64,000 nucleotides of DNA, from positions 58,074,946 through 58,138,945 of the forward strand of contig NC_092646.1 in NCBI RefSeq assembly GCF_039555335.1. The letters run 5' to 3'. This stretch comes from Amphiura filiformis (taxonomy: Eukaryota). Shown in pieces: positions 1-64,000 of the stretch (within the stretch, counting starts at the first letter, position 1; each line of letters begins with the position of its first letter). Both the position numbers and the translations under genes were made by a program. The notes under the pieces are model-generated. The model was not told the origin of the DNA and did not search any database. It was given only the letters and a program-made list of their open reading frames with translations.

Positions 1-604
1 TATTGGCTCTCTCCTTTGTACTGCATTTGAATTGTGGGGCAAATCCTGTGGATGACAAAGACCTCACTGCCAGTTCCGATCAGGGAAACACCTGGTTGTT
101 TGGAAACCCCAACTTGGTCCCTGGGTGTAATGGGAGAGCAGGACGTGCCCGGTGGGTTCAGTTTGTATTTAAAGGTAGGACGTATGACCGTTCCAGGATT
201 TGAAAATGACCCCTATTTCACAGGGAATCGAGGACATTTCCAGCAATTTTACCCCCTATTTTGCGCGAAATCAAGGAAAATTTGCCCCCAAATACCTCCC
301 CTATTTTTATCATTTTGAGGACGCATTTTCATTTCACCCCCTTATCACGAGGAATCAAGGACATTTTTTCGAAATAAATACCCCTATTTTTACCATTTAA
401 GGACGCTTTTGAATTTGTACCCCTATTTCACGGGGAAATGAGGACAATAACGAAAACTGTAGCGGTAAAAAACGGACGAAAGTCCTAGAAATATACCCTA
501 TTTTTCATTTCAAGGACAATTTTGCTCCAAAACACCCCTAATTTGGACAATCATGAACAATTTTGTCCTCGAAAATTCATGAACATTTCTTGAAAAGTAC
601 CCTA

Positions 605-1700
605 ATGGGCTATTCCATTTGAAATCCACCACACACCCCTGTGGAAGATTTTGGAATTCCAACCAAAATCATCAGTTTGAGTAGTCGACATTCCAACTGG
701 AATTGAGGTCGGATTTCATCTGAAATAGTACGGCAAGGGTGTGGAAGATTTTGGAATTCCAACCAAAATCAACAGTTTGAGTCATTCCAGATCTGGAATT
801 GAAGTCGACATTTCAACTGGAATTGAGGTCAAAATGCAAATCTTCCACAGGGTATCCACTGAAAGTTAAATAAAGTTAAATTTCCCACTCAAAAACATCT
901 GAAATAGTACCAAAATCAACAGGTTGAGTCGTCAATATTCCAACTGGAATTGAGGTCAAAGTACAAATCTTCCACAGGGTAATTCAAAAACATGTATATT
1001 TCAACCCAAAAACATGTAAATTTCCAACTGGAATTGAAGATTGACTCTGAAAAGGGTGTGGAAGATTTTGGAAATCCAACCAAAATCATCAATTTGAGTC
1101 TTCCAGATTTTCATTATATGAAAAGTGCATGTTTGGAATTCCAGCATTTCATAGTACCTTAGTATTGGTATAAAATCACTATACCTGATCTTATTATTTG
1201 CTAGTAATCATGGTTTCAAACCATCAAATGCTGGATCTAATGAGATTGCATGCTCCCAGTCCCGCACTCTGTGTATCCGCATGGTAGTTGTGAAATTTGG
1301 AAACCCAGACCTGAAACTTTTCAGTTACTTTTGTTGCTCAAATTCATACATTAAAAAAAAATTTCAGCCCAATTTGAGTTATTTTATCACCAATTTGGCG
1401 CTGTCTTTCAGGTTTTTTTGTTTGAGCATTTAGTTTTGAAAACCTGAGGGGGGGGGGGTCAATCCCATTGTAGCATGTACACCATCCACGATAATCAACT
1501 TTTGAAAAGCACCCTAAATAAGGATTTAACCCTTGCCTAAAACGTTACCATAAACAGGTAACACGCACCTGTTTTTTCACACCCTAAACAGGGATTTTAT
1601 TCCTTGCATCAAATTTCATTTCCGCATATTAGCAATTGCAATTTTGCTACCCTTTTTTCCAAAATTTCATGCTTTTACACCCTAAACACGATCTGCAGCG
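605..1700. repeat. Left arm of giant inverted repeat: MITE-A-like terminus, tandem subrepeats of about 120-150 bp (605-1100), then a unique segment (1440-1700)
   Basis: Terminus gggctattccatttgaaatccacc at 609. The repeated subunit ccaactggaattgaggtc..aaatcttccacagggta occurs at least 4 times. Bases 1440-1700 are the reverse complement of 10720-11070. Confidence 0.6.
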
Positions 1701-1859
1701 TAATTTTAATAATTTGTCATAAAATTTGTATTATATCGTGAATTTCAAAAATTAAAATTATTTGATATCAGAAAGACATATTCTTCAGTATTCAGAATGC
1801 AATTCGATATGTCTGATGTGCTCTCATGTCCCACAAAAAATACTGTAGAAACGCTCATT

Positions 1860-2100
1860 CCAGATCCCTTAAACAAAAGTTTATGGTACAAATTTGTGCG
1901 ACGTGCCTAATATTTGCCATATTAAAGCTATATAAAATTGTGTGAAATATGGTTTGTGCAAAAATAGAATGAATAGGCCGGCATGAAGGCTCTTTTTATG
2001 CTAAAAAGCTACATAGATGTCAACTTGATGCATGGGGGAGGATTGTCAATACCCCCTTATCAAAATTTTAGGAATTATATAAAAGCGAAGCTAAACTATT
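1860..2100. repeat. Direct repeat copy 1 (about 230 bp); the second copy is at 3520-3760
   Basis: agtttatggtacaaatttg...ttataaatgatg recurs with about 85% match at 3520-3760. The two copies flank the palindromic satellite. Confidence 0.7.
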
Positions 2101-2337
2101 ATAAATGATGTCAAGAAGTGGTAAATTTCTTGACTTTTGTTTCACTATGTCTTGAATGAAACTTGAAGGAAATTCTAGACATAATTAAGTAAAGACAAGA
2201 AATTAGCCACTTCTTGACTAACCTGTTATACAAAACTTATTGTTGCTGCATAGTGAAAACAAGCTTCATTTTAATATGAGTAACAGTTTTAAAGAGTTAA
2301 ACTTAGGCCTACACCTAATTATAATGTTCTAATGTTG

Positions 2338-3175
2338 GTTACGGTTCGCTATCTCTAAGGTTCGCTATCTCTAAGGTTCGTTATCACTAATTACGAAAAA
2401 GGTCCGCTATACCTAAGGTTCGATATCACTAATTTTGAAAAAGGTTCGGTATTTCTAAGGTTCGATATCACTAATTTTAAATAAGGTTCGCTATCTCTAA
2501 TTTTAAATAAGGTCCGCTATCACTAATTTATTGAAGGTTCGCTATCTCTAAGGTTAGCTATCACTAATTTAAAATAAGGTCCGCTATTCGCTATAGCGGT
2601 CCTTATTTAAAATTAGAGATAGCGGACCTTATTTGAAATTAGGGATAGCGGACCTTATTTAAAATTAGAGATAGTGGACCTTATTTAAGATTAGTGATAA
2701 CGAACTTTAGGTATAGCGAACCTTAATCGAAATTAGTGATAACGAACCTTAGATATAGCGAACCTTAATAAATTAGGGATAGCTTAACCTTTAACAAAAT
2801 TAGTAATAGCGAACCTTAGGTATAGCGGACCTTTATTGGAATTAGTGATAACTTGAACCTTAGAGATAGCGAACCTTCAATAAATTAGTGATAGCGGACC
2901 TTATTCAAAATTAGTAGCGAACCTTATTTTAAATTAGTGATAGCGAACCTTATTTAAGATTAGTGATATCGAACCTTAGAACTAGCGAACCTTATTCTAA
3001 ATTAGTGATATCGAACCTTAGAAGTAGCGGACCTTTTTTTAGGTATAGCGAACCTTTTTCTCTATTAGAGATAGCGGATTCTGATCTCCATAGACTTTAC
3101 ACGTTAGTGATAGCGAACCTTAGAGATAGCGAACCTTAGAGATAGCGGACCTTAGAGATAGCGGGATGTCACCCT
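2338..3175. repeat. Palindromic minisatellite with units of about 38-40 bp; the unit orientation flips at about 2597
   Basis: The left arm carries aaggttcgctatctctaa-type units. The right arm carries ttagagatagcgaacctt-type units. The symmetry centre is ccgctattcgctatagcggtcc. Confidence 0.85.
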
Positions 3176-4224
3176 AATGTTTTGGCCTAAATTATTTTTT
3201 GGTATAATATTGTAAATATTTAAGTCAACAGATACAATCACTACAGTTTATTGCCAGATTAAAAAAAAATAGTGAAATTGAATAGAGACTATATTAAACA
3301 AAAACAATCCATTTTTTTTATATATATTTTTTTGTTATTTTATTGTGATCTAAAAATATAAAGCTGTGGAAATTTAGTGATTAGGGGGAGAATGTGGGAC
3401 ATGAATGCAGGGCCTTCAAGTCAGTGGCATAGATTTGTATTTGACATGGTGGGGGGGGGGGGGGCTGGGGTTGGAAAACAATTCTTCAAGTGTGAAACTA
3501 AACCTACCCACAGAATAAAGTTATGGTACAAATTTGCACGAAGCACCTAATATTTGCCATATTGAAGCTAAATTGTGTGAAATATGGTTTATACAAAAAT
3601 AGAATAAATAGGCATTAAAGGCTATTTTTAGGCCAAAAAGCCGCATACAGATATCAACATGATGCATGGGGAGGATTGTATAGATCATACCCTCTTATCA
3701 AAATATTGGGGAATTATACATGTACGAAGCTAAAAAATTATAAATGATGAAAATGAATTTGTTTTCACCCTTGACACCAAATCTTTTTGTTGACCCGACG
3801 TGGAGCAATTTTTAAAAATATTTTTTAGTCTGAGGTGGAGGTGTGGAGCTAATTTATTTTCCCCCTCAGATAGCGAGATAATTTATTTTTCTTCAAAGAA
3901 CTTTTCCGAGAAACCACAATATCATAATATTGAAAGTTACACATAATGCTAAAAAAAGGAGGAAGGTAATTAACTGACCAACCTTGGCACAGTTGGAAAA
4001 TTGTTCATGATAAAATTATATAGCAATCCCCAAAATGTTTATATAATCTTGAACATTGGCTTCAAAATGCAACAACTTCAATTGCACTACTTATCCTAGA
4101 ACTGCTTTTCAAATTTGGTCTTTATCAGATTGCTTTCACAAAAATGTGCTATTGGCATGGTTTTCTTATATGCCTACATGTATACATGTATTTATTTATT
4201 TATTCAAATTTCTCTGCCATCACA

Positions 4225-6810
4225 AATAACAACATACGAGGGACTGTCAATATATTCCTGCAACTATTATTTATCTCTGCCAAGTATGACTTTGATGACT
4301 AGTTTGTAGTTCAGTTTGTACCTTTGTCTTTCAAAACAAATGCGTAATTAGCCAAGTCGAATCCTTGATTACGTAATGACATTAGCATAAACACAATAGC
4401 ATATGGACACTGCCTGATATATCATAGTGGTGAAAAATAGTGGAGAAAATAATGAGTCAAATTGAGGTATTGTTACATAATTCGAAATATCTCGAGAATA
4501 AAAGTATGGAATCTGGTGCGGTTTTGCAATTTGGTAGACTGATAACACAGGGTTCATGCTATACTCTATTTAGACCTATACTATTTTTATTAGAGATAGG
4601 GGATCATGTTGAATATCTCCAATTTTGAGTAGGCGTTATCACACATTGTTCTTACATAATAAGAAATAGCAAGATTAAAATGGTACCTGGTTCGATAAGG
4701 TAAAATGGGAATTCGCAAACATTTCTTCCTTTTTAAACCCTTTGTTTTCAAAATGTCATGTTTATGTAATCAAAGCAGCACACCATAGAGAGGCTCTGAA
4801 TTGAAAAAGAAATTTGAATTTCAAATGTGTTTAAAACATGGTCTCAGATTTGAAGCAGGTTTCACTGCCAAAGTGTGTAAAAATTCACCCCAGAGTGAAA
4901 ATAGCTATGTTTAATTTCTAAGGTGTCTTTTCTAGGGTAAAATTGTTTGTAGAACATGATTTTTTTTTTTTTTTGAGTGCAACGTACATCGTTTTGCTAG
5001 TAAATATTGATTTGTGGCCGATTTTGCCCGAAAAACACACTTTATGGGTGACAAAAATTTTCACATGCCAACTTTGTATACTCATAGAGTCTACAATATA
5101 CATAGATATGGCCCTTTAAAATGTTAACATATCACCTGAGGGTACTATTTGATGGATTCAGGCATTTGTTTTGTGATTGACTTAATCATTTGCGCACCAG
5201 AATCATTCAAATATGACATGCCTTGTGACAATTGACATGCCAAAATCAGCTGTTTTCGGCAAAAAAATTGATTTGAAAAATCATAACTCTTGATAGGAAG
5301 GTGCTACAGTGATGGTTGACCTACTAGTCTATGCAGTGATGAATGGGCTTTCATTTGATACCTAACTTTGTTCATTTGAACTAACGAGAAGACTTGCAAA
5401 ATGTAAAAATGTTTCCCCTACCCCTTAAAATTTTGATATGTGTAAAAATTCCCGCCATTTATAAAAATCGGGATTACAAGAAAACTACAAGAGCTATAGG
5501 CTTGAAAAACTAATCAGTTATGCACAGTATAAGTTCCTACATGGGTATAACAATTTTTAACAATTTGTGACATCTGTAAATTACGTAAAATTTGGCATTT
5601 CGAAAAATCGCAACAAAAAAATATGAGGCGACATGTGTAAAAAAACTAATCAGTTATTCCTATGATACAGTACTACAGGTATATAGTATCAAACTTGTGC
5701 TAAAATGCATTTTTTTGAGTTCTAATTTTTTATCAAATTGACTCGCCACCTCATTTTTGAGCAAAATCGGGAACAATTAGTACCTGTAATATTGTGCAAT
5801 CATGTGACCTATATTCAATGTGTGTGCCCCAATCAGATGTAAGACTTGCACTACAACATGATGTGAGCCTTGCAGAGCCTTTATAAGTGTGCCAATAGAG
5901 TTCAAATATGTTGTGATGATGTTGTCACTTAATGGATCTCATATTTTTATTTCCGTCAAAAGCATATGCCTCTACTGTAATGCTCATATCAGGAAAACAA
6001 TGACAGATTGTGCATTTCTGACTTCAGAAATGAATTCTGCACAAAATTTCAGTCTAGAAAACATATTTAAAACAATATTTTTTGAAACTTTATATTTTGC
6101 CATTTTTGGCAGTCAAACCTGCTTCAAATCTGAAACAGTGTCTTTAAAATTTCAGCATTCTGAGACTTAGTATAGCAACTAACTCACAACGTCCAGCAGC
6201 ATTGTATTTAGTCATATTTATAGCACTTTTTTGCCTAAATTTTCCTTTTTCATACATTTTTGGTACTTTTAAGTGTGCCTACCACCAACATGCGCATATT
6301 TATTTCTTTTATTGCAGTAATTTCTATTGTCCTGACTATGATCTTTCATACCAATAATCATAATTGTTTTGGTTTCATTTTGGAGATATTATTTATTCTT
6401 GTGTCTAACTTGTATTGTCGTCTGTCATGATTTTCACACCATTTTTATTTGTCATTAAGGCCTATTTCTGATGAATTTCAAAGACTGCACCTTTCCTCGT
6501 CTGTGTGTTTAATTCTTCTTTCACAATTATGAAGTGAATATACTCAGATTACCTCATACCAAAACAGGGCTTGCAAACTGCTTTGGTACTTACTTATCCT
6601 TCTCCCATGTTCTGTAACTGCAATTCAAATGTCCACCAACGTTGACAGTTGTCTGTGTACATATAGCAATGACTTGATACAAATGAGATTACGTAATTCA
6701 AAAGTACAAACCTGTATTTATCATAAGAAATAGTCATCAAAGTCATGCTTGAGGGGAGATAAATAATAGTTGCGGGAATATATTGACTGCATTGTCCCTC
6801 GTACAAAGAC
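4225..6810. mobile_element. Candidate TIR-bounded element about 2.6 kb long with roughly 85-bp terminal inverted repeats
   Basis: 4235-4312 (catacgagggactgtcaatatattcctgcaactattatttatctc...) is the reverse complement of 6728-6808. There is no recognisable ORF inside. Confidence 0.3.
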
Positions 6811-7699
6811 AATAGTAAACAGCATACCCAAATAGTAAACTAATCTTAAAGGAGTATTTCGTGATCCTAGCATCCTCTTTTTATGACTTTTTTCAGTAGA
6901 TATCAACGAAAAAAGCCTATTCCCAAAATTTCAGTTGATTCTGATTTTGCATTTGCGAGTTATGCATGATTATGTGTATTACACTGCTCCATAGACAATG
7001 CGTTGTAATTTCGTTCTGGTGCACCAGAACGAAATTAAAATTTCACGATATCTTTGCTAAACGAATTAATCTGCAAGATATATTTTGTACATAAACATTA
7101 TGTAGCCAGAGGTATCCAGTAATATAAAAATCTCAACTTTTTTTTGGGAAAAGTGGGGGGATGAGGCTGTGGATCACGAAATGCCCTTTTAAGGGATCCC
7201 GGGAGAATACAGGAAGGGACATGATAAAGTGCAACATATCTTTTTATTTCAACAGAAGGGTTGTCAACATGTCCAGGGTTTTGTGGAAATGAGTCCCAAT
7301 TTATATATTTTTATTTACAATCTTTTCTCAAACGTGCCAATGAATGTGAGAAAGAGAGTGAATAATTGATACAAATTCTCCTTTCAGAAATATGGCTGGC
7401 TACAAAACAAAATGTGACATATTTGTTACAACCTGCAAAACAATTTGAAAATCAAAGGCATTCATTTTATTTTAATGATCTTCATAATGCCTTTGTTTTT
7501 ATGAAATATTTGATTAATTTAGTTAATTCCGCACTTGTCATTGATATTGTGAAAAGATATTCCAATTCCAAAAATATTGCAGCCACAGAAACTCAAAATA
7601 TTTGCTTATGGCGGCATTGATATTCATCAAATATCCACTTGGCGATAACTAATTAATTGAAAAGGCTATTGACATTCATTTTAAGTCTAAAAGAATATC

Positions 7700-8430
7700 A
7701 TATTGAAATGTTTAGAAATACAACTTTTAAAATAAGTAAGTTTTTTTTAAATATTTTTTTTTGTCATTGAACATATTACTTTCGATGAAAAAGTCATTAA
7801 ACATTGTGCAGAAATAAGTCAAGCAAGTGAATTGCCCATTTTTTCTCAGTTGACAATATTTACAGGCTTATGACAAAAAACAAAATACAATACAAATTAG
7901 TGAAATTGATGTATGCATTAAAATGAACGACCTATTCAATTGATTGACAAATATTACAATAAAATATAAAATAAAATGACATGGTATTGCACACATAAGC
8001 CTAACAAACTTCAGTGACAAACTTATTAAAATCAAAATGTTTGCATTAAAAATTCATTTTCTTGCATTACTAATTATTTTAAATTTGTTTAAAATTTAAT
8101 GAATATTTTTTAGCATTGAAAATATTACTTTTGATGAAAAAGTCAACAAACATTGGGCAGAAATAAGTCATGCAAGTGAATTGCCCATACTCCCTCAGTT
8201 GACAATATTTACAGGCTTGATATATTAAAACAAATATAATACAAATGATTGAAATTAATGAATGAATTAAAATGAGCGACCAATTCGATTGATTGACACA
8301 TCTACTATGCATTCATAGGCAAATGTAGAATGCCAGAAGACAATAAAATGACATGGTATTGCACACATAAGCCTAACAAACTTCAGTGACAATCTTATTA
8401 AAATCAAAATGTTTGCAATAAAAATTAATT
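7700..8430. repeat. Tandem duplication of a unit of about 370 bp (7700-8060 and 8080-8430)
   Basis: Long shared strings such as gaaaaagtca..aaacattg.gcagaaataagtca.gcaagtgaattgccca and aaatgacatggtattgcacacataagcctaacaaacttcagtgaca. Confidence 0.75.
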
Positions 8431-10557
8431 TTCTGAAATTTTCTGAATTTGTCAAATAAGGAACTTTTTCACGATAAATTAAAATTTGTCATTTGCGCAT
8501 GCATGACAAATTTTTCAACTAAGACAGTATGTATGGCCATATTTTGTTTGTTAAATAATGAATTAATTATACTTCATGTGCTTGGTGTACAAATAAAGTA
8601 AACTAACAAATTTATATTAGTCAAAACAAGAAATTTAACAGAGAATGTAATTAAATATTAAAATGTAAATTTTAGACATTTTATAAATGCTTGATATGGC
8701 TAAACATGGATAAAATTACCTATAGGGCAAAATAATTATTTATTGTTGTTGGGTTTTATTAAGTGGGAGCATGATAACAGAACAAGTTTTTGAAGAATCA
8801 TTTTCTAAACGAGACATTTGTCTTCCAAATAAGCAAATGAATAAAGAGTAAACTGACGAATCAAGCGGAAAACATTACAAGAGCATATTTATAACTGTTA
8901 GTATACATTTTAAATGAGAATCAAAATAAACCTTGAATGAATAAATTAACAATGTGAACTGCAAAAGTTTATTCTTAATTTTATATATCATTTTCTTTCT
9001 TTTGAAATGAGTGTTCACATATGCAATATCAACGGTACATTTTGGTACTGCGGGTTTGCAATTATGGTTGATTTCACACAAATGCAGAGATGTTATTTGT
9101 TTGTTCAGCATCATAGCTATTAAATGTAATCAAAATATCAAATAAAAAATCAAATAATTAGGCCTAAATATTTTGCAATTCTCAATCATTTTGGATGCAG
9201 GCAGGAAACAGTAAACTCAAAATCAAGAAGGGCCGAGGTTTTTCCCTTCAAAACAGACCAGGGGAAAATATTAGTTCCTATGATATGACAAAGTGGAAGG
9301 TGACAGTCATAGTAGGATACTGTCATGCTCTAATAGACTATAATGAAATATGCGGGGGCATGGTTGATGGTTCAAATAGCCTGTATAAACAGCTAGGGGG
9401 GTACTCAGTACAAAATACCATTTACCCATCTAATATATCAATGACTTTTTGGAAAAGGTAATTGGTATAAAATTTTCTTGTCCATCTGCTTTGATAACGA
9501 TCAAAGCTGAAAAAAAAATCCCCTCATTTCAATATCTCCAATATCTTGAAATAATTAATTAAGAATGAGTTTTTTAATTCTCATCTTTCTGATATCAGAA
9601 AATGAGCATGTAGTGTGGAATTTTTAAGTGTTTATTTTTTCATATGTGGGCAAGTTCTTTGACATTTGAATCTGAGACATTGGCACAATACATATAGGAA
9701 TCAGCCTAGAAATCAATTCAAAATTATATTGTAGCCAAATTTAATTTGTCCATCAAAGTATGTTGTCCAACCAACTTGGAATTTCACCTTTAGACACCAA
9801 AATGACACCTTAAAATTAAAATGCCCTGGGTATAAAAATACAGGCAATTTTGTTTGAAAATGTTTACGATTTTGAACTCTAGAAAGCCGAGAATAGAAAT
9901 AAGCAACCAGGGCAATTATAATAATTAAATTATATTGTTATCTGTATGAAAATATCAATACAAAAAGTGAAGTGGTAATCAGTTTTGAGGTTATTTAGAA
10001 GACGCATTATACTTCTGTAAAAAAAGACGACTCGTTATACTTGAACTTCAGTAAAAAGGGTTAATTCACAATTTTTTCACATGTCAATATAAAACTTGAA
10101 TTTGTTATGTGAAAATCTGTAACCAGGTAGAAAAAAACATGAAGCAAGGCCTATCCTGAGAAAAGCCCAGACTAAAGATCATAATCAAATTATGCTCCAT
10201 ACACTGTCCACTGTGGTCCACAGCTTCTGTGCACAAACTTGTAGTGGTTTTACAAAACTATTCCACTGGGCCAAGGACACCCATCCTAAAAATAGGTTTT
10301 AGAATGTTAATGGTTTAATTTATGTGGCATTATATTTTTGCAATTATCTGTTCTTAAAACAAAAACTTCACAATGCAGACAAAATAGATTTCTTGTCACT
10401 TGAGGTCTATTAAAGTTGACTATAAAGTCTATCTGGTATTTGAATGAATGAATGTATAGCAAAATAAAAATCTGAAGAAACTGTCAAAAATTCTATCTAT
10501 AAAAATTAAGTAAATTTGGACAACAAAAATAAAATTCGGGCAAAAATTCTCATATGG

Positions 10558-10625
10558 GGCTGTGCAATAATTATGAGCCAATGGGTTGGGGGGATTTCCC
10601 CATGATGGTCCAACTCAAAATGTGT
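10558..10625. mobile_element. MITE family B solo terminus (ggctgtgcaataattatgagcc...)
   Basis: Matches the termini of the full copies at 31148-31448 and 40600-41042. Confidence 0.5.
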
Positions 10626-10719
10626 CAGTTATTGTTGGAAATTTCAGCATGATAATATTTTAAGCAAACATGTTTTTTGCATCCAACAGTTTTTATTATT
10701 TCTAAATTTCCACCATACT

Positions 10720-11512
10720 CAGAAAACAAGCAACTCCCATTGTGGCCTGTACACCATCCGCGATAATGAAAAGCGTAAAATGGGTAGTTTTTAGGTAGGT
10801 AAGCATGATTCACAAGCGTAGCTTAGCGTTTATGGTGTCAAAAACATGAAATATTGGAAAAAGGGTAGCAAAATTGCAATTGCTAATACTGCGGAAATGA
10901 AATTTAGGGTATGAAATTTGATGCAAGGAATAAAATCCCTGTTTAGGGTGTAAAAACACCTGTTTAGGATATTGTTTTAGCCAAGGGTTAAATCCTTGTT
11001 TAGGGTGCTTTTCAAAAGTTGATTATCGTGAATTGGTGTACAGGCCACAATGGGAGTGACCCCCGGGAATTTCTACCCTGTTTTAGACCTTCTCTGCTGG
11101 AATTCTAACAAAATGTAAATGTTTCCAACTGGAATTGAGGTAGAAGTGCAAATCTTCCACAGGGTATCCGACTGAAAGTTAAATTTTCCACCGATAATGT
11201 TTCCAACTGGAATTGAAGTCGACATGAAAATCTTCCACAGGGTATCTGACTGGAATGAAGTTTTTAGTTAGAATTCCACACAAAACATGTAAATGTTTCC
11301 AACTGGAATTGAGGTCAAAATGCAAATCTTCCACAGGGTATCCAGCTGGAATTGCGTTAAATTTGTAAATCTTCTACATGATTCAGCTGGAATTACAATG
11401 AACGTGGGACTATTTCCAACGGATTGTACATTTGGCCCAACTGGAATTTAGGTAGCATTGTAAATCTTCCACAGGGGGGGTGTGGATTTCAAATGGAATA
11501 GCCCAATTGGAA
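10720..11512. repeat. Right arm of giant inverted repeat; mirror image of 605-1700
   Basis: 10720-11070 is the reverse complement of 1440-1700. 11090-11470 repeats the ccaactggaattgaggt..cttccacagggta subunits. It ends in the inverted terminus ggatttcaaatggaatagccc at 11480-11505. Confidence 0.6.
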
Positions 11513-11725
11513 CCATCATGCGTACACATTGTCAGTGAAGACTGAACCCACCGGTAGGACGTATTTCAACACTGAATGATCTACCCAGGTTAGATAAGAT
11601 GTTAAAAAAGAACTAAAGGCTAAACAATCTGAAAGCTGCAAGCTAGCAATCACCGTCCATGGGAGAATTTGATTGACATGATTGTCGATGCAAACTAGTT
11701 TTTTCTGTCTGTGATTATACCCTAC

Positions 11726-11912
11726 CTGTTCCAAATACAACAATATTGAAGACCCAATCATCAGGCAAGTGATGCAAGGCTAACAAAGCAATCTTCTTGG
11801 CTTCTCTTAAACTCTCCCCTCTCATTGAATTGGATAGGTCCAACATGAAAATGACCTCTGACCTCCCTTCAGTGTTTGCTTCAAATTCTGGGTAGAAGGT
11901 TAACATGCATGC
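11726..11912 (-). CDS. PARP4: PARP4-like exon: start of the vWA domain (ACMLTFYPEFEANTEGRSEVIFMLDLSNSMRGESLREAKKIALLALHHLPDDWVFNIVVFGTG)
   Basis: Acceptor ttctcttctttacag|GCATGC and donor ACAG|gtaggg. The MIDAS motif D-L-S-N-S-M is present. The reading frame is continuous with the preceding exon. Confidence 0.85.
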
Positions 11913-12132
11913 CTGTAAAGAAGAGAAATGTTTATAAATGAAGTCCAACAATTTTGAACACAATTATTATCCATCACCTTTAATAGGAGGATCTACTTGT
12001 GTACGAGGCTAGCCTTATTATGAAAAAGAAATTGTTGCTTGCTAACATCACCAAACTTTACATGAAATCTAGCGGCTGACAGCAACTGATGAGCTCCCCA
12101 CTGGCTCTGCAAGTTATCTTTGCTTTGCTTAC

Positions 12133-12355
12133 CTGACTATCTTTCTTAGATGGGTGGCGCTCTACCCACATACGAGGTACATGAATCTCTGCCAATCCAA
12201 TCTGAAGCTGAAAGCCATCGTCCAACCTGGTGCAACCATCAGCCAATGCTACTGTAGCTTTGCTTGCTGTGCGCTTGATTCTGATTGGATGCGTGGGTGA
12301 CTCCAGAGTTCGAATGTCATAGGGCATCTCTATAGCAACCTCCACTGACAGATTG
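12133..12355 (-). CDS. PARP4: PARP4-like exon: C-terminal half of the VIT domain (..NLSVEVAIEMPYDIRTLESPTHPIRIKR...GFQLQIGLAEIHVPRMWVERHPSKKDSQ)
   Basis: Acceptor ttttcctacag and donor CAG|gtaagc. It begins in phase 2, consistent with the preceding exon ending in GG. Confidence 0.8.
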
Positions 12356-12494
12356 CTGTAGGAAAAGGAGAAGTCAAAAAAGAAAAAAATGAGTCTTTCA
12401 TCGTAGTAGACCGGGAGTTTGGGATGTGGAAGAGCATCTGGTGTTGCCTCTGGTAGGTGTTTCTAATGGCTTAGCTGGGTTTGAGGAATGCCGA

Positions 12495-12610
12495 TCAGCC
12501 CATCTTGACTGTCCTCAGGTCGTTCTGAGTAACCTCTGACATGGCTGCATCATTCTTCCAAGGAGCTGCAGTCCCAGGTAGACCAAACACTAGATTACAT
12601 CTTTTAAGGT
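12495..12610 (-). pseudogene. Intronic degenerate duplicate of the 3' half of the VIT exon at 13738-13943 (..LVFGLPGTAAPWKNDAAMSEVTQNDLRTVKMG*)
   Basis: About 32 residues are a paralogous copy of IVFGLPGSVAPWKKDTALSEVTQTDLKTVKIDKEMKG. It ends in a stop codon and has no GT donor. Confidence 0.55.
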
Positions 12611-12814
12611 CAGTTACCCCAAGACAGAGAAACAAAATAAAACACATCCAAAGTGTTATATTCCTTGCCACACTACTCAGCCATTGAAAACGGTCGAGAT
12701 TTATTTTTGTATATTCATCAAAAACATGCATACACAATTCACAATTTAATTAATATGAATAGCAAAGGCTAAAGGCTTCAATTCAGCAAAAACAATCATA
12801 AAATTATTCGGCAT

Positions 12815-13140
12815 TTATGCAAAAGCAAAAGTCTGGATGCGAGGTACTCCACGATATCGGAAAGCGAGATACTTTAAGCAAAAGCTGAAAAGCTGGATGT
12901 GAAATACCCCTTATATCTGAAAGCGAGATACTTTAAGCAAAAGCTGAAAAGCTGGATGTGAAATACCCCTATATCTGAAAGCGAGATACTTTAAGCAAAA
13001 ATGAAAAGCTGGAATGTGACTTACTCCAAGATATCGAAAAGCAAGGTACTTTAAGCAAAAGCTGAAAAGCTGGATGTGAGTTACACCATATAGCTGAAAG
13101 AGAGATACTTTGGAAGCAAATGAGAAAATTATAGCTGAAG
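12815..13140. repeat. Tandem repeat with a unit of about 60 bp, about 5 copies
   Basis: gcaaaagctgaaaagctggatgtgaaatacccc..tatctgaaagcgagatactttaa is repeated head to tail. Confidence 0.85.
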
Positions 13141-13737
13141 CCTTTAGCATATTTTAATTATAATATTTAATATTTTTTGCTGTTGACTGGAGCCCGCGAG
13201 AGATTCCCGAGCTTCCTTGCGGAAAAGTTCCTTAAGAAAATTTCAAAATCAAAAGAATTATTACATTTTTCTTTGACATTGTACATATAAAGCCATTATT
13301 TTATATAATTAATATCAAATTGCACTCCCACCCACAACCCACCTCTAATCTGGACCACTTTGCAACTCGTGCGAACCCTGCAAAGTGAGAAAGAGCAAAA
13401 ACCAGAATTTTTGGGGATGGTGGGTGGGTAAATAAAAATTATTTACGACCGTCCTCAATGATGGCTGATTGTGTTGTGATTTGGCTATGGCTCCCAACGC
13501 AACCGGATAAACAACCAAGCCTGCCCTGATTGGCCAAACCCGACAAGAACACAATGGATGCTTTATGCAAATGAAACATGTGATGACCCGCGGTCATTTA
13601 ACATGTCCTTTCACGAACGCCCCTGGATGCAGGCATGGAAGCACCCATTTCTCTGCGGGGGCAAATTTTGATTCTTCATGATTGATCACATTCAGAATCT
13701 TTATTATTTATCATATGTACATTACATCTAAGCTTAC

Positions 13738-13943
13738 CCTTTCATTTCTTTGTCTATCTTGACTGTCTTCAGGTCTGTTTGAGTAACCTCTGATAGCGCT
13801 GTATCTTTCTTCCAAGGAGCAACACTGCCTGGTAGACCAAATACAATTGTATCTCCATCTACAGATAACTCTGCCATGTAAACTATCTTGATCACTACAG
13901 TTGTCATTGGGGGAAGGTTTCCTACACTCACTGTGAACACATC
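13738..13943 (-). CDS. PARP4: PARP4-like exon: central VIT domain (DVFTVSVGNLPPMTTVVIKIVYMAELSVDGDTIVFGLPGSVAPWKKDTALSEVTQTDLKTVKIDKEMK)
   Basis: Acceptor ttgcag|GATGTG and donor GG|gtaagc. The phases match both neighbouring exons. Confidence 0.85.
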
Positions 13944-13949
13944 CTGCAA

Positions 13950-14013
13950 GGAGATACAATACAGTTTTCTTTAGGGGAAGGTTACTTACACTCACTGTGT
14001 ACACATCCTGCAT
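13950..14013. repeat. Local duplicate of about 65 bp of the acceptor and first codons of the exon at 13738-13943
   Basis: ggaaggttacttacactcactgtgtacacatcctgcatag closely matches ggaaggtttcctacactcactgtgaacacatcctgcaag. Confidence 0.6.
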
Positions 14014-15027
14014 AGAGAAACAATTTCTGTGACTACCTCTGCGCTACATCCTTCACTGCACAAGATCCCCATTAGGCCCCCTTAATTAAATTTTGTGTCT
14101 CAAAGCTTGTCAGAAATTGGAAACCTAATGCGGAACACAATTTGTTTCTTCATCTATTTTTTATGTGTCAGTATAGGCTTTGGTACAAGCATTATGTCTG
14201 TTCCAAATATTTGAATAGTAGTCAAATAAAGTCACTGCTACAAAATAACCACATGAAAATACAGAATGATAATCTAAAACTTGAAATCAAATAGGAATTT
14301 TGGATTTTTATATTCACCTTTTGTTAAAAAAAGACAAAAAAATATGAATTTCTTGATTTTCAAAGAAGATTTTACTAACACGGTGCAGCAGCTTTGAGAC
14401 AGAGGTTTTTATTATCAGTGGTCTTAGACCTATAATAGGGTGGGATAAATACTAGGAAATTTACACAGCCCAAATAAAGGAATCCCTTCTCCTCAGGGGA
14501 TAAACAAGTAATCAAAAACAAAAGTAATCAAATGTCTGTGGCTATTATAGTGTATACGCTGATTTTCGCTGTGGTTTTATTTTCACAAATTTCGCAGATT
14601 AATATGTGCCCGCTAAAATAACAACCCGCGAGTATGTTAAAATGAAGAAATTTCTTATGTATATTATTATATAAGTTGCCAACAACCGTGAATTTAACAC
14701 CTCGTGAAATTGTCAGTGATACTTGAAACCGCAAAAATATCTGTAGCCGAAAATATTGGCCTATACACAGTACAGTAGTTGATGTACACACCCCACCCAC
14801 ACACTATTCAATCTGTTAGACAATTTAAAATGGAAACCTTTCATTTTACATGACAAGAGGCACACTTCACTTAATGATATCATATCGGTCCCTTGCCGGT
14901 GGTGCACGGAAACGAACAAAAACAATTCTGCATCTCATCTGAAGCACAATAGCCATCGTGTGCAGGACGTGTGAAATGCATCTCTCAAATGCTTCTAGTA
15001 TGCAATTTTGCACTCATATGACAAAGA

Positions 15028-15400
15028 TTGTGTCAAGTGCTTTCCAAAGTAAACCAAAATATACCCCCATGGGCTATACCAATTAAAATCCACACTACCC
15101 CTACAAGATTTTGGAATATCTTACACAGGGGGTTGGAAATATCTTCCATAGGGGGAGTACAAATTTCAAATGTTATTAGTGGCATTAACCTCTGTTTGAA
15201 CCTCACCTTCCCTCTGTGCAAGATTCATGTTCAATCTTTCTCGGAGGGTATATGAAATTCAAATGGAGCTGCTTAATGTATTTATTCCATTTGAAAGTCA
15301 TACTCCCCCTGTGGGAGATACATGTATTTCCAAAATCTTCCACAGGGGTAATGTGGATTTTAAATGGACGAGCCCAATTTGTGCTCCATACGTATATCAA
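15028..15400. repeat. Cluster of truncated MITE-A fragments in both orientations
   Basis: Several ccatacacccc..gggagtgtagatttcaaatgg motifs. The six-frame track translates these as the recurring (H)TP..ED and FKWN peptides. Confidence 0.6.
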
Positions 15401-15456
15401 GATGGCGGTTGAGTCTGTGTTACCTGGTTTTAATTGTGTGGTATTCCCCTACTTAC

Positions 15457-15675
15457 TGGTGTTTCTTCATCCATAAGATAAGCTCCATGTCCCTTGCTGA
15501 TTGCTTCTTTGTATTCCTTGTGGGCTGTTTCTTTGTCTTTCACTTCCCCTATGATATGCTTGTCATTAATGAAGGCTTCAAATCCACACACTGCTGCCAT
15601 ATCATCCAGGGGGAACACATACTTAGCTTCTATCGGGTCATTGTTTTCATTGGTGTACACTTGGAAGACTACAAC
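15457..15675 (-). CDS. PARP4: PARP4-like exon: start of the VIT domain (VVVFQVYTNENNDPIEAKYVFPLDDMAAVCGFEAFINDKHIIGEVKDKETAHKEYKEAISKGHGAYLMDEETP)
   Basis: Acceptor cgttag|GTTGTAG and donor CCA|gtaagt. The VIT signature YVFPLDD..AAV.GFEAFIN is present. Confidence 0.9.
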
Positions 15676-15780
15676 CTAACGATGAAACAAACAATAATTA
15701 ATGAAAGGAAGAAAGGGATAAAATTAAAGGAAGAAGAGAATGTGAAAGAGCAGGAAGAAGATGTGAAATGAGATGAAAGG

Positions 15781-15963
15781 ACTAATGGGCTATTCCAGTT
15801 GAAATCCATACACCCCCTGTGGGAGACATCATAAACTCCCACACAGGGGGTGTAGATTTCAAATGGAATCCCCCATTCAGGTAACCCTATTAAAATTCAC
15901 ACTCCCCAACTGGAAGATTAAGGTCATAGTCTTCCATAGGGGGTGTATGGATTTCAACTGAAA
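15781..15963. mobile_element. MITE family A, full palindromic copy of about 185 bp
   Basis: TIR gggctattccagttgaaatccatacaccccc and its inverted counterpart gggggtgtatggatttcaactgaaatatccca. Confidence 0.8.
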
Positions 15964-17129
15964 TATCCCATAAGCAGTGTTGCCAAAACTTTTCAGCGTC
16001 AAGGCGCGGCGCATTGACTCGCCAGGCCGCGGTAAAGGAATCTCAAGTAGCCCAATTTTTTAAGCTTCCAAAAAAGCGCCCAATACCGGATATTTGGGCA
16101 GATTTACCCGAAGTTAGAACGCAAAACACCCAATTGGGTGGACAAGCACTTGACTTTTAAACTTCCGGTAATTACTAGGAAGTTACTGACCGATCAATAA
16201 CTTGTCACAAAACCCATTGTAATTGCAATTTGGAGCTTTAGAGACTCAAAACCTTTATAAATCGGCTAAACTGAAAGGAAAATACATCAAATTAGTGCCG
16301 CGGCCTGACACTGGCAAAAGTAGCCCAATTTTAGGCAAGTAGCAGCATGCTTTTTTGAGTAGCGGCAAGTGATCGCCAAGTAGCCCAATTGTGCGCCTAA
16401 GGACAGTTTTTGCAGTTTTGGGACACTTTGCCCTCTGACCTATTGGGAAAATTCAGAAAAATTGGTTTTTGTGTTTACAAAATATAATCTAAAATGTTTT
16501 ACAAGAATAAAATCAAACCCAAAAAATATTATTATTAAATAAATTAATTATTTAAATATTTTTAATGATATCATTATGAAAATAATAAATTAATTAATAC
16601 TAATTACAGCAATTTCTCGATATGTCAGAGGTCAAAGTGTCCCAAAACTGCTCTCAAAAACTGGAAGTTATAATGGCGATTGGGCTTATTGCTGGGTCAG
16701 TCAAGGAATGAATATCATTCAGTAATATTAAAATTAGAGATAATACTTTCATGTTAATGCTCTGTATGCCATAGACTTCAACGTAAAAATTCCCAGTTTT
16801 GAGATATTTTCTCAAAATATCAAGAGCTATCTTAAGAACCATAGATTTCAAAGTAAAAATTCCCAGGCATGACAATATACAATTCTTAAATTTTGAATTT
16901 TTAAATTTAAACAATTTTTGGAGTCGACACTCGCCATGAGAGAATTAAATAGAATTTATCAGCTTAATTTTGACACATAACATTTCAAAATTGATCAACG
17001 ATTTGATAACTGAAAATAAGTCATAAATTCTTTTTCTTTTTGTTCCTTATTTTGTCATGTATTATTTTTTCCATATCTTGAAAATCAGTGGGCTGCAAAA
17101 AAATTAAAGTACACCCATTTGATGTGATT

Positions 17130-17755
17130 GGTTACATACACTAAGCCAAAAAAGAAACTTATAATTTTTCACAAGGTCATATCTTAAAATCCTCTCCATA
17201 AAAATGAACAAAAATTGCACACAGGATTACTTCAATACTCTACTCTAAACACTGGTCAGTAACCAAACAGTTGTCCAACTGACACAACAGCAAAATACAC
17301 TGACATGCAACACCTTCCTGGACCACATTCACAGCGCAACAGATTTCTTTGGCTGGGTTCCAACAATTTTTAAGCCTGTACATGAACAAAAATTACACAC
17401 AGGATTACTTCAATACTCTATTCTAAACACATGTCAGTAACCAAGCAGTTGTCCAACTGTCACAACAGTAAAATACACTGACACGGAACAGCTTCCAGGA
17501 TCACATTCACAGGCGAATAATTGGAACCCAGCCAAAGAAATCTGTTGCGCTGTGAATGTGGTCCAGGAAGGTGTTCGTGTCAGTGCATTTTACTGTTGTG
17601 TCAGTTGGACAACTGCATAGTTAGTGACATGTGTTTAGAGTAGAGTATTGAGGCAATCCTGTGTGTAATTTTGGTTAATTTTGATAGACAGGATTTTAAG
17701 ATATGACCTTGTGAAAAATTATAAGTTTCTTTTTTGGCTTAGTGTGTTAATGAAT
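17130..17755. repeat. Foldback structure built from units of about 190 bp (two direct copies, then one inverted copy) with inverted flanks
   Basis: 17190-17345 is similar to 17375-17520. 17520-17680 is the reverse complement. The flanks ctaagccaaaaaagaaacttataatttttcacaaggtcatatcttaaaatc (17140) and gattttaagatatgaccttgtgaaaaattataagtttcttttttggcttag (17695) are inverted. The same unit recurs at 57150-57360. Confidence 0.7.
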
Positions 17756-17756
17756 G

Positions 17757-17942
17757 GCCTACTCCATTTGAAATCTATACACCCCTTTTGAAGACATACC
17801 TTAATCTTCAACACAGGGAGTCTGAATTTCCATTGGGCTTACGCGAATGGGTGACTCCATTTGAAATCTATCCTCCCTGTGTGGGAGATTACTGTCACGT
17901 CTTCCACAGAGGGTGTATGGATTTCAACTTGAATAGCCCAAT
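17757..17942. mobile_element. MITE family A copy; abuts the 135-bp tandem array
   Basis: ggcctactccatttgaaatctatacaccc ... gggtgtatggatttcaacttgaatagccca. Confidence 0.7.
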
Positions 17943-17949
17943 AACTCAC

Positions 17950-18485
17950 CTCTGCAGCCAAGTCCAGTAACTTAGCCCTGACATGGACAGCTTTCAGTGG
18001 TACTGGTTGGTCACTATTAGACAATAGACCAGCTTGGACTTTGGACAGTGGATCAGTAATGGACTGCACATCATTGATACTTACCTCTGCAGCCAAGTCC
18101 AGTAATTTAGCCCTGACATGGACAGCTTTCAGTGGTACTGGTTGGTCACTATTAGACAATAGACCAGCTTGGACTTTGGACAGTGGGTCAGTAATGGACT
18201 GCACATCATTGATACTTACCTCTGCAGCCAAGTCCAGTAACTTAGCCCTGACATGGACAGCTTTCAGTGGTACTGGTTGGTCACTATTAGACAATAGACC
18301 AGCTTGGACTTTGGACAGTGGATCAGTAATGGACTGCACATCATTGATACTTACCTCTGCAGCCAAGTCCAGTAATTTAGCCCTGACATGGACAGCTTTC
18401 AGTGGCACTGGTTGATCACTATTAGACAATAGACCAGCTTGGACTTTGGACAGTGGGTCAGTAATGGACTGCACATCATTCAGAT
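17950..18485 (-). repeat. PARP4: In-frame tandem array: 135-bp unit x about 4.7, made of the PARP4-like linker exon plus its GTAAGT donor; A and B variants alternate
   Basis: Period is 135 bp exactly (ctttcagtgg at 17991, 18126, 18261). The minus-strand ORF is open across all copies and reads (QSITDPLSKVQAGLLSNSDQPVPLKAVHVRAKLLDLAAEVSINDV)n. Each copy contains GCAGAG|GTAAGT; the last copy has GCAGAG|GTGAGT. Confidence 0.85.
18355..18485 (-). CDS. PARP4: PARP4-like linker exon (minimal, single-copy form): D-LNDVQSITDPLSKVQAGLLSNSDQPVPLKAVHVRAKLLDLAAE, ending at the first GTAAGT donor
   Basis: Acceptor aaatttcag|AT. Phase 1 pairs with the exon at 22558-22729, which ends in phase 1. The donor is in phase 0 and pairs with the acceptor at 15675. 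Donors at 18220, 18085 and 17950 are equally in-frame alternatives. Confidence 0.6.
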
Positions 18486-18540
18486 CTGAAATTTAATGTG
18501 GTTGAGATGTGTTACATTATTGTATGACTTTGACTGGAAA

Positions 18541-18640
18541 TTACACAGGGGGGTGTAGATTTCAAATGGAGTCACCTGTTCTGGTAAAATTCACACCCCC
18601 TGTGTAAGAGGGGGTAACTGGAAACTGTAGGATTTGAACT
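18541..18640. mobile_element. MITE family A internal fragment
   Basis: ggggtgtagatttcaaatggagtcacc...ttcacaccccctgtgt. Confidence 0.5.
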
Positions 18641-19397
18641 GGAACAGGCCCTTCGTAGCCTGGCGTACATGTAGGATGTGGTACCGTCGTACATGTAGGA
18701 TGTGGTACTAGTGCACGTCAAAAACCTGGGAATTTTCTAATTTTGGAGCTTTAACTCATATTTCGATCTTCATCATTTATGCCGCCGAAACGCTCAAGGT
18801 CTCTTATAAGTTCATCTGATACATTACCAGAACTATCTAGGACTGATGAATTGCTCAAATTTGATCAAGTCACCATGTGATCACCACCAAATTCACCCAG
18901 CCACGTACCTAATGTGGTAGATACGCTACAACAGGCACATGCAGTTTACAAAGTGATGGTCAATTGCTGGACACGCCGCTGGTCATCTTGGTATGCACTA
19001 CGACTTGAAGCATATGACAGACATCTTGCTTAAATTAGACAACATTCTTATTCAATGGGTGCGTCTTGTAAAGAATTCACGTAATTTGATTGGTTTTCTA
19101 GTGTATAATATCTCACAATAGTTGATAGTGATATTAGTCAGGCGTGCGCCGCCCGCGCAATGCGGCATGCACGCTTGTTGCTCCTCAATGATCGTAGCGA
19201 TAATGCGTTTGCGTAATACGTGCGAGAACTAAAACGCGATTCGGCGGCTTAGATGTTCGTGATGCTTTCCTTCATTTAAAACAACGGGGATGTCCTCAGA
19301 AAAGTAACTTTATTTTTTTCTGAAAAAGGCAGTTTTTCTCTTTGCCTATCCAATATCGTGTCATAATGGATGGGCTGGGGAATATTTTTATCGTAGT

Positions 19398-20110
19398 GTG
19401 CGCCGGCATCCACTACTCAAAATATTGGCCAGCCAATCCATTATGACACGATATTGGATAGGCAAAAGACAAAATCCTATCATTTATTCCCTAAAGGTCA
19501 CAACTGGATTTATCATGATCGAGACTCAATTGGGTTCCCTCCAGGCTGCTTCATTGAAACAAGTGACTGAAGATGCAAATTATCTAAAATCAGCAGTTAA
19601 AATCTTGGAGGGAGATTTAAATCAAGTCAAGCAAAGCGTGATTCCAAATCTCAAAATGGAACTGAAAGGAAAAATAAAAGCACTTGAACAGAGTTGACTA
19701 GAAGCCAAACTTTATAGCAAGAAATCCAACTTGCTTTTCTTTGACATTCCCTCATGTTGGAGAAAACTTGCGTAGTCAACTAGAAGCCGCAATGCCATAT
19801 ACAAAAAAACATCATCTTCATGAATGTACATCGATTACCGACCAAGTCTACCATAGCTGACAAGCCCAAGCCGATTATTGCAAAATTTTTGTGCATGGTA
19901 GACAGAAACAGGGTGATAAACTTCAAACCAGAAAAATCAGGAAAGAAACTAAGCATTGCTCCACATTTACCACCGTCCATGCAGGCTGAACGTCAGAGAC
20001 TTATTGCTATCAGGAACCAACTCATCGCAGATAGAAGACCAGCCAAGATTAAGGTGACCGGTACAAAAGTGCATATTGTGGTAAATAGTGCCATCTACAC
20101 AGAATAGATT
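19398..20110 (+). pseudogene. Degenerate non-LTR retrotransposon ORF1 (L1-ORF1/Transposase_22-like) with a coiled-coil region and an RNA-binding C-terminus, broken by stop codons
   Basis: ORF1-type motifs: a coiled-coil (LKSAVKILEGDLNQVKQSV..LKGKIKALEQ), then ..SKKSNLLFFDIPS.., then HRLPTK...KPKPIIAKFL...NFKPE...LSIAPHLPPSMQAERQRLIAIRNQL. It lies inside a PARP4-like intron. Confidence 0.55.
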
Positions 20111-20257
20111 AGTAGGTTCAAATTTGTTGCCAAGCCCATCGTATTTCAATACTGACCTCGCCAGTAATACCATCAGAAGACAAGGTCCTCTTTTATAGAG
20201 CCAAATCCCAAAACATATCTGTGATTTAACATCAATCAGTTCTTTCAAAACCCAGTA

Positions 20258-20655
20258 TAATAATAATAATAAATTTTGGATTTATATTAAAAGCGCCTTT
20301 CTCCAGATCTTAGAGGACTTAAAGCGCTGTAATTTCGCTGCAATGGTGAATCATCACAATCAGATCGCATCAACTAGGCCAGTTGCTGCGCACACCTATC
20401 CGCATTTAGATTGTAACATCCACCAATTATCTGTGCAGCTCCCCAAATTCCATTGGGTGAAGGAAGTTTTTGATAACCAAACAAGTAATCACCAATTTTT
20501 GCGATACAGGAGGAAACCGGAGATCCCGGAGAAAACCTGCGATAGCGAGCATGGAATCGGGATAAACCAAGTGCACATGAGTCCTTTGGCTGCGCCGGGG
20601 CTTGAACCCGGGACCTCAGTGGTGCAAGGCGAGGGAACTACCGCTGCGCCAACTC
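20258..20655 (-). mobile_element. tRNA-derived SINE with a Deu-domain-like core and an (ATT)n tail
   Basis: On the minus strand it starts ggagttggcgcagcggtagtt...ggtcccgggttcaagccccggc, which is a tRNA head. It continues ttctccgggatctccggtttcctcc and ends gcgctttaagtcctctaagatctggagaaaggcgctttt + (att)5. Confidence 0.65.
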
Positions 20656-21289
20656 CAAATAAAGCTCAATTAATTTCACTCTATAGATAAAATTCCCCCA
20701 TGCACCTTTTATTGCATACCATGTAATTCATCATCATTTTACCCAATTACTTGATTCATGTCTTGATTACAGAATGCATTTGAATTGTATTTTGAAATCC
20801 TGCCTGTTGCCAACATGAATGCCATTCACTTGTCTCGTTTTGTCTTGTCTTCACATCAAAGTCTTGTCTTTCTCTGTGTCCTTGTCTTTGCACTTATACT
20901 ATATTTAATATTATTATTAAGGGGTGGGGTATGAACGTTTGGACAGTATTTATTGTGGGACATTCATAACCTCATTAATATACGCTGTGAAGCCTGTGAC
21001 TCACAATGACTTGGACGGCGCAACAATGACTTCTCTTGCTGCAGCAGTATAAGTTTCAGCGTTATGGCAGCGCACACGCCTACGCGATGCCGTCGCGCTT
21101 CTGTGATTGGTAGCTCTTGTTGTCGGCGCGAATGTTATATTCGCCTGGTTGATTTTTTTGTAGGGTATGTTACAACAATGATTAAAACTGGTTATATTTA
21201 ACAGCGTTACGTTTTATGGCATAAAATAACATAAAATGCCATTTTGATTTGTTCAAAGTATTAGATACGACGGTAATGAATGACAATAA

Positions 21290-21412
21290 TAACTTTGCAC
21301 CATCTATTTTGAGGTCATTGTGTGAAATTGTCGGGTTTTGTTTTGGGCCTCGGTATTTTAAAAATACCTCAGCCCAAAACAAAAACCTCCGATTTCACAC
21401 AATGACCTCAAA
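21290..21412. repeat. Perfect long hairpin with stem of about 55 bp
   Basis: ccatctattttgaggtcattgtgtgaaat..gggcctcggtatttta | aaaatacctcagccc..atttcacacaatgacctcaaaatagatgg. Confidence 0.85.
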
Positions 21413-22557
21413 ATAGATGGTGCACAGTTATTATTGTCTAATTAGAGCACATCAGACATATCGAATTGCATTCTGAAAGCGAAGAATGTCCTTCTGATAT
21501 CAAATAATTTTGATTTTTTGAAATTACGCAATGTAATACACATTTTATGGCAAATCATTAAAAATTGATATTTTTGATATTTAACAGTACTCGAATTAAA
21601 ATTTATAAATCTGATGATTTATACTTAAAGTGTATGTAGGTGGGATGAAAAGCTGACGATCCATTGAAAATTTTGACCTTACTGATTGAATTTATGGATT
21701 TTGTCCCAAAACACCAAAAAAAATTAGGTCTTTTTGGGAAAAAAATCCATATCTTCAATATAAAAGGTCAAAAGCATGCACAGAACAAGATTCAAATACC
21801 ACGCCGAATTGTTGTAATTGGTTGACGGCAGGTCCCGTACGCAGGGGGGGTGCGGGGGGTGCGACCGCACCTCCCCAAATTTGCAAAAGTATACAAAAAG
21901 TCCCAAAATTTAAATCAGTTTTTTTACGGATTTTTGATCAAAAAAGTTCCAAATTTGGGGGAAAAGTCCACTTTTCACAAAATCGCCCCCCCCCTTTGGG
22001 ATAAAGTCCACTTAAAAAAAAACAGAACCCCCCAAAAAGAACCCCGCGTACGGCCATGGTTGACGGACAGCTGGGATCACTGAGTTAATACACTAAGAAT
22101 AAATATGCCAATTAGAAACACTGTCTGCATTTTATGAACTGAATTATATTTTTCATTTTTATAAAATGTTTTTGGTGAGGAGTATAATTAATTTACTATT
22201 CATCCATTCACTATCCAAAATCACAATACCTACAAATCTGTATAATGAGACCGTCCAAAATAGTGGTACCCAACTTCTACCGGATTATTTTTTAAGTGTT
22301 GAGAAAAACCTTCCAATTTCAATAGAATTTCTGGTAAACTCTCACTCAATGCTTTGGAAACACAAAAATCCCGTTAGGTCTCAGCGAATGTTAACACTTT
22401 TCTTTCATGACTTTCTTTGAAAGTGGATATTTTTTCAAATAAGTAACAAAAACTGGGTGTCTAAGTTAATTGGACAGACAATAGGTTATTTTTTGTTAAG
22501 AAATATGTTATTAATTCTCATGATATCAAATGGTACCCCTTTTCAAAAGTGTCTTAC

Positions 22558-22729
22558 CAACATAGTCTCCTGATATCATCTCAATGTCCGAGTCATCTTG
22601 ATCCAAAATGGCTGCCGTCTCCATGGAAACATGGCCATTGAGGTTTTTAGGTTTGTCTTCTGGCAATGTGAATTCTACAAGATAGCGTATGCGCTGTTGA
22701 GTTGTATCATATATTGCAAATTCATCATC
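22558..22729 (-). CDS. PARP4: PARP4-like exon: C-terminal end of the PARP catalytic domain plus linker (DDEFAIYDTTQQRIRYLVEFTLPEDKPKNLNGHVSMETAAILDQDDSDIEMISGDYV)
   Basis: Acceptor ttttag|GATGAT and donor GTTG|gtaagac. The motif E-F-x-I/V-Y-D...Y-L-V-E/K-F is typical of the last beta-strands of PARP catalytic domains. Confidence 0.8.
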
Positions 22730-22889
22730 CTAAAAATAAAATGAAACACATCAATATTATTTGCAGTGATATTTCATAACTTTTTTTTACTATCAATTTA
22801 CGATGTCAAAATTATTCTCCTGACAAGACGCTCATGTAATTCATAGTGTCTGTGCTCAATACATAACACAAAAAAGATATGGTGGAAAG

Positions 22890-23083
22890 TTGACTTTTCT
22901 AGTTGAAATCCATACACCCCCTATGGAAGACATGACTTCAATCGCCCACACAGGGGGTATATATTTCAAATGGAGTTGCCCATTCAGGTAACCCAATTTG
23001 AAATTCACACAACCTGTCTGGACCATCAAAGCTCATGTCGTCCATATGGGGTATATGGATTTCAACTGGAATAGCCCATTGCA
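22890..23083. mobile_element. MITE family A full copy
   Basis: agttgaaatccatacaccccctatggaagacatgac ... ggggtatatggatttcaactggaatagccca. Confidence 0.8.
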
Positions 23084-23713
23084 TCATTCAATTTTAGTTC
23101 TACAAAGAAATACTAAACACAACAGGTCTTTACCATGGTTATCTTGTCAGACCCAAAAAAGCATTTTCTTACAAACTGAAGCATAGATATCTGTTTTTTG
23201 ACTTCATGATCCTTCCAGACCTTCAGTCACTTCCTTAAGGTACTTGTTGACATATCTAAATTACCTAAAATCTGAAGCATACAGCTCTGTTCCCTTGACT
23301 CCATGGACACTATAACATCCTTGCAGAGCTCTGTTAGTTCCTTGAGGTACTTTTTAACATCTTTACATTTCCTTATCTTGGAATCTGAAGCACACATGCA
23401 GCTCTATCTACTCCTTTGATTCCATGCACATTTGGACTATGACATCCTTTTGGAACTTAGTTCTGTAAGTTCCCGAAAAGTACTTATTGACATCTGGACA
23501 TTTTCTTTACCTCAACATCTGAATCATACATTATAATATCCTGATGGAGTTTCTGTCAGTGCCTTTACTATAGTACTTCTTAATATCTGGACACTGTCCG
23601 TAAATCAAAATCTGCAGCATACACCTCTATTCCTTTGGCTCCCACTATGATATCCTGATGGAACTTTTCTTAGTTCCTTAAGGTACTTTTTGGCAACTAT
23701 ACATTGTCCTTAC

Positions 23714-23897
23714 CTTAAAATCTGAGGCATACAATTCTGTTCCTTTGACTCCATGAACACTATGATATCCTTGTGGGGCTTCTGACAGTTCCTTGTGGTA
23801 CTTATTGACATCTTGGCATTTTCCAAGTGCTACTTCATTGATGGTCATCAGTCTTGTACCAGTTGTCTGACTTGCTGCAGAATATTTGGCACTTGTG
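23714..23897 (-). CDS. PARP4: PARP4-like exon: PARP catalytic domain (TSAKYSAASQTTGTRLMTINEVALGKCQDVNKYHKELSEAPQGYHSVHGVKGTELYASDFK)
   Basis: Acceptor cttcacag|C and donor AAG|gtaagg. The E-V-A-L-G motif and the ..G-Y-x-S-V-x-G.. motif of PARP catalytic domains are present. Confidence 0.85.
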
Positions 23898-24198
23898 CTG
23901 TGAAGTGTTTGGAAACAATTCAAAAGCTTACATGACAAGAAGACTTCTACATAAGTATATTATAGTGAGCTAGAAATGAGCACCTTTACTTTACAAAGAG
24001 TTTGGTTATGTCAGGGTCTGACTGAGGTTTCTGTTTTCTACTGGTCCTCCGGGCCAGTGGGATTGTAAAGCTACTGGCCCAACAATAAATGTACTAGCCC
24101 AGCTCTCTCAATATTTTCTGCTGCAAAATCAAGCAAATTTAGTGACAAATTTACCATTCCCAGAAATGTCCAGTGTGATGTGTTTGCAAATCCCGTCT

Positions 24199-24365
24199 TT
24201 AGGGCTGTGCAATAATTATGAGCCCCCAGGGGTAAAATTTCCAAACAGCATGCCAAAAATTGTTCTAGAGACCCCAATTGAATTCTTATATATGACAATT
24301 ACTGAGCTTTTGATACTAATTGGGCTATTCCAGTTGAAACCCATACACCCCATATGGAAGACCTG
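24199..24365. mobile_element. Adjacent solo termini of MITE family B (24199-24260) and MITE family A (24318-24362)
   Basis: gggctgtgcaataattatgagccccc...aaaatttccaaac and gggctattccagttgaaacccatacacccc. Confidence 0.5.
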
Positions 24366-24799
24366 GAGGGGGAGGGGGTATTCAAATAATTTTTGGTTGG
24401 TAAGTGCTGCCCATATTTCAAATATGCAGGCTCTGAACCAGAGTTTTGGGATATAAAATGGGGTCTCTGGAACTAAAAATGGGTGGTTTTTTTCTGTGCC
24501 CTTTTGGCAAACATTTCCAAACATTTGTCAGACATTAGTGCTTGGAGTTCAAATTTGAAGCTAATATTAGCTTTTTAGATTTATTTGGAGGAAATTTAGC
24601 TAAAAGGCTCTAGAAACTCTGGGGGTCTCCGGAACGAAAAAAAATCAATGGCGGTCTATGAAATGCAAAAATCTTTATAAAAGGGGGTCTTTTGTGCAGC
24701 ACTTACCCGTAGTGCAAGGCGTATGGAGTACCCCCCCCCCCCCGGCCTCCTTCCCTTTTTCCCGCCTCTTCTCCCTGTTTCATTTTCTTTTTTCCTTAC

Positions 24800-24898
24800 C
24801 TAGAACTGTTAGCAAAGTATATAGCACTCCCTAGCATACCAGCGTCAGTTCTCTCTCCTCCAAAATCATCTACCACAATCTTAGGTAGAAGTAAACCC
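24800..24898 (-). CDS. PARP4: PARP4-like exon: PARP catalytic domain (GLLLPKIVVDDFGGERTDAGMLGSAIYFANSS)
   Basis: Acceptor ctgtag|G and donor AG|gtaagg. The G-x-x-x-Y-F-A motif of the NAD-binding fold is present. The phases (2 in, 2 out) complete R and S codons shared with the neighbouring exons. Confidence 0.8.
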
Positions 24899-26216
24899 CT
24901 ACAGTAATGTTAAATAAAATGATAAAACATTTATTAAATGTGGGTGGTCTAATTGTGTTGTCATGATATTTTCTATCACCAAAACATTTGTATTCCATGT
25001 TTTGAGTTCAATTGTTCCTGTGCTTCTATATGCTCAATATTTGGTATTAGCAGAAAGCTGGGCCTTCAATTAACACTTTTCCCTTCCCCAGTCCCCCATC
25101 ATTCAATGTTGGGACACTTTGGAGACACACTGAACACATTTGGATGTCTCAACATTGCATGGGGTGTGGGGAGATAAAATTTCCCCTAAAGACGCTTAAA
25201 TGTTTCAAGACTTTTTTCGAGGATTGTAGGTAACCTGTCACACCTATTATCTTACTATAAATAGGCTAATGTTGTATGTGTGTGTGTAGGGGTGTGTGTT
25301 TGTATGTATGTGGTTTATGTAAAAGGCTCCGTCAGTTTCGATCCAAATGTCGCCAAATTCATACGGGAGATCGAGGAATATACGGGAAATTGCCTGGACT
25401 TTATTTGGTTGAAATCGGTCAAGAATTGGCTGCAAAAACAGTGAAAATATGGGTAAAAAGCGGGTTTTTGTTATGAAAATCAGTTGCCAGCCTGCGCGTC
25501 ACTGCAGCTGGCAGGCAGCGTCGGCGCTCGGCGTAACGCGCACTATGCCAATCTTGGCGAAGCGGCGCAGAGCCACGCGACTTGCGATCCAGAGACCAGT
25601 GGACATGATAATACAGAAAGAAGGAAAAATAAATAAAAATTTAAGGGCAAAAAGGTACATGGACGGGTCACGGGATTATGATAAAGATGAACACGTCCGC
25701 AAAAAAAAAGAAGCTATAATAATGATAACAGAAAAAAAAAAAAAACATGGAAACGGGAAATCACAAGCAGCAAATAAAAAAATGAAGCTAAAAGGGAAAT
25801 GTAACAAATAACAGATGGGAAAAAAATGGGAACGGGTTTAAATAAATAAATAACATGGAATTAACGTAAAATCACAAGCTAAGCAGCAAATTTTTTTTTT
25901 TTAATGGGAACAAAATAGACCCATGTAGAAGAAACTGAAAAGAAAGGAAAAAGGAAATGTAAGAAGAGACAGATTTATATAAATAAAATGTATCTTTTCG
26001 ATGATTCTACCTGTTCAGTAATTCTTCCTGTTATAGTGAACGCTCCCATTTACTCATCTAGCGGAGACCCGCGCGAAGCGCGGGTATCCCGCTAGTCTAG
26101 TTAACCAAGTTCTTGTGTAGATCAAAATTAATCATAGATGCACATTTACATTACATTATAATGTTTGTTAACTTTTGAAGAATACATTTAAAAATACTAA
26201 ATATATTACAACCTAC

Positions 26217-26354
26217 CTGGATAAAATTCCCACAAAATTGGTTGGTCTTGAAGCATGGAACAGCATCTTCTTGTTGCCAAGGTGACTGGCAAAGCTGGTC
26301 TCTTCCACAGCTCTACTCACTGCATATATATGGCTAATTTCTATGTTGTTATTT
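26217..26354 (-). CDS. PARP4: PARP4-like exon: PARP catalytic domain with the H-G-S-type motif (NNNIEISHIYAVSRAVEETSFASHLGNKKMLFHASRPTNFVGILS)
   Basis: Acceptor ttactttcag|A and donor AG|gtaggt. The F-H-A-S-R-x-T-N-x-x-G-I-L motif corresponds to the PARP W-H-G-S-R..N..G-I-L motif. Confidence 0.8.
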
Positions 26355-26690
26355 CTGAAAGTAAATCATACATAACCAAGGATAAAGAGCACAGTTTAAT
26401 AGTCTCTTCCAAAGTCCTACACTGCAAAGATTTACCTAATTGCGCATATCATGGGCTCCCTTGACATAACTGGAATTTTAGGCACAAACTGAAAGTGTCC
26501 TCCCATCAAAAATCCCACCAGCAAATAAGGACACAGACCCTTAATTCTTGTTGGGATTTTCAGAGGAAGGAGCTCTCTATTTGTGCAATTTACCCTAAGG
26601 CAAAGGAGCTCTCATGTGCGCCATTAGGCAAATCATTACGGTATATATGTCTAGGACATATTGTAATTATAATAACGAACTAACACCTAC

Positions 26691-26851
26691 CCAGTCTGAG
26701 ATGACAGCACCACATTCTTGATATCATTGAATTCATGGTGATTCTCTGGCAAGCTTTCTATATGGCAACGTAGGGCACGATACTTGGCATCTAAACTGCT
26801 GCGTGTAGACCAATTGGTAGCTTCACTTACACCAACAATGTCTTTAACAAG
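26691..26851 (-). CDS. PARP4: PARP4-like exon: end of the PARP regulatory domain and start of the catalytic domain (LVKDIVGVSEATNWSTRSSLDAKYRALRCHIESLPENHHEFNDIKNVVLSSQT)
   Basis: Acceptor ctttgcag|C and donor GG|gtaggtg. The K-Y-x-x-L-x-C-x-I-E..L motif is present. Confidence 0.75.
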
Positions 26852-27349
26852 CTGCAAAGAGTGTAATTACATAATGAGAATTACTACTGAGAGAGATAAA
26901 AACTTTTCAAATACTAAACATTAAAAAGTGGCAAAACCAAAGTCTCAGAACAGAACCAAATTATGAATGTTTATCCAATATTTTCAGTGTCCTTCAGTGT
27001 ATATAATTAGTTATATACTGTACCTCATATTTAGATTCCTGTCATCTGATTGGGTAAAAGTGCAGTCATTGAATTAGCTATGCCCTCCTTTTTAAGAATT
27101 ACGTAAAGGTTATATATTTTATAAAGGTTATTCCCAAGACATAGTCATTTTCACATCATTGGTGTGCGTCCCGATCAAACTCTACGCACACAATGGCGTG
27201 TTCACATTACGCATGCGGCGCCGACATGCTGCCTGCCATGTTGTGGTGACACAATCGGTTCATAACAAACACTTTCTTTGTAAATTTTACCATAGCCTAT
27301 GAGCAATAAAATAGGCCTTTTAACCAATCAGATGACAAAAATCTATATT

Positions 27350-27530
27350 AATGAGGTATATAAAACAAATATTGACTGCTTTATTCGGGTCATGGTTAAA
27401 ATTATAGGCCTGCGGTGATCTCAAAACCATGCTATGACCCGAGGCACAGGTCATAGCATGGTTTTGAGATCACCGCAGGCCTATAATTTTAACCATGACC
27501 CGAATATAAAGCAGTCAATATTTGCAAACT
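27350..27530. repeat. Palindromic MITE-like element of about 180 bp
   Basis: caaatattgactgctttattcgggtcatggttaaaattataggcctgcggtgatctcaaaaccatgctatgacc is mirrored about a centre at 27440. Confidence 0.7.
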
Positions 27531-28047
27531 AGCCACCTGTCCACCCATCATTTTGGATGGGAAGTCTCTCATCTCGTATAGAAAGGCAAATGCCTTTCAC
27601 AAGGCTGACTTACATATAGCTGTTGTAATAGTTTATTGAACTTGAATTTTTATATAAGATCATGCTCTATGTGTTCAAATGTCTGCATGGATATGGACCA
27701 AATTATCTCATTGAATGAATTTCATTATACAACCAAACTCGTCTCGGCTTGCGTTCTGCAACAGACACTACACGTCTCTCTGTACCAAATTTCAACCCCA
27801 AAGGCCTGCAATCAGCTTTCGACAAGAGTTTTTTCTCTCACCGCACCTGCACTCTGGAACTCACTTCCATCTGAACTCCGTACTGCTGCTTCTCTGCCAA
27901 GTTTCAAGAAAGGTCTCAAAACCTTCCTGTTCCCACAATAATCTGGTGGTTTTGTTTCAGTTTGCTGTTTTATTTTGCCTTTCAAATATTTTTGTGTTCC
28001 ATCTTGGCGCCGTGGTCTTTATGAAATGGCGCCCTATAAATGCCTTG

Positions 28048-28159
28048 TAATGTAATGTAATGTAATGTAATGTAATGTAATGTAATGTAATGTAATGTAA
28101 TGTAATGTAATGTAATGTAATGTAATGTAATGTAATGTAATGTAATGTAATGTAATGTA
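28048..28159. repeat. (TAATG)n pentanucleotide microsatellite, about 22 units
   Basis: Perfect gtaat repeats; the translation is HYITL... Confidence 0.95.
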
Positions 28160-28230
28160 ACTTGAAGTAGATCAAAACTGTGATCTCTTATGGTAGTAAG
28201 CTGTACAATGGTGATAAATCTTCAACATAC

Positions 28231-28398
28231 CTGACATAGATTCTGTTTCTTGGCGATCATGCTACGTGTACTGATATCTTGCTGTGATTTCTGCGGTAGT
28301 AAGCTGTAGTATTCCTGGCTAAGTTCTTTGAGTTGAGTTGCGTTAGATTGGTCTAGTGATCGCTTGATTTGAAGTAGAACAGACTCTGCTTTCTCCAC
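28231..28398 (-). CDS. PARP4: PARP4-like exon: PARP regulatory (alpha-helical) domain (VEKAESVLLQIKRSLDQSNATQLKELSQEYYSLLPQKSQQDISTRSMIAKKQNLCQ)
   Basis: Acceptor tgctcatcag|G and donor CAG|gtatgt. Phase 0 at both ends. It contains the F/Y-Y-x-L-I/L-P motif of PARP regulatory domains. Confidence 0.7.
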
Positions 28399-31147
28399 CT
28401 GATGAGCATATGAAACAAATCAAGTGGTAAATTTCTGGACCAGGGTTCCAACTGGTTAACCTGAGGTGTCGGGAAGCCGTCAACATCTGGCGCCATTTCT
28501 CGTGAGGACGGGGGATGGGGTTACTCGCATAAATCTTTGGTAGGTAAATGCCACCCAGAATACAAAAATGTACGGACTGAAGTTTGTGGACATAAAATGG
28601 GGTCTCAGGAACTATAAATTGGGCTTTGTTCAGTGCCCTTTTGACAAATACTTTGCAGCAATATGTGCTTGGAGCTCAAATTTGAAGCTAAAGTTAATGT
28701 ATTGGAGGAAAATTCAGAGATGCAGTTTCACTAAAAAAAACCACAAAATGGTGAGAAAAACCTGAAAAACCTTTCCAGTATAAAAGCAAGTTATGAGTCT
28801 AACTAAATTTGGTATACGGCATAAAATCAATATCGGCATTATGCATTACCATAATAGTGGTTTATTTATTCGACCAAATTCATCCAATATTAACAACACA
28901 GCAGTGTTTTTAAAATTTAAAAAAAAAATAGAAAAGTTGTACTTACAGCGTTCAATGGTCATTAAATGTAAGCATTGTGTGGGGCATGTAAACCACACCA
29001 TATTTTTGCACTGAATTCAATTTTTTATTTAATCATCTTTATTAACAAAAGAAGAAGAACATATAACCCCAAGATCAACTGAGATCCATACTGATCTCAG
29101 GCAAGGTAAACACAATTACAAACAGCAAATAAACACATAAACAATGAGGAAATACATCATGGCGGTGAGAAAAAAGTTATATGACTTCTTGGACATTCCA
29201 CTTTGGCTCATGTCTTGAGTTGAAGATTGAATACGATGACATGAGGACAGACTTGGTAATTTGGTCTTTCAATACCTTGAATTTTTTTGGGGTAATAAGT
29301 TGTTTTGACAAACGAGTCAGCAAATATGATTTGCTTCAAAAATGAAAATGGGCACTTGTCGCCTTCAAACCTTCTAATATTATGCCTTCAAACCTAAACT
29401 GAGACCACAATACTCTGTCAATTGTAACAATTGTGTCAAAATTACCTTAGTTAATTTTTTATCCCTGGTGCTCTCAAATACAAATATAAGACAATTAATA
29501 GTTACAGTTAGGCGACGAAAAAAACCCTGTTCTACGGGAGGGCGCAGTCCCCGGCGCACAGTGTCAACACCCTGTATTATAAATATTTTTTTCCATACAG
29601 CTCAATACTCAATTAAAATCAATATTCTATTATTGACACAGATAAAGAAAGTTTACATATGCATTGTGTTATAAGACGTGCACCTGGAACTTAACTAAAT
29701 GGGCTAAACGCGTTCCTTTATACCTAGAAGTAGAACTGTCATTCTCAAAATTAAATATATCTTAATTTTTCATTGGATTTCAAATTTTTTACATTAAAAA
29801 TGCAGTAAAAGATATCCACAGCAAGCTGCAAGGCCCTGCTAATTAGTGTACTGCTTTTCGAGTGAGTGTACTGGAAACAAAACCCTGGTTTTACCTGAAA
29901 ACAAATATTTTTCTTGTAATAGAAACATCATATGGGGTACTAGAGCATGCACAAATCGTAATAATGTGTAGAATATAGAAACGCTGTGGTATCTCATATG
30001 ATAGTCATGGTATGCTTAGCCTGAGTCGCTCGGCCTATCTCGAACAAAATCGCGATACGTAGCTGTTAAAAAACGAGAGGATTCGCTGTACTATCACAGC
30101 AATTTTTAACACGAAGATATAGGGAAGATGACGATGTGGGGCGGACCTTTCAAGTAGAGTCGATCAGTTGGGCGGTTTGTTTTTTCTCTAAATGACCCTA
30201 AAATTTCACCAAAATCTGAAAAATCAGAAGATATTTTGCAAACATATTTTCTAAAATGTTCAGCAAAATTAATAAACATTGGCCCAAAAATGGCTAATTT
30301 TACATAATTTTAGAAAATTCAAAAAAAAATTCTCCAAAGCGCAAATTCTGGGTCGGTCTTTTTTTTCTCGTCGTCTTATAGGCATATTTTTTTTACTTTT
30401 TGTCTTTACATCATCAACATCTTTCCCACCAGACTACTTTGTAGTCCGATTGTTTTTCTTTTTTATTTATTATTATTATTTTTGGCATTTTTCTTCTTAG
30501 ATACTCAGTGCACTTATCAAGAGCAAGTCAGACAACTGGTACAATGTCAACCATTTCTTTTTTTCAGATTATCTCAAAAACTACTACTGAGAGAGGGCAC
30601 TGTATATGTATACCGTTATTTTTCATACTATTTTACATCAAGAGAGGGCTCTCTTTATGTTACTGTAAGATTTGTGTCCCATCAACAACCTGAGAGTGGT
30701 CATTGGATTGGGAGCATACTCAAAGTCAACAGTAACCATAGACATACCACCTAGACCTGTAACTGCCCATCCCTAACCATGGCAGTAGGTGAAGCCACGT
30801 ATCCAAGGTGATTTTGGTCGGGTGGTCGGACGCGGAGAAATAAGCGTTCATGTCTAAAACGAAAAACGCGATCGTTTGCGTGATTGCTGCGCCGTTATCG
30901 CCAGCGTGAAATGCAACATGTTCTGTAGACGCGAACATGTCTGCTTGTTTGCGTCAGGGTTGCGTCCTTGTCAGGCGTTGCTAAGCAGTGTTGACTTCAC
31001 TACGCAAACCAAAGTTATAGGTCTAGGTTCTTGTTTGTCTGGGACAGTAACAGTAAAGGGAGCCCTCTCTTGTGGAGAAATTAATAGTGTTACTATACGT
31101 TAATTGGTGGTGCTATAGCAGTGTATAGGTGATTTTGCAAAGCAGTC

Positions 31148-31448
31148 AGGGGCTGTGCAATAATTATGAGCCCTGGGGAGGGTAAAATTGGGGGAAGAAA
31201 TTTTGGCAAGCCAAAGGGGGGCAAGCAAATTTTGGCACCAATTTGGGGCGCCTTTTAAATAAAGCGCTCTAAAAGGCTTAGGAAAACAACGGAAACGCTT
31301 AAATATGCAAATTTGGCATGTTCAAGGGGGGGCAAAGATTTTTTGGCGGGACGAGAGGGGGGGGGGCAAGCGATTTTTGGCGGGCCGAGAGGGGGTGGGG
31401 GAAAGCGATTTTTGGCGAGCTGTTTGGAAATGTTATTGCACAGCCCCT
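31148..31448. mobile_element. MITE family B full copy of about 300 bp
   Basis: TIR ggggctgtgcaataattat and its inverted counterpart ttattgcacagcccc. Internal G-rich boxes (ggcgggacgagaggggggggggcaagcgatttttggcg) are shared with 40600-41040. Confidence 0.7.
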
Positions 31449-31643
31449 CAGTGGTATCCGAGAGTGATATAGATCTAGATTGAATGAATTGAAAATAACA
31501 ATGTACGTGAAGCAGTGATTAATACTTGACTGTAGTATTGCTAAGATCACACAAAATAATGCCGACATCACACAAAATAAAGTGGAAAATAAAAAAAATA
31601 AAAAAACAAATATCGACTATGGCATAGTCTACTTTCACACAAA

Positions 31644-31781
31644 TATGCCTGACCTTATCAATTGATATAGTTTCTACAGGAACCATCAAAATATCAGATA
31701 ACTGTCCCAATGCTTCCTGCCATACATGGTCTACCAGACTTGCTACTTCTTCTGTTAATGGCTCCTGAGACATGCCTCTCT
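31644..31781 (-). CDS. PARP4: PARP4-like exon: start of the PARP regulatory domain (VMLERGMSQEPLTEEVASLVDHVWQEALGQLSDILMVPVETISIDK)
   Basis: Acceptor tcatgttacag|G and donor AAG|gtcagg, which is a weak donor. Phase 0. It is contiguous in sense with the exon at 28231-28398. Confidence 0.6.
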
Positions 31782-31859
31782 CTAGCATCACCTGTAACAT
31801 GAAAGAGCAGAAAGTTTGAGGTATGAGAGAGAGATGTACCACTTACACTTATACTTAGG

Positions 31860-32320
31860 TTGATGGGCAATAGATATGTTATTTAGCCTTTATGATCCCA
31901 TATCCAAATTCATGCTGCCAATTGGAGTCTATCTTACTCTTGAATTCATTCACTGACTTTGCCATCACAACATTTCCTGGGAGACTGTTCCAGTGGTTAA
32001 TAACTGTTATGGAGAAAAACTTGGTCCTACAGTTCAGCCCTTTCTTCAGTGCTGGGGTAAACAGCTTGTCACTGTGCCCTCTCAGTTGGTTCTTGTCTCT
32101 TCTGAACATAGTCTGCTCTTGAATGCCTTTCAGACCGTTTAGGATTTTGAAGGTCTCAATCAGGTCACCTCTCATTCGTGTCCACTCTAGACTGTATAAC
32201 TTCAGCTTTTTCAGCTTTTGAGAGTACTCTTTTGATCTTAGACTTGGAATCAGCTTTGTTGCCCAGCGATGTACTTTCTCAATCATGTTTACATCCTTCC
32301 TCTTGATTATTACCATCTTT
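31860..32320 (-). mobile_element. 5'-truncated non-LTR retrotransposon (CR1/L2-like); 3' part of ORF2
   Basis: The minus-strand ORF ..MIEKVHRWATKLIPSLRSKEYSQKLKKLKLYSLEWTRMRGDLIETFKILNG.. matches the C-terminal region conserved in CR1/L2-type LINEs. Confidence 0.6.
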
Positions 32321-32399
32321 ACATGAAGTTATATGAAGTTGTGATTTGTTGAAATGCATCTTGTGAAAGGACTGAAGATATATGGATTACCCTGCAGTA

Positions 32400-32770
32400 T
32401 ATTGGTGATCCAGTCCATCTGAATTATAACAGCTTCTTTGTCTTGGTCATGTGTCATGGTGACTTGGTCTTACCTTTCTGCATCTTGGTATACTGCTCTT
32501 CACCTTGGTTATTTTCCATGCCAACTTTATCTTACCTTTCTGTATCTTGGTGATCCAATCCATCTGGGTCAGAACACCTTCTTTATCTTGGTCATGTTCC
32601 ATGGTGAGTTTGTCTTACCCTTCTGCATTTTGGGTGGTCCAAAACATCTGGATAACTGCTCTTCACCTTGGTTATTTTCCTTGCAAACTTTGTCTTACCT
32701 TTCTGTATCTTGGTGTTCCTATCCATCTGGACAACATCTTCTTTGTCTTGGTCATGTTCCAAGGTGAGGA
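32400..32770. repeat. Tandem repeat with a unit of about 169 bp, about 2.2 copies
   Basis: ctcttcaccttggttattttcc recurs at 32488 and 32657. The three overlapping plus-strand ORFs are artefacts of the repeat. Confidence 0.8.
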
Positions 32771-32870
32771 AGTTCTCTGGTTGTATAGAAAGCTGTAGAC
32801 TTGCAGAGCTTCTTCGCTGGTCTCACTGTACCGACAATCACGGACACCACCTGTGTCACTCTGTAAATTA
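32709..32870 (-). CDS. PARP4: Tentative PARP4-like exon upstream of the regulatory domain (SDTGGVRDCRYSETSEEALQVYSFLYNQRTSSPWNMTKTKKMLSRWIGTPRYRK)
   Basis: Good acceptor ttctaatttacag|A and good donor AAG|gtaaga. Phase 0 in and out, as required between 33832-33981 and 31644-31781. Similarity to PARP4 is weak, and the exon overlaps a tandem repeat. Confidence 0.3.
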
Positions 32871-33094
32871 GAAGACATCAGAAATTGTAGTATTATAAAC
32901 GTGGAAATTTTGGGGAACATTAGTTTTCACAATTTTTGCCATATTTTGATCATATATGGCGAGTAGCAGGCACAGTGCGCAGCTCAACATTCAAATGTTA
33001 AAATGTAGAGCCATAGAAACCTGGACTGCATACAATATTGAGCATTGACTATAGAGTGATTTGACCATTCACCTAGCATCACTAGCTAAGGACT

Positions 33095-33350
33095 TAGGGA
33101 GCACGGTGGCCGAGTGGAACGGGTTCCGACTCATAATCGGAAGGTTGCAGCTTCGAGCCCCAGCGATGCCATCATGTTGTGCCCTTGAGTAAGGCACTTT
33201 ATCTCGATTACTCCTCTCCACCCAGGTGTATAAATGGGTACCAACATTCTTAAATGCTTGGAAGGTAACAGACTCACTGTGGAGGAGGTGTAGCGAATCC
33301 CCCTAGCAACATTACATGGAGGAGTCTGGCCCAATCGTCAATGAAAGAGA
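33095..33350 (+). mobile_element. tRNA-derived SINE with a tRNA-Met-like head
   Basis: Head: ggtggccgagtgg..tccga-ctCATaa-tcgga..ttcgagcccc. The anticodon arm is perfect with anticodon CAT. The body (cccaggtgtataaatgggtacc) is shared with the SINEs at 37910 and 38938. Confidence 0.65.
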
Positions 33351-33643
33351 GATGGGCACTCTGATCACTGTTTATACAGAATCGTCTTCTTTACCTTGAC
33401 ATTTTTTTACCTAGCATCAGGCTTGCGAGTGATTAACCACATATATATTGTTACTAGCATTACAAAGGTTTGCGCATGTAGCACTTAGCATACAGTATCA
33501 GCACGAGGCATGCTACTAACACTAAACAAGCACATACTTCAAACTGAAGTTACTGGGCAAATGGAAAAAAAATCCAGAGGGGCCCTTCATGAGTGACATG
33601 CAAACATGGCAGTTGGTTTTCTTTGGGTCTAATCTCTTTGCTT

Positions 33644-33820
33644 AGGGCTATTTTAGTTGAAATCCATACACCCCCGTATGGAAGACATGACCTTAATCTC
33701 TTACACAGGGGTGTAGATTTTAAATGGAGTCACTCATTCAGGTAACCCCTCCTGTGTGGAAGATTAAGGTCATATTTTAATAGGGGGTGTATGGATTTCA
33801 ACTGGAATAGTCCATTCTAA
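33644..33820. mobile_element. MITE family A full copy
   Basis: gggctattttagttgaaatccatacaccccc ... gggggtgtatggatttcaactggaatagtcca. Confidence 0.8.
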
Positions 33821-33831
33821 TCTATTCTCAC

Positions 33832-33981
33832 CTTCATATCCGATAATTTCCCATGATGCACCATCACTCTGAATGGATGCGTGACAACATCCCTGATGTT
33901 AGCGCCTCCTGGTGACAGCTGTGGAATAACATGCAACTCCAGAAGATAAAAGATACACTCCTTGGTTTTGGGGTCAGTTTT
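33832..33981 (-). CDS. PARP4: Probable PARP4-like exon upstream of the regulatory domain (KTDPKTKECIFYLLELHVIPQLSPGGANIRDVVTHPFRVMVHHGKLSDMK)
   Basis: Acceptor ttcatacag|A and donor AAG|gtgaga. Phase 0 at both ends. The C-x-F-L/Y-L..H motif resembles the PARP4 region that precedes the regulatory domain. Confidence 0.45.
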
Positions 33982-34494
33982 CTGTATGAATATAGATAGA
34001 ATCAAGAAAATGTTCAAAATGACAATTGTTGATTAAACAATGCCCATGCAATCTTTATACCATATATCCTCGAATAGTCACCCCTGGGAGCGTTGCATTT
34101 TCCGATAGGGGGCGTTTATTAGAGGTCATTTTTATAATGATAATTCCTGTTAAAATAATTAGGGAAGCTTACAACTCACACTGAAATGATGAACTATGCA
34201 CTAAGGAACAATGACTTCCGATTCACTTCCTGGTTTACAATCAGATTCTAAAGGCTACTCAGTCGTGGCCATTGAAAAATGTAAGTGTTATGAGATTTTA
34301 CGCACTGATTTCATGAACTTTTCAGGTGAATTTCGTAGTATTGCATTCATAAACATGTGAAATTGGGCCATTTGTTCAGGGGGTCTTATAGTTTGAGGGT
34401 TATTTTCATCACAAAAACTGCTGGGGGTGTTTATTTGAAGGGGAGCGACTATTCTAAGAAATACGGTAATTCAAATTACTTTTCATTTGAGATG

Positions 34495-34570
34495 GCCAGG
34501 AAAGAACAAATTCATTTTTGAACCCAGGACCTCTGATTCTCTAGACAAGAGCACTACCACTGTGCATCAC
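34495..34570 (-). other. tRNA-like fragment (tRNA pseudogene or SINE head)
   Basis: On the minus strand: gcacagtggtagtgctcttgtctagagaatcagaggtcctgggttcaaaaatg. The D-arm and T-arm boxes are present; the anticodon arm is imperfect. Confidence 0.4.
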
Positions 34571-34602
34571 ATTTAAGTCAATTTCAATAATTTAACAATG
34601 TG

Positions 34603-35160
34603 CTATTACAGTTGAAATCTATACACCCCATATGGAAGACATGAGCTAATCTCCCGCACAGGGAGTGTGAATTTCATACTCCCTGTGTGGGAGCTTAAAA
34701 AAAAAAAAAACAATTGTTTGTTTGTCCTCCACAGCTTTGAAAGAGGACGTGCGGGCAGGCGGATTTTTTTTGATTTTTTGATTTTTTTTTTCGGATTTGG
34801 CGTATTTCTGGACCTTGCTAGAGCTAAATGCTACAATCATTCATGGTGACTTAAAAAAAACAACATTTTGTTTCTTTAATATGCAGTTAAAGTTATAATT
34901 TGTGTTCATGTCATAGTCTTTTAATGATTTGGTGGACTTTTTTTAATTTTCAACCATGAAAGAGGTCCAGAGATACTCCAAATCTGGAAAAAAATTGAAT
35001 TTTACTTATTTTTATTTTTAAAAAAAAATAGAAAAAAAAAATATTGGTCAGGCCTTCATCTGAGGAGCGGGCAGTGGAGGACAAACAAACAACTTTTTTT
35101 TTTTTTTTTTGGCCTTAAGGTCATGTCTTCCATAGGGGTGTATGGATTTCAACAGCAATA
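34603..35160. mobile_element. MITE-A copy interrupted by a nested palindromic insertion of about 410 bp (34700-35108)
   Basis: Left terminus at 34603-34700 and right terminus at 35108-35160. The insert carries inverted ends: gttgtttgtttgtcctccacagctttgaaagagg at 34717 and its reverse complement at 35045-35095. Poly-A and poly-T tracts flank the insert. Confidence 0.6.
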
Positions 35161-35477
35161 CACCAATGCACATCATAAGTTATCTAGAGATGCCCATAGG
35201 TATAACTCTCTCAATGCCACTGCAGACGACAAGATTCCAATATTTTTTTTAATTTCAAAAATTTCAGAATTGTATATTCTCATGACCATATTTAGAACCA
35301 GCATGAAAAGAGTATAAACAAGCCTAGTATTGGTTCATAGCTCTTGATATTTTGAGAACATATCTTAAACTTTTTTTATGTTGAAGCCTATGGCTAGCAT
35401 GCAGAACATTAAAATCACATCAAAAATTGACATTTTAAACAAGTGCATAAATACCTGTAGAAGACTACATTTGGCCA

Positions 35478-36112
35478 ATTCATAGCATTCATCTGGGTAT
35501 GCTGGTGCCTGGTCTGATCCCAAAGGATACACTCTGAAAACAATCAGTCAAAATAAAATAGTAAAAATCAGAAAAAACATATGCCAAACTGTCACCTTCC
35601 TAAGGCACCCAGGCAAATTCATAGCATTCATCTGGGTATGCTGGTGCCTGGTCTGACCCCAAAGGATACACTCTGAAAACAATCAGTCAAAATAAAATAG
35701 TAAAAATCAGAAAAAACATATGCCAAACTGTCACCTTCCTAAGGCACCCAGTCTAATTCATAGCATTCATCTGGGTATGCTGGTGCCTGGTCTGATCCCA
35801 AAGGATACACTCTGAAAACAATCAGTCAAAATAAAATAGTAAAAATCAGAAAAAACATATGCCAAACTGTCACCTTCCTAAGGCACCCAGTCTAATTCAT
35901 AGCATTCATCTGGGTATGCTGGTGCCTGGTCTGATCCCAAAGGATACACTCTGAAAACAATCAGTCAAAATAAAATAGTAAAAATCAGAAAAAACATATG
36001 CCAAACTGTCACCTTCCTAAGGCACCCAGTCTAATTCATAGCATTCATCTGGGTATGCTGGTGCCTGGTCTGATCCCAAAGGATACACCCTAAAAACAAT
36101 CAGTCGCTATTT
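35478..36112. repeat. Tandem repeat with a 139-bp unit x about 4.6
   Basis: ttcatagcattcatctgggtatgctggtgcctggtctga recurs at 35478, 35618, 35757, 35896 and 36035. Confidence 0.9.
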
Positions 36113-36379
36113 TTATTGAAAAAACAACTAACAAAATGCAAAACTATACTATGATAAGCTCGTAACAGGCAAGAATAACTTGTTTTCATACTGCAAGAAT
36201 TATTTGGTCTTATCACTGCACAAGTCATTAAGGTCTCAACTTACACCCGCGTAAAATTACAAAAGCATGCACCATTCACGCAATATGCAAATGGGCGACC
36301 GGTAGTTCCTGATACACGATGACAGGGTCAATGGCCGCTTCCACACAGTAACATACTTCTGAACTTGCTGTCAGGGTCC

Positions 36380-36760
36380 TGGAAACACTGTATGAGGTAT
36401 GATCGTTTTCGCCCACCTGGATATTTACCCACAATGCACTATTACACTCTGTTCTGAATGATCAATATCACTTACTGGGCTATTCTAGTTGAAATCCATA
36501 CACCCGCTATGGAAGACATGACCTTAATCTCCCACACAGGGAGTGTAGATATCAAATGGAGTCACTCCTTCAGGAAACTCCATTTGAAATTTAAACTCCC
36601 TATGTGTGAGATTAAGATCATGTCTTCCATAGGGGGTGTATGGATTTCAACTGGAATAGCCCAACAAGTGATATTGATCATTCAGAACAGAGTGTAATAG
36701 TGCATTGTGGGTAAACATCCAGGTGGGCAAAAAAGATCATACCTCATACAGTGTTTCTGC
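36380..36760. repeat. Extended palindrome: a MITE-A copy (36476-36662) flanked by roughly 95-bp inverted repeats
   Basis: gaaacactgtatgaggtatgatcgttttcgcccacctggatatttacccacaatgcactattacactctgttctgaatgatcaatatcactt (36385-36476) is the reverse complement of 36665-36758. Confidence 0.75.
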
Positions 36761-37782
36761 TTCTTCTTCCTAAATAAGCGCTGCTGTACCTCAATTTGGT
36801 GTAATGAGGTGATGCATCATGGCAAAGGATTCTGGGAAGGGAAATATCTTCGCATTAGTCATCTCTCTTTAGGGCTCATATTGAAATTCCCTTACACAGG
36901 AAGGTGTGCGCCATCCTGCAGCTTTCCTGTGCTAGCCTTCTTTTGTTAAAATCCTGTGTGATTATAACACTGCAATTAGCCACTTAAATTAGGAGCGCGC
37001 TTTCCTGGGTTGTGCGATGAGCCGATTAGTTCAATTAGCTCAACAATCAATAAAATTGCTAGTCTTTGATAAACTTTTATTATAATCCTTGGGTGTATCA
37101 CTGATGCATATATAATCCATCCGTTTTATGACCGAGCTTTCCTGAGGCGCGCGCTTAGCGAGGGGAATCCTGCCTTCTTTCAGTGTGAAAGCGTGGTAGG
37201 GTATTTCAATATGAGCCCTTAGCCCATTCAATGAACTGTTATATAAAAATAATGATAATTACCGTACTAACTTGAGTATAGTCCCAATGCATTTTGATAT
37301 CATTAATAGAATATGACATGTAAACAAACTATCAATTTTCATATTAAAACACAAAACTTTGTGCAAAATTCAATTTTTTTTTTTTTTTTTTACCTTGAAT
37401 GATCCTAGCATTTATGTTCTATGTTCTGGGACACTACAAAACCGAAAAAAATAAATAACTTAAAAAATTTTTTTTTTTTTTTTAATTTCTGAAATTTTTC
37501 GAAAGTTTGGGGTGGGACTATACTCGAAGGTGGGACTATATACTCGCGTCAGTACGGTAATATAAAATTTCCAAACAATTTGGAAGGCTAACCTTATCTT
37601 GTTGATATTAAAGGAGCTCACTTTACTTGTCTTTGGTTTTTCTTGGGGATGACTTGGTCCTGAGTTTTAAAAGAATAAAAATACAACAACAAAATGTTAT
37701 AAGTAATTGCAGGTTGACATATTAATGAAAATCTTCAAAACTCAGTTGTGACTATCTTGCCTGAGCAAAACTCTTGATGTAC

Positions 37783-37907
37783 ACAGGGGGTGTGAATTTT
37801 AAATGGGGTTTACCTGTATGGGTGATTCCATTTGATATCTACACCCCCTGTGTGGGATATTAAGATCATGTCTTCCATAGGGGGTACATGGATTTCAACT
37901 GGAATCA
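37783..37907. mobile_element. MITE-A partial copy (right half)
   Basis: acacagggggtgtgaattttaaatgg...gggtacatggatttcaactggaatcat. Confidence 0.6.
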
Positions 37908-37909
37908 TA

Positions 37910-38100
37910 AGTGAGAGCATGCTGGTCTGATGGTTAGAGCATTTGACTTATGATTAAAAGGTTGTGGGTTCGAGCCCAATGTCCTTGGGCAAAACACTTC
38001 TCACTTGTCCCACTCCATCCAGTTGTAAAATGGGGAGCTGTTAAAGATTGTTCAGCTTATAAACATCTACTTAACTTCACTGTTGAGACACACATAAAAA
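37910..38100 (+). mobile_element. tRNA-derived SINE, same superfamily as the SINE at 33095
   Basis: Head: gagcatgctggtctgatggttagagc...gtgggttcgagccca. Body: cttgtcccactccatccagttgtaaaatggggagctgttaaag. Confidence 0.6.
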
Positions 38101-38394
38101 GTAATACAAAACTCACCTGTGACAATCTTCCCTAAGCTAAACTTTGTCCCACAGATAATGTATAGCTCAGTATTCTCTTGGTCTGGGTTGTTAAATCTAT
38201 TGTACTTACCCATTTCTCACATCTGTCAAAGGGGACACCCTTGCAAAATCCCTATTGGTTTGTTCAGGGCCTTTCACGTCAGAAGGCACGAGATGCAGCA
38301 GCCAAATCCTGGAAAAAACAACCATTGCAATGAAGCGATCTATTTCGAGTGACGTCATTACCGGCTGACCGACCAAATACAGCTTATCTTCACT

Positions 38395-38765
38395 GAGACA
38401 CAAATCAATGAAACCAAACTCACCTGTGACAATCTTCCCTGAGCTAAACTCCTGTGTCATAGACATCCCACAGACAATGTGTGGCTCTGTATCTACTAGC
38501 TTTTCTTCACTGAGACACACATTAATGAAACCAAACTCACCTGTGACAATCTTCCCTGAGCTAAACTCCTGTGTCATAGATGTCCCACAGACAATGTGTG
38601 CCTCTGTATCTACCAGCTTATCTTCATCGACACACATCAATGAAACCAAACTCACCTGTGACAATCTTCCCTGAGCTAAACTCCTGTGTCATAGACGTCC
38701 CACAGACAATGTGTGGCTCTGTATCTACCAGCTTATCTTCACTGAGACAAACATCAATGAAGTCC
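38395..38765. repeat. Tandem repeat with a unit of about 116 bp x about 3.1, derived from the SINE tail region
   Basis: aaactcacctgtgacaatcttccctgagctaaactcctgtgtcatag recurs at 38418, 38535 and 38650. An ancestral single copy sits at 38105-38170. Both strands have open frames across the repeat. Confidence 0.8.
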
Positions 38766-38937
38766 ATACCCAGGATAGGGACACCATATTTCTGGGCCAT
38801 ACGACCTTTGTAAGAATCCTTCACCTTCTCTGCATTACTGACTATAAGATGGGAGCTCTGTGATTATAACAAATATTAACATGAGATCATTATTACAATA
38901 AACATTCAAGAATTACAAAAAAATCAGGTTGGGTCAA

Positions 38938-39170
38938 GTTGTTAACTAATTTTCAGCTTGAGTCATTTATCTCACTTGTCTCACTCCACCCAGGTGCACA
39001 ATGGGGAGCTGTTAAAGTTTGTTCAAGTCACTTGAGTCACTGTACAAATTCAATGGAGTTGAGTCACCTAATATCACTTGAGTCAGGGGCCTTGTTCTAC
39101 CTTGAGTCACAAGTCATGACTCATTATAAATTTGATTACAAATTTTGTTACTTCTATCTATTGGATTCGC
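38938..39170 (+). mobile_element. SINE body fragment without a tRNA head
   Basis: cacttgtctcactccacccaggtgcacaatggggagctgttaaagtttgttcaag. Confidence 0.45.
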
Positions 39171-39176
39171 AAAATG

Positions 39177-39437
39177 GCTATTCCAGTTGAAATCCATACA
39201 CCCCCTATGGAAGACACGTAATCTCCATTTCAAATGGAGTCACTCATTCAGGTAATCCCATTTAAAGATCACAATCCCTGTGTGGAAGATTATGGTCATG
39301 TCTTCCATAGGGGGGGAGTGTGAATTTCAAATGGGGTTACCTGAATGGGTGACTCCATTTGAAATTCACACTCTCTGTGTGGAAGATTAAGGTCATATAT
39401 TCCATAGGGGTGTATGGAATTCTACGGGAATATCCCA
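39177..39437. mobile_element. MITE-A, about 1.5 rearranged copies
   Basis: ggctattccagttgaaatccatacaccccctatggaagac ... ggaattctacgggaatatccca. Confidence 0.7.
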
Positions 39438-40599
39438 CACTGAAGCCTGTATGTGAGAATGTACAGCATCCTAATTTTGGCTTAGATCCAGCCATCACTG
39501 AGTCGTCAGGAACAGTAGCCATACTTTAATTTTGCCCCGAAATTTCAAAATTGCATTCTGTTGCCTATATGCGGGTCATTTTGTGCTATGAAAGTTGGAG
39601 GTCTAGGATATGTAGTAATGATGATGTGCTAAAACAACACATCCACATTTAATCCCCGACGCGAACACCAAGTTCATTTGCCATTTGGACACAGTCAAAA
39701 TCCTTGAGCAGGAAACAAGATACTGGTATGATGGAGTCAATTTACATTAGAGTCAACCAACCATCACTCAACAGTGACGGGGCCTGATACAAGTTACCAA
39801 GAGTGTATGATCAAGTTTTGTGATCAATAGTCCAAAAGGTCACTGATCCCAAACTTGGGTTGCCAGTCTCCTGATGAAGGTCAAAGTTGTGACCGAAAAT
39901 TTGAGGCAAGTCTTAATTTTGTATTAAGATGATATAGTTTAAAATGATTTATTATGAAATCTATGAGGCCTATGTAATGAAATTATTAGTTTCATTTGAC
40001 CAAAACTGTCATTATTTTCATAAAAAAGTCAATTATCTGAAAATTGAGATGGAAATAATCAAAATTGAAACTCTCAAAATGTCTGACATCCCCTGCTGAT
40101 CATAATCAGCAGTTTTTCTTAGTTGTAGGGGTACAGGATGGGGTAAATAATGAAAATTTAAGGATTACCTGAATACCTCATCATGTTTCTAGTGATTACA
40201 AAAACTGTTGCAAAATGTTTGTAATGATGATCTAAGCATTAATACAGCCATGTAAATGAAAGTTTTGGCAATAATGAAATTGTCTAAAATAATGAATAAT
40301 GAAATCATGACCTCATAATTCACTGAAAAAATGTGACGGAAACTAATCATTTCATTTCATTAGCCTAATAACAAAGATGAACTTTCATGCTTCCATTTAT
40401 TTTAATAAATTACCTTTTTTGTAATAATGTATGACACAATTCCTCCATTATCTGTGATTTTCTTCCTCAATTCTTGCTTCTGCTTAAATCTCACTTGAGC
40501 TGCATCCAAATCTAAGACAATCTGACATCCATGGAAAATCCCAGCCCCTGTCTCTGCTTTCTGTGAATAAAACAGGGTAAAAACAGCAACAGGTCATGT

Positions 40600-41100
40600 A
40601 AGGGGCTGTGCAATAATTATGAGCCCCCCCCCCCCTCGGGGATAAAATTTCCAAACGGCTCCCCAAAAATCGTTTCCCCCCCCTCTCGGTCTGCCAAAAA
40701 TCGCTTGCCCCCACCCCTCTCTGCCCGCCAAAAATTCTTTACCCTCCTTGCGCATGCCCAATTTTTGGGATCCCAAGTTACAAACCTTAAATGATCTATA
40801 TACCTGTTGCGAGCGCAGCGAGCAGGAAAATTTGCATATTTACGCGTTTCCGTACTGTTTTCCTACGCCTTTTTAGAGCATTTTATTAAAAAGGCGCCCC
40901 ATGAATGTGTGCCAAAAATCGCTTGCCCCCCCCCCCTCTCGGCTTGCCAAAAATTGCTTGCCCCCCCCTTTTGGCTCGCCAAAATTTCTTCTCCCCCAAT
41001 TTTACCCTCCCCAGGGCTCATAATTATTGCACAGCCCCTAAGGGGTGGTGCAATAATTATGTGTACCCCAGGGTCGTGAATTAATGTATAGGGGAGGGCA
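40600..41100. mobile_element. MITE family B copy of about 440 bp plus an extra partial terminus, in opposite orientation to 31148
   Basis: ggggctgtgcaataattatgagcccc at 40602. gggctcataattattgcacagcccc at 41018. An additional ggtggtgcaataattatgtg at 41045. Confidence 0.7.
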
Positions 41101-41150
41101 AAGTTTTTTTGGCAAGCCAGGGGGGGGAAAGCATTTTTTGCAGAGGAACT

Positions 41151-44100
41151 ATAAGGGGTACTACACCCCTGCCCAATTTTGTGCCTATTTTTGCATTTTG
41201 CTCAAAAAATTATAGCGCATTGGGGACAAGTAAGATATGTAGTAGGCAAGGACTACAACCACTGCACTGGAAATTTTATTTCAGCACAGACAACAGTTGT
41301 GGAGTTACAGACAAAAATGAGGGAAGGGAGATCAAATCACTTTATTATCAAAATACATATAAAACCATTGAACAATAAAGGAAAACAATAAGCCCAGGAC
41401 AGATCGTATAAAAGATCATGCAGGGCGGACAAATACAGTATAAAAGCATGTAAGCACAAGAAATAGCAATATTGAAAGACATAAAAAGATATAAGATTTC
41501 ATTATTTATCACATTATGCACTGAGCATAGTAAATGACAAAAGAGGCAATGATGGACAATTTGGAAACCTTGTCGCGAATTCCTTGAAACAAATCGGGAG
41601 TGAACTAAAGAAGTGAATGATTTGAGCCTGTCAGCATTATCTTGCGAAATGAAACCTCTCGAGCCAACTTCAACACCTAATGTAAGTAACCTCGAAATCA
41701 TTTTCCTGAATATCAGAAATAAGAGGCGATACTTATTGAGCTTCAACTGATGGGCCCTGTCAATACCATGCTCAAAGGAACGGTCAGTTCCACAATCAAT
41801 AGTTTCCTTCGATTCTTCCAAAGAATTACCAGATCAGGTTTGAGGTTGGTTGGAGAACATTCAGTAGGAATGGTAGTGACACCGGCAAAACCAGCTTCAC
41901 CTGGAATGTCATGAAAATGGTTGCATCCGAATCTTTGAGGCCAGCTCGTATGCGACAGATATAAAATATTTCAGAACACTATTATGACGGTAAGTATAAC
42001 GACCTTGGTCCAGAAAGACTTTACAGTTATTTAGAACATGATTGAGAGTCTCTTTGTTGCAGCAATGTAAACATTTGTTGGAAACAGATTTACCCCACCT
42101 AGCAAGGTTGACCCTTGTGTTCAGAGAGTCGCCAAGGGCGTTAACCAAAAATTTGCTGACTCTCGAAGGAAGATTGAAAATGATGCTACGCCAGAGAGTG
42201 CAGGAAGATTCTTTGGAAAGGAGATCATAAAAACGTCCTTGCACTGCAAGAGAACGAACATGATTATGCCAAAATTCAGAAATTGAATGGGTCAACGTTT
42301 TCTTGGCGGAATTCTTCTGAATGGTAACCTTGTTTGACTTTTCCCCAACTGCTTAAAATATTTCTTCACTCCTGACAGTCACTGATTTCTTCCGAGTCCA
42401 TTTTCGCTCTCTATCCAATTTGGAATCAATGCAGTGGCTAACAAGCTCATCACTTTTATTTCTAATTGAAATATGTGTCATCACATGACTCTCAAGATAG
42501 AGATCAGAAATGGATCGAATATTGAGCCCATTAGGCATGAAAATAAAGGCAAGGGTGCCGGGTTTTGGAATACCAAACCATTTTTTCAAATGACGATTGC
42601 ACATAGCGCCCAGCGCTTGGAGATGAGAAAAGCAGAGATCATTGACTGTCAAATGGTAGCGTAAAGAGGGAAGAAAGTATCTTGTGTAAACTTGAATCTT
42701 ATATTCATTTGAATAACAGAAGTTTCGATATTTTCCAGGGCGGAAGAAATTTTGTCCTTGAGGTATTCAAAATATCCGAGGAATTGTTGCGAAAAGTAAT
42801 GAGGGAACCAAGAAATTTGTGAGAATCATTTTCAACGGTTGGGACCTCAACGCCTGCAATGTCGAAAAGAATGGAAGTGGGGAGCCTGCAGAAAGGGATA
42901 ACGATCTGCATTTGGAAGGCTTTAATTTGAGACCCATTGAAGAACAATGGTCGGTGATGCGGTTAATGAAACGTTGATGGGTTTTCTTATGTCTTGTGAT
43001 CAGGCAAAAATCATCAGCAAATGGGGTGGTGATGAATTTGGTACCACTGAGATCGTAACCAAAATTGGAATTGGCGATGAGGTCTTGAACAATAGGATCA
43101 AAGCAGAAGATAAAAATTAACCGTGAAAGAGTGTCTCCCTAGAAAATACCTTTCTTAAACTGAAATTGATTCAAGTCCAGTCCTTTGAGGAAACTCTACC
43201 AGTGAGAGATGAATAAAGATTGTTAATGTACAGTTGAATACAGGGAGGGAAATTTAATCTCTTCAGAGTGTGATAGATAAGCTCATGTTGAACACTACCG
43301 AAGGCGTCTTCTAAGTCAAACCAGGTAGCATGAACAGTCTTAGAGTTAGCTTTAGCATGACTTAAAATTTCATGGACAATTGTATTATGATCAGTACAAC
43401 CACTAATGCCTTTCAAGAAAGCTTTTTGAAACAAGTATAATGTCAATAAGATTGTTAGAAATAACAAATTTCTCAAATCTTTCGGCAAGCACTTGGTGAT
43501 AGAGTTTTCCAATAACGCTGACAAGAGCAATCATGCGGAAATTAGATGGATTGTCAGTATCACCTTTTTTGTGGATCAGCACAATTTTACTTGATGTCCA
43601 TGATGATGGTGGAGATGGAAAATGTAACAGTTTGCTAAAAAGAGTTGCCATAAAATGATGCGTACAGGGAAGTTTCTTAATCATCCCATACATTAGGCCG
43701 TCCGGACCGGGCAGATTTAGAACTTTTTTCATAACAATTTTTCTTATGTCGGATGGTCTGACTGGGTCTAAATTGAAATTGAATAAAGTCTCTGGCTCGG
43801 TAACAGGTGGAAACCAATTCATTTCGTCATAGTTGAGTGGCGTTAGACAATTCATAGCGATCTGTATAGAACTGGTCAGCTGATTCTTTAGAAAATGATG
43901 GCCAGTTACTATCACCATAGAGTGACCCGTTGACTAGTCTTTTAGCAAAGTCCCAGAAGTTTGATTTAAAATGTCTCTCCTCCCGGGCACAAGTTCTTTC
44001 AGAATCCTTAGCTTTTTCTTGTTTACGAAGAGTATCATATGTGTGAAGGGCGTCATAAAATAGTTTTTATCATCAGCAGTGGCATTTTTTCTGAAAGCCT

Positions 44101-44392
44101 TTTTGCTAATTTGTTTTTTTTTGACCGTCTAACTTCATCAAGTGTTTTAGCAGTTCGTTTAATAAATTGTTTCTTATCCGGAACTTTAAAATCAGGTAAC
44201 TCGGAAAAGAATTCTTGTAAAATGCGGGTAAATATTTGATCAATAAATCAATAACTACTTGCTTTGAGTCCTTGCCTCTATAATATGTACATATCTTACT
44301 TGTCACCAATGTGCTCATAATTTTTGAGAAAAATGCAAAAATGGGCACAAAATTGGCCACGGGTGCAGTACCCCCTTAATACCGCAAGTACG
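41151..44392. mobile_element. MITE family C copy split by a roughly 3-kb LINE insertion; termini at 41151-41240 and 44275-44392
   Basis: aagggggtactacacccctgcccaattttgtgcctatttttgcattttgctcaaaaaattatagcgcattggggacaagtaagat. Its inverted mate is at 44283-44390. An intact palindromic family member lies at 51276-51735. Confidence 0.55.
41240..44275 (-). mobile_element. Degenerate non-LTR retrotransposon (CR1/L2-like) ORF2: RT domain plus a C-terminal CCHC finger, split by frameshifts
   Basis: Minus-strand ORFs carry PGPDGLMYGMIKKL, SKIVLIHKKGDTDNPSNFRMIALVSV, DLEDAFGSVQHELI and a C-terminal finger KCLHCCNKETLNHVLNNC. The pieces are in different frames. Confidence 0.7.
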
Positions 44393-46939
44393 ATGAAATT
44401 GACGATGAAAAGATGTTCAGACTCAATCACTTACTACGAAATCTGTGTCAGCGAAATATTACAGTGCAAATAGTTATGTAGCGAGCCTTGTGAAAAGCAT
44501 TCGACTAAACTAGGGATGGGCAATGTACAACAGCGTGACTATATTCTTGCATTAAGTTCAGTCGTTTAGTTATCGCTGTGGTGGGCTCATTATGTTCGAT
44601 AGTTTGCCCGTACATTACGTGCACGAGTGGGTGAGAGGGGGTATCATTTTATTCCGAAGGTGTGTGTGGGGTGTGTGGGGGGAGGGTTGTGAAAAGGCTG
44701 GGGCGGGTCACATAGTTTTTATTTAGACTGGGTTACAAATTTTAAAGCGGGTTTATACAAATTTACTGAAAATTTGGTTCAAAGTTGAGAACTGCTTTTA
44801 AATAAATCATGCATGCAGCACTTGAAGTTGAAGATACTCAAAATGAATGATCATAGGCGATAGTGTTAGAATGCAGGGGACTGGTAAAGATTTATGCAAA
44901 TTTTGATTTTCGAAAAGTTCCCATAGGTTTTCACATGATTTCACTTTAACTTTTAAGCGTTAAAAAATTCAAAAATGTTGTATTCTATGGTAGGCCTATT
45001 AAAGCCATAATGCGTGATTTGCTCCACAGCAACGCCTCAATTTTTTTTTTAATTTCTACTTTTTGCACTGACATTGTAATGGCTATTGGTGTACATAAAT
45101 GCCATGTGAAAGACTAAGCCTGAAGCGCTTTAATTACAGTAAAATTTAACATTTATAACAAAACCGGAGATCGCTGGTTTTATTCTGAGCTCACTGATCG
45201 AGTGCTAATAAACACACCCCGTGGCCGTGTATGTGTACATTGAATCATTGAATCAGTGATGTACCGTATAAACTGTATACGCGTATCACTTTTCGTCTTA
45301 CGTCTGGTACATCACATCAGCTGTGTGTAGCTCTACAGTAATCATATACATGGGCGAGATTATACACGCATTGTAAGCACTCTCTGTCTTGAAGTATAAT
45401 CTGTGTGCATATTCGTCTTACGTCTCGTTTGTTCATCCTAGCTGTGTAAAACTATGCCAATATTCATGACAATAATACGATCAACGAGCTGATATTTACT
45501 AACTTGGCGTTAGAAATATGATTATACTATACCTTCTTCTTCTTCTTCTTCCTTATACAATGTATAATATACATGTAAGTGCCTCCCTCATGTATGAGTA
45601 TTATCGTACTGCGTACAGACAAGCTGTACTTATTTTTTACTCTGGAACCTAGAGTAGATGAGTGTATTTTTGAAGTACAGTCAACAGTACCGGGATATGA
45701 TCCCCTGCTCTTTTCGAATAGCCAGTGACGTTCTTTAACATGCACACTACATTAATGTGAGAAAACCGCTAGGCCACGCTCCCCTAGTTCACCACGTAAA
45801 CTTATGGCTCAAAATTCGGACCGCTCGCCAATAAGTTTACTGCTTTCTATGTTTTGAAATTTGTTGACGTTTTAACGATCCCCGATTCACGGTCGCTTAT
45901 TTTAGCCGTGTCACGTCACATGCATGACGCTGGTGGGTACCAAGGGTACCAACCAAACTTCAGAAGAAAAAAAACCTCGATCGCCGATAACGATGTGATA
46001 TGGGACTTACATAGGATTCCACAGAGATATTTCTTGCCAAAATTTGACCATTTCTAGGCAAGTTGGCCCTACTTTGTCTGCGTTATATGAAAAAGGACAG
46101 TCTTCAGTAAGTATAACTAAGTGCAACGCTTTTGATGTTTTGATGTTTTGGGAGACTGGGAGGGTTCAGAACAAAAAAATGATGGAGGCTATTCTTGACT
46201 GTGTAATATTCCTTCAACCAGTTGCCGTGCGGTAACAGTCTTATACGATGGACAGATAGTATCAGTTTGTGAATGAGGACATCGTATAAGTTCCTTGTAC
46301 TAACGCTCCCCTCCCCTGGCGTGAGAAAGTGGCCCAATGCGTGAGAATCACGCCCAATATGCATGAGAGTTGACAGAGACAGGAAAAAGTATGTTAGAAA
46401 GATGTGTGTCATCTTATGATGTTATGGAAATCAAACACCCATGTTACAACATGACATGGCTTTAACTTTTAAGCTTACTTATTTTTAAGCTTACCTTGTT
46501 CATGATCTTCCAACGTACGTGTGACACGTGTCTCTGACCTTGCTGATTTGTATTGGCATTTGATGTCCAACACGAATCCTGTCACAGTGAACCCAAAATA
46601 ACTTCCTTTTCTCTCTCTGTGTCCTTGAAATCGACTTTTTTACGTACAAACATGAACACGTACAAGCTGAATGTACTTCAAAACATGACCTGAGCAGCTG
46701 ACCTGGGGATTTTCCCTGCAATAAAGTATGACGTCATGAGCTAAAAATAACCAGCTAGTTGCGGCGCCACGGGGGGGTGAGGATACCTCCAGCCCCCCCA
46801 GTAAAAACACAAAATTACAAAAAGTTTCACTTTTTCACCAATTTAGCGCAAAATGTGTGTTATCCCGTCCCGGATCCAGAAAGCACTTTGTGTCTCAGGA
46901 AAAGCACAACCCACTCATAGGCCTACATCGCTCCCCACT

Positions 46940-48500
46940 CCATAGGCCTATATTTAGGGAGTGTTCAGAAATACTCTGGTGGGGGGGCTGGAAAATATGT
47001 AGGGGGGGTCATAAAATTTTAGGAGCTCTGAATAGGGGGGTTAAAAAAGAACACGGGGGGGTTAAAAAGTTTTACGGCACGTAGGGGGGTGTAAAAATAT
47101 TTCGCAGCTGCGCGCGCAAATGTTCAATTATTAGACCAGAACAAAAGTAGCCTACATTTGATCCAGTGTTAAAAATTGTCTTGTTTCTAACTTAATTTTG
47201 AGGTTTGTGTCAGTTCTTTCTAGTCAGCTCTTTAAAACTGCAATATCTTTGCTCTTCTTTAGTGTTGACAATTTTTACAATGTTTCATGTAGTAATTTAT
47301 TATCACTGATAGGCCTATACAACTTAATCATGTTGCATTACAATTATAGGCGGAGGAAGCTTGGAGAACCGGTGTAGACACATGCCCCACTAATTTATTC
47401 CATGGGGGACATAAAAATCCTAATAGAAGAAAAAATAAAGCAATAATTGCCATGTGCAACTTTATAGCACATCCAAAAGCACCATGTTTTGGGCCCAAAT
47501 AGGGTAAAATTGCACAATTTTGCGCTTCGCGATCACGCGAACTGGCCCACCAATTAGCAAAACACACCATTTTGGCAGTAGCGTATAGACAGGGGGCGGA
47601 AGGGCCCCCTGACAAAAAATGAAAAAAAAAGTGCCCCTCTGACAAAAAATGAAAGAGAAAATCTGGAGGGCATAGAAAAGGAGCAAGGATCCCCTTTTCC
47701 ATCCAAATTCACCCCGATCATGGGCCAAAATAGTGTAAAACTTAAGTTTGCACGCTGTGTGCGCACATTGTCACAATAAAGGCATTTTCATCCCATCATG
47801 GGCGAAATACACAATTTTTGCACGCTTTTTGTCCCAATAAAGCCTTTTTTGAAAGCTCAAATACATGTACAGTCTCTCTAAAATCAAAACCGGTATATGT
47901 AGGCCTATTTGCAACGGCAATTTCTTTTTTCGTCTGTGCCCCGAAATTTTACCCCCCCGACCAAGAAAACTGGCTACGCCCATTGGGCTAAAATAGTCTA
48001 AGATTTGTGCGCGCTTCGCCGCAACAAAATGTCCCAGTAAAACCAGAACAAAATTATACTCGTCCCCCAACCCCCACCTAAATTGTAATGCTTCCGTCGC
48101 CACTGATTCCAATCATAAATGTATGGTTTATTAATACTGGGTTGCATAGGCCTAAACATACTTATGCTACTTTAAAACATTTCCTCAATTCCACATATTA
48201 TAATTTTATATCAATGACATGGGTACAATCTCATTGTACATGAATACAAATTTTAGTATCATTTTAAAATATGTTTCCTCTGCCATTTGATGTAGAATGG
48301 TACATTATGATGGGGGGGGGGGGTCAAAATAGTTTTGAACCTATATGAGGGGGGGCAAAAAAGTTTTAGGTCCATTAAGAGGGGGGTCAAAAAGTTTTGG
48401 GTTCGCGAAGAGGGGGGGGTTAAAAAAATTTCGACATGAAAAAAAATATTTTCCGGCCCCCCCCCCCCCCCCCACCCAAAGTATTTCTGAACACTCCCCC
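46940..48500. mobile_element. Candidate non-autonomous element with G-box inverted termini and internal degenerate repeats
   Basis: 46945-47100 (gggagtgttcagaaatactctggtgggggggc...ggggggtcataaaattttagg) is inverted relative to 48300-48500 (..cccccacccaaagtatttctgaacactccc). The interior has 3-4 copies of gggc.aaaatag.gtaaaa.t..g.gc.cg. Confidence 0.4.
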
Positions 48501-48539
48501 AGCAAACACAAAAACGTTTTAAAAACGTTTTTAATAAGT

Positions 48540-49140
48540 TATATTTTGGCTTTTGGTTTACATAAAACGTTTTAATAACATTAAAATGTCGGGTTATATA
48601 AAGGTCATGAAAACGTTTTAAAACGTTTTGTATGAAAACACACTACAACAATGTTTTTAAAATGTTTCCAAAAATGTTATTATAAACTATTTTTGCAAAC
48701 ATTTTTGCCAAATATTGTGTCAATACTTAAATAACATTATGTTAAAATATTTGAACTCAGCAAACACAGAAATGTTCTTAAAATGTTTTTTCAAAACGTT
48801 TTAATAACATTTAAATGTCGGGTTATATAAAGGTCATGAAAACGTTTTAAAACGTTATTGCAAAATATTTTGGGCAAATATTTTTCGCAAAATATTTTTT
48901 CAACCTCAAAATAACATTCTGTGTAGAATGTTTTGTATCAAGTTTTCAAAATTGTTTTTGGAATGTTATTAAAACGTTTTATACCCTTTATATAACCCGA
49001 CATTTAAACGTTTTCTCTAAAACATTTTTGTTTGCTGAGCAGTAGATTATCAAAAAATGATTTTTAATGTTATGAAAACGTTTTATACACTTAATATACC
49101 CTTTATACAACCCGACATTTAAACGTTTTCTGGCAACCTT
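48540..49140. repeat. Direct and inverted copies of a 65-bp motif, with a period of about 235 bp
   Basis: aaacgttttaataacattaaaatgtcgggttatataaaggtcatgaaaacgttttaaaacgtt occurs at 48560 and 48795. It occurs inverted at 48975 and 49085. Confidence 0.7.
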
Positions 49141-50399
49141 TTATAACCTTTTGCGAATGATGTCGAAAACGTTTTGTGTTTGCTGGGCCCTTACCTCCTC
49201 TTCCCATATTCCCTCCTCCTCTCCCAAGTGTCTCCTTCTCATCTCCTTCGCCTCCGCCCCTACATAATACAAACTAATTTGCATTAGATAGGTATTCTTG
49301 GTGTAATGTTTACTGGTGTAGGCCCTATATTAAAGCTTATTAAAATGTATTGTTTATAGGCCTATAGGCCCTAATATGTTAAATTCAGTTATAGGGCCTA
49401 ATAGCGCTGTTGGTGCAAAATATATCCGTATAATTATACACTTGGAAAAATAATCTCAATTTCAAACCATAGGCCTATTGGGGTAAATTTATTTGTTTAA
49501 TAGATGCACTATATAATCAATGTGAACTCAAGAAGTATAAAGTTACAAGCAATAGAATAGACGAAGGTCCCGTTTTAAAAGTGACAAACTGGCCTATAAA
49601 AAGAGCGCTTACATATTGATATGGACTACATCAGTACATGTCAGCGCTTAAACAGATGCGTCTTTAGCATAGATTACGAATATTCCGCTAACCATACGCG
49701 AAATTTGTGTGAATGTTCATTTTTCCTGTCAAAATAGACTTAAATTGCGTTTAGGAAATGTGTTGCTGAATTTTAAATCAATTATCTGAATTGTATTTGC
49801 AATTTTTTTTAGATTATTGATCATAAATTTGTCTGTCATTCAACGTGTCGATATGTCGACATGAAATTTAGCTCGTTTACAAATTACAGGCGGAATAACG
49901 GCGATATCATTTTGTCAATATTGTACAGGGTGGTCCAATAACAATTTTACCCAATTTCAAAGGTTAATCACTCAAAAGTTGAAAAGACGTTTTCAGCTTG
50001 TTGTTATATATTTTAAAACCATCTTTCTAAGAGTATTTAGTGAAAATATGATTGCAAAAGAATTTGAAATTGATCAATATAGTAATTTGATAAAGTGAAT
50101 ATTAATTGTTTAAAATACAGGTACTTTCGTTTGCTACCATCTTGTCTAAAACTAATTTAATTGTTATTATCTTGAATAATTTCATTTCAATTGAATCAAT
50201 CTATCACAGTAATTTGAAGTGAATATTGTTATATTGTTTGAAATACTGGTATACGCACAAAATATAAACAGAAAGTAGAGAGAACGTAAAATTCAAGGCC
50301 ATTTAAAAATCTCGATCATCTGGATCCATATGGACAATTCTACGAAAATAGATTTAATAGTGTTCTTTTATTATTCTTTACTGCAGGATTGTTTTATTG

Positions 50400-50400
<1 letters not shown>

Positions 50401-50478
<78 letters not shown>

Positions 50479-50500
50479 GCTGTTGTTGTTATTGTTTTGT
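50401..50500. repeat. (ATT)26 microsatellite followed by a (GTT)n microsatellite
   Basis: A perfect att run at 50401-50478, then gctgttgttgttattgttttgttgttgtt. Confidence 0.95.
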
Positions 50501-50599
50501 TGTTGTTATTTCATTTAGAACTCAGCGAGATGGGTTTATTTCCAATTTCTTTGTCAATATGTTTTTACCTGTAACTCAAATCTATAAAATCGCGTTTAC

Positions 50600-53550
50600 A
50601 CTGCCTATATAATTCGTTGTCACGGATTGCTATGAAGTATAAACCGATACCCAGTGCCGTGTGTTGCTATTCATCGAGTATCGAGTTTCGAGTTTCGAGT
50701 TTGAGTTTCGAGTTCGAGTTTCGAGTTTCGAGTTACAAATTTCGAGTTTCGAGTTTCGAGTTCGAGTATCGAGTTTCGAGTTCGAGTTTCGAGTTTCGAG
50801 TTACAAATTTCGAGTTTCGAGTTACTAATTTCGAGTTTCGAGTTAGGTTTTTCGAGTTTCGAGTTAAGAATTTCGAGTTTCGAGTTAAGAATTTCGAGTT
50901 TCGAGTTAGAATTTTCGAGTTTCGAGTTAAGATTTTCGAGTTTCGAGTTAGGATTTTCGAGTTAGGTTTTCAGAGGTTTTTAGTAAAAATGTAATAAAAT
51001 CAGAAACTAGTTGAACATTATAAACAATGTTAAACGAACACGGAAAGTAGAACGGTAGTATTCAAAATAATACACACTAGACTTGGCGAAATAATAAAAG
51101 TCTTATTCGGTGTAACTTTTATGAGATAAATTTGACAGAATGTTAAAAGACAATTTAGCGCAGAGCTACGAGAAACCAAGGAAGTGCCAATATTTAAGGG
51201 AAAACATGCATGGATCTTATAAATTTTGTGATGTACGACGAGTAGGCCCTATATTAATTAAATAATCATTTAAGGTGGTACTACACCTCTGACAAATTTT
51301 GTGACTAATTATTTATCTATTTATTTCTTATTTAACCTGGGGTAACCAATCAATGCACTGGCACTTTTCTCCCCTGGTTCCCAATTTTGCAGTGTTCTCA
51401 AAAAATAACTACACATTGGTAACAAAAGTTATGTATATTATAGGGGCAAGAAATTCCACTAGGCCCTACTTCACTGGAATTTCAGTGATTTAAAACAAGT
51501 CGTTCATTAGAAGAAATGAGGTACATTCTAGTAGTACATCTTTATCTTATAGTGGTACCTCTTTTCTTCTTATATATAACGTACCCTTGAGTCACTGAAA
51601 TTCCAGTGTAGAAACTGGATTCCTTGCCCCTATAATACACATAACATTTTGTTACCAGTGTGTTATTATTATTTTTTTGACAAAAATGCAAAAAATAGTC
51701 CAAAATTTATCAAGGGGTGTAGTACCCCCTTAAAGTTACATATTTTAATTTTTTAAATTGACCTAAATACTTAATAATTGTAAATTTAAACTTATGATCT
51801 CAACACAAAATTAAGACGTACCTCAAATACTGGTGATATATATTCATATATATTTAGTGAAGTATGTCAAACATCGATCGGATGAATTGATATTTCGGTC
51901 GAAAATTATATAATTCCTCGAATGTCAAGTGAGTGTTGAATTGAGCCTTCACCCAAACGCCCTCGCTGGTTTTTGGCGAGGGGGAAGGAAAGAAGGCAGG
52001 AAGAAAAAAAGAAGAAGAGGATAAAACTTTTTTCTCGGGTGCGGTTTCGAACCACCGACCCCTCGGGCGCCAGACATTGCTACGGGGTGTAGCTTTGTCG
52101 ACCAAGCTTTCCGTGACCATATGACTGTTCGCATGATGACACAATCACATCACGTGGGATACCTGCCTGTGCCTATGCTTTGTGAACTGTGGTTTTGTGA
52201 TGTTTGGTACGGTTATTTCACGTTTAAATGTTGAATTTAGTAGTAATGATGTTTCATCCATAATTTTCAATTTCAAATGAACAAAATATGACTCTTCTTG
52301 CAATCCGTTGACTTAAATCAGAATGTAATGAGATTTTATGAAAAATATTTTACTTCCCAACGTCTATACGTGATATGGGAAAATAAATACCTCTCTTCTG
52401 GGAAATAATAACTTAACTCGATATTTTGACATTTTCGAGTTATAACTCGAAAATGTCAAAATATCGAGTTAAGTTATTATGTCTCTGAAGAGAGGTACTT
52501 GTTTCCCCAGATCACGTATAGACGTAGGGAAGTAAAATACTCTTAATGAAACCTCATTTACCTAATAAGAGTCAAAGGATAGCAAGAGGAGTTACATTTG
52601 CCCCAGATCACGTATAGTCGTTGGTAAGCAAAATACTCTTAAAGCCAAAATGTACGATTAACCAATTTCATATTATAAGATCGTACATTATGGCTTTAAT
52701 AATTCTCATTTACATTATGATTTGAACTCGATATTTTGACTTGTCAAAAATATCGAGTTAGGTTTGTTATCAATCCTAGTGCCAAGATATTTATATGAAG
52801 ACACTCGCTCCACCTTACTACCCTTCACGACTATAGGGCTTGAATATAACTCTTATTATAAGTAAAAATATAATGTCATTTGATGAAGGCACAATTCAAC
52901 ACTAACACTTAATTGATATTCGAGGAATATTTGTATATTTTTGACCGAATTATCAATTCATCCGATCGATGTTTGACATACTTCACCAAATATAGCCACA
53001 AGCATTTAGGTAAATTCAAAAAATCAGAATATGTAACTTTAAATGATTTTTAAAACAATATACTCGTCGTATATACCACAAAATTTCATTTATAAGATCC
53101 ATGCATTTTCCCCTTAAATATTGGCACTTCCTTGGTTTCTTGTAGCTCTGCACTAATTTGTGTTTTAACATTCCGTCAATTTTATCTCATAAAAGTTAAA
53201 ACCGAATAAGACTTTTGATATTTCGCCAAGTCTAGCGTGTATTATTTTGAATACTACCGTTCTACTTTCCGTTCAACTATTGTTTGTAATTTTATTTATT
53301 AAACTCGAAAATTCGAACTCGAAACTCGAAATTCTTAACTCGAAACTCGAAATTCTTAACTCGAAACTCGAAATTTGTAACTCGAAACTCGAAATTTGTA
53401 ACTCCAAACTCGAAATTTGTAACTCGAAACTCGAAATTGTAACTCGAAACTCGAACTCGAAACTCGATACTCGAAACTCGAAACTCGATACTCGAAACTC
53501 GAAACTCGAAACTCGATGAATAGCAACACACCCCAGTGCCTATAGGGTAA
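50600..53550. mobile_element. Foldback-like element about 2.95 kb long; its long inverted termini are made of a tcgagtt(t)cgag minisatellite
   Basis: The left arm, 50617-51260, is the reverse complement of the right arm, 53040-53545. The tandem (tcgagtttcgagtt)n at 50672-50975 is mirrored by (ctcgaaactcgaa)n at 53290-53520. The outer ends ccagtgccgtgtgttgctattcatcgag and ctcgatgaatagcaacacaccccagtgcc match in inverted orientation. The interior holds further nested palindromes centred near 52440. Confidence 0.8.
51276..51735. mobile_element. Intact palindromic copy of MITE family C, nested in the left half of the foldback element
   Basis: ggtggtactacacctctgacaaattttgtgactaatt at 51276. The inverted end caaggggtgtagtaccccctt at 51712. 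Confidence 0.65.
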
Positions 53551-54539
53551 ACACAGAATTGTGGTCAAATGTCATCAAAGGGCCACTTCCGGGCCATAGC
53601 CAAATACCTTTAAAATGCTACTGCGTCCACAAATTATATAGTACAAATAAGCCACTCGCACATATGCATCGGCTAGAGCCAATATCTATTATATTGTCAT
53701 TTAGGTGTCATTTTCGGTATGGGACCAAGAAAAAACCGCGATGTTCTATTTTTTTTAAATGCTACTCCTTCCACATACATAGCAGGAATACTAGTCTCCT
53801 ACACAGCCAGTTTGCGTCGGTCTGACACTCGTCGATCCTCCTTCGTGATAGCCACATACAGTCTGGCCCGAGACTACACGATGACGTTACTTCACGACAT
53901 TTGGTCAACTTTGGTCACAATGGCTCAAAGCGTATGGCTACGATGGCTCTTAATTTGATTGACAGAAACAACGCGGCAAAACCAAACCTCAGCAAATGCT
54001 GCACGTTGGCTAAGGAACGACACAAAAACATTGCAAACAGTTTTGTGCGGCATGCCGCTTCAAGAAGTTAGGCTTGAGTTAAGACTCGGGCTTTGAGAGC
54101 GAGCTAGGCTTAATTTAGTAGCCTCAAGGTCATCTTAAGCATCGAGCGATTCAGAAGTGATTCCTACCCTAACGTACAAAGAAACATTAGAGACTTTGCG
54201 AAATGAAGTTTGAAAATTTACTTTAAATGGAACGGCAACTTCAGAAATATCGATTGGATTTCTTGCTCAAATTTACTCCAACGCGAACGTATGGTTGGTT
54301 ACTGCAACAACTCGGGACACGTGTATCAATGTGCGTTCAAAAGAAGGGCATGTGTAAGAACTTGCAACCGACTACATCAAAATGTCTCTCTTTTGTATAG
54401 TCAAGTGGTTATTAGTCCCACTTCAAGACAAAAGACGCTACCTTAAGAGCTTCGTTTGAGTAAACACGAATGAACTCGCGATACCACTCAACATGGATTA
54501 TGTCGGGACCCAGCGTTAATCTCCTTATCATATTATTTT

Positions 54540-56200
54540 GAAACTAGCTATAGACGAATCCAAGTTTCATGCCCATCCAACAGTTTTTACTAATTTGACC
54601 TCAAATGACCCCTCATGACCCCGAGATGACCTTCCAAAAATTTGGCTCTAAATGTTGACTGTAACCAGGTTTCATGCCCATACGACAGTTTTTACTAATT
54701 TGACCTCATATGACCCCTGTTAACTCTGGGTGACCCCCAAAATAACCTTCCAAAAACATGTCTTTAAATGTTGACTGTACCCACCAAGCTTCATGACCAT
54801 ACATAAGTTTTATTAATTTGACCTCAAATGACCCCTGGTGACTCCAAAATGACCTCCCAAAAAATTTGGCTCTAAATGTTGACTGTACACACCAAGTTTC
54901 ATGCCAATACGGCAGTTTTTGGTAATTTGACCTCAGATGAGCCCTGGATGACCTCGGGTGATCTTGACCCTTAAACTTGTTCTGCCTGGGGTCAAGATGC
55001 ACCCACCCACCAAGTTTGAGGTACATGCGACCCCTAGTCTCCGAATAAAGCGGCGGACAAATAGACAGACAGACACCCACCCAGACATACTCACGCAAGT
55101 ATACTTGTGTGTCTGTATTATATGTCTTGTGTGACTTTTCTTGTGTGTCTTTTTGACCCGACGGACACGTGATGGACGCCTGACGGACATCTTCTGTGTC
55201 TTTTTTTTCCATCTTTTTTTTTGTCACTGGTTGTTGCTTATGTGCCTTTGCAATACCTTTAAAAATGATATATATGCCCCCTCTATACCCCCCAGCAACA
55301 TCTTTCTTGCGTGCCTAGACACACAGGAAAAAATCAACACATAAGCATTTTTGTACTGAAAAAGACACACAAGCATAGCCTCTTGAGAACAAGCAACAGA
55401 TTCTGGTGAATTATACTAAGATTAGGCAATTACCAGTATTTGGCGGTTCTCGGCTGGGCACGATTACCTGGCTGATGGTGACTGTGCCCACCAAGTTTTA
55501 TGCCCATCAGACAGTTTTTACTAATTTGACCTCAGATGACCCCTGGTGACACCGAAATGAAATTTCCCAAAATTTGGCTCTAAATGGTGACTGTACCCAC
55601 CAAACTTCATGCCCATCCGACAGTTTTTACTAAGTTGACCTCAGATGACCCCTGGTGACCCCGAAATGAACTTCCAAAAATTTGGCTCTAAATGTTGACC
55701 GTACTCACCAAGTTTCATGTCATTTGACCTCAGATGATCCCTGCGTAACATCGGATGACCACGAAATGACCTTCAAAAATGTTGACTCTAAATGTTGACA
55801 GTGCCCACCAAGTTTCAAGTCCATACGACAGTTTTTAGTAATTTTTAGTAACTTGACCTTCGATGACCTCTGGGTGACCATCGATGACCCTAAAATGACC
55901 TTTCAAAAATTTGGCTCTAAACGGTGACTGTGCCCAGCAAATTTCATGGCCATACGACAGTTTTTGCTTTTGCTAATTTGACCTCAGATGACCCCTGGAT
56001 GACCAACTAACCAATACAAACTTGTTCTGTCTGGGGGTCAAGATGCATCCACCCACCAAGTTTGAGGAACATGCGACCCCTAGTTACCGAGAAAAGAGAC
56101 GGACAGACAAACATACAAATGGACAAACAGACAAACACATGATTCCGGTGGATTATAGTAAGATTTATAGACCCTATGTGGGGTGTTTCTTTTTTCTTCC
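54540..56200. repeat. Tandem segmental duplication of about 940 bp (54540-55470 and 55480-56200); each copy has 4-5 subrepeats of about 105-119 bp plus a unique tail
   Basis: Subunit: gtttcatgcccat.cgacagtttttactaatttgacctcagatgacccctggtgaccccgaaatgaccttccaaaaatttggctctaaatgttgactgtacccaccaa. Both copies end cttgttctg.ctgggg.tcaagatgca.ccacccaccaagtttgagg.acatgcgacccctagt. Confidence 0.85.
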
Positions 56201-57349
56201 TTCTTTCTAATGTGTAGTCCTACATGGAGAGATGTTATTTAATATGAGGTGGGGGTTTCTTTTTACTGTGTAGTCCTACAAGAATAGAGGTACAAAGTAG
56301 TCCGACATGGCAAATTTGTTTTACTGTGTACATCTAACAGTGAGGAAGGGAGGTCTTTTTCCACGGTCAATGTAATCCTTTTAGTTACTGTGCATGCATT
56401 TGTCGGGGGACGTATATCTATTGGCCACAGCGTGCAAAGATTTCAGTAAAAGTTCTTAACAATCAAATCCAAACTCTATACATTATACCACAGATCCTGG
56501 ACCGCGAAAAACGGGTAATCTGCTATTGTTTCTAACAAATTTACTTGCAAACGGTGATTATTTGTGATATTATCAAGCATGTACAACTTATCACGATTTG
56601 ATGATAATATGCATGATATGCTGAAATATTCATCAAATATGGGCATATGGTTCACAAAAATATCTGATAGTTTGCATTTTCATAAAATACAAAAGCAATT
56701 GTCCCATTATCTTAGTCAAATCTCGTTAATAGGTTTATGGACATCTGTCTCATTAGGCTTGTATTTGCGTGTGCTGATCGTACTCGTGATACTAATGGTG
56801 ACAGAAACACATCAACTTGATTGATCGACAAAATATTCTTATCTTGTTTTTAAAAAAGTCAAGCGAATAATAATTTAATTATACTGATAATGATATTTTG
56901 GAAAAAGAAGGGTACAATTACTGTTGCACTTTTCTCGACCCTATTCCTTTTTCGACTGTTTTGGGTTGGTCCTTTTATTATTCAAAATGCAATTCGATAT
57001 GTCTGATGTGCTCTCAGGCCCCACTAAATATGCGTGAAAACGTCGCTATCGAAGCCCTTAAGTAATCAAATATACGCCACTTACACGTCTATTTGAAAAT
57101 GTCAATTACTTATCAAATTCAAAAGTAAATAAACAGCTCAAAAAGAAACGTATAATTTTTTCACATGTCATATCTTAAAATCTTGTCCATCAAAATGAAC
57201 TAAAATTACATACAGGATTACTTCAATACTCTACTCTAAACACATGTCACTAACTAAGCAGTTGTCCAACCGACACAACCACAAAATGCACTGACATGGA
57301 ACAGCTTCCTGAACCACATTAACAGTCCAATAATTGGCACCCAGCACAA

Positions 57350-58200
57350 GAAATCTGTGAGATCAAATCATTTGACCTTTGTTTACCTCTGATGACCTTG
57401 AAATGACCTCTATTATGTTTTGAATCATATCAACATTACATATACAAATTTCATTTGAATTGCACAAATTTTGGAATTTCACCCCTTTTTACCTTTGGTT
57501 GACCTCTGGTGACCTTGAAATGACCTCCGTCATATTTTGAATCATATCAAGATCACATATACTAAATTTAATTTAAATCGGACACATTTGAGGATTTTAC
57601 CCCTTTTGACTCCCCATGTTTTAAACCAAATCTGAATATACCCTATATGCACGTAATGCTAGATCCTTTTGGCATTATTGTGACGATCACAGCACTTAAT
57701 ACCCAGTAAATTGTGAATTTTAAGGTGATTTTCAGTAACCAACAATATCTAACCCCCGAATGAGCTTTAACTCAAAATCTGTGTAAAATTGAGGTCAACA
57801 TTTGAACTCATTTGACCTTTGATCTTGGGTGACTTCAGGTTAACTATTTGCCGTTTTACACTCCCCAAGTGTCAGGGATCATTTTTAGCAAGTTACAGCT
57901 CGACCGGAGCAACTTCGAATTTGACCTGACCTTTGACCTCGGATGACCTTTGTAGTTTCATACTCCCAAAGTGTCAAAGATCATTTTCCCCGAGTTGCAG
58001 CCCAATCGGCTCAACTTTGAATTTGACCTGATCTTTGACCTTAGATGACCTTTGCGGTTTTATACTCTCCAATTATTGCCGGGGATTGTAAACATCGTGA
58101 ATAATTTCGGCACTGAGTTTAATAACAATCATATAAAATAATTTGACCTTTGGTTGACCTCTGCTGACGTTCATCATGTTTTGAATCATACCAGCATCAT
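57350..58200. repeat. Satellite-like repeats with units of about 120-140 bp, related to the 54540 family; interrupted at 58200 by a LINE
   Basis: Shared motifs: atttgacctttg.ttgacctctg.tgaccttgaaatgacctc and catttgacctttgatcttgggtgac. Confidence 0.7.
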
Positions 58201-59335
58201 TATCAGTCGGCTGCGGAGCAGGCGACCACAAGCCAACTAATGCGATCTTGGGCAAGCGAAACAATTTTGTTTGGTTTCCCTTCAGTGTCTCTAAGGAGGT
58301 GCTGGGCATACCGTAAGTATAGTATCCGGTTTCCCCTCCCATGTGGTGGAATATAAATGGCATATTCTTTCACAGGCTCGTTGTCTTCAAGACGCAGTAT
58401 ATGGCCGAGAAATTTGAGTTGATGAATCTTATTGACTCGGGCAACCAGTGCAGTGGTGTTGGTCAGATTGTAGATGGTTTCATTTGGAATCCGATCCACA
58501 CACTTAATGTTTAACACGACTCTGTAGCAAGATGTTACAAAGGTATTGATCTTGTTTTCCATGTCCTTGGTGATTACCCATGACTCACACCCCTACAGAA
58601 CACAAGTTGTCTCAAACAGCTTGATTTTTGTTTTGATTGGCAGGGATGGGCTTCTCCAAAGGCGTTCCAGCTTCCAGAAAGCTATCCAGGCTAGTGCTTT
58701 TCTTCTTTTAGGTCTCTAGAACCAGGGCCCATCTTAGAACCCATGTACTTGAAGACTGTGACATGGTTGATGGTACTACCATAGACGTCAAGTGCTGGGG
58801 CATTACAGTTTGCAGTCATATATTCTGTCTTAGGTGCGCTGATGACAAGGACTAGATCTACTGCTGCAGTTGCAGTCCTAGTAAGCTGCGACTGGGCCCG
58901 GGCTTTGGAAGATTCCAACAGGGCAATATCATCAGCAAAATCCCAGCCATTCAGCATCCTAGAAGGATACCTGCTTGACCGACGTGGGTAGGTAACATCA
59001 CCCTGAAGCACTCCAATTGTGTCTTGGAAAGGCTCTGAGATACTTCCATCTATCATAACGGCACTATTGGAGTCCTTGCAGAGCTAGAGCACCTGGATGG
59101 CATTTAACACAACCTTTGGTATTCCATAATGCCGCAGCACTGAAAACATGACGGACCTGTTGATGGAGTCGAAGGCTTTGTTATGGTCTACACAAGTGAC
59201 TGTTCAGGGAAGTTGGTACTCCTTGAAGCCTTCCATGATCCTTCTCAAAATGTGTATTTGCTGAGCACAGCTGCGACCTGATCTAAAGCCAGCCTGGTTG
59301 CTTCTCAGTAAAGGATCAATGTGAGGCCGAATCAT
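58201..59335 (-). mobile_element. 5'-truncated RTE-like LINE fragment (part of the RT domain plus the C-terminus) inserted in a satellite
   Basis: Minus-strand ORFs carry RT motifs, with DVTYP..FADDIALL as the YXDD box. The C-terminal tail FLGHILRL..DRISWLVVACSAAD is of RTE type. The satellite sequence resumes at 59336. A possible 5-bp target duplication atcat lies at both junctions. Confidence 0.65.
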
Positions 59336-59780
59336 ACCATATCATATTATACTAATTCTCTTTCAAATTGGACAAACTTTAGAATTTTACTCATTTTACC
59401 CACAACATACCCCTTCCTATGTTTAAGCCAATTCTGATTATAACCTTATATGCACCTAATGCTAGAACCTTTTTGGCATTATTCTGATGGTCCCAACACC
59501 TAACCTTCTTAATATGCAGCAAATAGTGAATTTCAAGGTGATTTTCAGTTATCAACCCTGCATGACCTTGAACTTTAAATTTGGGTTTACAATGCATGTC
59601 AATCTCATCTCTGTACTATGTCATCTGTAGGAAAAGAAGCATTTTGGAGGTATTTGGTTATGTGCCAAAAAAATCATATTAATGACCTTTGACCCCAAAT
59701 ATGTGTTTAACCCATATGCTCCACCGGCTATAACCAAGGTCAATGTTCAAATCTCATTACTCTACCATGAAATCATTTAA
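59336..59780. repeat. Continuation of the interrupted satellite unit; a paralogue of 57560-57800
   Basis: ttttacccacaacataccccttcctatgtttaagccaattctgattataaccttatatgcacctaatgctagaacc matches the 57590-57670 string. Confidence 0.7.
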
Positions 59781-60069
59781 GGCTAAATTACTCATGCGTG
59801 ACGTTTGGCCCCTAATGGGTCATGTCAAATGTAAAGGCTGTAGTAGTGGAGCTTTTGCCCTAGTTTGGTTATAATCGGTCAAATAATTAAGGAGCTAAAG
59901 CAAATCGGTCAAATAATTAAGGAGCTACAGCAAATTATGTCAACAGAAGAAACTAGATATGCTGCGGTCTTGTAAGACCACGAAGTCCGGCCGTAACATT
60001 GAAATGACATCTGATGACCTTGAAATTGTCAACATCGTGAAAATGTAGGCACTAAGTTTAACATCTTAT

Positions 60070-61605
60070 TAAAAATGTCGAAGTGACGTAATAAATCGGA
60101 TTAACTACCATAGTAATGGATGAATACAATTTTGACTATATCAGTCTGTACTACAAGCTGGTTGCACCCATCACCTGTGTATGTCTGCAATTATAGATTG
60201 AATACAATACCGCTCTTTTCAAAGATACTTATCTTACAGGTGCGAGTGATCAGAATGATATGGTTTAATGCATAGGTACCGCGTGAATGTTGTAGTGCAA
60301 GGCGATATCAGGCGGCAAAGGACACGCAACACGTGACGTACGAGGCTGGCGAAGATACAGGGCTGACAACCTCATTCAAAATACACGGTTAGAAATTACA
60401 AATGGAAAATGAACATACTAATAGTATGGTACTTTGTCGTACCCTACCCCGAAGGTTTTGGAGTAAAATAATTTTGCTTTGACACCACATAACAAATTTA
60501 GATTTGTTCGTGAAGATTTCATGGTTAATCCAATGGCGACATCAAAATGCCGATATCGCATCCACCATCATCTGGGAGATATAGACGAATCCATTTTCAC
60601 GCATTCCTATACCTCAATGGCAGCCATAGCTGGGTCCCCCCTTAGGTGTATTCCACCTAAAATGTGAAATGATGTGGCCTTGGCGGGGAAACTGCATTCC
60701 ATCACCCGTGTTACACGTAGACAAAAGAATGATGAAAGTGTACAACACAATACAATTCAACATCAATGTTTAAGCGGATTTAATCCACCCAATTCGTCGG
60801 CTGTATTCCATAGTGGCGTATAGTGATTTTTGCTCATTTTTTTAAAAATTGGCACATATGTTTTTAATGATGTTCTCTTTCATTTTTCTAAGTCTCATCA
60901 GTCATAATTAGCTAATTAATTAGTAATTAATTAATTAAATGTGGCGTATAGTTACAAAGTGACATTTTTGTATTCCATAGTGGCGTATCGACCATACGCC
61001 ACTTTTTATACTACATTTTATAATTATGAAATATCGGCAAAAATGAAAAACATCGTATGTCATAGTGGCGTACGCGTATCGGACCTATACGCCACTATGG
61101 AATACGAACGACGAAAAAGTAACGCCATAGGGATTACACGGCGACCGAGGTGGCGTACGGTTAACGTAAGGTTAGGGTATTGCGTTTTGTTCGTTTTCCA
61201 TAGTGACGTATAGTTTTATTGTCAGTTTGCCAGCAATAGTATGTATTTATTTCTTTTGAAAAATATAATAACAATAAAATCTATTTAGTTTACTACAGAA
61301 ATTTCACATCATTTACAAAATATAATAAATGTCTGATTTACACAACTCGATTTTAAATAGGCATTTCTTCAAACCCGATTTTCTCGAAAAGTTGTTTATT
61401 CGCGGCGCCCCACTATACGCCACTATGGAATACGGACGACAAATTGGGCAGTAACAACACCAGTTTAATAGGTGCTACGGGGACCCAATAATGGCCGAAT
61501 GAATTCTGACCATCACTTGGCTCGTTGGATTCGTCTATAGTCAAAATTGTATTCATCCATTGCTATGGTAGTTAATCCGATTATTACGTCACTTCGATAG
61601 CGAAT
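60070..61605. mobile_element. Nested TIR structure: an outer inverted repeat of about 65 bp (60075-60140 and 61540-61600) encloses an inner element at 60791-61440 bounded by ccatagtggcgtatag-type TIRs
   Basis: The outer IR is gaagtgacgtaataaatcggattaactaccatagtaatggatgaatacaattttgactata. The inner TIR is gtcggctgtattccatagtggcgtatagtg, with its inverted mate at 61405-61436. Internal copies or palindromes of CCATAGTGGCGTA lie at 60945-61010, 61060-61120 and 61200-61225. Confidence 0.6.
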
Positions 61606-61860
61606 AGCCTATGAATGAGTGATGTAGTCCGGAAAGAATATACGAATTGTGAACCCTGATTTTTGGGCAAATGGGGTTCAGAATTTATATACAGGGTATC
61701 TCAAAATATGTTGGGGTATATTTTAAAGGGACCTGAAAAAATAGTGCGATAGCGATTCGAAGCTAAAGCTCTAGCAGCCTTTGAAAATTCTGGATACTAC
61801 TCCCCATTCCAGAAAAATACAGAACTAATATTTTGGGATTAAAAAATATTATCCTGTTTT

Positions 61861-61998
61861 GCCAAATGAAACATAGCTAAATCCTAATCCTTTCGTTAGT
61901 TCTAACTGGCAATAGAAGTCAAATTTTAAAAATTGACCAAATATTAAAATTTTACTTTCATTGCCAGTTAGGACTAACTAAAGGATTAGGATTTAGCT
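61861..61998. mobile_element. Hairpin MITE of about 138 bp
   Basis: ccaaatgaaacatagctaaatcctaatcctttcgttagttctaactggcaa ... ttgccagttaggactaactaaaggattaggatttagctatgtttcatttgg. Confidence 0.8.
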
Positions 61999-63389
61999 AT
62001 GTTTCATTTGGTAAAACAGGAGTTTTAATCCAAACAAATTAGTTATTTGCGCTAATTTTGGCAGTGTGACATGAAACTTGTGTATAAAAGTTTGTATTAA
62101 TTCTGCATATAAATTTCTGTATAAATTTTGCATAGATTCTGTATTATCTTTTAACAATTGAGTTGAATAAAAAACAAATTAGTAGAAGCAAATTATTGCA
62201 ATTTGGAGAGAAAATTTAGATACTGGCGTATAAACACTTTAAAATATTATAAACAGACACATAAAATGCTAGCGCGTGGTAACTTGATTGCGATGAACCA
62301 TATGGCCCATCCTTTTCTTTTGATTTTTATTATTTTGCAACAATTTAACTGAATTAATTATTCACGACAATTTTGATGGTTGCAAAGATGAGAGTAAAAC
62401 TGTCTAAACCAAACACTAGGATCCACAACATGCTCATCTAATCAGGGCACAGTTCTTTAACCCCAATACATTTGTATATTCATTGAATGACCTCTGAAAA
62501 TGTAGGTACAAAAACTCATACGCTGCAACTTTTGCACTATGATTGTTTAATTGAGGTTATTGAACTATGCCATTGGGATGAGGCCATTGTGGTCCATAGT
62601 GAAAGAGTTAACAACGGTGTTTCACAGAAAAAAATCAAGAACAAATTGAGCCAAATTCAACATGATGAGGCTATAGAAGAAACATCAAGAGACGCAGTGA
62701 CGTAGCTGAAATTTTTGCCGGGGGAAAGCCTATAGGCGGGAGCCTAAATCCACCAAAAGCGGGCGGGTGTGGGAGGTGCGTAGCACCGTAACAAAATATT
62801 GCTTTTCAGAGTAAAAATGTAAACGATAATAATAATAATAATAATAAAGACAACTTGACGTGGTCAAAATGCCCCAAAACGTTAATTGATGAATGTAGCC
62901 CACTTCTAATGAGGGTTTTCAGGGCAAAAATGGTCCACATTTGGAAAATTCCTCACCCTTTCATTCACAACAAAAATCCTGCCTACGGACCTCTTTGTCT
63001 AAATTTCAACTCTGGTACTCCGGGGGGGTGAAGGAGTCTTTTGGCATGTTTGGTTGCCATTTTGTTAAACCCACGCTAGCAACACAGTGGCCAAAAGGTG
63101 GATATGGCAAAATGAATCATCCAACTGACCTCTCCCTATAATACTTATTACTTTTTTAATACTTTCAAAGAAATTGCGCGCTCCGAAAGAATAATTTGCA
63201 CTTTTCTTACTTTTTTTGTTAAAGTGGTTCCCATAATTTCATTTGAAATGCGCGTGTAGGACGCGAACATTTAAATTTGAATTAATTAAAGTAAATAAAT
63301 AAAACTAGGAGGTCACCAGTCTTTTACAGTTTAAAAACAGAAATATTTTGGTTTGGGTTGGGTGGTTTGTGGAAGTTTTCAGTCAGTTT

Positions 63390-64000
63390 AAATTAGTTCT
63401 CGCTAAAGTGGTCTTTCCCACCAAATTTCATAAACCTGCAACAATCTATGGCGATTTGACCCCGAATGACCCCAAAATGATCTTGACATTTTTGGTCTTG
63501 CATCAGTGGTCGATCCCACCAAGTTTTATGAACCTGTAATAATCTATGGCGATTTGACCCGGATGACCCCGAATAACCCCAAAATGACCTTGACAATTTT
63601 TGACTTTCTCATTTTGGTCTCGTATCTGTGGTCGATGGCGCCAAATTTCATAAACCTGCAATAATCTATGGCAATTTGACCTCGGATGATCCCAAAATAA
63701 CCTGGAATTTTTCGTCTCGCATCTGTAGTCGATCGCACCAAATTTCATGAACCTGAAATAATCTATGGCAATTTGACACCGAATGACACTGGATGACCCC
63801 AAAATAACCTTGGCATTTGTCTCACATCAGTGGCCAATGCCTAAATTTCATGAACCTGTGACAATCTATAGCAATTTGACTAAGGATGACCCCAAAATGA
63901 CCTTGGCATTTGTCTCGCATCAGTGGTCAATGCCACCAAATTTCATGAACCTGTGACAATCTATAGCAATTTGACTAAGGATGACCCCAAAATGACCTTG
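63390..64000. repeat. Satellite array with units of about 95-122 bp, at least 6 copies, running off the window end; same superfamily as 54540
   Basis: The unit ccaccaaatttcatgaacctg.aataatctatggc.atttgacc..gatgaccccaaaatgacctt recurs at 63443, 63541, 63663, 63770, 63864 and 63959. Confidence 0.85.

Follow-up and report, generated by a model that had tools for sequence, protein, structure and literature searches.

What occupies the intron that comes after the first VWA exon in a PARP4-like gene, and does it form a single unit? In a relative the homologous intron is ~470 bp long, whereas here it exceeds 11.7 kb. We addressed the question in the 64-kb stretch of DNA analysed (the window). The BRCT-PARP-VIT-VWA gene is recognised by its upstream exons (Pfam PARP, 2e-22, and VIT, 3e-36) and by the first VWA exon (Pfam VWA_3 and VWA_2), and the best named protein hit is from the bivalve Solemya velum. 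The next VWA exon, ~470 bp away in the relative, was not found across positions 1-11700 of the window. The initial annotation had placed an inverted-repeat structure of about 11 kb where the 3' exons of this gene would be expected, and that location is broadly right: a 10.9-kb unit sits in the intron. On balance we read 607-11504 as probably one non-autonomous, Tetris-like DNA transposon with terminal inverted repeats (TIRs), which other elements would later have entered. The features on which this reading draws are collected in Table 1.

Table 1. Features of the 10.9-kb unit and its surroundings, in window coordinates
Feature	Position	Strand	Remarks
Outer inverted repeat of host DNA, left arm	142-195	+	pairs with 11508-11562
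Degenerate ~85-bp tandem units of host DNA, abutting the insertion on the left	199-604	+	
AAT, left copy of putative 3-bp target-site duplication (TSD)	604-606		
Left TIR, MITE-A family, L-type end	607-651	+	
L-type subterminal repeats (TGTGGAAGATTTTGGAATTCCAACC...)	637-793	+	mirrored relative to right-arm units
R-type subrepeats (...CCAACTGGAATTGAGGTCAAAATGCAAATCTTCCACAGGGTA) within the left arm	793-1041	+	orientation as in right arm
Last L-type unit and inner left-arm boundary	1046-1155	+	
MITE-B, truncated copy	1454-1700	+	inverted relative to right copy; ~95 bp missing, including one TIR
Fragments of other dispersed repeats	1704-1883		copies at 21424-21563, 56974-57061, 20906-20963
~240-bp direct repeat, left copy	1876-2122	+	
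Palindromic (foldback) minisatellite, 16-bp core GGTTCGCTATCTCTAA	2343-3163		periods 16, 26, 42 bp
~240-bp direct repeat, right copy	3517-3762	+	
Nested TIR element	4234-6804		TA on both sides; diverged inverted arms 4234-4954, 6035-6804
Tandem duplication, ~340-360 bp	7746-8457	+	
MITE-B, complete, 324 bp	10735-11058		24-bp TIRs (ACTCCCATTGTGGCCTGTACACCA), exact hits 10736 (+), 11054 (-)
R-type subterminal repeat array, five units	11100-11478	+	
Right TIR, MITE-A family, R-type end	11460-11504	-	
AAT, right copy of putative 3-bp TSD	11505-11507		
Outer inverted repeat of host DNA, right arm	11508-11562	-	begins at the base after AAT
First VWA exon of the PARP4-like gene	11721-11928	-	matched to locus L001 of the relative by tblastn and BLAST

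The outer ends, at 607 and 11504, span 10,898 bp, and each carries a MITE-A-type terminus, as initially annotated: 607-629 (+) and 11482-11504 (-) are identical in inverted orientation over 23 of 23 nt (chance expectation 0), and, if one indel is allowed, the match reaches ~45 bp, GGGCTATTCCATTTGAAATCCAC[CACACA/AC]CCCCTGTGGAAGATTT. This terminus is abundant. The window holds ~27 copies, several of them unpaired, as well as genuine short members of the family (for example 15071-15375, 36477-36662 and 17849-17939), and the terminus was also found on 114 contigs of another species. At a density of ~1 terminus per 2.5 kb, a convergent pair 11 kb apart is by itself unremarkable. Among the ~27 termini the two ends are each other's closest relatives, and apart from a divergent copy of 305 bp at 15071-15375 the window has no others of their sub-family. 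The two ends converge, one being L-type and the other R-type. Both types exist in the other species as separate, conserved ends (L036 and L075 are L-type; L064, L087, L030 and L107 are R-type), each consisting of a TIR followed by an array. The initial annotation had allowed that the arms might share no structure with anything elsewhere; TIR-plus-array ends of both types in another species speak otherwise. Over its first 60 bp the left end matches L075 and L036 best (scores 52 and 50, against 37 for the right end), and the right end is nearest to L064, L087 and L107 (45.5). L-type copies of the other species extend inward for at least 1.1-2.1 kb and show no second terminus over that distance, which indicates that multi-kb elements of such a kind exist, on contigs that at 1-3 kb are too short to show L-R pairing.

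Inside the termini the arms are less regular than first described, when they were taken for mirror images built of 120-150-bp subrepeats and a unique segment. The 'cttccacagggta' subrepeats share a direct orientation across left and right arms: all five exact AAATCTTCCACAGGGTA units (838 and 965; 11150, 11228 and 11324) and all eight CCAACTGGAATTGAGGT motifs lie on the + strand, so the arrays are direct repeats of each other and the mirror-image description fails. Only three left-arm units (640, 740 and 1057; TGTGGAAGATTTTGGAATTCCAACC) are mirrored with respect to the right arm, and they are of a different type. Nor is the spacing a uniform 120-150 bp, being 100-127 bp on the left and an irregular 44-96 bp on the right, with a higher-order period of ~174 bp. 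Inverted partners exist for about 36% of the left arm and direct ones for ~22%, the remainder having neither; the inverted parts are the ~45-bp TIR, 159 bp of weak similarity (68%) and a MITE-B segment of 235-250 bp (82%). Motifs specific to the arms are almost absent elsewhere, with nine of the ten exact copies of TGTGGAAGATTT in the 64 kb falling within them.

In the left arm, 603-697 shows 84% identity to L036 and L075, and 637-793 matches the arrays of both; 1046-1155 aligns with the end of the L036 array, including its last unit (score 35; controls 11.7 +/- 2.5, maximum 25). Between them, 811-1053 matches 11123-11476 on the + strand (69-92% identity), and these R-type units match L064 and L087 in the orientation in which the right arm matches them. 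The presence of R-type units inside the left arm calls for a further event, for instance conversion or unequal exchange. On the right, 11122-11511 aligns over 401 bp, at 73% identity, with L064, a TIR plus array, in which an (ATGA)n microsatellite follows the array; none follows the arrays of the window. The supposed unique segment is a 324-bp element, MITE-B, with 24-bp TIRs of its own and a truncated left copy (TIR match at 1464). The block 1454-1687 is inverted relative to 11064-10828 (82% over 251 bp), and the distance from terminus to MITE-B is 847 bp in one arm and 440 bp in the other. Outside the TIR the two MITE-B copies have 8 bp in common (GGGGGTCA), which hints at some arm-to-arm copying or duplication, not simple nesting. 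The 11-kb inverted-repeat structure does exist, with its pair of termini and the inverted MITE-B block, but it had been over-described.

The flanking DNA bears on whether the two ends came in together. AAT stands at both, which answers the proposed search for a target-site duplication, yet it is weak evidence because ATT or AAT directly precedes 47% of all family termini (TAA and TTA only ~9%); the probability of a chance 3-bp match is ~0.12. Across the MITE-A family, the two 3-bp flanks were identical in 8 of 34 candidate pairs, where 3.9 would be expected (p = 0.02). Beyond both ends, 142-195 and 11508-11562 form an inverted pair with a local alignment score of 23, compared with 10.9 +/- 1.7 for random 60-mers from the window and reached by none of 3000 such controls; BLAST gives 75% over 48 bp, including a perfect 14-mer, CCGGTGGGTTCAGT. 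This pair is an argument for insertion of all the intervening DNA into a single small host element. The tandem units on the left are self-similar (199-368 versus 408-564), and the right flank keeps their phase, CCCTAAT being followed by TTGGACAATCATG in one case and by TGGAACCATCATG in the other (p ~0.004-0.007). Related outer flanks are as expected if a single small host element was split by the insertion, and they argue for such an event; no other copy of this host 'element' (142-606 plus 11508-11562) was found in the data compared. The shared TIR, AAT on both sides, complementary L and R ends and flanks from one inverted-repeat-bounded host together make 607 and 11504 look like the ends of one inserted unit.

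The interior was said to be AT-rich and free of ORFs, and it is: GC content is 29-33%, versus 36-42% elsewhere, the longest stop-free stretch is 102 aa, and open segments of at least 40 aa give no Pfam hits. It contains no tRNA gene and no match to an Rfam family over the gathering score. The three further components that had been reported there were likewise recovered. One is the palindromic minisatellite, bracketed by the two direct repeats (79% over 256 bp; 84% column identity in another alignment). It comprises 27 copies of the core, which lie on the + strand as far as 2567 and on the - strand beyond 2613, folds as single-stranded DNA at -248 kcal/mol (z = -42) and has no copies elsewhere in the window. 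Another is the tandem duplication, 7746-8084 versus 8095-8457, with 80% identity over 363 bp. The second TIR candidate, 4234-6804, shows inverted matches 4235-4326/6803-6699, 4368-4410/6697-6655 and 4830-4954/6148-6035, and its termini read TA, CGAGGGAC...GTCCCTCG, TA. Judged by its sequence it is an independent nested TIR element, Tc1/mariner-like and non-coding.

A likely account of these observations is as follows. The unit 607-11504 would be a cut-and-paste TIR transposon that belongs to one family with the short MITE-A elements, its ends made of the ~45-bp TIR plus differing subterminal arms, an L-type and an R-type array, built from degenerate MITE-derived units with the repeated motif CCCTGTGGAAGATTT. 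A transposase encoded elsewhere would bind the common ~30-45-bp termini, probably together with the repeated motifs next to them, excise the unit and reinsert it with a 3-bp duplication, here AAT. The landing site would have been a small inverted-repeat-bounded element in the intron after the first VWA exon. Part of the interior would then represent later nested insertions, namely the TA-flanked 2.6-kb TIR element, the MITE-B copies and the foldback minisatellite.

Three other explanations have to be weighed, each of them anticipated in some form by the initial annotation. A true giant foldback-type transposon would move as a 10.9-kb whole with long compound inverted arms (TIR, array and MITE-B) and would have copies of the same architecture. 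The coarse order of terminus, subrepeat array and MITE-B is indeed mirrored in both arms, the flank shared by the MITE-B copies looks as though copied from arm to arm, the termini are common to short MITEs and adjoin tandem repeats in the manner of Tetris/DAIBAM (PMC4079207), and L-type elements in another species reach at least 2 kb. We nevertheless hold it to be unlikely: inversion of the arms comes down to a strong ~45 bp, a 159-bp stretch of 68% identity and the MITE-B block, the subrepeats named initially run in direct orientation, the terminus-to-MITE-B distances are unequal (847 versus 440 bp), at least one interior element has its own TSD, so that part of the length is secondary, and no second copy was seen within the window. 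What survives of it is that the ends resemble those of one inserted unit; a long inverted arm is absent. An old inverted segmental duplication of a MITE-A end, MITE-B and some flank, since decayed, would account for the collinear nested inverted matches (149/11554, 601/11510, 1454/11064, 4235/6803 and 4830/6148; 68-84% identity), for inverted similarity reaching beyond the transposon termini and for the flank common to the MITE-B copies. However, nested complete TIR elements yield the same collinear pattern automatically, and in place of the uniform full-length arm alignment with mirrored flanks that marks a palindromic duplication we found only discrete, sharp-edged blocks, more than 60% of the 'arms' lacking an inverted partner even with 7-nt seeds. 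Both termini have closer relatives in another species than in each other, AAT reads in the same direction on the two sides and is not mirrored, and the 4234-6804 pair carries its own TA flanks, all of which makes a palindromic rearrangement improbable.

Chance proximity has its own appeal in a region with ~27 family termini in 64 kb, several of them partnerless: two unrelated partial MITE-A insertions that lost their inner termini, together with two unrelated MITE-B insertions, would suffice, given that both components are dispersed-repeat types and that the arrays are direct, not mirrored. Yet these are the only two termini of their sub-family in the window save the divergent copy at 15071-15375, they are convergent, complementary in type and both bordered by AAT, and their outer flanks are significantly related, for a rough joint chance of <1e-3. 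We consider such a coincidence very unlikely. A related suggestion, that two MITE-derived satellites were captured in inverted orientation, is right in that the arms are degenerate MITE-family arrays, but it does not fit the direct arrays or the relation of the flanks.

The 11-kb structure is ordinary repeat biology. It is a decidedly long shot that GGGCTATTCCAGTTGAAATCCA, a 22-30-nt terminus with a 3-bp AWT flank duplication, marks an undescribed DNA-transposon lineage. If it did, the non-autonomous members would range from 90-bp hairpins via satellite-like arrays to elements of >10 kb, these largest ones would still move as units despite asymmetric L and R arms, and 607-11504 would be a mobilisable non-coding cargo element of unusual size within a gene.

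Among known systems, the transposon that we favour shares with MITEs its TIRs, a flanking duplication, the absence of coding capacity and a high copy number, the latter being that of the terminus family; its 10,898 bp lie far above the usual MITE size (<~0.8 kb). Foldback elements are defined by long inverted arms, that is, terminal inverted repeats of hundreds of bp to kb. Such arms are lacking in 607-11504, which does have tandem subrepeats beside its TIRs and a non-coding middle domain. PIF/Harbinger (Tourist-like) MITEs have a 3-bp duplication, a TIR that starts GGGC..., many short derivatives and AT-rich insertion sites; their canonical target is TWA, and autonomous copies encode a DDE transposase and a Myb-like protein. 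A putative 3-bp flank duplication, a TIR beginning GGGC..., many short derivatives with one common terminus and insertion at AT-rich sites recur here. The 3-bp length is supported (p = 0.02), but ATT and AAT dominate (47%) over TAA and TTA (~9%), and no transposase or Myb-like ORF with MITE-A termini was found in the interior of 607-11504.

Bivalve tandem-repeat MITEs, such as DTC84 of Donax trunculus and the pearl-like elements, resemble the unit in having short core-repeat arrays inside a non-autonomous element between flanking sequences, and in an array followed by a microsatellite, seen here only in the related copy L064. In DTC84 the array lies centrally, the inverted repeats are only short and the target duplication is AA (PMC3879986), whereas the present unit, compared by description, has 30-45-bp TIRs, two subterminal arrays of different kinds, an AAT/ATT 3-bp flank in place of AA and a length of 10.9 kb. 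A further parallel is the foldback element Tetris of the Drosophila virilis group, with its MITE relative DAIBAM (PMC4079207). Tetris has true inverted arms of up to 1.7 kb and TSDs of 8-10 bp (PMC4079207); here ~45 bp are inverted (159 bp weakly), the flank duplication is 3 bp, the arms bear different unit types in partly direct arrays, the sequences are unrelated, and the host belongs to a different phylum. The likeness is one of design: both are non-autonomous, match a short MITE family in their outermost TIR sequence, carry tandem repeats directly inside the termini around a variable non-coding middle, have few 'structurally complete' copies and link transposons to satellite-like arrays.

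The structure at 607-11504 most likely represents a single non-autonomous TIR transposon, with nested repeats inside it, in an expanded intron. Its terminal 23-mers are identical in inverted orientation, an agreement with a chance expectation of none, and the inverted identity extends to ~45 bp with one indel. A second inverted block further inside is 82% identical over 251 bp. To this extent the inverted-repeat structure of the initial annotation stands; its description of the arms (605-1700 and 10720-11512) as mirror images does not, since the named subrepeats are direct in both. Exact AAATCTTCCACAGGGTA units (two on the left, three on the right) and CCAACTGGAATTGAGGT motifs (four in each arm) all lie on the + strand, and BLAST aligns 811-1053 with 11123-11476 in direct orientation. 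Only three left-arm units are mirrored, and these are of another type (TGTGGAAGATTTTGGAATTCCAACC at 640, 740 and 1057). Nine of the ten exact copies of CCCTGTGGAAGATTT in the window fall in the arms.

Features of the structure and of the surrounding PARP4-like gene
Feature	Position	Strand	Sequence or remark
Left terminal 23-mer	607-629	+	
Right terminal 23-mer	11482-11504	-	
L-type end			GGGCTATTCCATTTGAAATCCAC...CTGTGGAAGATTTTGGAATTCCAACC
R-type end			...CCAACTGGAATTGAGGT...AAATCTTCCACAGGG...GTGGATTTCAAATGGAATAGCCC
Second inverted block	1454-1687 with 11064-10828		
Complete MITE-B	10735-11058		324 bp
Direct repeats bracketing minisatellite	1876-2122, 3517-3762		~240 bp
Palindromic minisatellite	2343-3163		820 bp
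Nested non-coding TIR element	4234-6804		TA on both sides: TA/CGAGGGAC...GTCCCTCG/TA; diverged inverted arms of ~0.7 kb
Tandem duplication	7746-8457		~350 bp
First VWA exon	11721-11928	-	PARP4-like gene
VIT segment, two versions	12498-12749, 13737-13970	-	
59-bp tandem repeat	12814-13128		between the two VIT segment versions
VIT-start tandem array	17842-18492	-	4 copies of 135 bp
ORFs resembling reverse transcriptase	41350-43933	-	intron between BRCT-region exons
Exon-like open frame	3-200	+	

The interior is AT-rich and ORF-free, as first described (29-33% GC; longest stop-free stretch 102 aa). Its open segments of at least 40 aa, joined with X for the Pfam search, gave zero matches, and no remnant of transposase or reverse transcriptase turned up among them. 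The terminus was judged not to derive from a tRNA or SINE, as 1-13000 holds no tRNA gene and no Rfam family above gathering score. The minisatellite, the direct repeats around it, the tandem duplication and the second TIR element reported for the interior are all present. The minisatellite is a perfect-style foldback that occurs once in the window. Its 16-bp core GGTTCGCTATCTCTAA switches strand, from + (as far as 2567) to - (2613 onwards), and the hairpin formed by the single-stranded DNA has an energy of -248 kcal/mol (z = -42). A foldback element within a duplicated repeat is one possible origin. The arms of the nested TIR element are Tc1/mariner-like. What had been taken for a unique segment of each arm is instead MITE-B, a small element with its own 24-bp TIRs, truncated in its left copy. 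The 8-bp GGGGGTCA lies just outside the TIR in both copies (1454-1463, 11055-11064) but is missing at 10735, the opposite end of the complete copy. This points either to an asymmetric MITE-B or to copies that stem from duplication of a segment instead of two insertions; simple nesting does not explain the shared GGGGGTCA, of which copying from arm to arm could be the source.

The ends share their terminus with MITE-A, an abundant family of short elements. The motif GGGCTATTCCAGTTGAAATCCA(T/C)AC.CCCC occurs ~27 times in the 64 kb, and MITE-A termini often pair as hairpin MITEs of 88-305 bp. One scan of JGI metagenome contigs returned 114 contigs with the terminus, from projects JAAUXV01 and JAAUYA01; because their similarity to the window is at transposon level only (72-94%), they belong to a different species. 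In these contigs the internal sequences that follow the 22-30-nt terminus are many and unrelated, and include its own head-to-tail arrays. Such arrays (L021, 1-450, and contigs L016, L024, L067, L093 and L111; periods of 42 to ~75 bp) exemplify a MITE terminus becoming a short satellite. The sub-family terminus was without a match in scans of viral contigs, and the scan of bacterial and archaeal genomes gave none; a 23-nt match to L116, a phage-like contig, was set aside as chance. Literature searches on the terminus sequence and on the WGS prefixes JAAUXV and JAAUYA returned no papers.

Two other-species contigs (L036, L075) start with a match to the left end of the window structure (84% over ~97 bp), followed by 4-5 left-arm-type units of ~100 bp each; past the array they have >1.5 kb of internal DNA in common, and a second terminus is absent. 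Four others (L064, L087, L030, L107) start like the right end and continue with right-arm-type units, L064 being 73% identical to the right arm over 401 bp. Each window terminus is nearer, across its first 60 bp, to its other-species counterpart than to its window partner; within the window, the two termini are each other's nearest relatives. From these closer counterparts and the two matching groups it follows that the L-type end and the R-type end are distinct and that each is old and conserved. A single copy of each is present in the window, and the pair faces inward. At 1-100 of L036, an L-type element sits within the L-type array of another copy, either because the family nests within itself or, possibly, because the assembly is chimeric.

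The triplet AAT, a putative target-site duplication, directly adjoins the two ends on the outside (604-606 and 11505-11507). Identical 3-bp flanks are found in eight of 34 candidate MITE-A-family pairs, against 3.9 +/- 1.7 by random pairing (p = 0.02); 47% of termini are preceded by ATT or AAT, and the chance of an AAT/AAT pair is ~0.12. The triplets are thus supportive but weak evidence for one unit, and the longer flanks are stronger. Past the right AAT, the 55 bp at 11508-11562 repeat 142-195 in inverted orientation, scoring 23 against 10.9 +/- 1.7 for random 60-mers (0/3000 controls reach 23), and the right flank carries on in phase the ~85-bp tandem unit adjoining the left end (p ~0.005 in a phase-specific test); unrestricted local alignment of the two flanks was not significant. 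The flanks thus look like one small inverted-repeat-bounded element split between 606 and 11508. Given this relation and ends that are convergent and complementary, it is unlikely that two unrelated insertions are involved. Another reading, in which a 10-kb insertion divided one R-type array, was rejected: inward of (after) the R-type block come the final L-type unit and the boundary of the array.

A palindromic rearrangement is not favoured. A sensitive comparison of the left and right halves does show inverted blocks that are nested and collinear, and GGGGGTCA outside both MITE-B TIRs may reflect arm-to-arm copying. However, nested complete TIR elements yield exactly the same pattern, the matching blocks are sharp-edged and leave most of the 'arms' without an inverted partner, the nested Tc1/mariner-like pair bears its own TA flanks, and each terminus has closer relatives in another species than its partner. 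For the single transposon, a transposase supplied in trans would recognise the shared termini and probably also the reiterated CCCTGTGGAAGATTT motifs, and cut-and-paste movement of the unit would leave the 3-bp duplication. The subterminal arrays are probably degenerate multimers of MITE-like units, with later insertions presumably enlarging the interior. A single insertion would imply an empty allele ...GAAAAGTACCCTAATTGGAACCATCATGCGTAC....

The minus-strand gene around the structure encodes a BRCT domain (weak), a PARP catalytic domain (E = 2e-22), a VIT domain (E = 3e-36) and the start of a VWA domain; this order is the PARP4 architecture, and the DNA is eukaryotic. Among named proteins, the VIT/VWA exons are most closely related to one from the bivalve Solemya velum (62% identity). 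Exact-protein look-ups with the ORFs of the window's VWA and VIT exons gave no hit. The closest contig is L001 of ENA, which belongs to another, related species: its copies of these exons are 85-90% identical in nucleotides, its introns are unalignable, and it has neither MITE-A nor MITE-B. There the gap between the first and next VWA exons is ~470 bp; here the next VWA exon was undetectable across 1-11700, and the structure therefore sits in an intron of >11.7 kb, or the gene is broken. Most likely, the intron that follows this first exon grew from ~0.5 kb, its size in the relative, through transposon insertion and nesting. The structure does lie where the 3' exons of the PARP4-like gene were expected. 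It matters mainly for annotation: the enlarged intron accounts for these exons not being found nearby.

The gene carries further repeats. The 135-bp unit encoding the VIT start (DVQSITDPLSKVQAGLLSNSDQPVPLKAVHVRAKLLDLAAEV) forms a tandem array in a single open frame; the related species also has one (L001 4307-4657, 76% identity), making it a conserved exon-like tandem repeat. A VIT exon segment exists in two versions, 83% identical over 89 nucleotides and sharing …VFGLPG(T/S)(A/V)APWK(N/K)D…SEVTQ(N/T)DL(R/K)TVK…, a duplicated exon or pseudo-exon. The reverse-transcriptase-like ORFs (…FADDFCLITRH…) resemble the non-LTR retrotransposon type, and L001 too has an RVT_1 gene, located upstream of the VIT exons. 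The exon-like frame at the window start (…NPVDDKDLTASSDQGNTWLF…WVQFVFKG/gtagga) ends in a splice-donor-like site, lacks a Pfam match and overlaps the outer inverted repeat at its left arm (142-195); its positions 6-88 are 74% identical to 2120-2206 of another-species contig (L002).

The structure is real but over-described, is ordinary in a repeat-rich invertebrate genome and opens no new question. MITE-A termini are common to very different internal sequences, tandem arrays among them, and the family is a further instance of the transposon-to-satellite continuum known from bivalve-like genomes. The 3-bp duplication suggests PIF/Harbinger-like chemistry, although the triplet is not TWA and the interior yielded no transposase. 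Bivalve tandem-repeat MITEs such as DTC84 resemble the element in having arrays within non-autonomous elements and differ in layout and TSD (PMC3879986). In L064, an (ATGA)n microsatellite (1745-1825) straight after the R-type array recalls the microsatellite-plus-core-repeat layout of those MITEs. The closest analogue is Tetris/DAIBAM: Tetris of Drosophila virilis is a non-coding foldback element that has its outer TIR in common with the MITE DAIBAM and tandem repeats inside its TIRs (PMC4079207). The long inverted arms that define foldback elements are absent on testing from 607-11504, which is therefore not filed as one; in other respects it behaves like a foldback element.

Follow-up and report, generated by a model that had tools for sequence, protein, structure and literature searches.

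The window analysed here, a stretch of 64,000 nucleotides from Amphiura filiformis that contains no Ns and no gaps, carries on its minus strand a PARP4 gene that extends at least from 40560 to 11726 (28.8 kb), with 18 coding exons in the window (Table 1). All the exons have GT-AG borders and compatible phases, and together they give a stop-free model of 944 aa that encodes, in this order, a BRCT domain, a WGR-like beta-sheet region, the helical PARP regulatory domain, the ADP-ribosyl-transferase (ART) domain, a VIT domain and the start of a vWA domain. PARP4 is the vault PARP and represents PARP clade 5.

Table 1. Coding exons of the PARP4 model and local copies of exon ends (window coordinates; a slash marks the splice site).
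Feature	Position	Strand	Content
Exon A	40414..40560	-	aa 1-49, BRCT first half; begins at acceptor TTTTATTCACAG/AAAGCA
Exon B	38656..38857	-	aa 50-117, BRCT second half; donor ACAG/GTGAGTTT, phase 1
Exon B2	37593..37659	-	aa 117-139, Lys/Ser-rich linker after BRCT
Exon B'	35455..35533	-	aa 139-165, start of WGR-like region (RVYPLGSDQAPAYPDECYELAKCSLLQ)
Exon C	33832..33981	-	aa 166-215, WGR-like beta sheet; first exon of the earlier note
Exon C'	32699..32860	-	aa 216-269, end of WGR-like region
Exon D	31654..31791	-	aa 270-315, start of helical (PARP regulatory) domain
Exon E	28231..28398	-	aa 316-371, helical domain
Exon F	26691..26851	-	aa 372-425, end of helical domain and ART start; donor ACTGG/GTAGGT, phase 2
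Exon G	26217..26354	-	aa 425-471, ART; catalytic His in FHASRPTNFVGIL, 26260-26222
Exon H	24800..24898	-	aa 471-504, ART; catalytic Tyr in GSAIYFA, 24831-24811
Exon I	23714..23897	-	aa 504-565, ART; EVALGKC
Exon J	22558..22729	-	aa 566-623, ART; catalytic Glu in DDEFAIYD, 22729-22706; YLVEF; then acidic linker
Exon K, first copy	18355..18485	-	aa 623-666, linker and first VIT strand; donor GAG/GTAAGT, phase 0
Exon L	15457..15675	-	aa 667-739, VIT core; YVFPLDDMAAVCGFEAFIN
Exon M	13738..13943	-	aa 740-808, VIT; FTVSVGNLPP
Exon N	12133..12355	-	aa 808-882, between VIT and vWA
Exon O	11726..11912	-	aa 883-945, first vWA exon; MIDAS DLSNSM 11840-11823; donor ACAG/GTAGGGTA, phase 1
Array at exon B	38380..38761	-	117-bp unit, 3.3 copies, 92% identity
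Array at exon B'	35477..36105	-	139-bp unit, 4.5 copies, 98% identity
Exon C' copies	32608-32481, about 32462-32387	-	last 70 nt and at least 54 nt of intron
Exon I copies	23709-23591, 23505-23412, 23370-23266	-	last ~110 nt, degenerate, 72-83% identity
Array of exon K	17944..18480	-	135-bp unit, 4.0 copies, 97% identity
Exon M 5' copy	14024-13953	-	acceptor and first ~54 nt, duplicated just upstream
Exon M 3' copy	12590-12502	-	89 nt of 3' part

We rebuilt the gene independently, using tblastn with PARP4 homologues followed by explicit checks of splice sites and phases, and seven homologues gave collinear matches on the minus strand from 40545 to 11724. An earlier note on this DNA had described a PARP4-like chain of 14 GT-AG exons with compatible phases, running from 33981 to 11726. 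Our reconstruction likewise gave a chain of 14 exons, free of stop codons, between the same coordinates. Both bounds were exact, with 33981 being the exon C acceptor and 11726 the last base before the exon O donor, and all the motifs quoted in support were located (FHASRPTNFVGIL, GSAIYFA, EVALGKC, DDEFAIYD, YLVEF, YVFPLDDMAAVCGFEAFIN, FTVSVGNLPP and DLSNSM). However, the gene, which had been given as 14 exons over at least 22 kb, begins further upstream, where four additional exons at 40560-35455 cover BRCT and the beginning of the WGR-like region. A start codon for the model was not found and no ATG exon was identified in the window; as exon A opens at an acceptor without an in-frame ATG, at least one more coding exon must lie upstream.

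Based on Pfam profiles, the model contains a BRCT domain (E 3e-9, 37.4 bits, cut-off 21.3; BRCT_2 29.1 bits, cut-off 27.3), PARP_reg directly before the ART domain (E 7e-8, 33.0 bits, cut-off 26.8), the PARP domain (E 1.5e-32, 113 bits, cut-off 26.7) and VIT (E 6e-37, 126.7 bits, above the curated cut-off). The PARP and VIT scores, like the alignment to human PARP4 given below, lie far outside chance expectation. This agrees with the order PARP_reg, PARP, VIT and vWA proposed previously, except that vWA is represented by its first exon only and that the VWA matches, in contrast to the other three, remained below threshold. VWA_3 reached 17.9 bits (cut-off 27) from profile positions 1-44 only, and the matches fall short because only about 44 of the 155 profile positions are present. 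These first ~44 residues comprise a strand-helix-strand with the metal-binding DxSxS MIDAS (DLSNSM). The H-Y-E triad is intact, with FHASR, AIYFA and DDEFAIYD aligning with the catalytic H, Y and E of human PARP4, and the BRCT of the model aligned with the crystal chains of human PARP4 BRCT.

An AlphaFold model of aa 130-590 (461 residues, pLDDT 86.7) had the human PARP4 catalytic domain (8sx1/8sx2) as its best fold match, with a TM score of 0.90 and 42% identity. Pfam gave no match to a WGR domain in the gene model even at an E-value of 10. In the predicted structure, the WGR-like region is a beta sheet and a helix with a pLDDT of about 90, and the WGR-CAT chains of PARP1 and PARP2 aligned over the whole 461-residue model (about 500 columns, compared to about 350 for CAT-only chains).

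Comparison with known genes supported the exon chain as encoding a PARP4 orthologue, in line with the PARP4-like gene of the earlier note. Among the best 120 of 364 database relatives, which came from corals, molluscs, vertebrates, rotifers and Trichoplax, those that were named were PARP4 or PARP4-like in every case. Within these 120, the closest were the stony corals Desmophyllum pertusum and Oculina patagonica (58-59%) and the limpet Lottia gigantea (55%), and predicted PARP4 proteins of these invertebrates and of Acropora digitifera are the closest sequences. Exons D to O matched Lottia gigantea PARP4 exons one for one (12/12). The best match among solved structures was full-length human PARP4, which phmmer aligned in one collinear stretch (E 4e-189, query 7-944 to human 4-919), compared to 8e-23 for the best PARP1 and 1.5e-8 for ITIH1. 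Human PARP4, or vPARP (PDB 9bw6, 9bw7 and 11jf, full length; 8sx1, HD-ART; 9dev, BRCT), has its domains in the order BRCT, WGR, helical domain, ART, VIT and vWA, which the model follows with its WGR-like region and the start of vWA, whereas its identity to the model is only about 45% and the post-BRCT and ART-VIT linkers differ in length and sequence.

As PARP1-3 and ITIH heavy chains are each similar to a portion of the model, we also considered two adjoining genes, one PARP1/2/3-like and one ITIH-like with VIT and vWA, that are only apparently continuous. This is scarcely credible, since a single human PARP4 alignment crosses the ART-VIT junction, and exons J, K and L, which link ART to VIT in frame in one polypeptide, have compatible phases and each have a single counterpart among the Lottia PARP4 exons. 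Moreover, the PARP4 scores are ahead of those for PARP1 or ITIH by 160 orders of magnitude. The BRCT-WGR-CAT module of PARP1, PARP2 and PARP3 does have homologous BRCT, WGR-like, helical and ART domains (E about 1e-22); unlike these proteins, the PARP4 model has no zinc fingers and carries VIT and vWA after the ART domain, and its similarity to them is far weaker than to PARP4.

What is known of the human enzyme (PMC12212138, PMC12280208) suggests that the protein would use NAD+ to ADP-ribosylate its targets, that its BRCT domain would bind nucleic acid, be it vault RNA or another, and that within the vault shell a C-terminal MINT domain would dock it to the major vault protein. In the human BRCT two lysines, K23/K24, are needed for vault-RNA binding (PMC12212138); their equivalents here, in an alignment read by eye, are K and Q, with only the first lysine kept. 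As the C-terminal half including the vault-binding MINT lies outside the window, association with vaults is proposed here from orthology.

No counterpart of human residues 920-1724, the C-terminal 800 residues that include MINT (1562-1724), was present in the window. A further vWA or C-terminal exon was detected neither in the 11.7 kb downstream of exon O nor elsewhere in the window, by tblastn (E up to 10) or by a profile HMM, which does detect exon O at 4e-11; nowhere in the window was there a match to vWA beyond profile position 44 (the remaining ~250 positions). The exon O donor lies in phase 1, so that the frame must continue in a further exon outside the window. The rest of vWA and MINT must be encoded past the low-coordinate end, which implies an intron of 11.7 kb or more. 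This implied intron is nearly three times as long as the largest of the other 17 (220-4072 bp), whereas in Lottia the exon after the counterpart of exon O is only 276 bp away. GC falls directly after exon O, to 0.33 in the downstream DNA compared to 0.38 in the introns.

The lack of a downstream exon over such a distance, the fall in GC, the missing ATG exon and the many local duplications at the locus would also fit a truncated PARP4 copy (a partial duplicate, a pseudogene or an assembly join) that ends after the first vWA exon and is not a functional vault PARP gene. We consider such a copy quite improbable, as each of the 18 exons is open and has canonical splice sites, the catalytic and MIDAS residues are conserved, the donor of exon O is good, the sequence is free of Ns and gaps, and nearby duplicated exon fragments have decayed while the main exons have not. 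Additionally, read-through past exon O adds only 'RV' and then a stop, which would leave an unfoldable vWA stub of 44 residues, and no polyadenylation signal was found within 1 kb after exon O. The window very probably holds the 5' part of an animal PARP4 (vault ADP-ribosyl transferase) gene.

PARP4 is an ordinary, well-known gene, and the sole oddity of this locus is that several exon ends are tandemly copied into the adjoining introns. In Lottia the gene is compact, at about 10 kb with introns of a few hundred bp, whereas the introns here are 0.2-4 kb and are filled with MITEs and LINE fragments as well as exon-derived arrays; at the Lottia and Acropora PARP4 loci no tandem repeats overlap exons. 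Local tandem copies of exon ends were found at 5 of the 18 exons, compared to 3.6% of intron controls, and in four arrays the unit borders lie 4-17 nt from a splice site. At exon B, the unit comprises the last 107 nt of the exon and 10 nt of intron, and as it spans the exon end and the intron start, identical pseudo-donors follow the true donor: ACAG/GTGAGTTTGG is present in three full array units, and the partial fourth copy breaks off before reaching the donor. Copy 2 of this array is out of frame and runs into a stop. At exon B', the acceptor and the 5' part of the exon are present in every unit; an in-frame stop makes pseudo-exons of the four upstream copies, and only the last runs into the real exon. 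The exon K unit covers nearly the entire exon and about 6-9 nt of intron, equal to 45 codons. None of the four copies contains a stop or leaves the frame, and the encoded peptide is identical in each. Their coding part shows four nucleotide differences, each of them synonymous, and their donors are strong (GAG/GTAAGT three times, GAG/GTGAGT once). Intronic copies of exon pieces have decayed through frameshifts and stops and the model exons are intact, which is the pattern expected under purifying selection.

In human F7 the first unit of a 37-bp minisatellite in intron 7 spans the exon 7/intron 7 boundary, and the most upstream, authentic donor was shown to be used (PMC1557585). The arrays at exons B and K resemble this case, with the authentic donor in the first unit and pseudo-donors in later units. 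However, the units here are 117-135 bp and almost entirely exon sequence, several exons of one gene are affected, and the length of the exon K unit is divisible by three, so that the frame is kept. As in F7, the authentic upstream donor is the one expected to be used where tandem pseudo-donors follow, and the mRNA would then contain one copy of each exon. We regard it as unlikely that the copies are other than random debris, meaning either that the exon K donors give isoforms with 1-4 copies of the 45-residue segment at the VIT entry, or that a mutational process of this genome preferentially duplicates exon ends together with the splice-site consensus.

PARP4 is well studied, and orthologues are routinely predicted in invertebrate genomes; a report of sequence homologues in the sea urchin genome dates back twenty years (PMC550661). 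As gene annotation, the present result is the correct annotation of an already known gene and adds little. Its practical value lies in a clean exon-by-exon model where an automatic annotator could err. At exons B, B', I, K and M, the tandem pseudo-exons and pseudo-donors are liable to cause mis-splicing calls or to make the predicted protein carry a spurious 4-fold repeat. The arrays at exon boundaries could also offer a natural setting in which to test how 5' splice sites are chosen outside mammals.

The DNA of the window is AT-rich and eukaryotic, with 33-42% GC in 2-kb blocks and no Ns, and from about 40.6 to 11.7 kb its minus strand has stop-free segments with recognisable PARP, VIT and BRCT peptides. 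When seven PARP4 homologues were compared with the window by tblastn, the matches were strictly collinear on the minus strand, running from 40545 to 11724. Exon junctions were set by reading the sequence, with an AG before and a GT after the exon, a compatible phase and the absence of stops as criteria. Several junctions that were preferred by automatic scoring, at internal AG sites or GC donors, were dropped and replaced according to canonical signals and the exon borders of Lottia. The resulting model consists of 18 exons (2833 nt) with an open translation of 944 aa. The earlier note had described fourteen minus-strand exons between 33981 and 11726, and these correspond to exons C to O. As the two end coordinates that it gave coincide exactly with splice sites and every motif that it quoted was located in the model, this observation was confirmed.

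Coordinates (window positions) of the exons in the splice- and phase-checked model, in transcription order, of the tandem copies of exon pieces and of the copies of a ~190-bp palindromic element
Feature	Position	Strand	Description
Exon A	40560-40414	minus	
Exon B	38857-38656	minus	
Exon B2	37659-37593	minus	
Exon B'	35533-35455	minus	
Exon C	33981-33832	minus	
Exon C'	32860-32699	minus	
Exon D	31791-31654	minus	
Exon E	28398-28231	minus	
Exon F	26851-26691	minus	
Exon G	26354-26217	minus	
Exon H	24898-24800	minus	
Exon I	23897-23714	minus	
Exon J	22729-22558	minus	
Exon K	18485-18355	minus	
Exon L	15675-15457	minus	
Exon M	13943-13738	minus	
Exon N	12355-12133	minus	
Exon O	11912-11726	minus	
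Exon B array	38380-38761	minus	117 bp x 3.3 copies, 92% identity
Exon B' array	35477-36105	minus	139 bp x 4.5 copies, 98% identity
Exon C' copies	32387-32768		last 70 nt and at least 54 nt of intron, two further repeats
Exon I copies	23266-23709		three degenerate copies of last ~110 nt; first begins 5 nt into intron
Exon K array	17944-18480	minus	135 bp x 4.0 copies, 97% identity, head to tail
Exon M copies	13953-14024		acceptor and 54 nt duplicated
Exon M partial copy	12502-12590		piece of exon M in adjoining intron
Palindromic element copies	604-648, 11465-11507, 15286-15378, 15783-15971, 17752-17940, 18543-18605, 22894-23080		
Palindromic element copies, rest	24319-24365, 33645-33817, 34597-34676, 35115-35167, 36472-36667, 37781-37905, 39173-39437		

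A rough concatenation of the minus-strand segments had 364 database relatives, the best 120 of which were PARP4 or PARP4-like wherever they were named. Among these 120 were the stony corals Desmophyllum and Oculina (58-59% identity), Lottia (55%) and other molluscs, together with vertebrates (44-48%), rotifers and Trichoplax; a sequence with 64% identity (P0031) is an anonymous JGI metatranscriptome contig. The rough concatenation matched the Pfam families VIT, PARP, VIT_2 and PARP_reg, and in the full model BRCT (aa 7-87), PARP_reg (302-386), PARP (410-585) and VIT (651-761) were found above the curated cut-offs. Of the vWA domain, the first ~44 positions of the VWA_3 and VWA_2 profiles were matched in the full model, with scores below the Pfam cut-off because the domain is cut short.

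Full-length human PARP4 was the best match among all PDB sequences (E 4e-189), with model residues 7-944 and human residues 4-919 joined in a single alignment that retains the catalytic His, Tyr and Glu, and the other PDB matches were far weaker (PARP1 8e-23, ITIH1 1.5e-8). In the PARP4 gene of Lottia gigantea a one-to-one counterpart was found for 12 of the 12 exons D to O. The top structural match of an AlphaFold model of aa 130-590 (pLDDT 86.7, pTM 0.81) was the crystal structure of human PARP4 HD-ART (TM 0.90, 42% identity), and the WGR-CAT chains of PARP1 and PARP2 aligned with it over ~500 columns, including an N-terminal beta-sheet domain. This beta-sheet domain was not recognised by Pfam, which gave no WGR match in the full model. 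The domain and structure results fit the published PARP4 order BRCT-WGR-HD-ART-VIT-vWA-MINT (PMC12212138, PMC12280208). Taken with the PDB match, the catalytic triad and the exon correspondence with Lottia, these results support the PARP4 identity, and the locus is a known, conserved gene that had been correctly identified and is of low interest in itself.

By orthology, and at the level of sequence, the product is predicted to be a vault-associated ADP-ribosyl transferase. Vault RNA is bound by the BRCT domain of human PARP4, whose helical domain is natively open and not autoinhibitory; its VIT-vWA part presumably serves as an interaction module (PMC12212138, PMC12280208). MINT, the C-terminal domain of the human protein, docks in the vault interior onto MVP repeats 3-5 (PMC12280208).

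The model ends at exon O, the first vWA exon, in phase 1 at the donor ACAG/GTAGGGTA. No exons past exon O were detected in 1-11800 by tblastn with 88 C-terminal homologue segments (E up to 10), and none in the whole window by tblastn at E 0.01. With a profile HMM of 19 vWA domains, the six-frame peptides of the whole window yielded exon O at 4e-11 and no remainder of the vWA domain. The other 17 introns measure 220-4072 bp, and in Lottia PARP4 the next exon after the exon O counterpart is only 276 bp away. The DNA downstream of exon O has 33% GC, as compared to 38% in the introns, and 1-11.7 kb holds no ORF of more than 94 aa and no neighbouring gene recognisable from its long ORFs. For region 1-11725 there are two readings, a very long intron or the end of the gene, and most likely the gene runs on past the window edge across an unusually long intron. 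We consider it improbable that the break after exon O marks a truncated copy or an assembly join. A large transposon as the cause of the long gap was rejected, since 1-12.5 kb lacks long terminal or inverted repeats; the exceptions are a 16/26/42-bp satellite with inverted blocks (2343-3163) and a ~350-bp local duplication (7746-8434).

At the other end, exon A lacks an in-frame ATG and is preceded by a good acceptor, which indicates at least one upstream coding exon. A scan of 40561-48000 for an ATG leading to a strong donor in phase 0 returned one mini-exon on the minus strand, 46503-46495 (MNK, ATGAACAAG/GTAAGC), which is a possible first coding exon. Between this candidate and exon A lies a frameshifted and decayed non-LTR retrotransposon (41351-43933, minus strand) whose RVT_1 and zf-RVT pieces are spread over three frames. 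Its closest database relatives are at most 50% identical and mostly unnamed marine metagenome proteins, except for a short anonymous JGI fragment (77% over 55% of the query). No close named match came from the PARP4 search or from that with the LINE reverse transcriptase, the best named ones being Branchiostoma (41%) and Lytechinus (50% over part of the query).

Of the six long-period arrays that Tandem Repeats Finder located inside the gene, five overlap exons. The exon B unit comprises the last 107 nt of the exon and 10 nt of intron, donor included, and its copy 2 is out of frame. The exon B' array repeats the acceptor and the 5' part of the exon; each copy upstream of the real exon is a pseudo-exon interrupted by an in-frame stop. 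Both arrays are young, and the pseudo-donors and pseudo-exons that they create could mislead an automatic gene caller. The exon K unit is essentially the exon with 6-9 nt of intron. Each of the four copies keeps the frame, codes for an identical stretch of 45 residues and closes with a consensus donor (at 18355, 18220, 18085 and 17950), and the four variable sites of the coding part are all synonymous third-position transitions. The copies of exon C', I and M pieces in adjoining introns are older and partly decayed. In four arrays the unit border lies 4-17 nt from the splice site.

Local-only same-strand duplicates were found for 5 of 18 exons and for 36 of 1000 (3.6%) controls, which were intron segments from this gene, matched in length (binomial p 3.5e-4, post hoc and at one locus). 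With a looser test that counted any local same-strand match, the result was no more than marginal (p 0.038), since the control rate is raised by MITE copies, and the stricter test was relied on. The enrichment may reflect mutational bias, selection or chance in one gene. No exon-overlapping arrays were present in the Lottia or Acropora PARP4 loci. The anatomy of the arrays in this gene matches that of the human F7 intron-7 minisatellite, whose first unit spans an exon/intron boundary and in which splicing takes place at the most upstream donor while the pseudo-donors are silent (PMC1557585). By this analogy, and as the alignment to human PARP4 also requires single copies, the mRNA would be expected to hold one copy of each exon. 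The exon-boundary arrays are a minor curiosity of the locus.

No neighbouring gene was recognised at 44-64 kb among the ten longest ORFs, where the sole Pfam match was a sub-threshold Hit1_C (22.8 bits, cut-off 26.1), and the window search gave neither an Rfam family at gathering score nor a tRNA. The ~190-bp palindromic element is MITE-like and aligns with itself in both orientations; nearly all of its ~14 copies lie within PARP4 introns, and two start within 10-15 nt of a donor (one following exon C, the other following the last exon K copy). Two intronic ORFs, of 149 aa (31882-32328, minus) and 95 aa (19820-20107, plus), had no Pfam match; they resemble pieces of a LINE tail and ORF1. A perfect (TGTAA)23 microsatellite (28046-28160) lies ~70 nt downstream of the exon E donor. 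Short arrays of a G-run-containing repeat (31-34 bp, unit like GGGGGGGCAAGCGATTTTTGGCGGGACGAGAGGG) occur in an intron (31100-31600), immediately upstream of exon A (40600-41200) and farther upstream (48300-48430). The upstream flank is repetitive at 50401-50963, 53301-53516, 54629-58072 and 63791-64000, with an (ATT)26 run and several 95-130-bp tandem arrays that share a TTGACCTCAGATGACCCC core; 7-bp satellites (TCGAGTT and its complement) flank 51-53 kb on either side.

Follow-up and report, generated by a model that had tools for sequence, protein, structure and literature searches.

The 64,000-nucleotide stretch of DNA analysed here (the window) carries part of a PARP4-like gene on its minus strand. 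Sixteen exons, located by tblastn and tblastx with relatives, run from 40542 to 11727, and the remainder of the gene lies beyond the window; the domains they encode follow one another on the minus strand in the order BRCT, PARP regulatory, PARP catalytic, VIT and the start of vWA. The original prediction's assignment to PARP4 is borne out, as a stitched 473-aa product matches Pfam PARP, VIT, VIT_2 and (weakly) VWA, and its best named match is the PARP4 of Desmophyllum pertusum, with 64% identity over 100% of the query. Over shared columns the window protein is 67–68% identical to coral PARP4, 47–57% to the proteins of snail, oyster, Trichoplax and vertebrates (vertebrates 47–50%), and 56–61% to those of tunicates, the last over shorter alignments. 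Judged by these identities the lineage would probably be cnidarian-like. The window exons are 83% identical to those of the closest relative, the ENA metagenome contig L001, and dN is 0.077 against a dS of 0.54–0.84, which indicates a functional gene under purifying selection. A search for other genes in the 64-kb window found only retrotransposon fragments at 41–44 kb and 58–59 kb. The features discussed below are collected in table 1, where, as in the text, a caret marks a splice site or exon junction.

Table 1. Features of the PARP4-like gene and its junction-spanning repeats (window coordinates; TRF, Tandem Repeats Finder)
Feature	Position	Strand	Basis
Donor-side array, end of BRCT exon plus GTGAGTTTGG, 117 bp x 3.3; donors 38656, 38541 and 38424	38380..38761	-	TRF, self-BLAST
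Acceptor-side array, 139 bp x 4.5	35473..36105	-	TRF; exon supported by match at L002 7813-7890
Donor-side array, end of exon 32860-32699 plus GTAAGA, 4-5 copies, 73-80% identity	32387..32768	-	TRF, self-BLAST, tblastn/tblastx
Donor-side array, 3' end of PARP catalytic exon 23897-23714 with its donor in about 5 degenerate copies (71-79% identity)	23170..23713	-	self-BLAST
Authentic exon, 131 nt, entered in phase 1 after ttcag^, left in phase 0	18355..18485	-	translation, tblastn/tblastx to orthologues
Tandem array, 4.0 x 135 bp	17941..18480	-	TRF, unit extraction, pairwise differences, self-BLAST
Array unit 1	18346..18480	-	unit extraction
Array unit 2	18211..18345	-	unit extraction
Array unit 3	18076..18210	-	unit extraction
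Array unit 4	17941..18075	-	unit extraction
Donor D1, GAG^GTAAGTAT, exon-contiguous, predicted functional 5' splice site	18353..18354	-	sequence
Donor D2, 9-mer as D1, predicted silent pseudo-site; use would add 45 in-frame residues	18218..18219	-	sequence
Donor D3, 9-mer as D1, predicted silent pseudo-site	18083..18084	-	sequence
Donor D4, GAG^GTGAGTTAT, last copy, MITE 10 nt further on	17948..17949	-	sequence
Palindromic MITE, about 190 bp, adjoining array, starting at intron +11 after D4	17753..17939	.	BLAST of element against window, comparison of termini
Next exon, VIT core (VVVFQVYTNENNDPIEAKYVFPLDD...DEETP), acceptor gttag^ (AG 15676-15677), donor CCA^GTAAGT	15457..15675	-	sequence, tblastn/tblastx
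Acceptor-side duplication, 64 bp x 2	13893..14024	-	TRF
Dispersed pseudo-exon, degenerate copy of 3' part of exon 13943-13734, in next intron	12501..12638	-	self-BLAST

The exon at 18355–18485 encodes (D)LNDVQSITDPLSKVQAGLLSNSDQPVPLKAVHVRAKLLDLAAE, which comprises the linker between the PARP and VIT domains and the first VIT strand, and its 3' end is tandemly repeated into the following intron. Tandem Repeats Finder reports a period of 135 bp over 17944–18480, with 4.0 copies, 97% matches, no indels and a score of 1025. In every unit 126 nt are exonic (AATGATGTGCAG...GCTGCAGAG) and 9 nt intronic, and nucleotides 1–5 of the exon (ATCTG) are outside the repeat; the authentic copy, unit 1, directly follows these five nucleotides and the acceptor at 18486–18487. 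Units 1–3 end in GAG^GTAAGTATC, and all three internal junctions are identical (GAG^GTAAGTATC^AATGATG), while unit 4 ends in GAG^GTGAGTTAT and passes into unique sequence, its 9-nt intronic tail differing from the other units at four of nine positions. The sense ORF at 17839–18474(-), 211 aa long, spans all four units without a stop, and the 45 residues are identical in the four except for the last residue of unit 4. Thus the head-to-tail repeat of exon end plus 9 bp of intron that had been predicted from the letters is correct in its make-up, in its period of exactly 135 bp and in its open sense frame, although the number of copies is 4.0 rather than the 4.7 that had been claimed. The units run head to tail, each unit spans the exon–intron boundary, and the array has its authentic copy at one edge, as in junction-spanning minisatellites.

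Exonic variation among the units is confined to four sites. Units 2 and 4 are identical over the 126 nt, units 1 and 3 differ at two sites, and the A and B types, which alternate as ABAB, are told apart by two sites; unit 1 bears two private variable sites. Self-identity of the array is higher at an offset of 270 (98.9%) than at an offset of 135 (97.8%), which confirms that a dimer was duplicated, as the alternation of the two unit types had originally suggested. Each of the four variable sites shows a synonymous transition at a third codon position (P = 0.023 under neutrality). When L001 and a second related locus, L003, are used as outgroups the derived states sit in unit 1 (site b in unit 1 only, site d in units 1 and 3). 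With 0–3% divergence among its units this is the youngest of the gene's series of junction arrays. A period that is a multiple of three and variation that is synonymous only are what would be expected if units 2–4 were translated; we grade both as weak signs.

The array contains four donors of the form GAG^GTRAGT, each in phase 0 after a complete codon, so the claim that every unit has a phase-0 donor, with a variant in the last, is upheld, as is the start of the next exon at 15675 after gttag^. The donors D2 and D3 repeat D1 exactly and are near-perfect matches to U1 (AGGTAAGTAT). When D1 is joined to 15675 the product reads LLDLAAE^VVVFQ, the sequence of the orthologues, so that use of the first donor does give the canonical single-copy architecture. 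Units 2–4 are each preceded by GTAAGTATC, which provides neither a polypyrimidine tract nor a usable AG (the lone AG has a purine-rich context, gtaagtatcaatgatgtgcag). A tandem exon duplication with cassette or mutually exclusive exons is rejected for this reason: units 2–4 have a donor but no usable acceptor and are thus unable to act as separate exons.

With four strong donors in the same phase and no stop in the frame, alternative use of the donors is conceivable in principle and would give PARP4 proteins with one to four copies of the 45-residue segment and thus a PARP–VIT hinge of variable length. The range of one to five copies proposed earlier is too wide, as four donors allow at most one to four. 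The purely synonymous differences between units are also in favour of such alternative use; selection on the translated unit 1, or allelic synonymous variants that were imported before the dimer was duplicated, would however suffice to explain them. A further point in favour is that the period is divisible by three in three of the four young donor-side arrays (135, 117 and 69, but not 193, the last two being those of L001 and L003), an in-frame bias which at P of about 0.11 is not significant; the count leaves out the array at the PARP exon, whose period of 110–114 is too degraded to score. Considering these points together with those on protein structure, on related loci and on known systems given below, we regard regular alternative use of the four donors as unlikely.

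The 45 residues are not the self-contained module that they had been taken for. The Pfam VIT match starts some 29 residues into the unit, and an AlphaFold2 model built from 38 sequences (mean pLDDT 74.6, with block means of 87–94 over this region) predicts short helices followed by strands at 75–78, 86–96 and 99–109, so that the exon junction E101^V102 falls within the predicted hairpin of strands 86–96 and 99–109. According to this model the unit is a linker plus the first VIT β-strand and would have no autonomy as a domain; copies 1–3 of a read-through protein would be strands without partners, because their junctions are within the β-hairpin, and this speaks against functional multi-copy proteins. 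The four orthologues inspected (from a coral, a transcript, a snail and a mammal-like sequence) have one copy each (...DPLTKVEAGLKGTGDKPIPLQSVHIRARLLDLAAQ^VIVFQAYKN...). No database protein with more than one unit was found, and a four-unit protein used as query gave two matches, both to single-copy relatives.

The original prediction had recommended comparison with orthologous loci. The same exon end is duplicated, differently and independently, in L001 and L003, but the extra copies there are disabled, and two other loci, the more distant L004 with its compact gene and the coral locus L006, have a single copy of the unit exon. In L001, where the unit peptide is 98% identical to that of the window, an array of four copies of 69/70 bp lies at the orthologous donor (7269–7549, first spacing 69 bp); its second copy has the changes P to L, K to R and H to Y, while in its third and fourth a +1 insertion brings in a stop. 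In L003 (NCBI JAAUXV010171228.1), with 94% identity, the duplicated segment of 193 bp takes in the whole exon and 62 nt of intron; its second copy contains an in-frame TAA and has no AG acceptor before it, and reading through donor 1 leads to a stop. By their sequences, then, donor 1 alone would be able to give a functional protein in both. The window, L001 and L003 thus have three different duplications of one exon end and its donor. A search of the coral L006 intron for hidden exon-derived repeats found none (best local score 17; shuffled sequences averaged 16 and reached 26).

The gene contains six junction-spanning arrays, of which the original prediction named only this one; three of the other five lie at donors and two at acceptors. 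In all five the exon-contiguous copy is the intact one, and the extra copies are disabled in the donor-side arrays whose frame can be read (the BRCT 117-bp array and those of L001 and L003) as well as in both acceptor-side arrays. Copy 2 of the BRCT array has a 2-nt deletion, older copies are present at about 38070–38173, and a hand count from the translation gives about five nonsynonymous to two synonymous changes; this array thus appears to be decaying neutrally, with its first donor apparently the only viable one. The 139-bp acceptor-side unit combines 62 intronic nt, including ttgttttcag^, with the first 57 nt of exon 35533–35455 and 20 nt unlike the authentic exon; its upstream copies have an in-frame TAG, and the real exon is the last copy. 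The 64-bp duplication places a decoy acceptor at 14007, 64 nt ahead of 13943, where the real exon starts, and use of the decoy would shift the frame. In both acceptor-side arrays an open frame is obtained from the last acceptor only, the one that adjoins the exon. That older arrays of the same type decay neutrally is a further argument against alternative use of D1–D4.

These disabled copies also bear on constitutive use of D4, the donor nearest the acceptor, which would put four copies into every protein. The frame is open through D4, and in some in vitro experiments with duplicated strong donors the one closest to the 3' splice site was preferred. Such a rule would nevertheless be lethal if applied to the 117-bp array, L001 and L003, where frameshifts or stops lie downstream, and the gene is under purifying selection; in addition the exon would reach 536 nt, and the orthologues are single-copy. 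We consider constitutive use of D4 highly implausible.

Tandem repeats with 97–100% identity are error-prone in assemblies, and a mis-assembled case of the kind discussed below is known from the amphioxus draft genome (Ebner et al., PMC3087553), so the array, or its copy number, could conceivably be an artefact that arose when a shorter repeat was expanded or a longer one collapsed. Searches for transcripts or a second assembly of the species found neither: an exact look-up of the array's reading frame gave no match, and a DNA pattern scan of metagenome contigs for the array recovered L003 alone again. However, the ordered ABAB variants and the two sites private to unit 1 argue for distinct real copies, the novel junction GTAAGTATC^AATGATG has to exist in reads, analogous arrays are present at the same exon in independent assemblies of two related genomes, and the same gene contains five further such arrays. 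An artefact therefore seems very improbable.

Arrays of this construction belong to a known class, the junction-spanning minisatellites. Human minisatellites whose first monomer lies across an exon–intron boundary include those of F7 IVS7 (37 bp), LMNB2 (100 bp), PDGF intron 4 (81 bp), IFI6 (6-16) and CBS IVS13 (Borensztajn et al., PMC1557585). The authentic, most upstream donor is the only one used in F7, LMNB2 and PDGF, so the precedents with large monomers use the first donor only, which goes against alternative use here; splicing of IFI6 and CBS also draws on the next two pseudo-sites, and these two genes, with a limited use of the next one or two sites, are the precedents in its favour (PMC1557585). 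Early donor-duplication experiments gave conflicting results (noted in PMC1557585). Fifty F7 constructs showed 5'-to-3' scanning, in which downstream pseudo-sites compete only when they match the consensus perfectly; perfect-consensus pseudo-sites were able to capture some of the F7 splicing (PMC1557585). Across the junction minisatellites that have been studied, the authentic site is the one used mainly or only. The F7/LMNB2/PDGF class resembles the window array in having an authentic donor followed by identical 5' pseudo-sites within the intron, and its pseudo-sites become functional once the first donor is inactivated. The F7 monomer on the other hand includes only 4 nt of exon, whereas 126 of the 135 nt of the window unit are coding and read-through is in frame; the organism is also a different one. 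Since IFI6 and CBS do use their next two sites, a similar outcome is conceivable here.

A further parallel is provided by the "mirages" of amphioxus, which occur at 5' or 3' boundaries with units of 10–160 bp, for example in Adh3, TnC, globins and PGBD5 (PMC3087553, PMC3902484). Their copy number varies between haplotypes, splicing is normal by RT-PCR with no aberrant mRNAs, and their origin is called unclear (PMC3087553, PMC3902484). They share with the window arrays the head-to-tail arrangement, units that span the boundary, a reiterated splice signal, both types of boundary, the possibility of several arrays per gene, high identity, less homogenised boundary units and an authentic copy at the edge. 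The recent dimer duplication indicated by the ABAB pattern, and the differing periods at one exon in related genomes, may correspond to the concerted evolution of the mirages and to their variation between haplotypes or species. Undisturbed splicing, which RT-PCR showed in amphioxus, would for the window array be in line with the disabled extra copies in older arrays and in relatives. In PMC3087553 and PMC3902484 the term "mirage" is used only for cephalochordate loci, and the window protein is nearest to coral PARP4, so the taxon is not that of the term, although the structure is unaffected by this. Neither PMC3087553 nor PMC3902484 describes a single gene with six arrays, or arrays that recur independently at the same three exons of two species.

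Rogers' model of intron gain or sliding by tandem duplication of a segment that contains AG^GT (discussed in PMC3087553) is similar in that duplicated splice signals are spliced out of the mRNA and the coding sequence is preserved; it differs in that the intron here is an old one, and the duplication adds decoys and creates no intron. The coral locus L006 has an intron at the same position as the array intron, and in relatives that look molluscan by sequence the VIT-exon ORFs begin ..FQ^VVVLQ after a cag acceptor. A recent intron gain caused by the duplication is rejected, since coral and molluscan-looking relatives share the intron at AxE/Q^VVV. In another group of relatives (P0001–P0028) the two exons are fused into one genomic ORF, which, judging from the sequences, would best be read as a lineage that has lost the intron.

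Our preferred explanation is that the array is probably a young, mirage-type minisatellite on an exon–intron boundary of a functional PARP4 gene, in which D1 is the donor used and units 2–4 are intronic decoys. Such an array would have arisen by slippage or unequal exchange in two steps: tandem duplication of exon nucleotides 6–131 with intron nucleotides 1–9, and then duplication of the resulting AB dimer, which would give four donors of identical strength in a row. D1 (18354), which adjoins the exon and is the first to be transcribed, would be chosen by the spliceosome; the splice-site rules applied here derive from mammals and amphioxus and may not be those of this host. Units 2–4 would then form the 5' start of a 2.7-kb intron and evolve neutrally, and the protein would keep its normal single copy, with a predicted D1-to-15675 mRNA junction of ...GCAGAG^GTTGTAGTC. 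Disabling mutations are still absent from the 135-bp array because it is the youngest of the series. By analogy with the published cases, leaky use of D2–D4 may produce minor in-frame isoforms; for D2 and D3 this is possible because they are identical to D1 and match U1 almost perfectly.

The clustering and recurrence of these arrays are more interesting than the array by itself. Between 11727 and 38857, six of the eight tandem arrays lie across junctions, where 0.92 would be expected (P = 4e-5), and the enrichment is still present when 13 arrays are counted over 1–38857 (P = 3e-4). L001 has arrays at the orthologues of three of the window exons (the PARP, unit and DVFTV exons) with different periods and breakpoints; for the eight exons covered by both sequences, the probability of the same three being hit by chance is 1/56. 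With a dS of 0.5 or more between the window and L001, arrays whose identity is 71% or higher must be younger than the split of the two species. The recurrence at the same exons, together with the clustering, may point to a duplication mechanism that is coupled to exons or splice sites, or to selection for reiterated splice sites. "Self-healing" by splicing would make junction-spanning duplications tolerable and intra-exonic ones not, but leaves their excess over purely intronic arrays unaccounted for. Possible causes include an exon-biased duplication process (reintegration of exon-derived small circular DNA, or breaks coupled to transcription or splicing), minisatellite loci that persist through turnover, and selection in favour of reiterated splice sites. 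The neighbouring MITE was rejected as a cause of the duplication and is taken to be a coincidence, since the other five arrays do not adjoin any copy of it. The higher identity of the donor motif in decoy copies (93.9% against 86.0% elsewhere, P = 0.009) was not taken as evidence of its preferential retention, because local alignments truncate mismatched ends; the effect is gone once truncated positions are counted as mismatches. We suggest, tentatively, that junction-spanning ("mirage") duplication may be an active, splice-junction-biased process in a non-chordate lineage, and that the 135-bp array perhaps represents a stage at which leaky downstream donors yield PARP4 isoforms with extra linkers.

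Taken alone, then, the array is an ordinary and probably silent junction minisatellite, but one that carries a risk for annotation, since gene predictors may call a four-copy PARP4. Its six-member series, in which arrays of differing age lie on both the donor and the acceptor side, is a natural series on how the spliceosome chooses among identical sites, and the same series bears on the origin of mirages, a proposed route to intron gain and sliding. If the host does lie outside the cephalochordates, mirages would not be restricted to that group.

The 135-bp array is not the only tandem array to cross an exon-intron boundary of the PARP4-like gene. Five additional junction arrays are present in it, of which three lie at donors and two at acceptors (table below), so that six of the gene's eight tandem arrays straddle junctions (P about 4e-5). 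Orthologues of three of the exons with arrays in the window (the PARP exon, the exon of the 135-bp array and the DVFTV exon) carry junction duplications in the related genomes, at locus L001 (an ENA metagenome contig) and locus L003 (JAAUXV010171228.1). Their periods and breakpoints differ, their extra copies contain frameshifts or stops, and they are independent of the arrays in the window.

Junction arrays, MITE copies and satellite-like arrays
Feature	Sequence	Positions
Junction-straddling arrays besides the 135-bp array (PARP4)	window	38380-38761, 35473-36105, 32387-32768, 23170-23713, 13893-14024
Junction duplications of relatives	L001	7269-7549, 11165-11582, 2720-2937
Junction duplication of relatives	L003	1017-1400
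MITE copies	window	17753-17939, 15783-15971, 22894-23080, 33645-33817, 36472-36667, 39176-39437
MITE fragments	window	603-648, 11465-11507, 18543-18605, 24319-24365, 34597-34676, 35115-35167, 37781-37905
Complex satellite-like arrays	window	2343-3163, 54629-58072, 63791-64000

The introns of the gene contain several other kinds of repeat. Dispersed across them are members of a MITE family, palindromic and about 190 bp long (GGGCTATTCCAGTTGAAATCC ... GGATTTCAACTGGAATAGCCC), and one copy starts 10 nt past the last donor of the 135-bp array. The intron immediately downstream of that array also holds what may be a foldback element (17138-17745), in which perfect inverted arms of 46 bp (17138-17183 and 17700-17745) enclose about 500 bp; mirror-image ORFs occur in this interval, as does a direct repeat of 178 bp (17204-17512). 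Further along the gene, a degenerate pseudo-exon (12501-12638) is a copy of the 3' part of exon 13943-13734; it lies in the next intron, 1.25 kb downstream of that exon, with an array of five 59-bp units (12814-13128) between the two. A perfect (TGTAA)23 microsatellite occupies 28046-28160, in the intron following the PARP regulatory exon.

Between 40 and 64 kb of the window no host gene other than PARP4 was recognised. ORFs at 41348-43918 and 58203-59056, upstream of PARP4, resemble reverse-transcriptase fragments by eye, which suggests that they are non-LTR retrotransposon remnants. Two 7-bp repeat arrays in opposite orientation, TCGAGTT x 42 (50674-50963) and AAACTCG x 31 (53301-53516), flank about 2.3 kb, and together they may mark the two ends of a mobile element. 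The satellite-like array at 2.3-3.2 kb consists of two inverted halves with units of 16, 26 and 42 bp, and those at 54-58 and 63.8-64 kb have GACCTCAGATGACCCC-rich units of 95-129 bp.

With regard to the exons themselves, the BRCT exon (38656) ends in phase 1 and the exon at 35533 requires phase-2 entry, so the interval between 38380 and 36105 must contain one or more exons that have not been mapped. In a large group of relatives (P0001-P0028; for example, locus L002, 10001-10420) the exon repeated in the 135-bp array and the VIT exon are fused in a single genomic ORF, and the ancient phase-0 intron at AAE|VVV was apparently lost in that lineage.

Follow-up and report, generated by a model that had tools for sequence, protein, structure and literature searches.

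The window, by which we mean the whole 64-kb stretch of Amphiura filiformis DNA analysed here, contains at 50659-53531 a 2,873-bp sequence with the anatomy of a foldback element, in which each end runs inward from a 15-nt tip through an outer domain of TCGAGTT repeats to a unique inner domain, with a non-coding middle between the two arms (Table 1). The unit is enclosed by a direct repeat, CCCAGTGCC, perfect at 9/9 positions and placed exactly where the inverted repeat ends on both sides, a match expected by chance at fixed positions with a probability of about 4^-9. Just inside it, the tip GTGTGTTGCTATTCA and the first TCGAGT together make a perfect 21-nt terminal inverted repeat, GTGTGTTGCTATTCATCGAGT, with no mismatch between the left copy and 53511-53531 on the opposite strand.

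Table 1. Features of the foldback element and its borders (window coordinates).
Feature	Position	Strand	Remarks
Left target-site duplication, CCCAGTGCC	50650-50658	.	Same as 53532-53540; abuts first base of the inverted repeat
Left terminal tip, GTGTGTTGCTATTCA	50659-50673	+	15-nt non-repeat end; opposite-strand match to right end
Left outer domain, TCGAGTT array	50674-50963	+	Tandem Repeats Finder (TRF) period 7, 42 copies; 32 TCGAG cores
Left inner unique domain, part 1	50964-51269	+	Pairs with 53043-53300 at ~91-92%
Nested palindromic 456-bp MITE (51274-51729)	51270-51733	.	TTAA at 51270-51273 and 51730-51733
Left inner domain, part 2	51734-51956	+	Pairs with 52879-53038
Middle segment, 922 bp	51957-52878	.	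Not inverted-repeated overall; halves no better than shuffles; no Pfam domain
B-box-like GGTTCGAAACC	52043-52053	-	Sole support for a "tRNA-like fragment"
Imperfect 316-bp palindrome	52284-52599	.	blastn self-match 83.75%
Mini-hairpin AACTCGA-N21-TCGAGTT	52725-52759	.	Architecture as in 585-bp satellite modules of L001-type elements
Right inner unique domain	52879-53300	-	Collinear with left inner domain; MITE-empty site at ~53043-53062
Right outer domain, AACTCGA array	53301-53516	-	Inverse of left; TRF period 7, 31 copies; 23 cores
Right terminal tip, reverse complement of GTGTGTTGCTATTCA	53517-53531	-	Outermost pair of single-stranded DNA fold, 50659:53531
Right target-site duplication, CCCAGTGCC	53532-53540	.	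9/9 match to left copy

Arms and Heptamer Arrays

The arms extend inward to 51956 on the left and 52879 on the right, measuring 1,298 bp (838 bp once its MITE insertion is subtracted) and 653 bp, respectively, so that long terminal inverted repeats (TIRs) account for a large share of the 2,873 bp. They contain short tandem repeats (period-7 arrays with a 21-bp higher-order unit), and a target-site duplication (TSD) surrounds the whole, as is characteristic of foldback elements. Aligned globally with the reverse-complemented right half, the left half is identical at 614/664 positions, and outside the arrays the figure is 367/401 (91.5%); between 51847-51904 and 52939-52996 it is 53/58, and the left arm differs from the right by a 60-bp indel at 51773-51832, in part 2 of its inner domain. 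Folded as single-stranded DNA, 50659-53531 reaches -846 kcal/mol, compared with -252 ± 9 for seven shuffled versions, with 584 pairs formed between the arms. A preliminary description of this DNA, made from its letters, had proposed a foldback with termini near 50600 and 53550, arms of about 650 and 500 bp, and unique subterminal segments matching in inverted orientation. The foldback designation is upheld by the TSD, the tips and the collinear arms, and the alignments above bear out the inverted match of the subterminal segments, but the termini have to be moved to 50659 and 53531 and the arms are longer than was estimated. The short flanking duplication that this description envisaged does exist, although abutting the corrected ends.

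The arrays, with about 55 TCGAG cores in total, hold 30 exact heptamers in forward and 21 in reverse orientation, and only one more occurs in the remaining 61 kb of the window. Simple 7/6-bp units make up the outer zone of the left array, while the inner zone of the arrays is built from 21-bp units, each composed of two heptamers and a 7-nt A/T-rich spacer, and the spacing between cores in the left array alternates between 7 and 14; the right array is also scored by TRF as period 42 at 88%. The two are mutually inverted, with a top pairing of 210 nt at 90% and blastn E values down to 1e-117 across 460 nt. An origin of the arms in two independent satellite arrays is ruled out, since the arms remain collinear for about 400 nt of unique sequence past the arrays.

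Nested MITE and Middle Segment

The left inner domain is split by an insert with the TTAA duplication, TIRs, non-coding sequence and empty site of a TTAA-specific (piggyBac-like) MITE, an assignment that draws on these features. Its ends pair across 33-47 nt at 85-88%, it folds as single-stranded DNA with z = -14.3, and related ends lie elsewhere in the window at 41152-41275 and 44266-44379. The right arm retains the corresponding site uninterrupted (aatcatTTAAagttacat), thereby providing a paralogous MITE-empty site, aatcatTTAAagttac. As the MITE occupies one arm and its empty site the other, the arms must be homologous copies of one sequence, into which the MITE came later.

In the middle segment, 51957-52283 aligns with the reverse complement of 52600-52878 no better than do shuffled sequences. 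The idea that the whole element is a single palindrome broken by insertions was rejected because these halves are unrelated. Between them lies the imperfect palindrome 52284-52599 (-103 kcal/mol and z = -23.8 when folded as single-stranded DNA). Its core is perfect over 76 nt (38 + 38 nt) at 52405-52480 and contains two AACTCGA-N13-TCGAGTT inverted heptamer pairs. A third pair lies in the mini-hairpin, which shares 78-81% identity with modules of a 585-bp satellite found inside L001-type elements (see below); the middle segment contains three inverted pairs of a heptamer that is nearly absent from the window outside the element. ARAGORN predicts no tRNA gene, and in Rfam nothing reaches the gathering score, nor does any tRNA model match when the cut-off is relaxed to E ≤ 10. 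No Pfam domain was detected in six frames of 50950-53310. The preliminary description fared unevenly in this part of the element: its intact MITE is confirmed by the TTAA duplication and the empty site in the opposite arm, and the absence of a transposase ORF, hence non-autonomy, agrees with the empty six-frame Pfam search, whereas its perfect hairpin at 52380-52500 is perfect over 52405-52480 and otherwise imperfect, being part of the larger palindrome, and its tRNA-like fragment at 52020-52105 comes down to a B-box-like 11-mer.

Related Elements in Other Assemblies

The 64-kb window holds neither a second copy of the element nor a paralogous empty site for it, and related elements are present in contigs of five other assemblies. 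Tips homologous to that of the window occur at loci L001, L127-L130 and L132 and, more distantly, at L002-L005. In ERZ25070167 (an ENA sample), five copies start at an identical tip, GTGTGTTACTTTTCTTCGAGT, which matches the window tip at 18/21 positions, and have five different flanks; GTGTGTTGCTTTTTTTCGAG is the tip of a third lineage (L132), and L002-L005 share the more distant type GAGGGTTTCTTTTTTTCGAGT. A 36-nt profile of the ends finds full-length matches confined to these element ends. The alternating 7/14 core spacing, and with it the 21-bp unit, recurs in all related arrays, and the orientation of the array relative to the tip is constant in every locus. One relative is complete, spans 9.4 kb (L004:10100-19509, in ERZ25069866) and is flanked by a 9-bp duplication of its own, AACAAAGAA, while in another (L002:8188-19217) the flanks agree at just 5/9 positions and the TSD is ambiguous. 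The related copies also contain kilobases of a 585-bp satellite built from the same TCGAGTT heptamer. Neither the unique inner domains nor the middle segment of the window element were found in the related-species copies, and the sequence link to the latter is carried only by the tip, array and heptamer hairpin modules. ERZ25070167 also holds an orthologue of the VIT/VWA gene of the window, whose exons are 86-89% identical and whose introns are unalignable, so that tip and array have been preserved while neutral DNA has not. The contig with this orthologue would end about 13 kb before the site that corresponds to the insertion.

Searches of a public protein collection returned no exact matches for the array ORF and ten flanking ORFs. 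A scan of JGI metagenomes with the pattern TCGAGTTTCGAGTT-N7-TCGAGTTTCGAGTT, in which N7 admits pure heptamer arrays, gave no tip among the matches listed, mostly high-GC, prokaryote-like contigs, and a scan of IMG/VR gave one irrelevant match.

Tentatively, and with more doubt than confidence, we suggest that the element may belong to an undescribed foldback family with conserved ends, widespread in aquatic invertebrate genomes. Such a family would be marked by the conserved end G-N-G-N-GTT-N-CT-N-TT-NN-TCGAGT, next to 21-bp units that each combine a spacer with two TCGAGTT heptamers, and its members may range from 2.9-kb elements to giants of >10 kb with 585-bp satellites of inverted heptamer pairs. 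For its transposase, a new MULE clade is conceivable, as is another superfamily with a DNA-binding domain that reads the heptamer.

Comparison With Known Foldback Elements

Drosophila Foldback (FB) has long TIRs of short repeats, whose unit passes from simple to higher-order inward, 9-bp TSDs, and a middle that is variable or absent. The element described here resembles it in all three respects, a likeness of described structure, and differs from it in repeat sequence and host. The TU elements of sea urchins are also said to have tandem-repeat outer domains, unique inner domains, a heterogeneous middle and nested insertions, with outer repeats reportedly of about 15 bp and a TSD of 8 bp. Repeat outer domains, unique inner domains and a nested insertion would be common to these marine-invertebrate foldbacks, whereas the 9-bp TSD and 7/21-bp repeats found here depart from the values reported for TU. 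Galileo, a P-superfamily element of Drosophila, has 7-bp TSDs and a P-type transposase, and the 9-bp TSD found here does not fit that length. It is similar, however, in its long, internally repetitive TIRs (PMC3688188, PMC3573991), and its tandem repeats with extra THAP binding sites (PMC3688188) offer a functional analogy for the heptamers.

A close structural parallel, with no claim of sequence similarity, is Tm1 of root-knot nematodes, which also has composite TIRs of a short terminal motif and tandem repeats that vary in number, 9-bp TSDs, and members that are mostly non-coding, MITE-like or hairpin-bearing (PMC3169594). The arms of Tm1 are on average ~93% identical within an element (PMC3169594), those of the window element 91.5-92.5%. 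Tm1 differs in its repeat unit (13-15 bp, against a 7-bp motif in 21-bp units), in its asymmetric A1/A2 motifs, where the tips are symmetric here, and in having a member, Tm1-A, that encodes a Phantom-like MULE transposase (PMC3169594), no transposase-encoding member having been found in the present case. A terminal motif followed by subterminal tandem repeats within the TIR is likewise seen in Muta1, a "type 2 foldback" MULE of Aedes aegypti (PMC5499845, PMC5225508), which is autonomous and has nine copies of a longer subterminal repeat, where the window element lacks coding sequence and each of its arms has 23-32 heptamer cores. In Drosophila virilis, Tetris (PMC4079207) has a comparable modular order of flanking, outer tandem-repeat, inner and middle domains, and, with its 8-10-bp TSDs, is also non-coding, has no autonomous partner found and owes its superfamily to its TSD; outside its 220-bp repeats, however, lies an 866-bp non-repeat flanking domain (PMC4079207), in place of which there is here a 15-nt tip, followed by 7/21-bp repeats.

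Origin and Mobilisation

The sequence at 50659-53531 is very probably a single non-autonomous DNA transposon of the cut-and-paste kind, foldback in structure. As its sequence shows, the whole unit inserted in one event into ...aaccgata|CCCAGTGCC|tataggg..., duplicating 9 bp of target, from which the pre-insertion site is predicted to be ...gaagtataaaccgataCCCAGTGCCtatagggtaaacacag.... A TTAA-targeting MITE later entered the left arm, after which the arms diverged by about 8.5%, gained indels and came to differ in the length of their arrays. A transposase provided in trans would recognise the tip, bind the heptamers and cut the target with a 9-bp stagger; the arrays would offer it many cooperative binding sites and, as heptamer pairs recur every 21 bp, or two helical turns, these would lie along the same side of the double helix. 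Precedents for such a function of terminal repeats are Muta1, which serves as its experimental model and in which subterminal repeats boost transposase binding, cleavage and excision (PMC5499845), and Galileo, whose TIR repeats are bound by the Galileo THAP domain (PMC3688188).

Other origins for the locus fare poorly. Two solo arms, each with tip, array and inner domain, could have inserted separately in opposite orientation and bracketed host DNA, a scenario favoured by the lack of relationship between middle segment and arms and by apparently solo arms in related genomes (L005:10009-10222; L132 from 5820 onwards); yet independent insertions would each have their own duplication, and the same 9 bp at both outer ends is expected only if both ends joined one staggered target cut, which makes such a composite quite improbable. 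Large palindromes can form without transposition, and the unequal lengths of the arrays (332 and 242 bp) would suit an immobile local inverted duplication, arising through replication or repair, with satellite arrays expanded independently. This view of the locus, to which we give very little credence, is already effectively refuted by the precise 9-bp direct repeat at the ends, the conservation of tip and array at dispersed sites with different flanks in other genomes, and the co-orientation of arrays and tips at every locus. The strong predicted hairpins and the B-box-like 11-mer might be thought to indicate a functional hairpin-RNA or a tRNA/SINE-derived locus instead of a DNA transposon, but with neither a tRNA by ARAGORN nor an Rfam family match, and with the TIR and TSD anatomy of a class II element, we regard this as the least credible account of all.

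For the single foldback transposon that we favour, the nature of the mobilising enzyme is a separate matter. Transposases were sought by six-frame Pfam analysis of the element, in ORFs of at least 110-120 aa from L001-L005 and L127-L130, and in the ORFs of the window, and none was found in the element, the window ORFs or the ORFs of related loci (about a dozen, several incomplete), the analysis yielding only LINE remnants (zf-RVT) and nothing within a foldback. With no transposase at hand, TSD length is the single character from which the superfamily can be read. Because of the 9-bp duplication, present in the window copy and L004 and ambiguous in L002, and within the ~9 bp (8-11) usual for Mutator, the enzyme would most likely be Mutator-like (MULE/Phantom), an assignment that we hold with slightly better than even confidence. 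It would rather unlikely, though still conceivably, be one of another superfamily, such as Merlin, which also generates 8-9-bp TSDs, hAT (8 bp), a P/Galileo-like transposase (7-8 bp) or an undescribed enzyme. Besides the lack of a transposase, what speaks for this alternative is that TSD length comes from two complete elements only, and that foldback architecture arises in more than one superfamily, Galileo being a P element (PMC3688188), a point with which the discussion of Tm1 agrees (PMC3169594). Against it, the duplication measures exactly 9 bp in each of the complete elements, a length typical of MULEs that does not match hAT or P. The six-frame Pfam search of the element revealed no THAP domain. 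In the literature, moreover, the majority of foldback elements are placed in Mutator, Tetris from its 8-10-bp TSDs alone (PMC4079207), and in Tm1 foldback-like tandem-repeat TIRs and 9-bp TSDs accompany a Phantom/MULE transposase (PMC3169594).

Significance

The element is a further, well-preserved example of an already known transposon type, and it leaves the current understanding of transposons unchanged. Annotators should mask 50659-53531 as a single nested complex of transposons, the foldback together with its MITE, and should not interpret it as a gene, a relic of a tRNA or satellite DNA. Foldbacks give rise to inversions and deletions and act as a source of satellite DNA, a published example being Tetris (PMC4079207). 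Should a transposase be found, the family, whose motif TCGAGTT is very short, repeated many times and paired at 21-bp intervals, would offer a clean test of enzyme recruitment by subterminal repeats.

Ends and arms

The inverted repeat of the element (50659-53531, 2,873 bp) ends exactly at G50659 and C53531, where the 21-nt terminal sequence GTGTGTTGCTATTCATCGAGT (50659-50679 and, reverse-complemented, 53511-53531) is shared with zero mismatches. Directly outside both ends, in direct orientation, stands the 9-mer CCCAGTGCC (50650-50658 and 53532-53540), and since the limits of the inverted repeat leave no choice of position, the chance of a 9/9 flank match is about 4^-9. The direct repeat, a perfect target-site duplication (TSD) of the kind for which the preliminary description proposed a check but which it could not see, is the signature of a single insertion event.

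By repeat finder and blastn, the arrays form inverted repeats together with the unique sequence that they enclose (for example stretches of 210, 92, 81 and 58 nt at 90, 92, 91 and 95%, respectively), the top blastn match between arms covering 460 nt (84%, E = 3e-117). Global alignment of 50560-52000 with the reverse complement of 52850-53600 gave 614 identities over 664 aligned positions, reaching from the outer ends inward to 51956/52879, and 367/401 (91.5%) with the arrays left out. Inverted arms with heptamer arrays and matching unique subterminal segments, both claimed earlier, are thus real, but the arm lengths of about 650 and 500 bp were too short (Table). An insertion of 460 bp, an indel of 60 bp and arrays of unequal length account for most of the difference in arm length. 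As single-stranded DNA, 50659-53531 folds at -846 kcal/mol (-252 +/- 9 for seven shuffles), with 50659:53531 as outermost pair and 584 of 1,120 pairs connecting the two arms.

Inward from the 15-nt tip, the array begins with an outer zone in which some 6-mers and TCGAGTA variants are scattered among plain heptamers, and continues with an inner zone of 21-bp units, two conserved heptamers and a 7-nt A/T-rich spacer (e.g. ACAAATT, AAGAATT); the spacing between TCGAG cores (32 left, 23 right) is alternately 7 and 14. The window's other 61 kb contains a single exact heptamer and the middle segment contains six, there always in inverted pairs (AACTCGA-N13-TCGAGTT twice, AACTCGA-N21-TCGAGTT once).

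Features of the element, the window and related loci
Feature	Position	Details
Left arm	50659-51956	1,298 bp
Left heptamer array	50674-50963	consensus TCGAGTT; Tandem Repeats Finder, period 7, 42 copies
Nested palindromic MITE	51274-51729	456 bp; TTAA on both sides
Central imperfect palindrome	52284-52599	perfect 38+38-nt core 52405-52480; fold -103 kcal/mol, z = -23.8
Right arm	52879-53531	653 bp
Right heptamer array	53301-53516	AACTCGA, inverse of left; Tandem Repeats Finder, period 7, 31 copies; also period 42 at 88%
VIT/VWA-domain (VWA5A/ITIH-like) gene	11700-18500	minus strand
585-bp satellite in giant related foldbacks	L001:9612-11760; L127:11003-14982 and 18292-20306	both orientations in L127

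Nested features and surroundings

Where the left arm has the MITE (single-stranded fold z = -14.3), the right arm carries uninterrupted aatcatTTAAagttacat, a paralogous empty site, and the MITE was therefore inserted once the arms already existed. Related ends (71-85% identity) lie at 41152-41275 and 44266-44379, inverted and bracketing a LINE/RT-bearing stretch (41.3-44 kb); they belong either to a single MITE copy that an inserted LINE has divided or to a larger MITE relative. The central palindrome separates two unrelated halves, 51957-52283 and 52600-52878, so the element has a true middle segment. Of the nested palindromes described previously, the MITE stands, with its TTAA flanks and empty site, while the hairpin is perfect only over its core. 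The tRNA-like fragment does not hold up: neither ARAGORN nor Rfam, even at E<=10, found a tRNA in the element, and a B-box-like 11-mer is all that remains. Six-frame translation of 50950-53310 matched no Pfam family at E<=0.1, bearing out a non-coding element with no transposase ORF.

The window is animal-like genomic DNA (GC about 0.37) with LINE/RT remnants at 31.9, 41-44 and 58.7 kb and, by ARAGORN and Rfam, no tRNA genes or Rfam matches. One VIT exon of its VIT/VWA gene is repeated about four times in tandem (17842-18492), giving a 217-aa open frame. A microsatellite, (ATT)26 plus (TTG)n, lies at 50401-50507, some 150 bp beyond the left end of the element; just to the right, 54629-55997 holds tandem repeats with units of 108-129 bp (several TRF rows, 78-89% matches), overlapped by a 173-aa minus-strand ORF with no Pfam match.

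Related copies

No second copy was found within the 64-kb window. As every frame through the arrays is open, relatives were found by translating tip and array, searching a collection of 5.8 billion proteins and examining the DNA around matching gene calls; these came from long ENA contigs, where they lay on arrays of a similar kind. Five contigs of assembly ERZ25070167 (L001, L127-L130) start with an identical tip, GTGTGTTACTTTTCTTCGAGT (18/21 against the window tip), continue in 5/5 with one and the same array and have five different left flanks. Copies with homologous outer ends are thus dispersed in that assembly; for further copies with the same outer ends, whose absence would speak against the preliminary description, the part of the source genome covered was the window. 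In the five contigs the array (about 250 bp) is followed by unique sequence (about 800 bp), after which come kilobases of a 585-bp satellite; since the satellite recurs inverted in L127, that copy is a giant foldback. The satellite consists of AACTCGA-N21-TCGAGTT modules, 78-81% identical to the window mini-hairpin 52725-52759; here a foldback element may have seeded satellite DNA, a process for which Tetris is a published example (PMC4079207).

ERZ25070167 also contains an orthologue of the VIT/VWA gene (L131, with VIT and VWA Pfam matches), with a single residue changed in the protein exon, 86-89% nucleotide identity across exons and unalignable introns. Two related species have thus kept tip and array although their neutral DNA no longer aligns, a sequence pattern that argues for constraint on the ends or recent shared activity. 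Runs of (AAT)n directly adjoin two of the five copies, at different loci (L127:9800-10000, L129:3650-3857); a microsatellite beside these and the element could reflect target preference or coincidence, the former resembling MuTAnT, a MULE that targets TA microsatellites (PMC4486113).

Origin and mobilisation

The architecture (tip, outer tandem-repeat domain, inner domain, middle segment) is that of a textbook foldback, supporting the earlier interpretation. Tm1, Drosophila FB and Tetris are the nearest described systems, from which the element differs in having symmetric tips and, as its repeat, a heptamer organised into units of 21 bp; the sea urchin TU elements are also close. The TSD and the homologous ends at dispersed sites rule out local inverted duplication with independently formed satellites, and with it the alternative of two independent arrays. 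That two solo arms inserted separately to form a composite is unlikely, as the same 9-mer stands at both outer ends, and a tRNA/SINE or structured-RNA locus finds no support.

The foldback element, then, has terminal inverted repeats with conserved tips, integrated once with a 9-bp duplication and lacks coding capacity; later it received the MITE and its arms diverged by about 8%. It would presumably move by cut-and-paste, with transposase supplied in trans. The iterated heptamers may be transposase binding sites, as two described elements suggest: added subterminal repeats raise transposase binding, donor cleavage and excision in Muta1, a 'type 2 foldback' MULE (PMC5499845), and the tandem repeats of the Galileo TIRs contain THAP-domain sites (PMC3688188). 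With a phasing of 21 bp, equal to two helical turns, heptamer pairs could lie on one DNA face. The 9-bp duplication tips the balance slightly towards a Mutator-like enzyme: Tm1 has a Phantom-type MULE transposase between foldback-like TIRs of 14-bp repeats and 9-bp TSDs (PMC3169594), and the TSD was used to argue likewise for Tetris (PMC4079207). This assignment is provisional, because neither the element nor the window nor any related locus examined yielded a transposase; mobilisation by another superfamily is somewhat less likely.

Other lineages and heptamer arrays elsewhere

The element belongs to a family seen in several invertebrate-like assemblies, which may already be catalogued for some species. 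The tip of L132 (ERZ26050812) is GTGTGTTGCTTTTTTTCGAG, and a more distant left tip, GAGGGTTTCTTTT(T/C)TTCGAGT, is common to L002 (ERZ25084522), L003 and L004 (ERZ25069866) and L005 (ERZ25069870), with a distinct right tip, GAGGTTTAC..., in L002 and L004. The L004 copy (10100-19509) is complete, with AACAAAGAA, again 9 bp, on both flanks; flanks of the L002 copy (8188-19217) agree at 5/9 only. In L005 (10009-10120) two like-oriented GAGGGTTTCTTTTCTTCGAGT tips are separated by 74 bp, through either tandem duplication of the end or insertion into another element's array. A profile of the 36-nt ends gave full-length matches at these ends only, with none elsewhere in the window or in 121 loci from DNA scans.

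Pure (TCGAGTT)n arrays of at least five units occur in at least 120 JGI metagenome contigs (L006-L125), with which a protein of Desulfonema magnum (P0002) is grouped. Most of these contigs are prokaryotic-looking (GC 0.5-0.7), with arrays often at contig ends; the transposon tip is absent from them, and their arrays appear unrelated to the element. Two low-GC metagenome contigs (L013:1940-2060, L043:2230-2540) contain small hairpins of ACTCGAA units facing TCGAGT/GATCGAG units, perhaps a miniature form related to the heptamer foldbacks.
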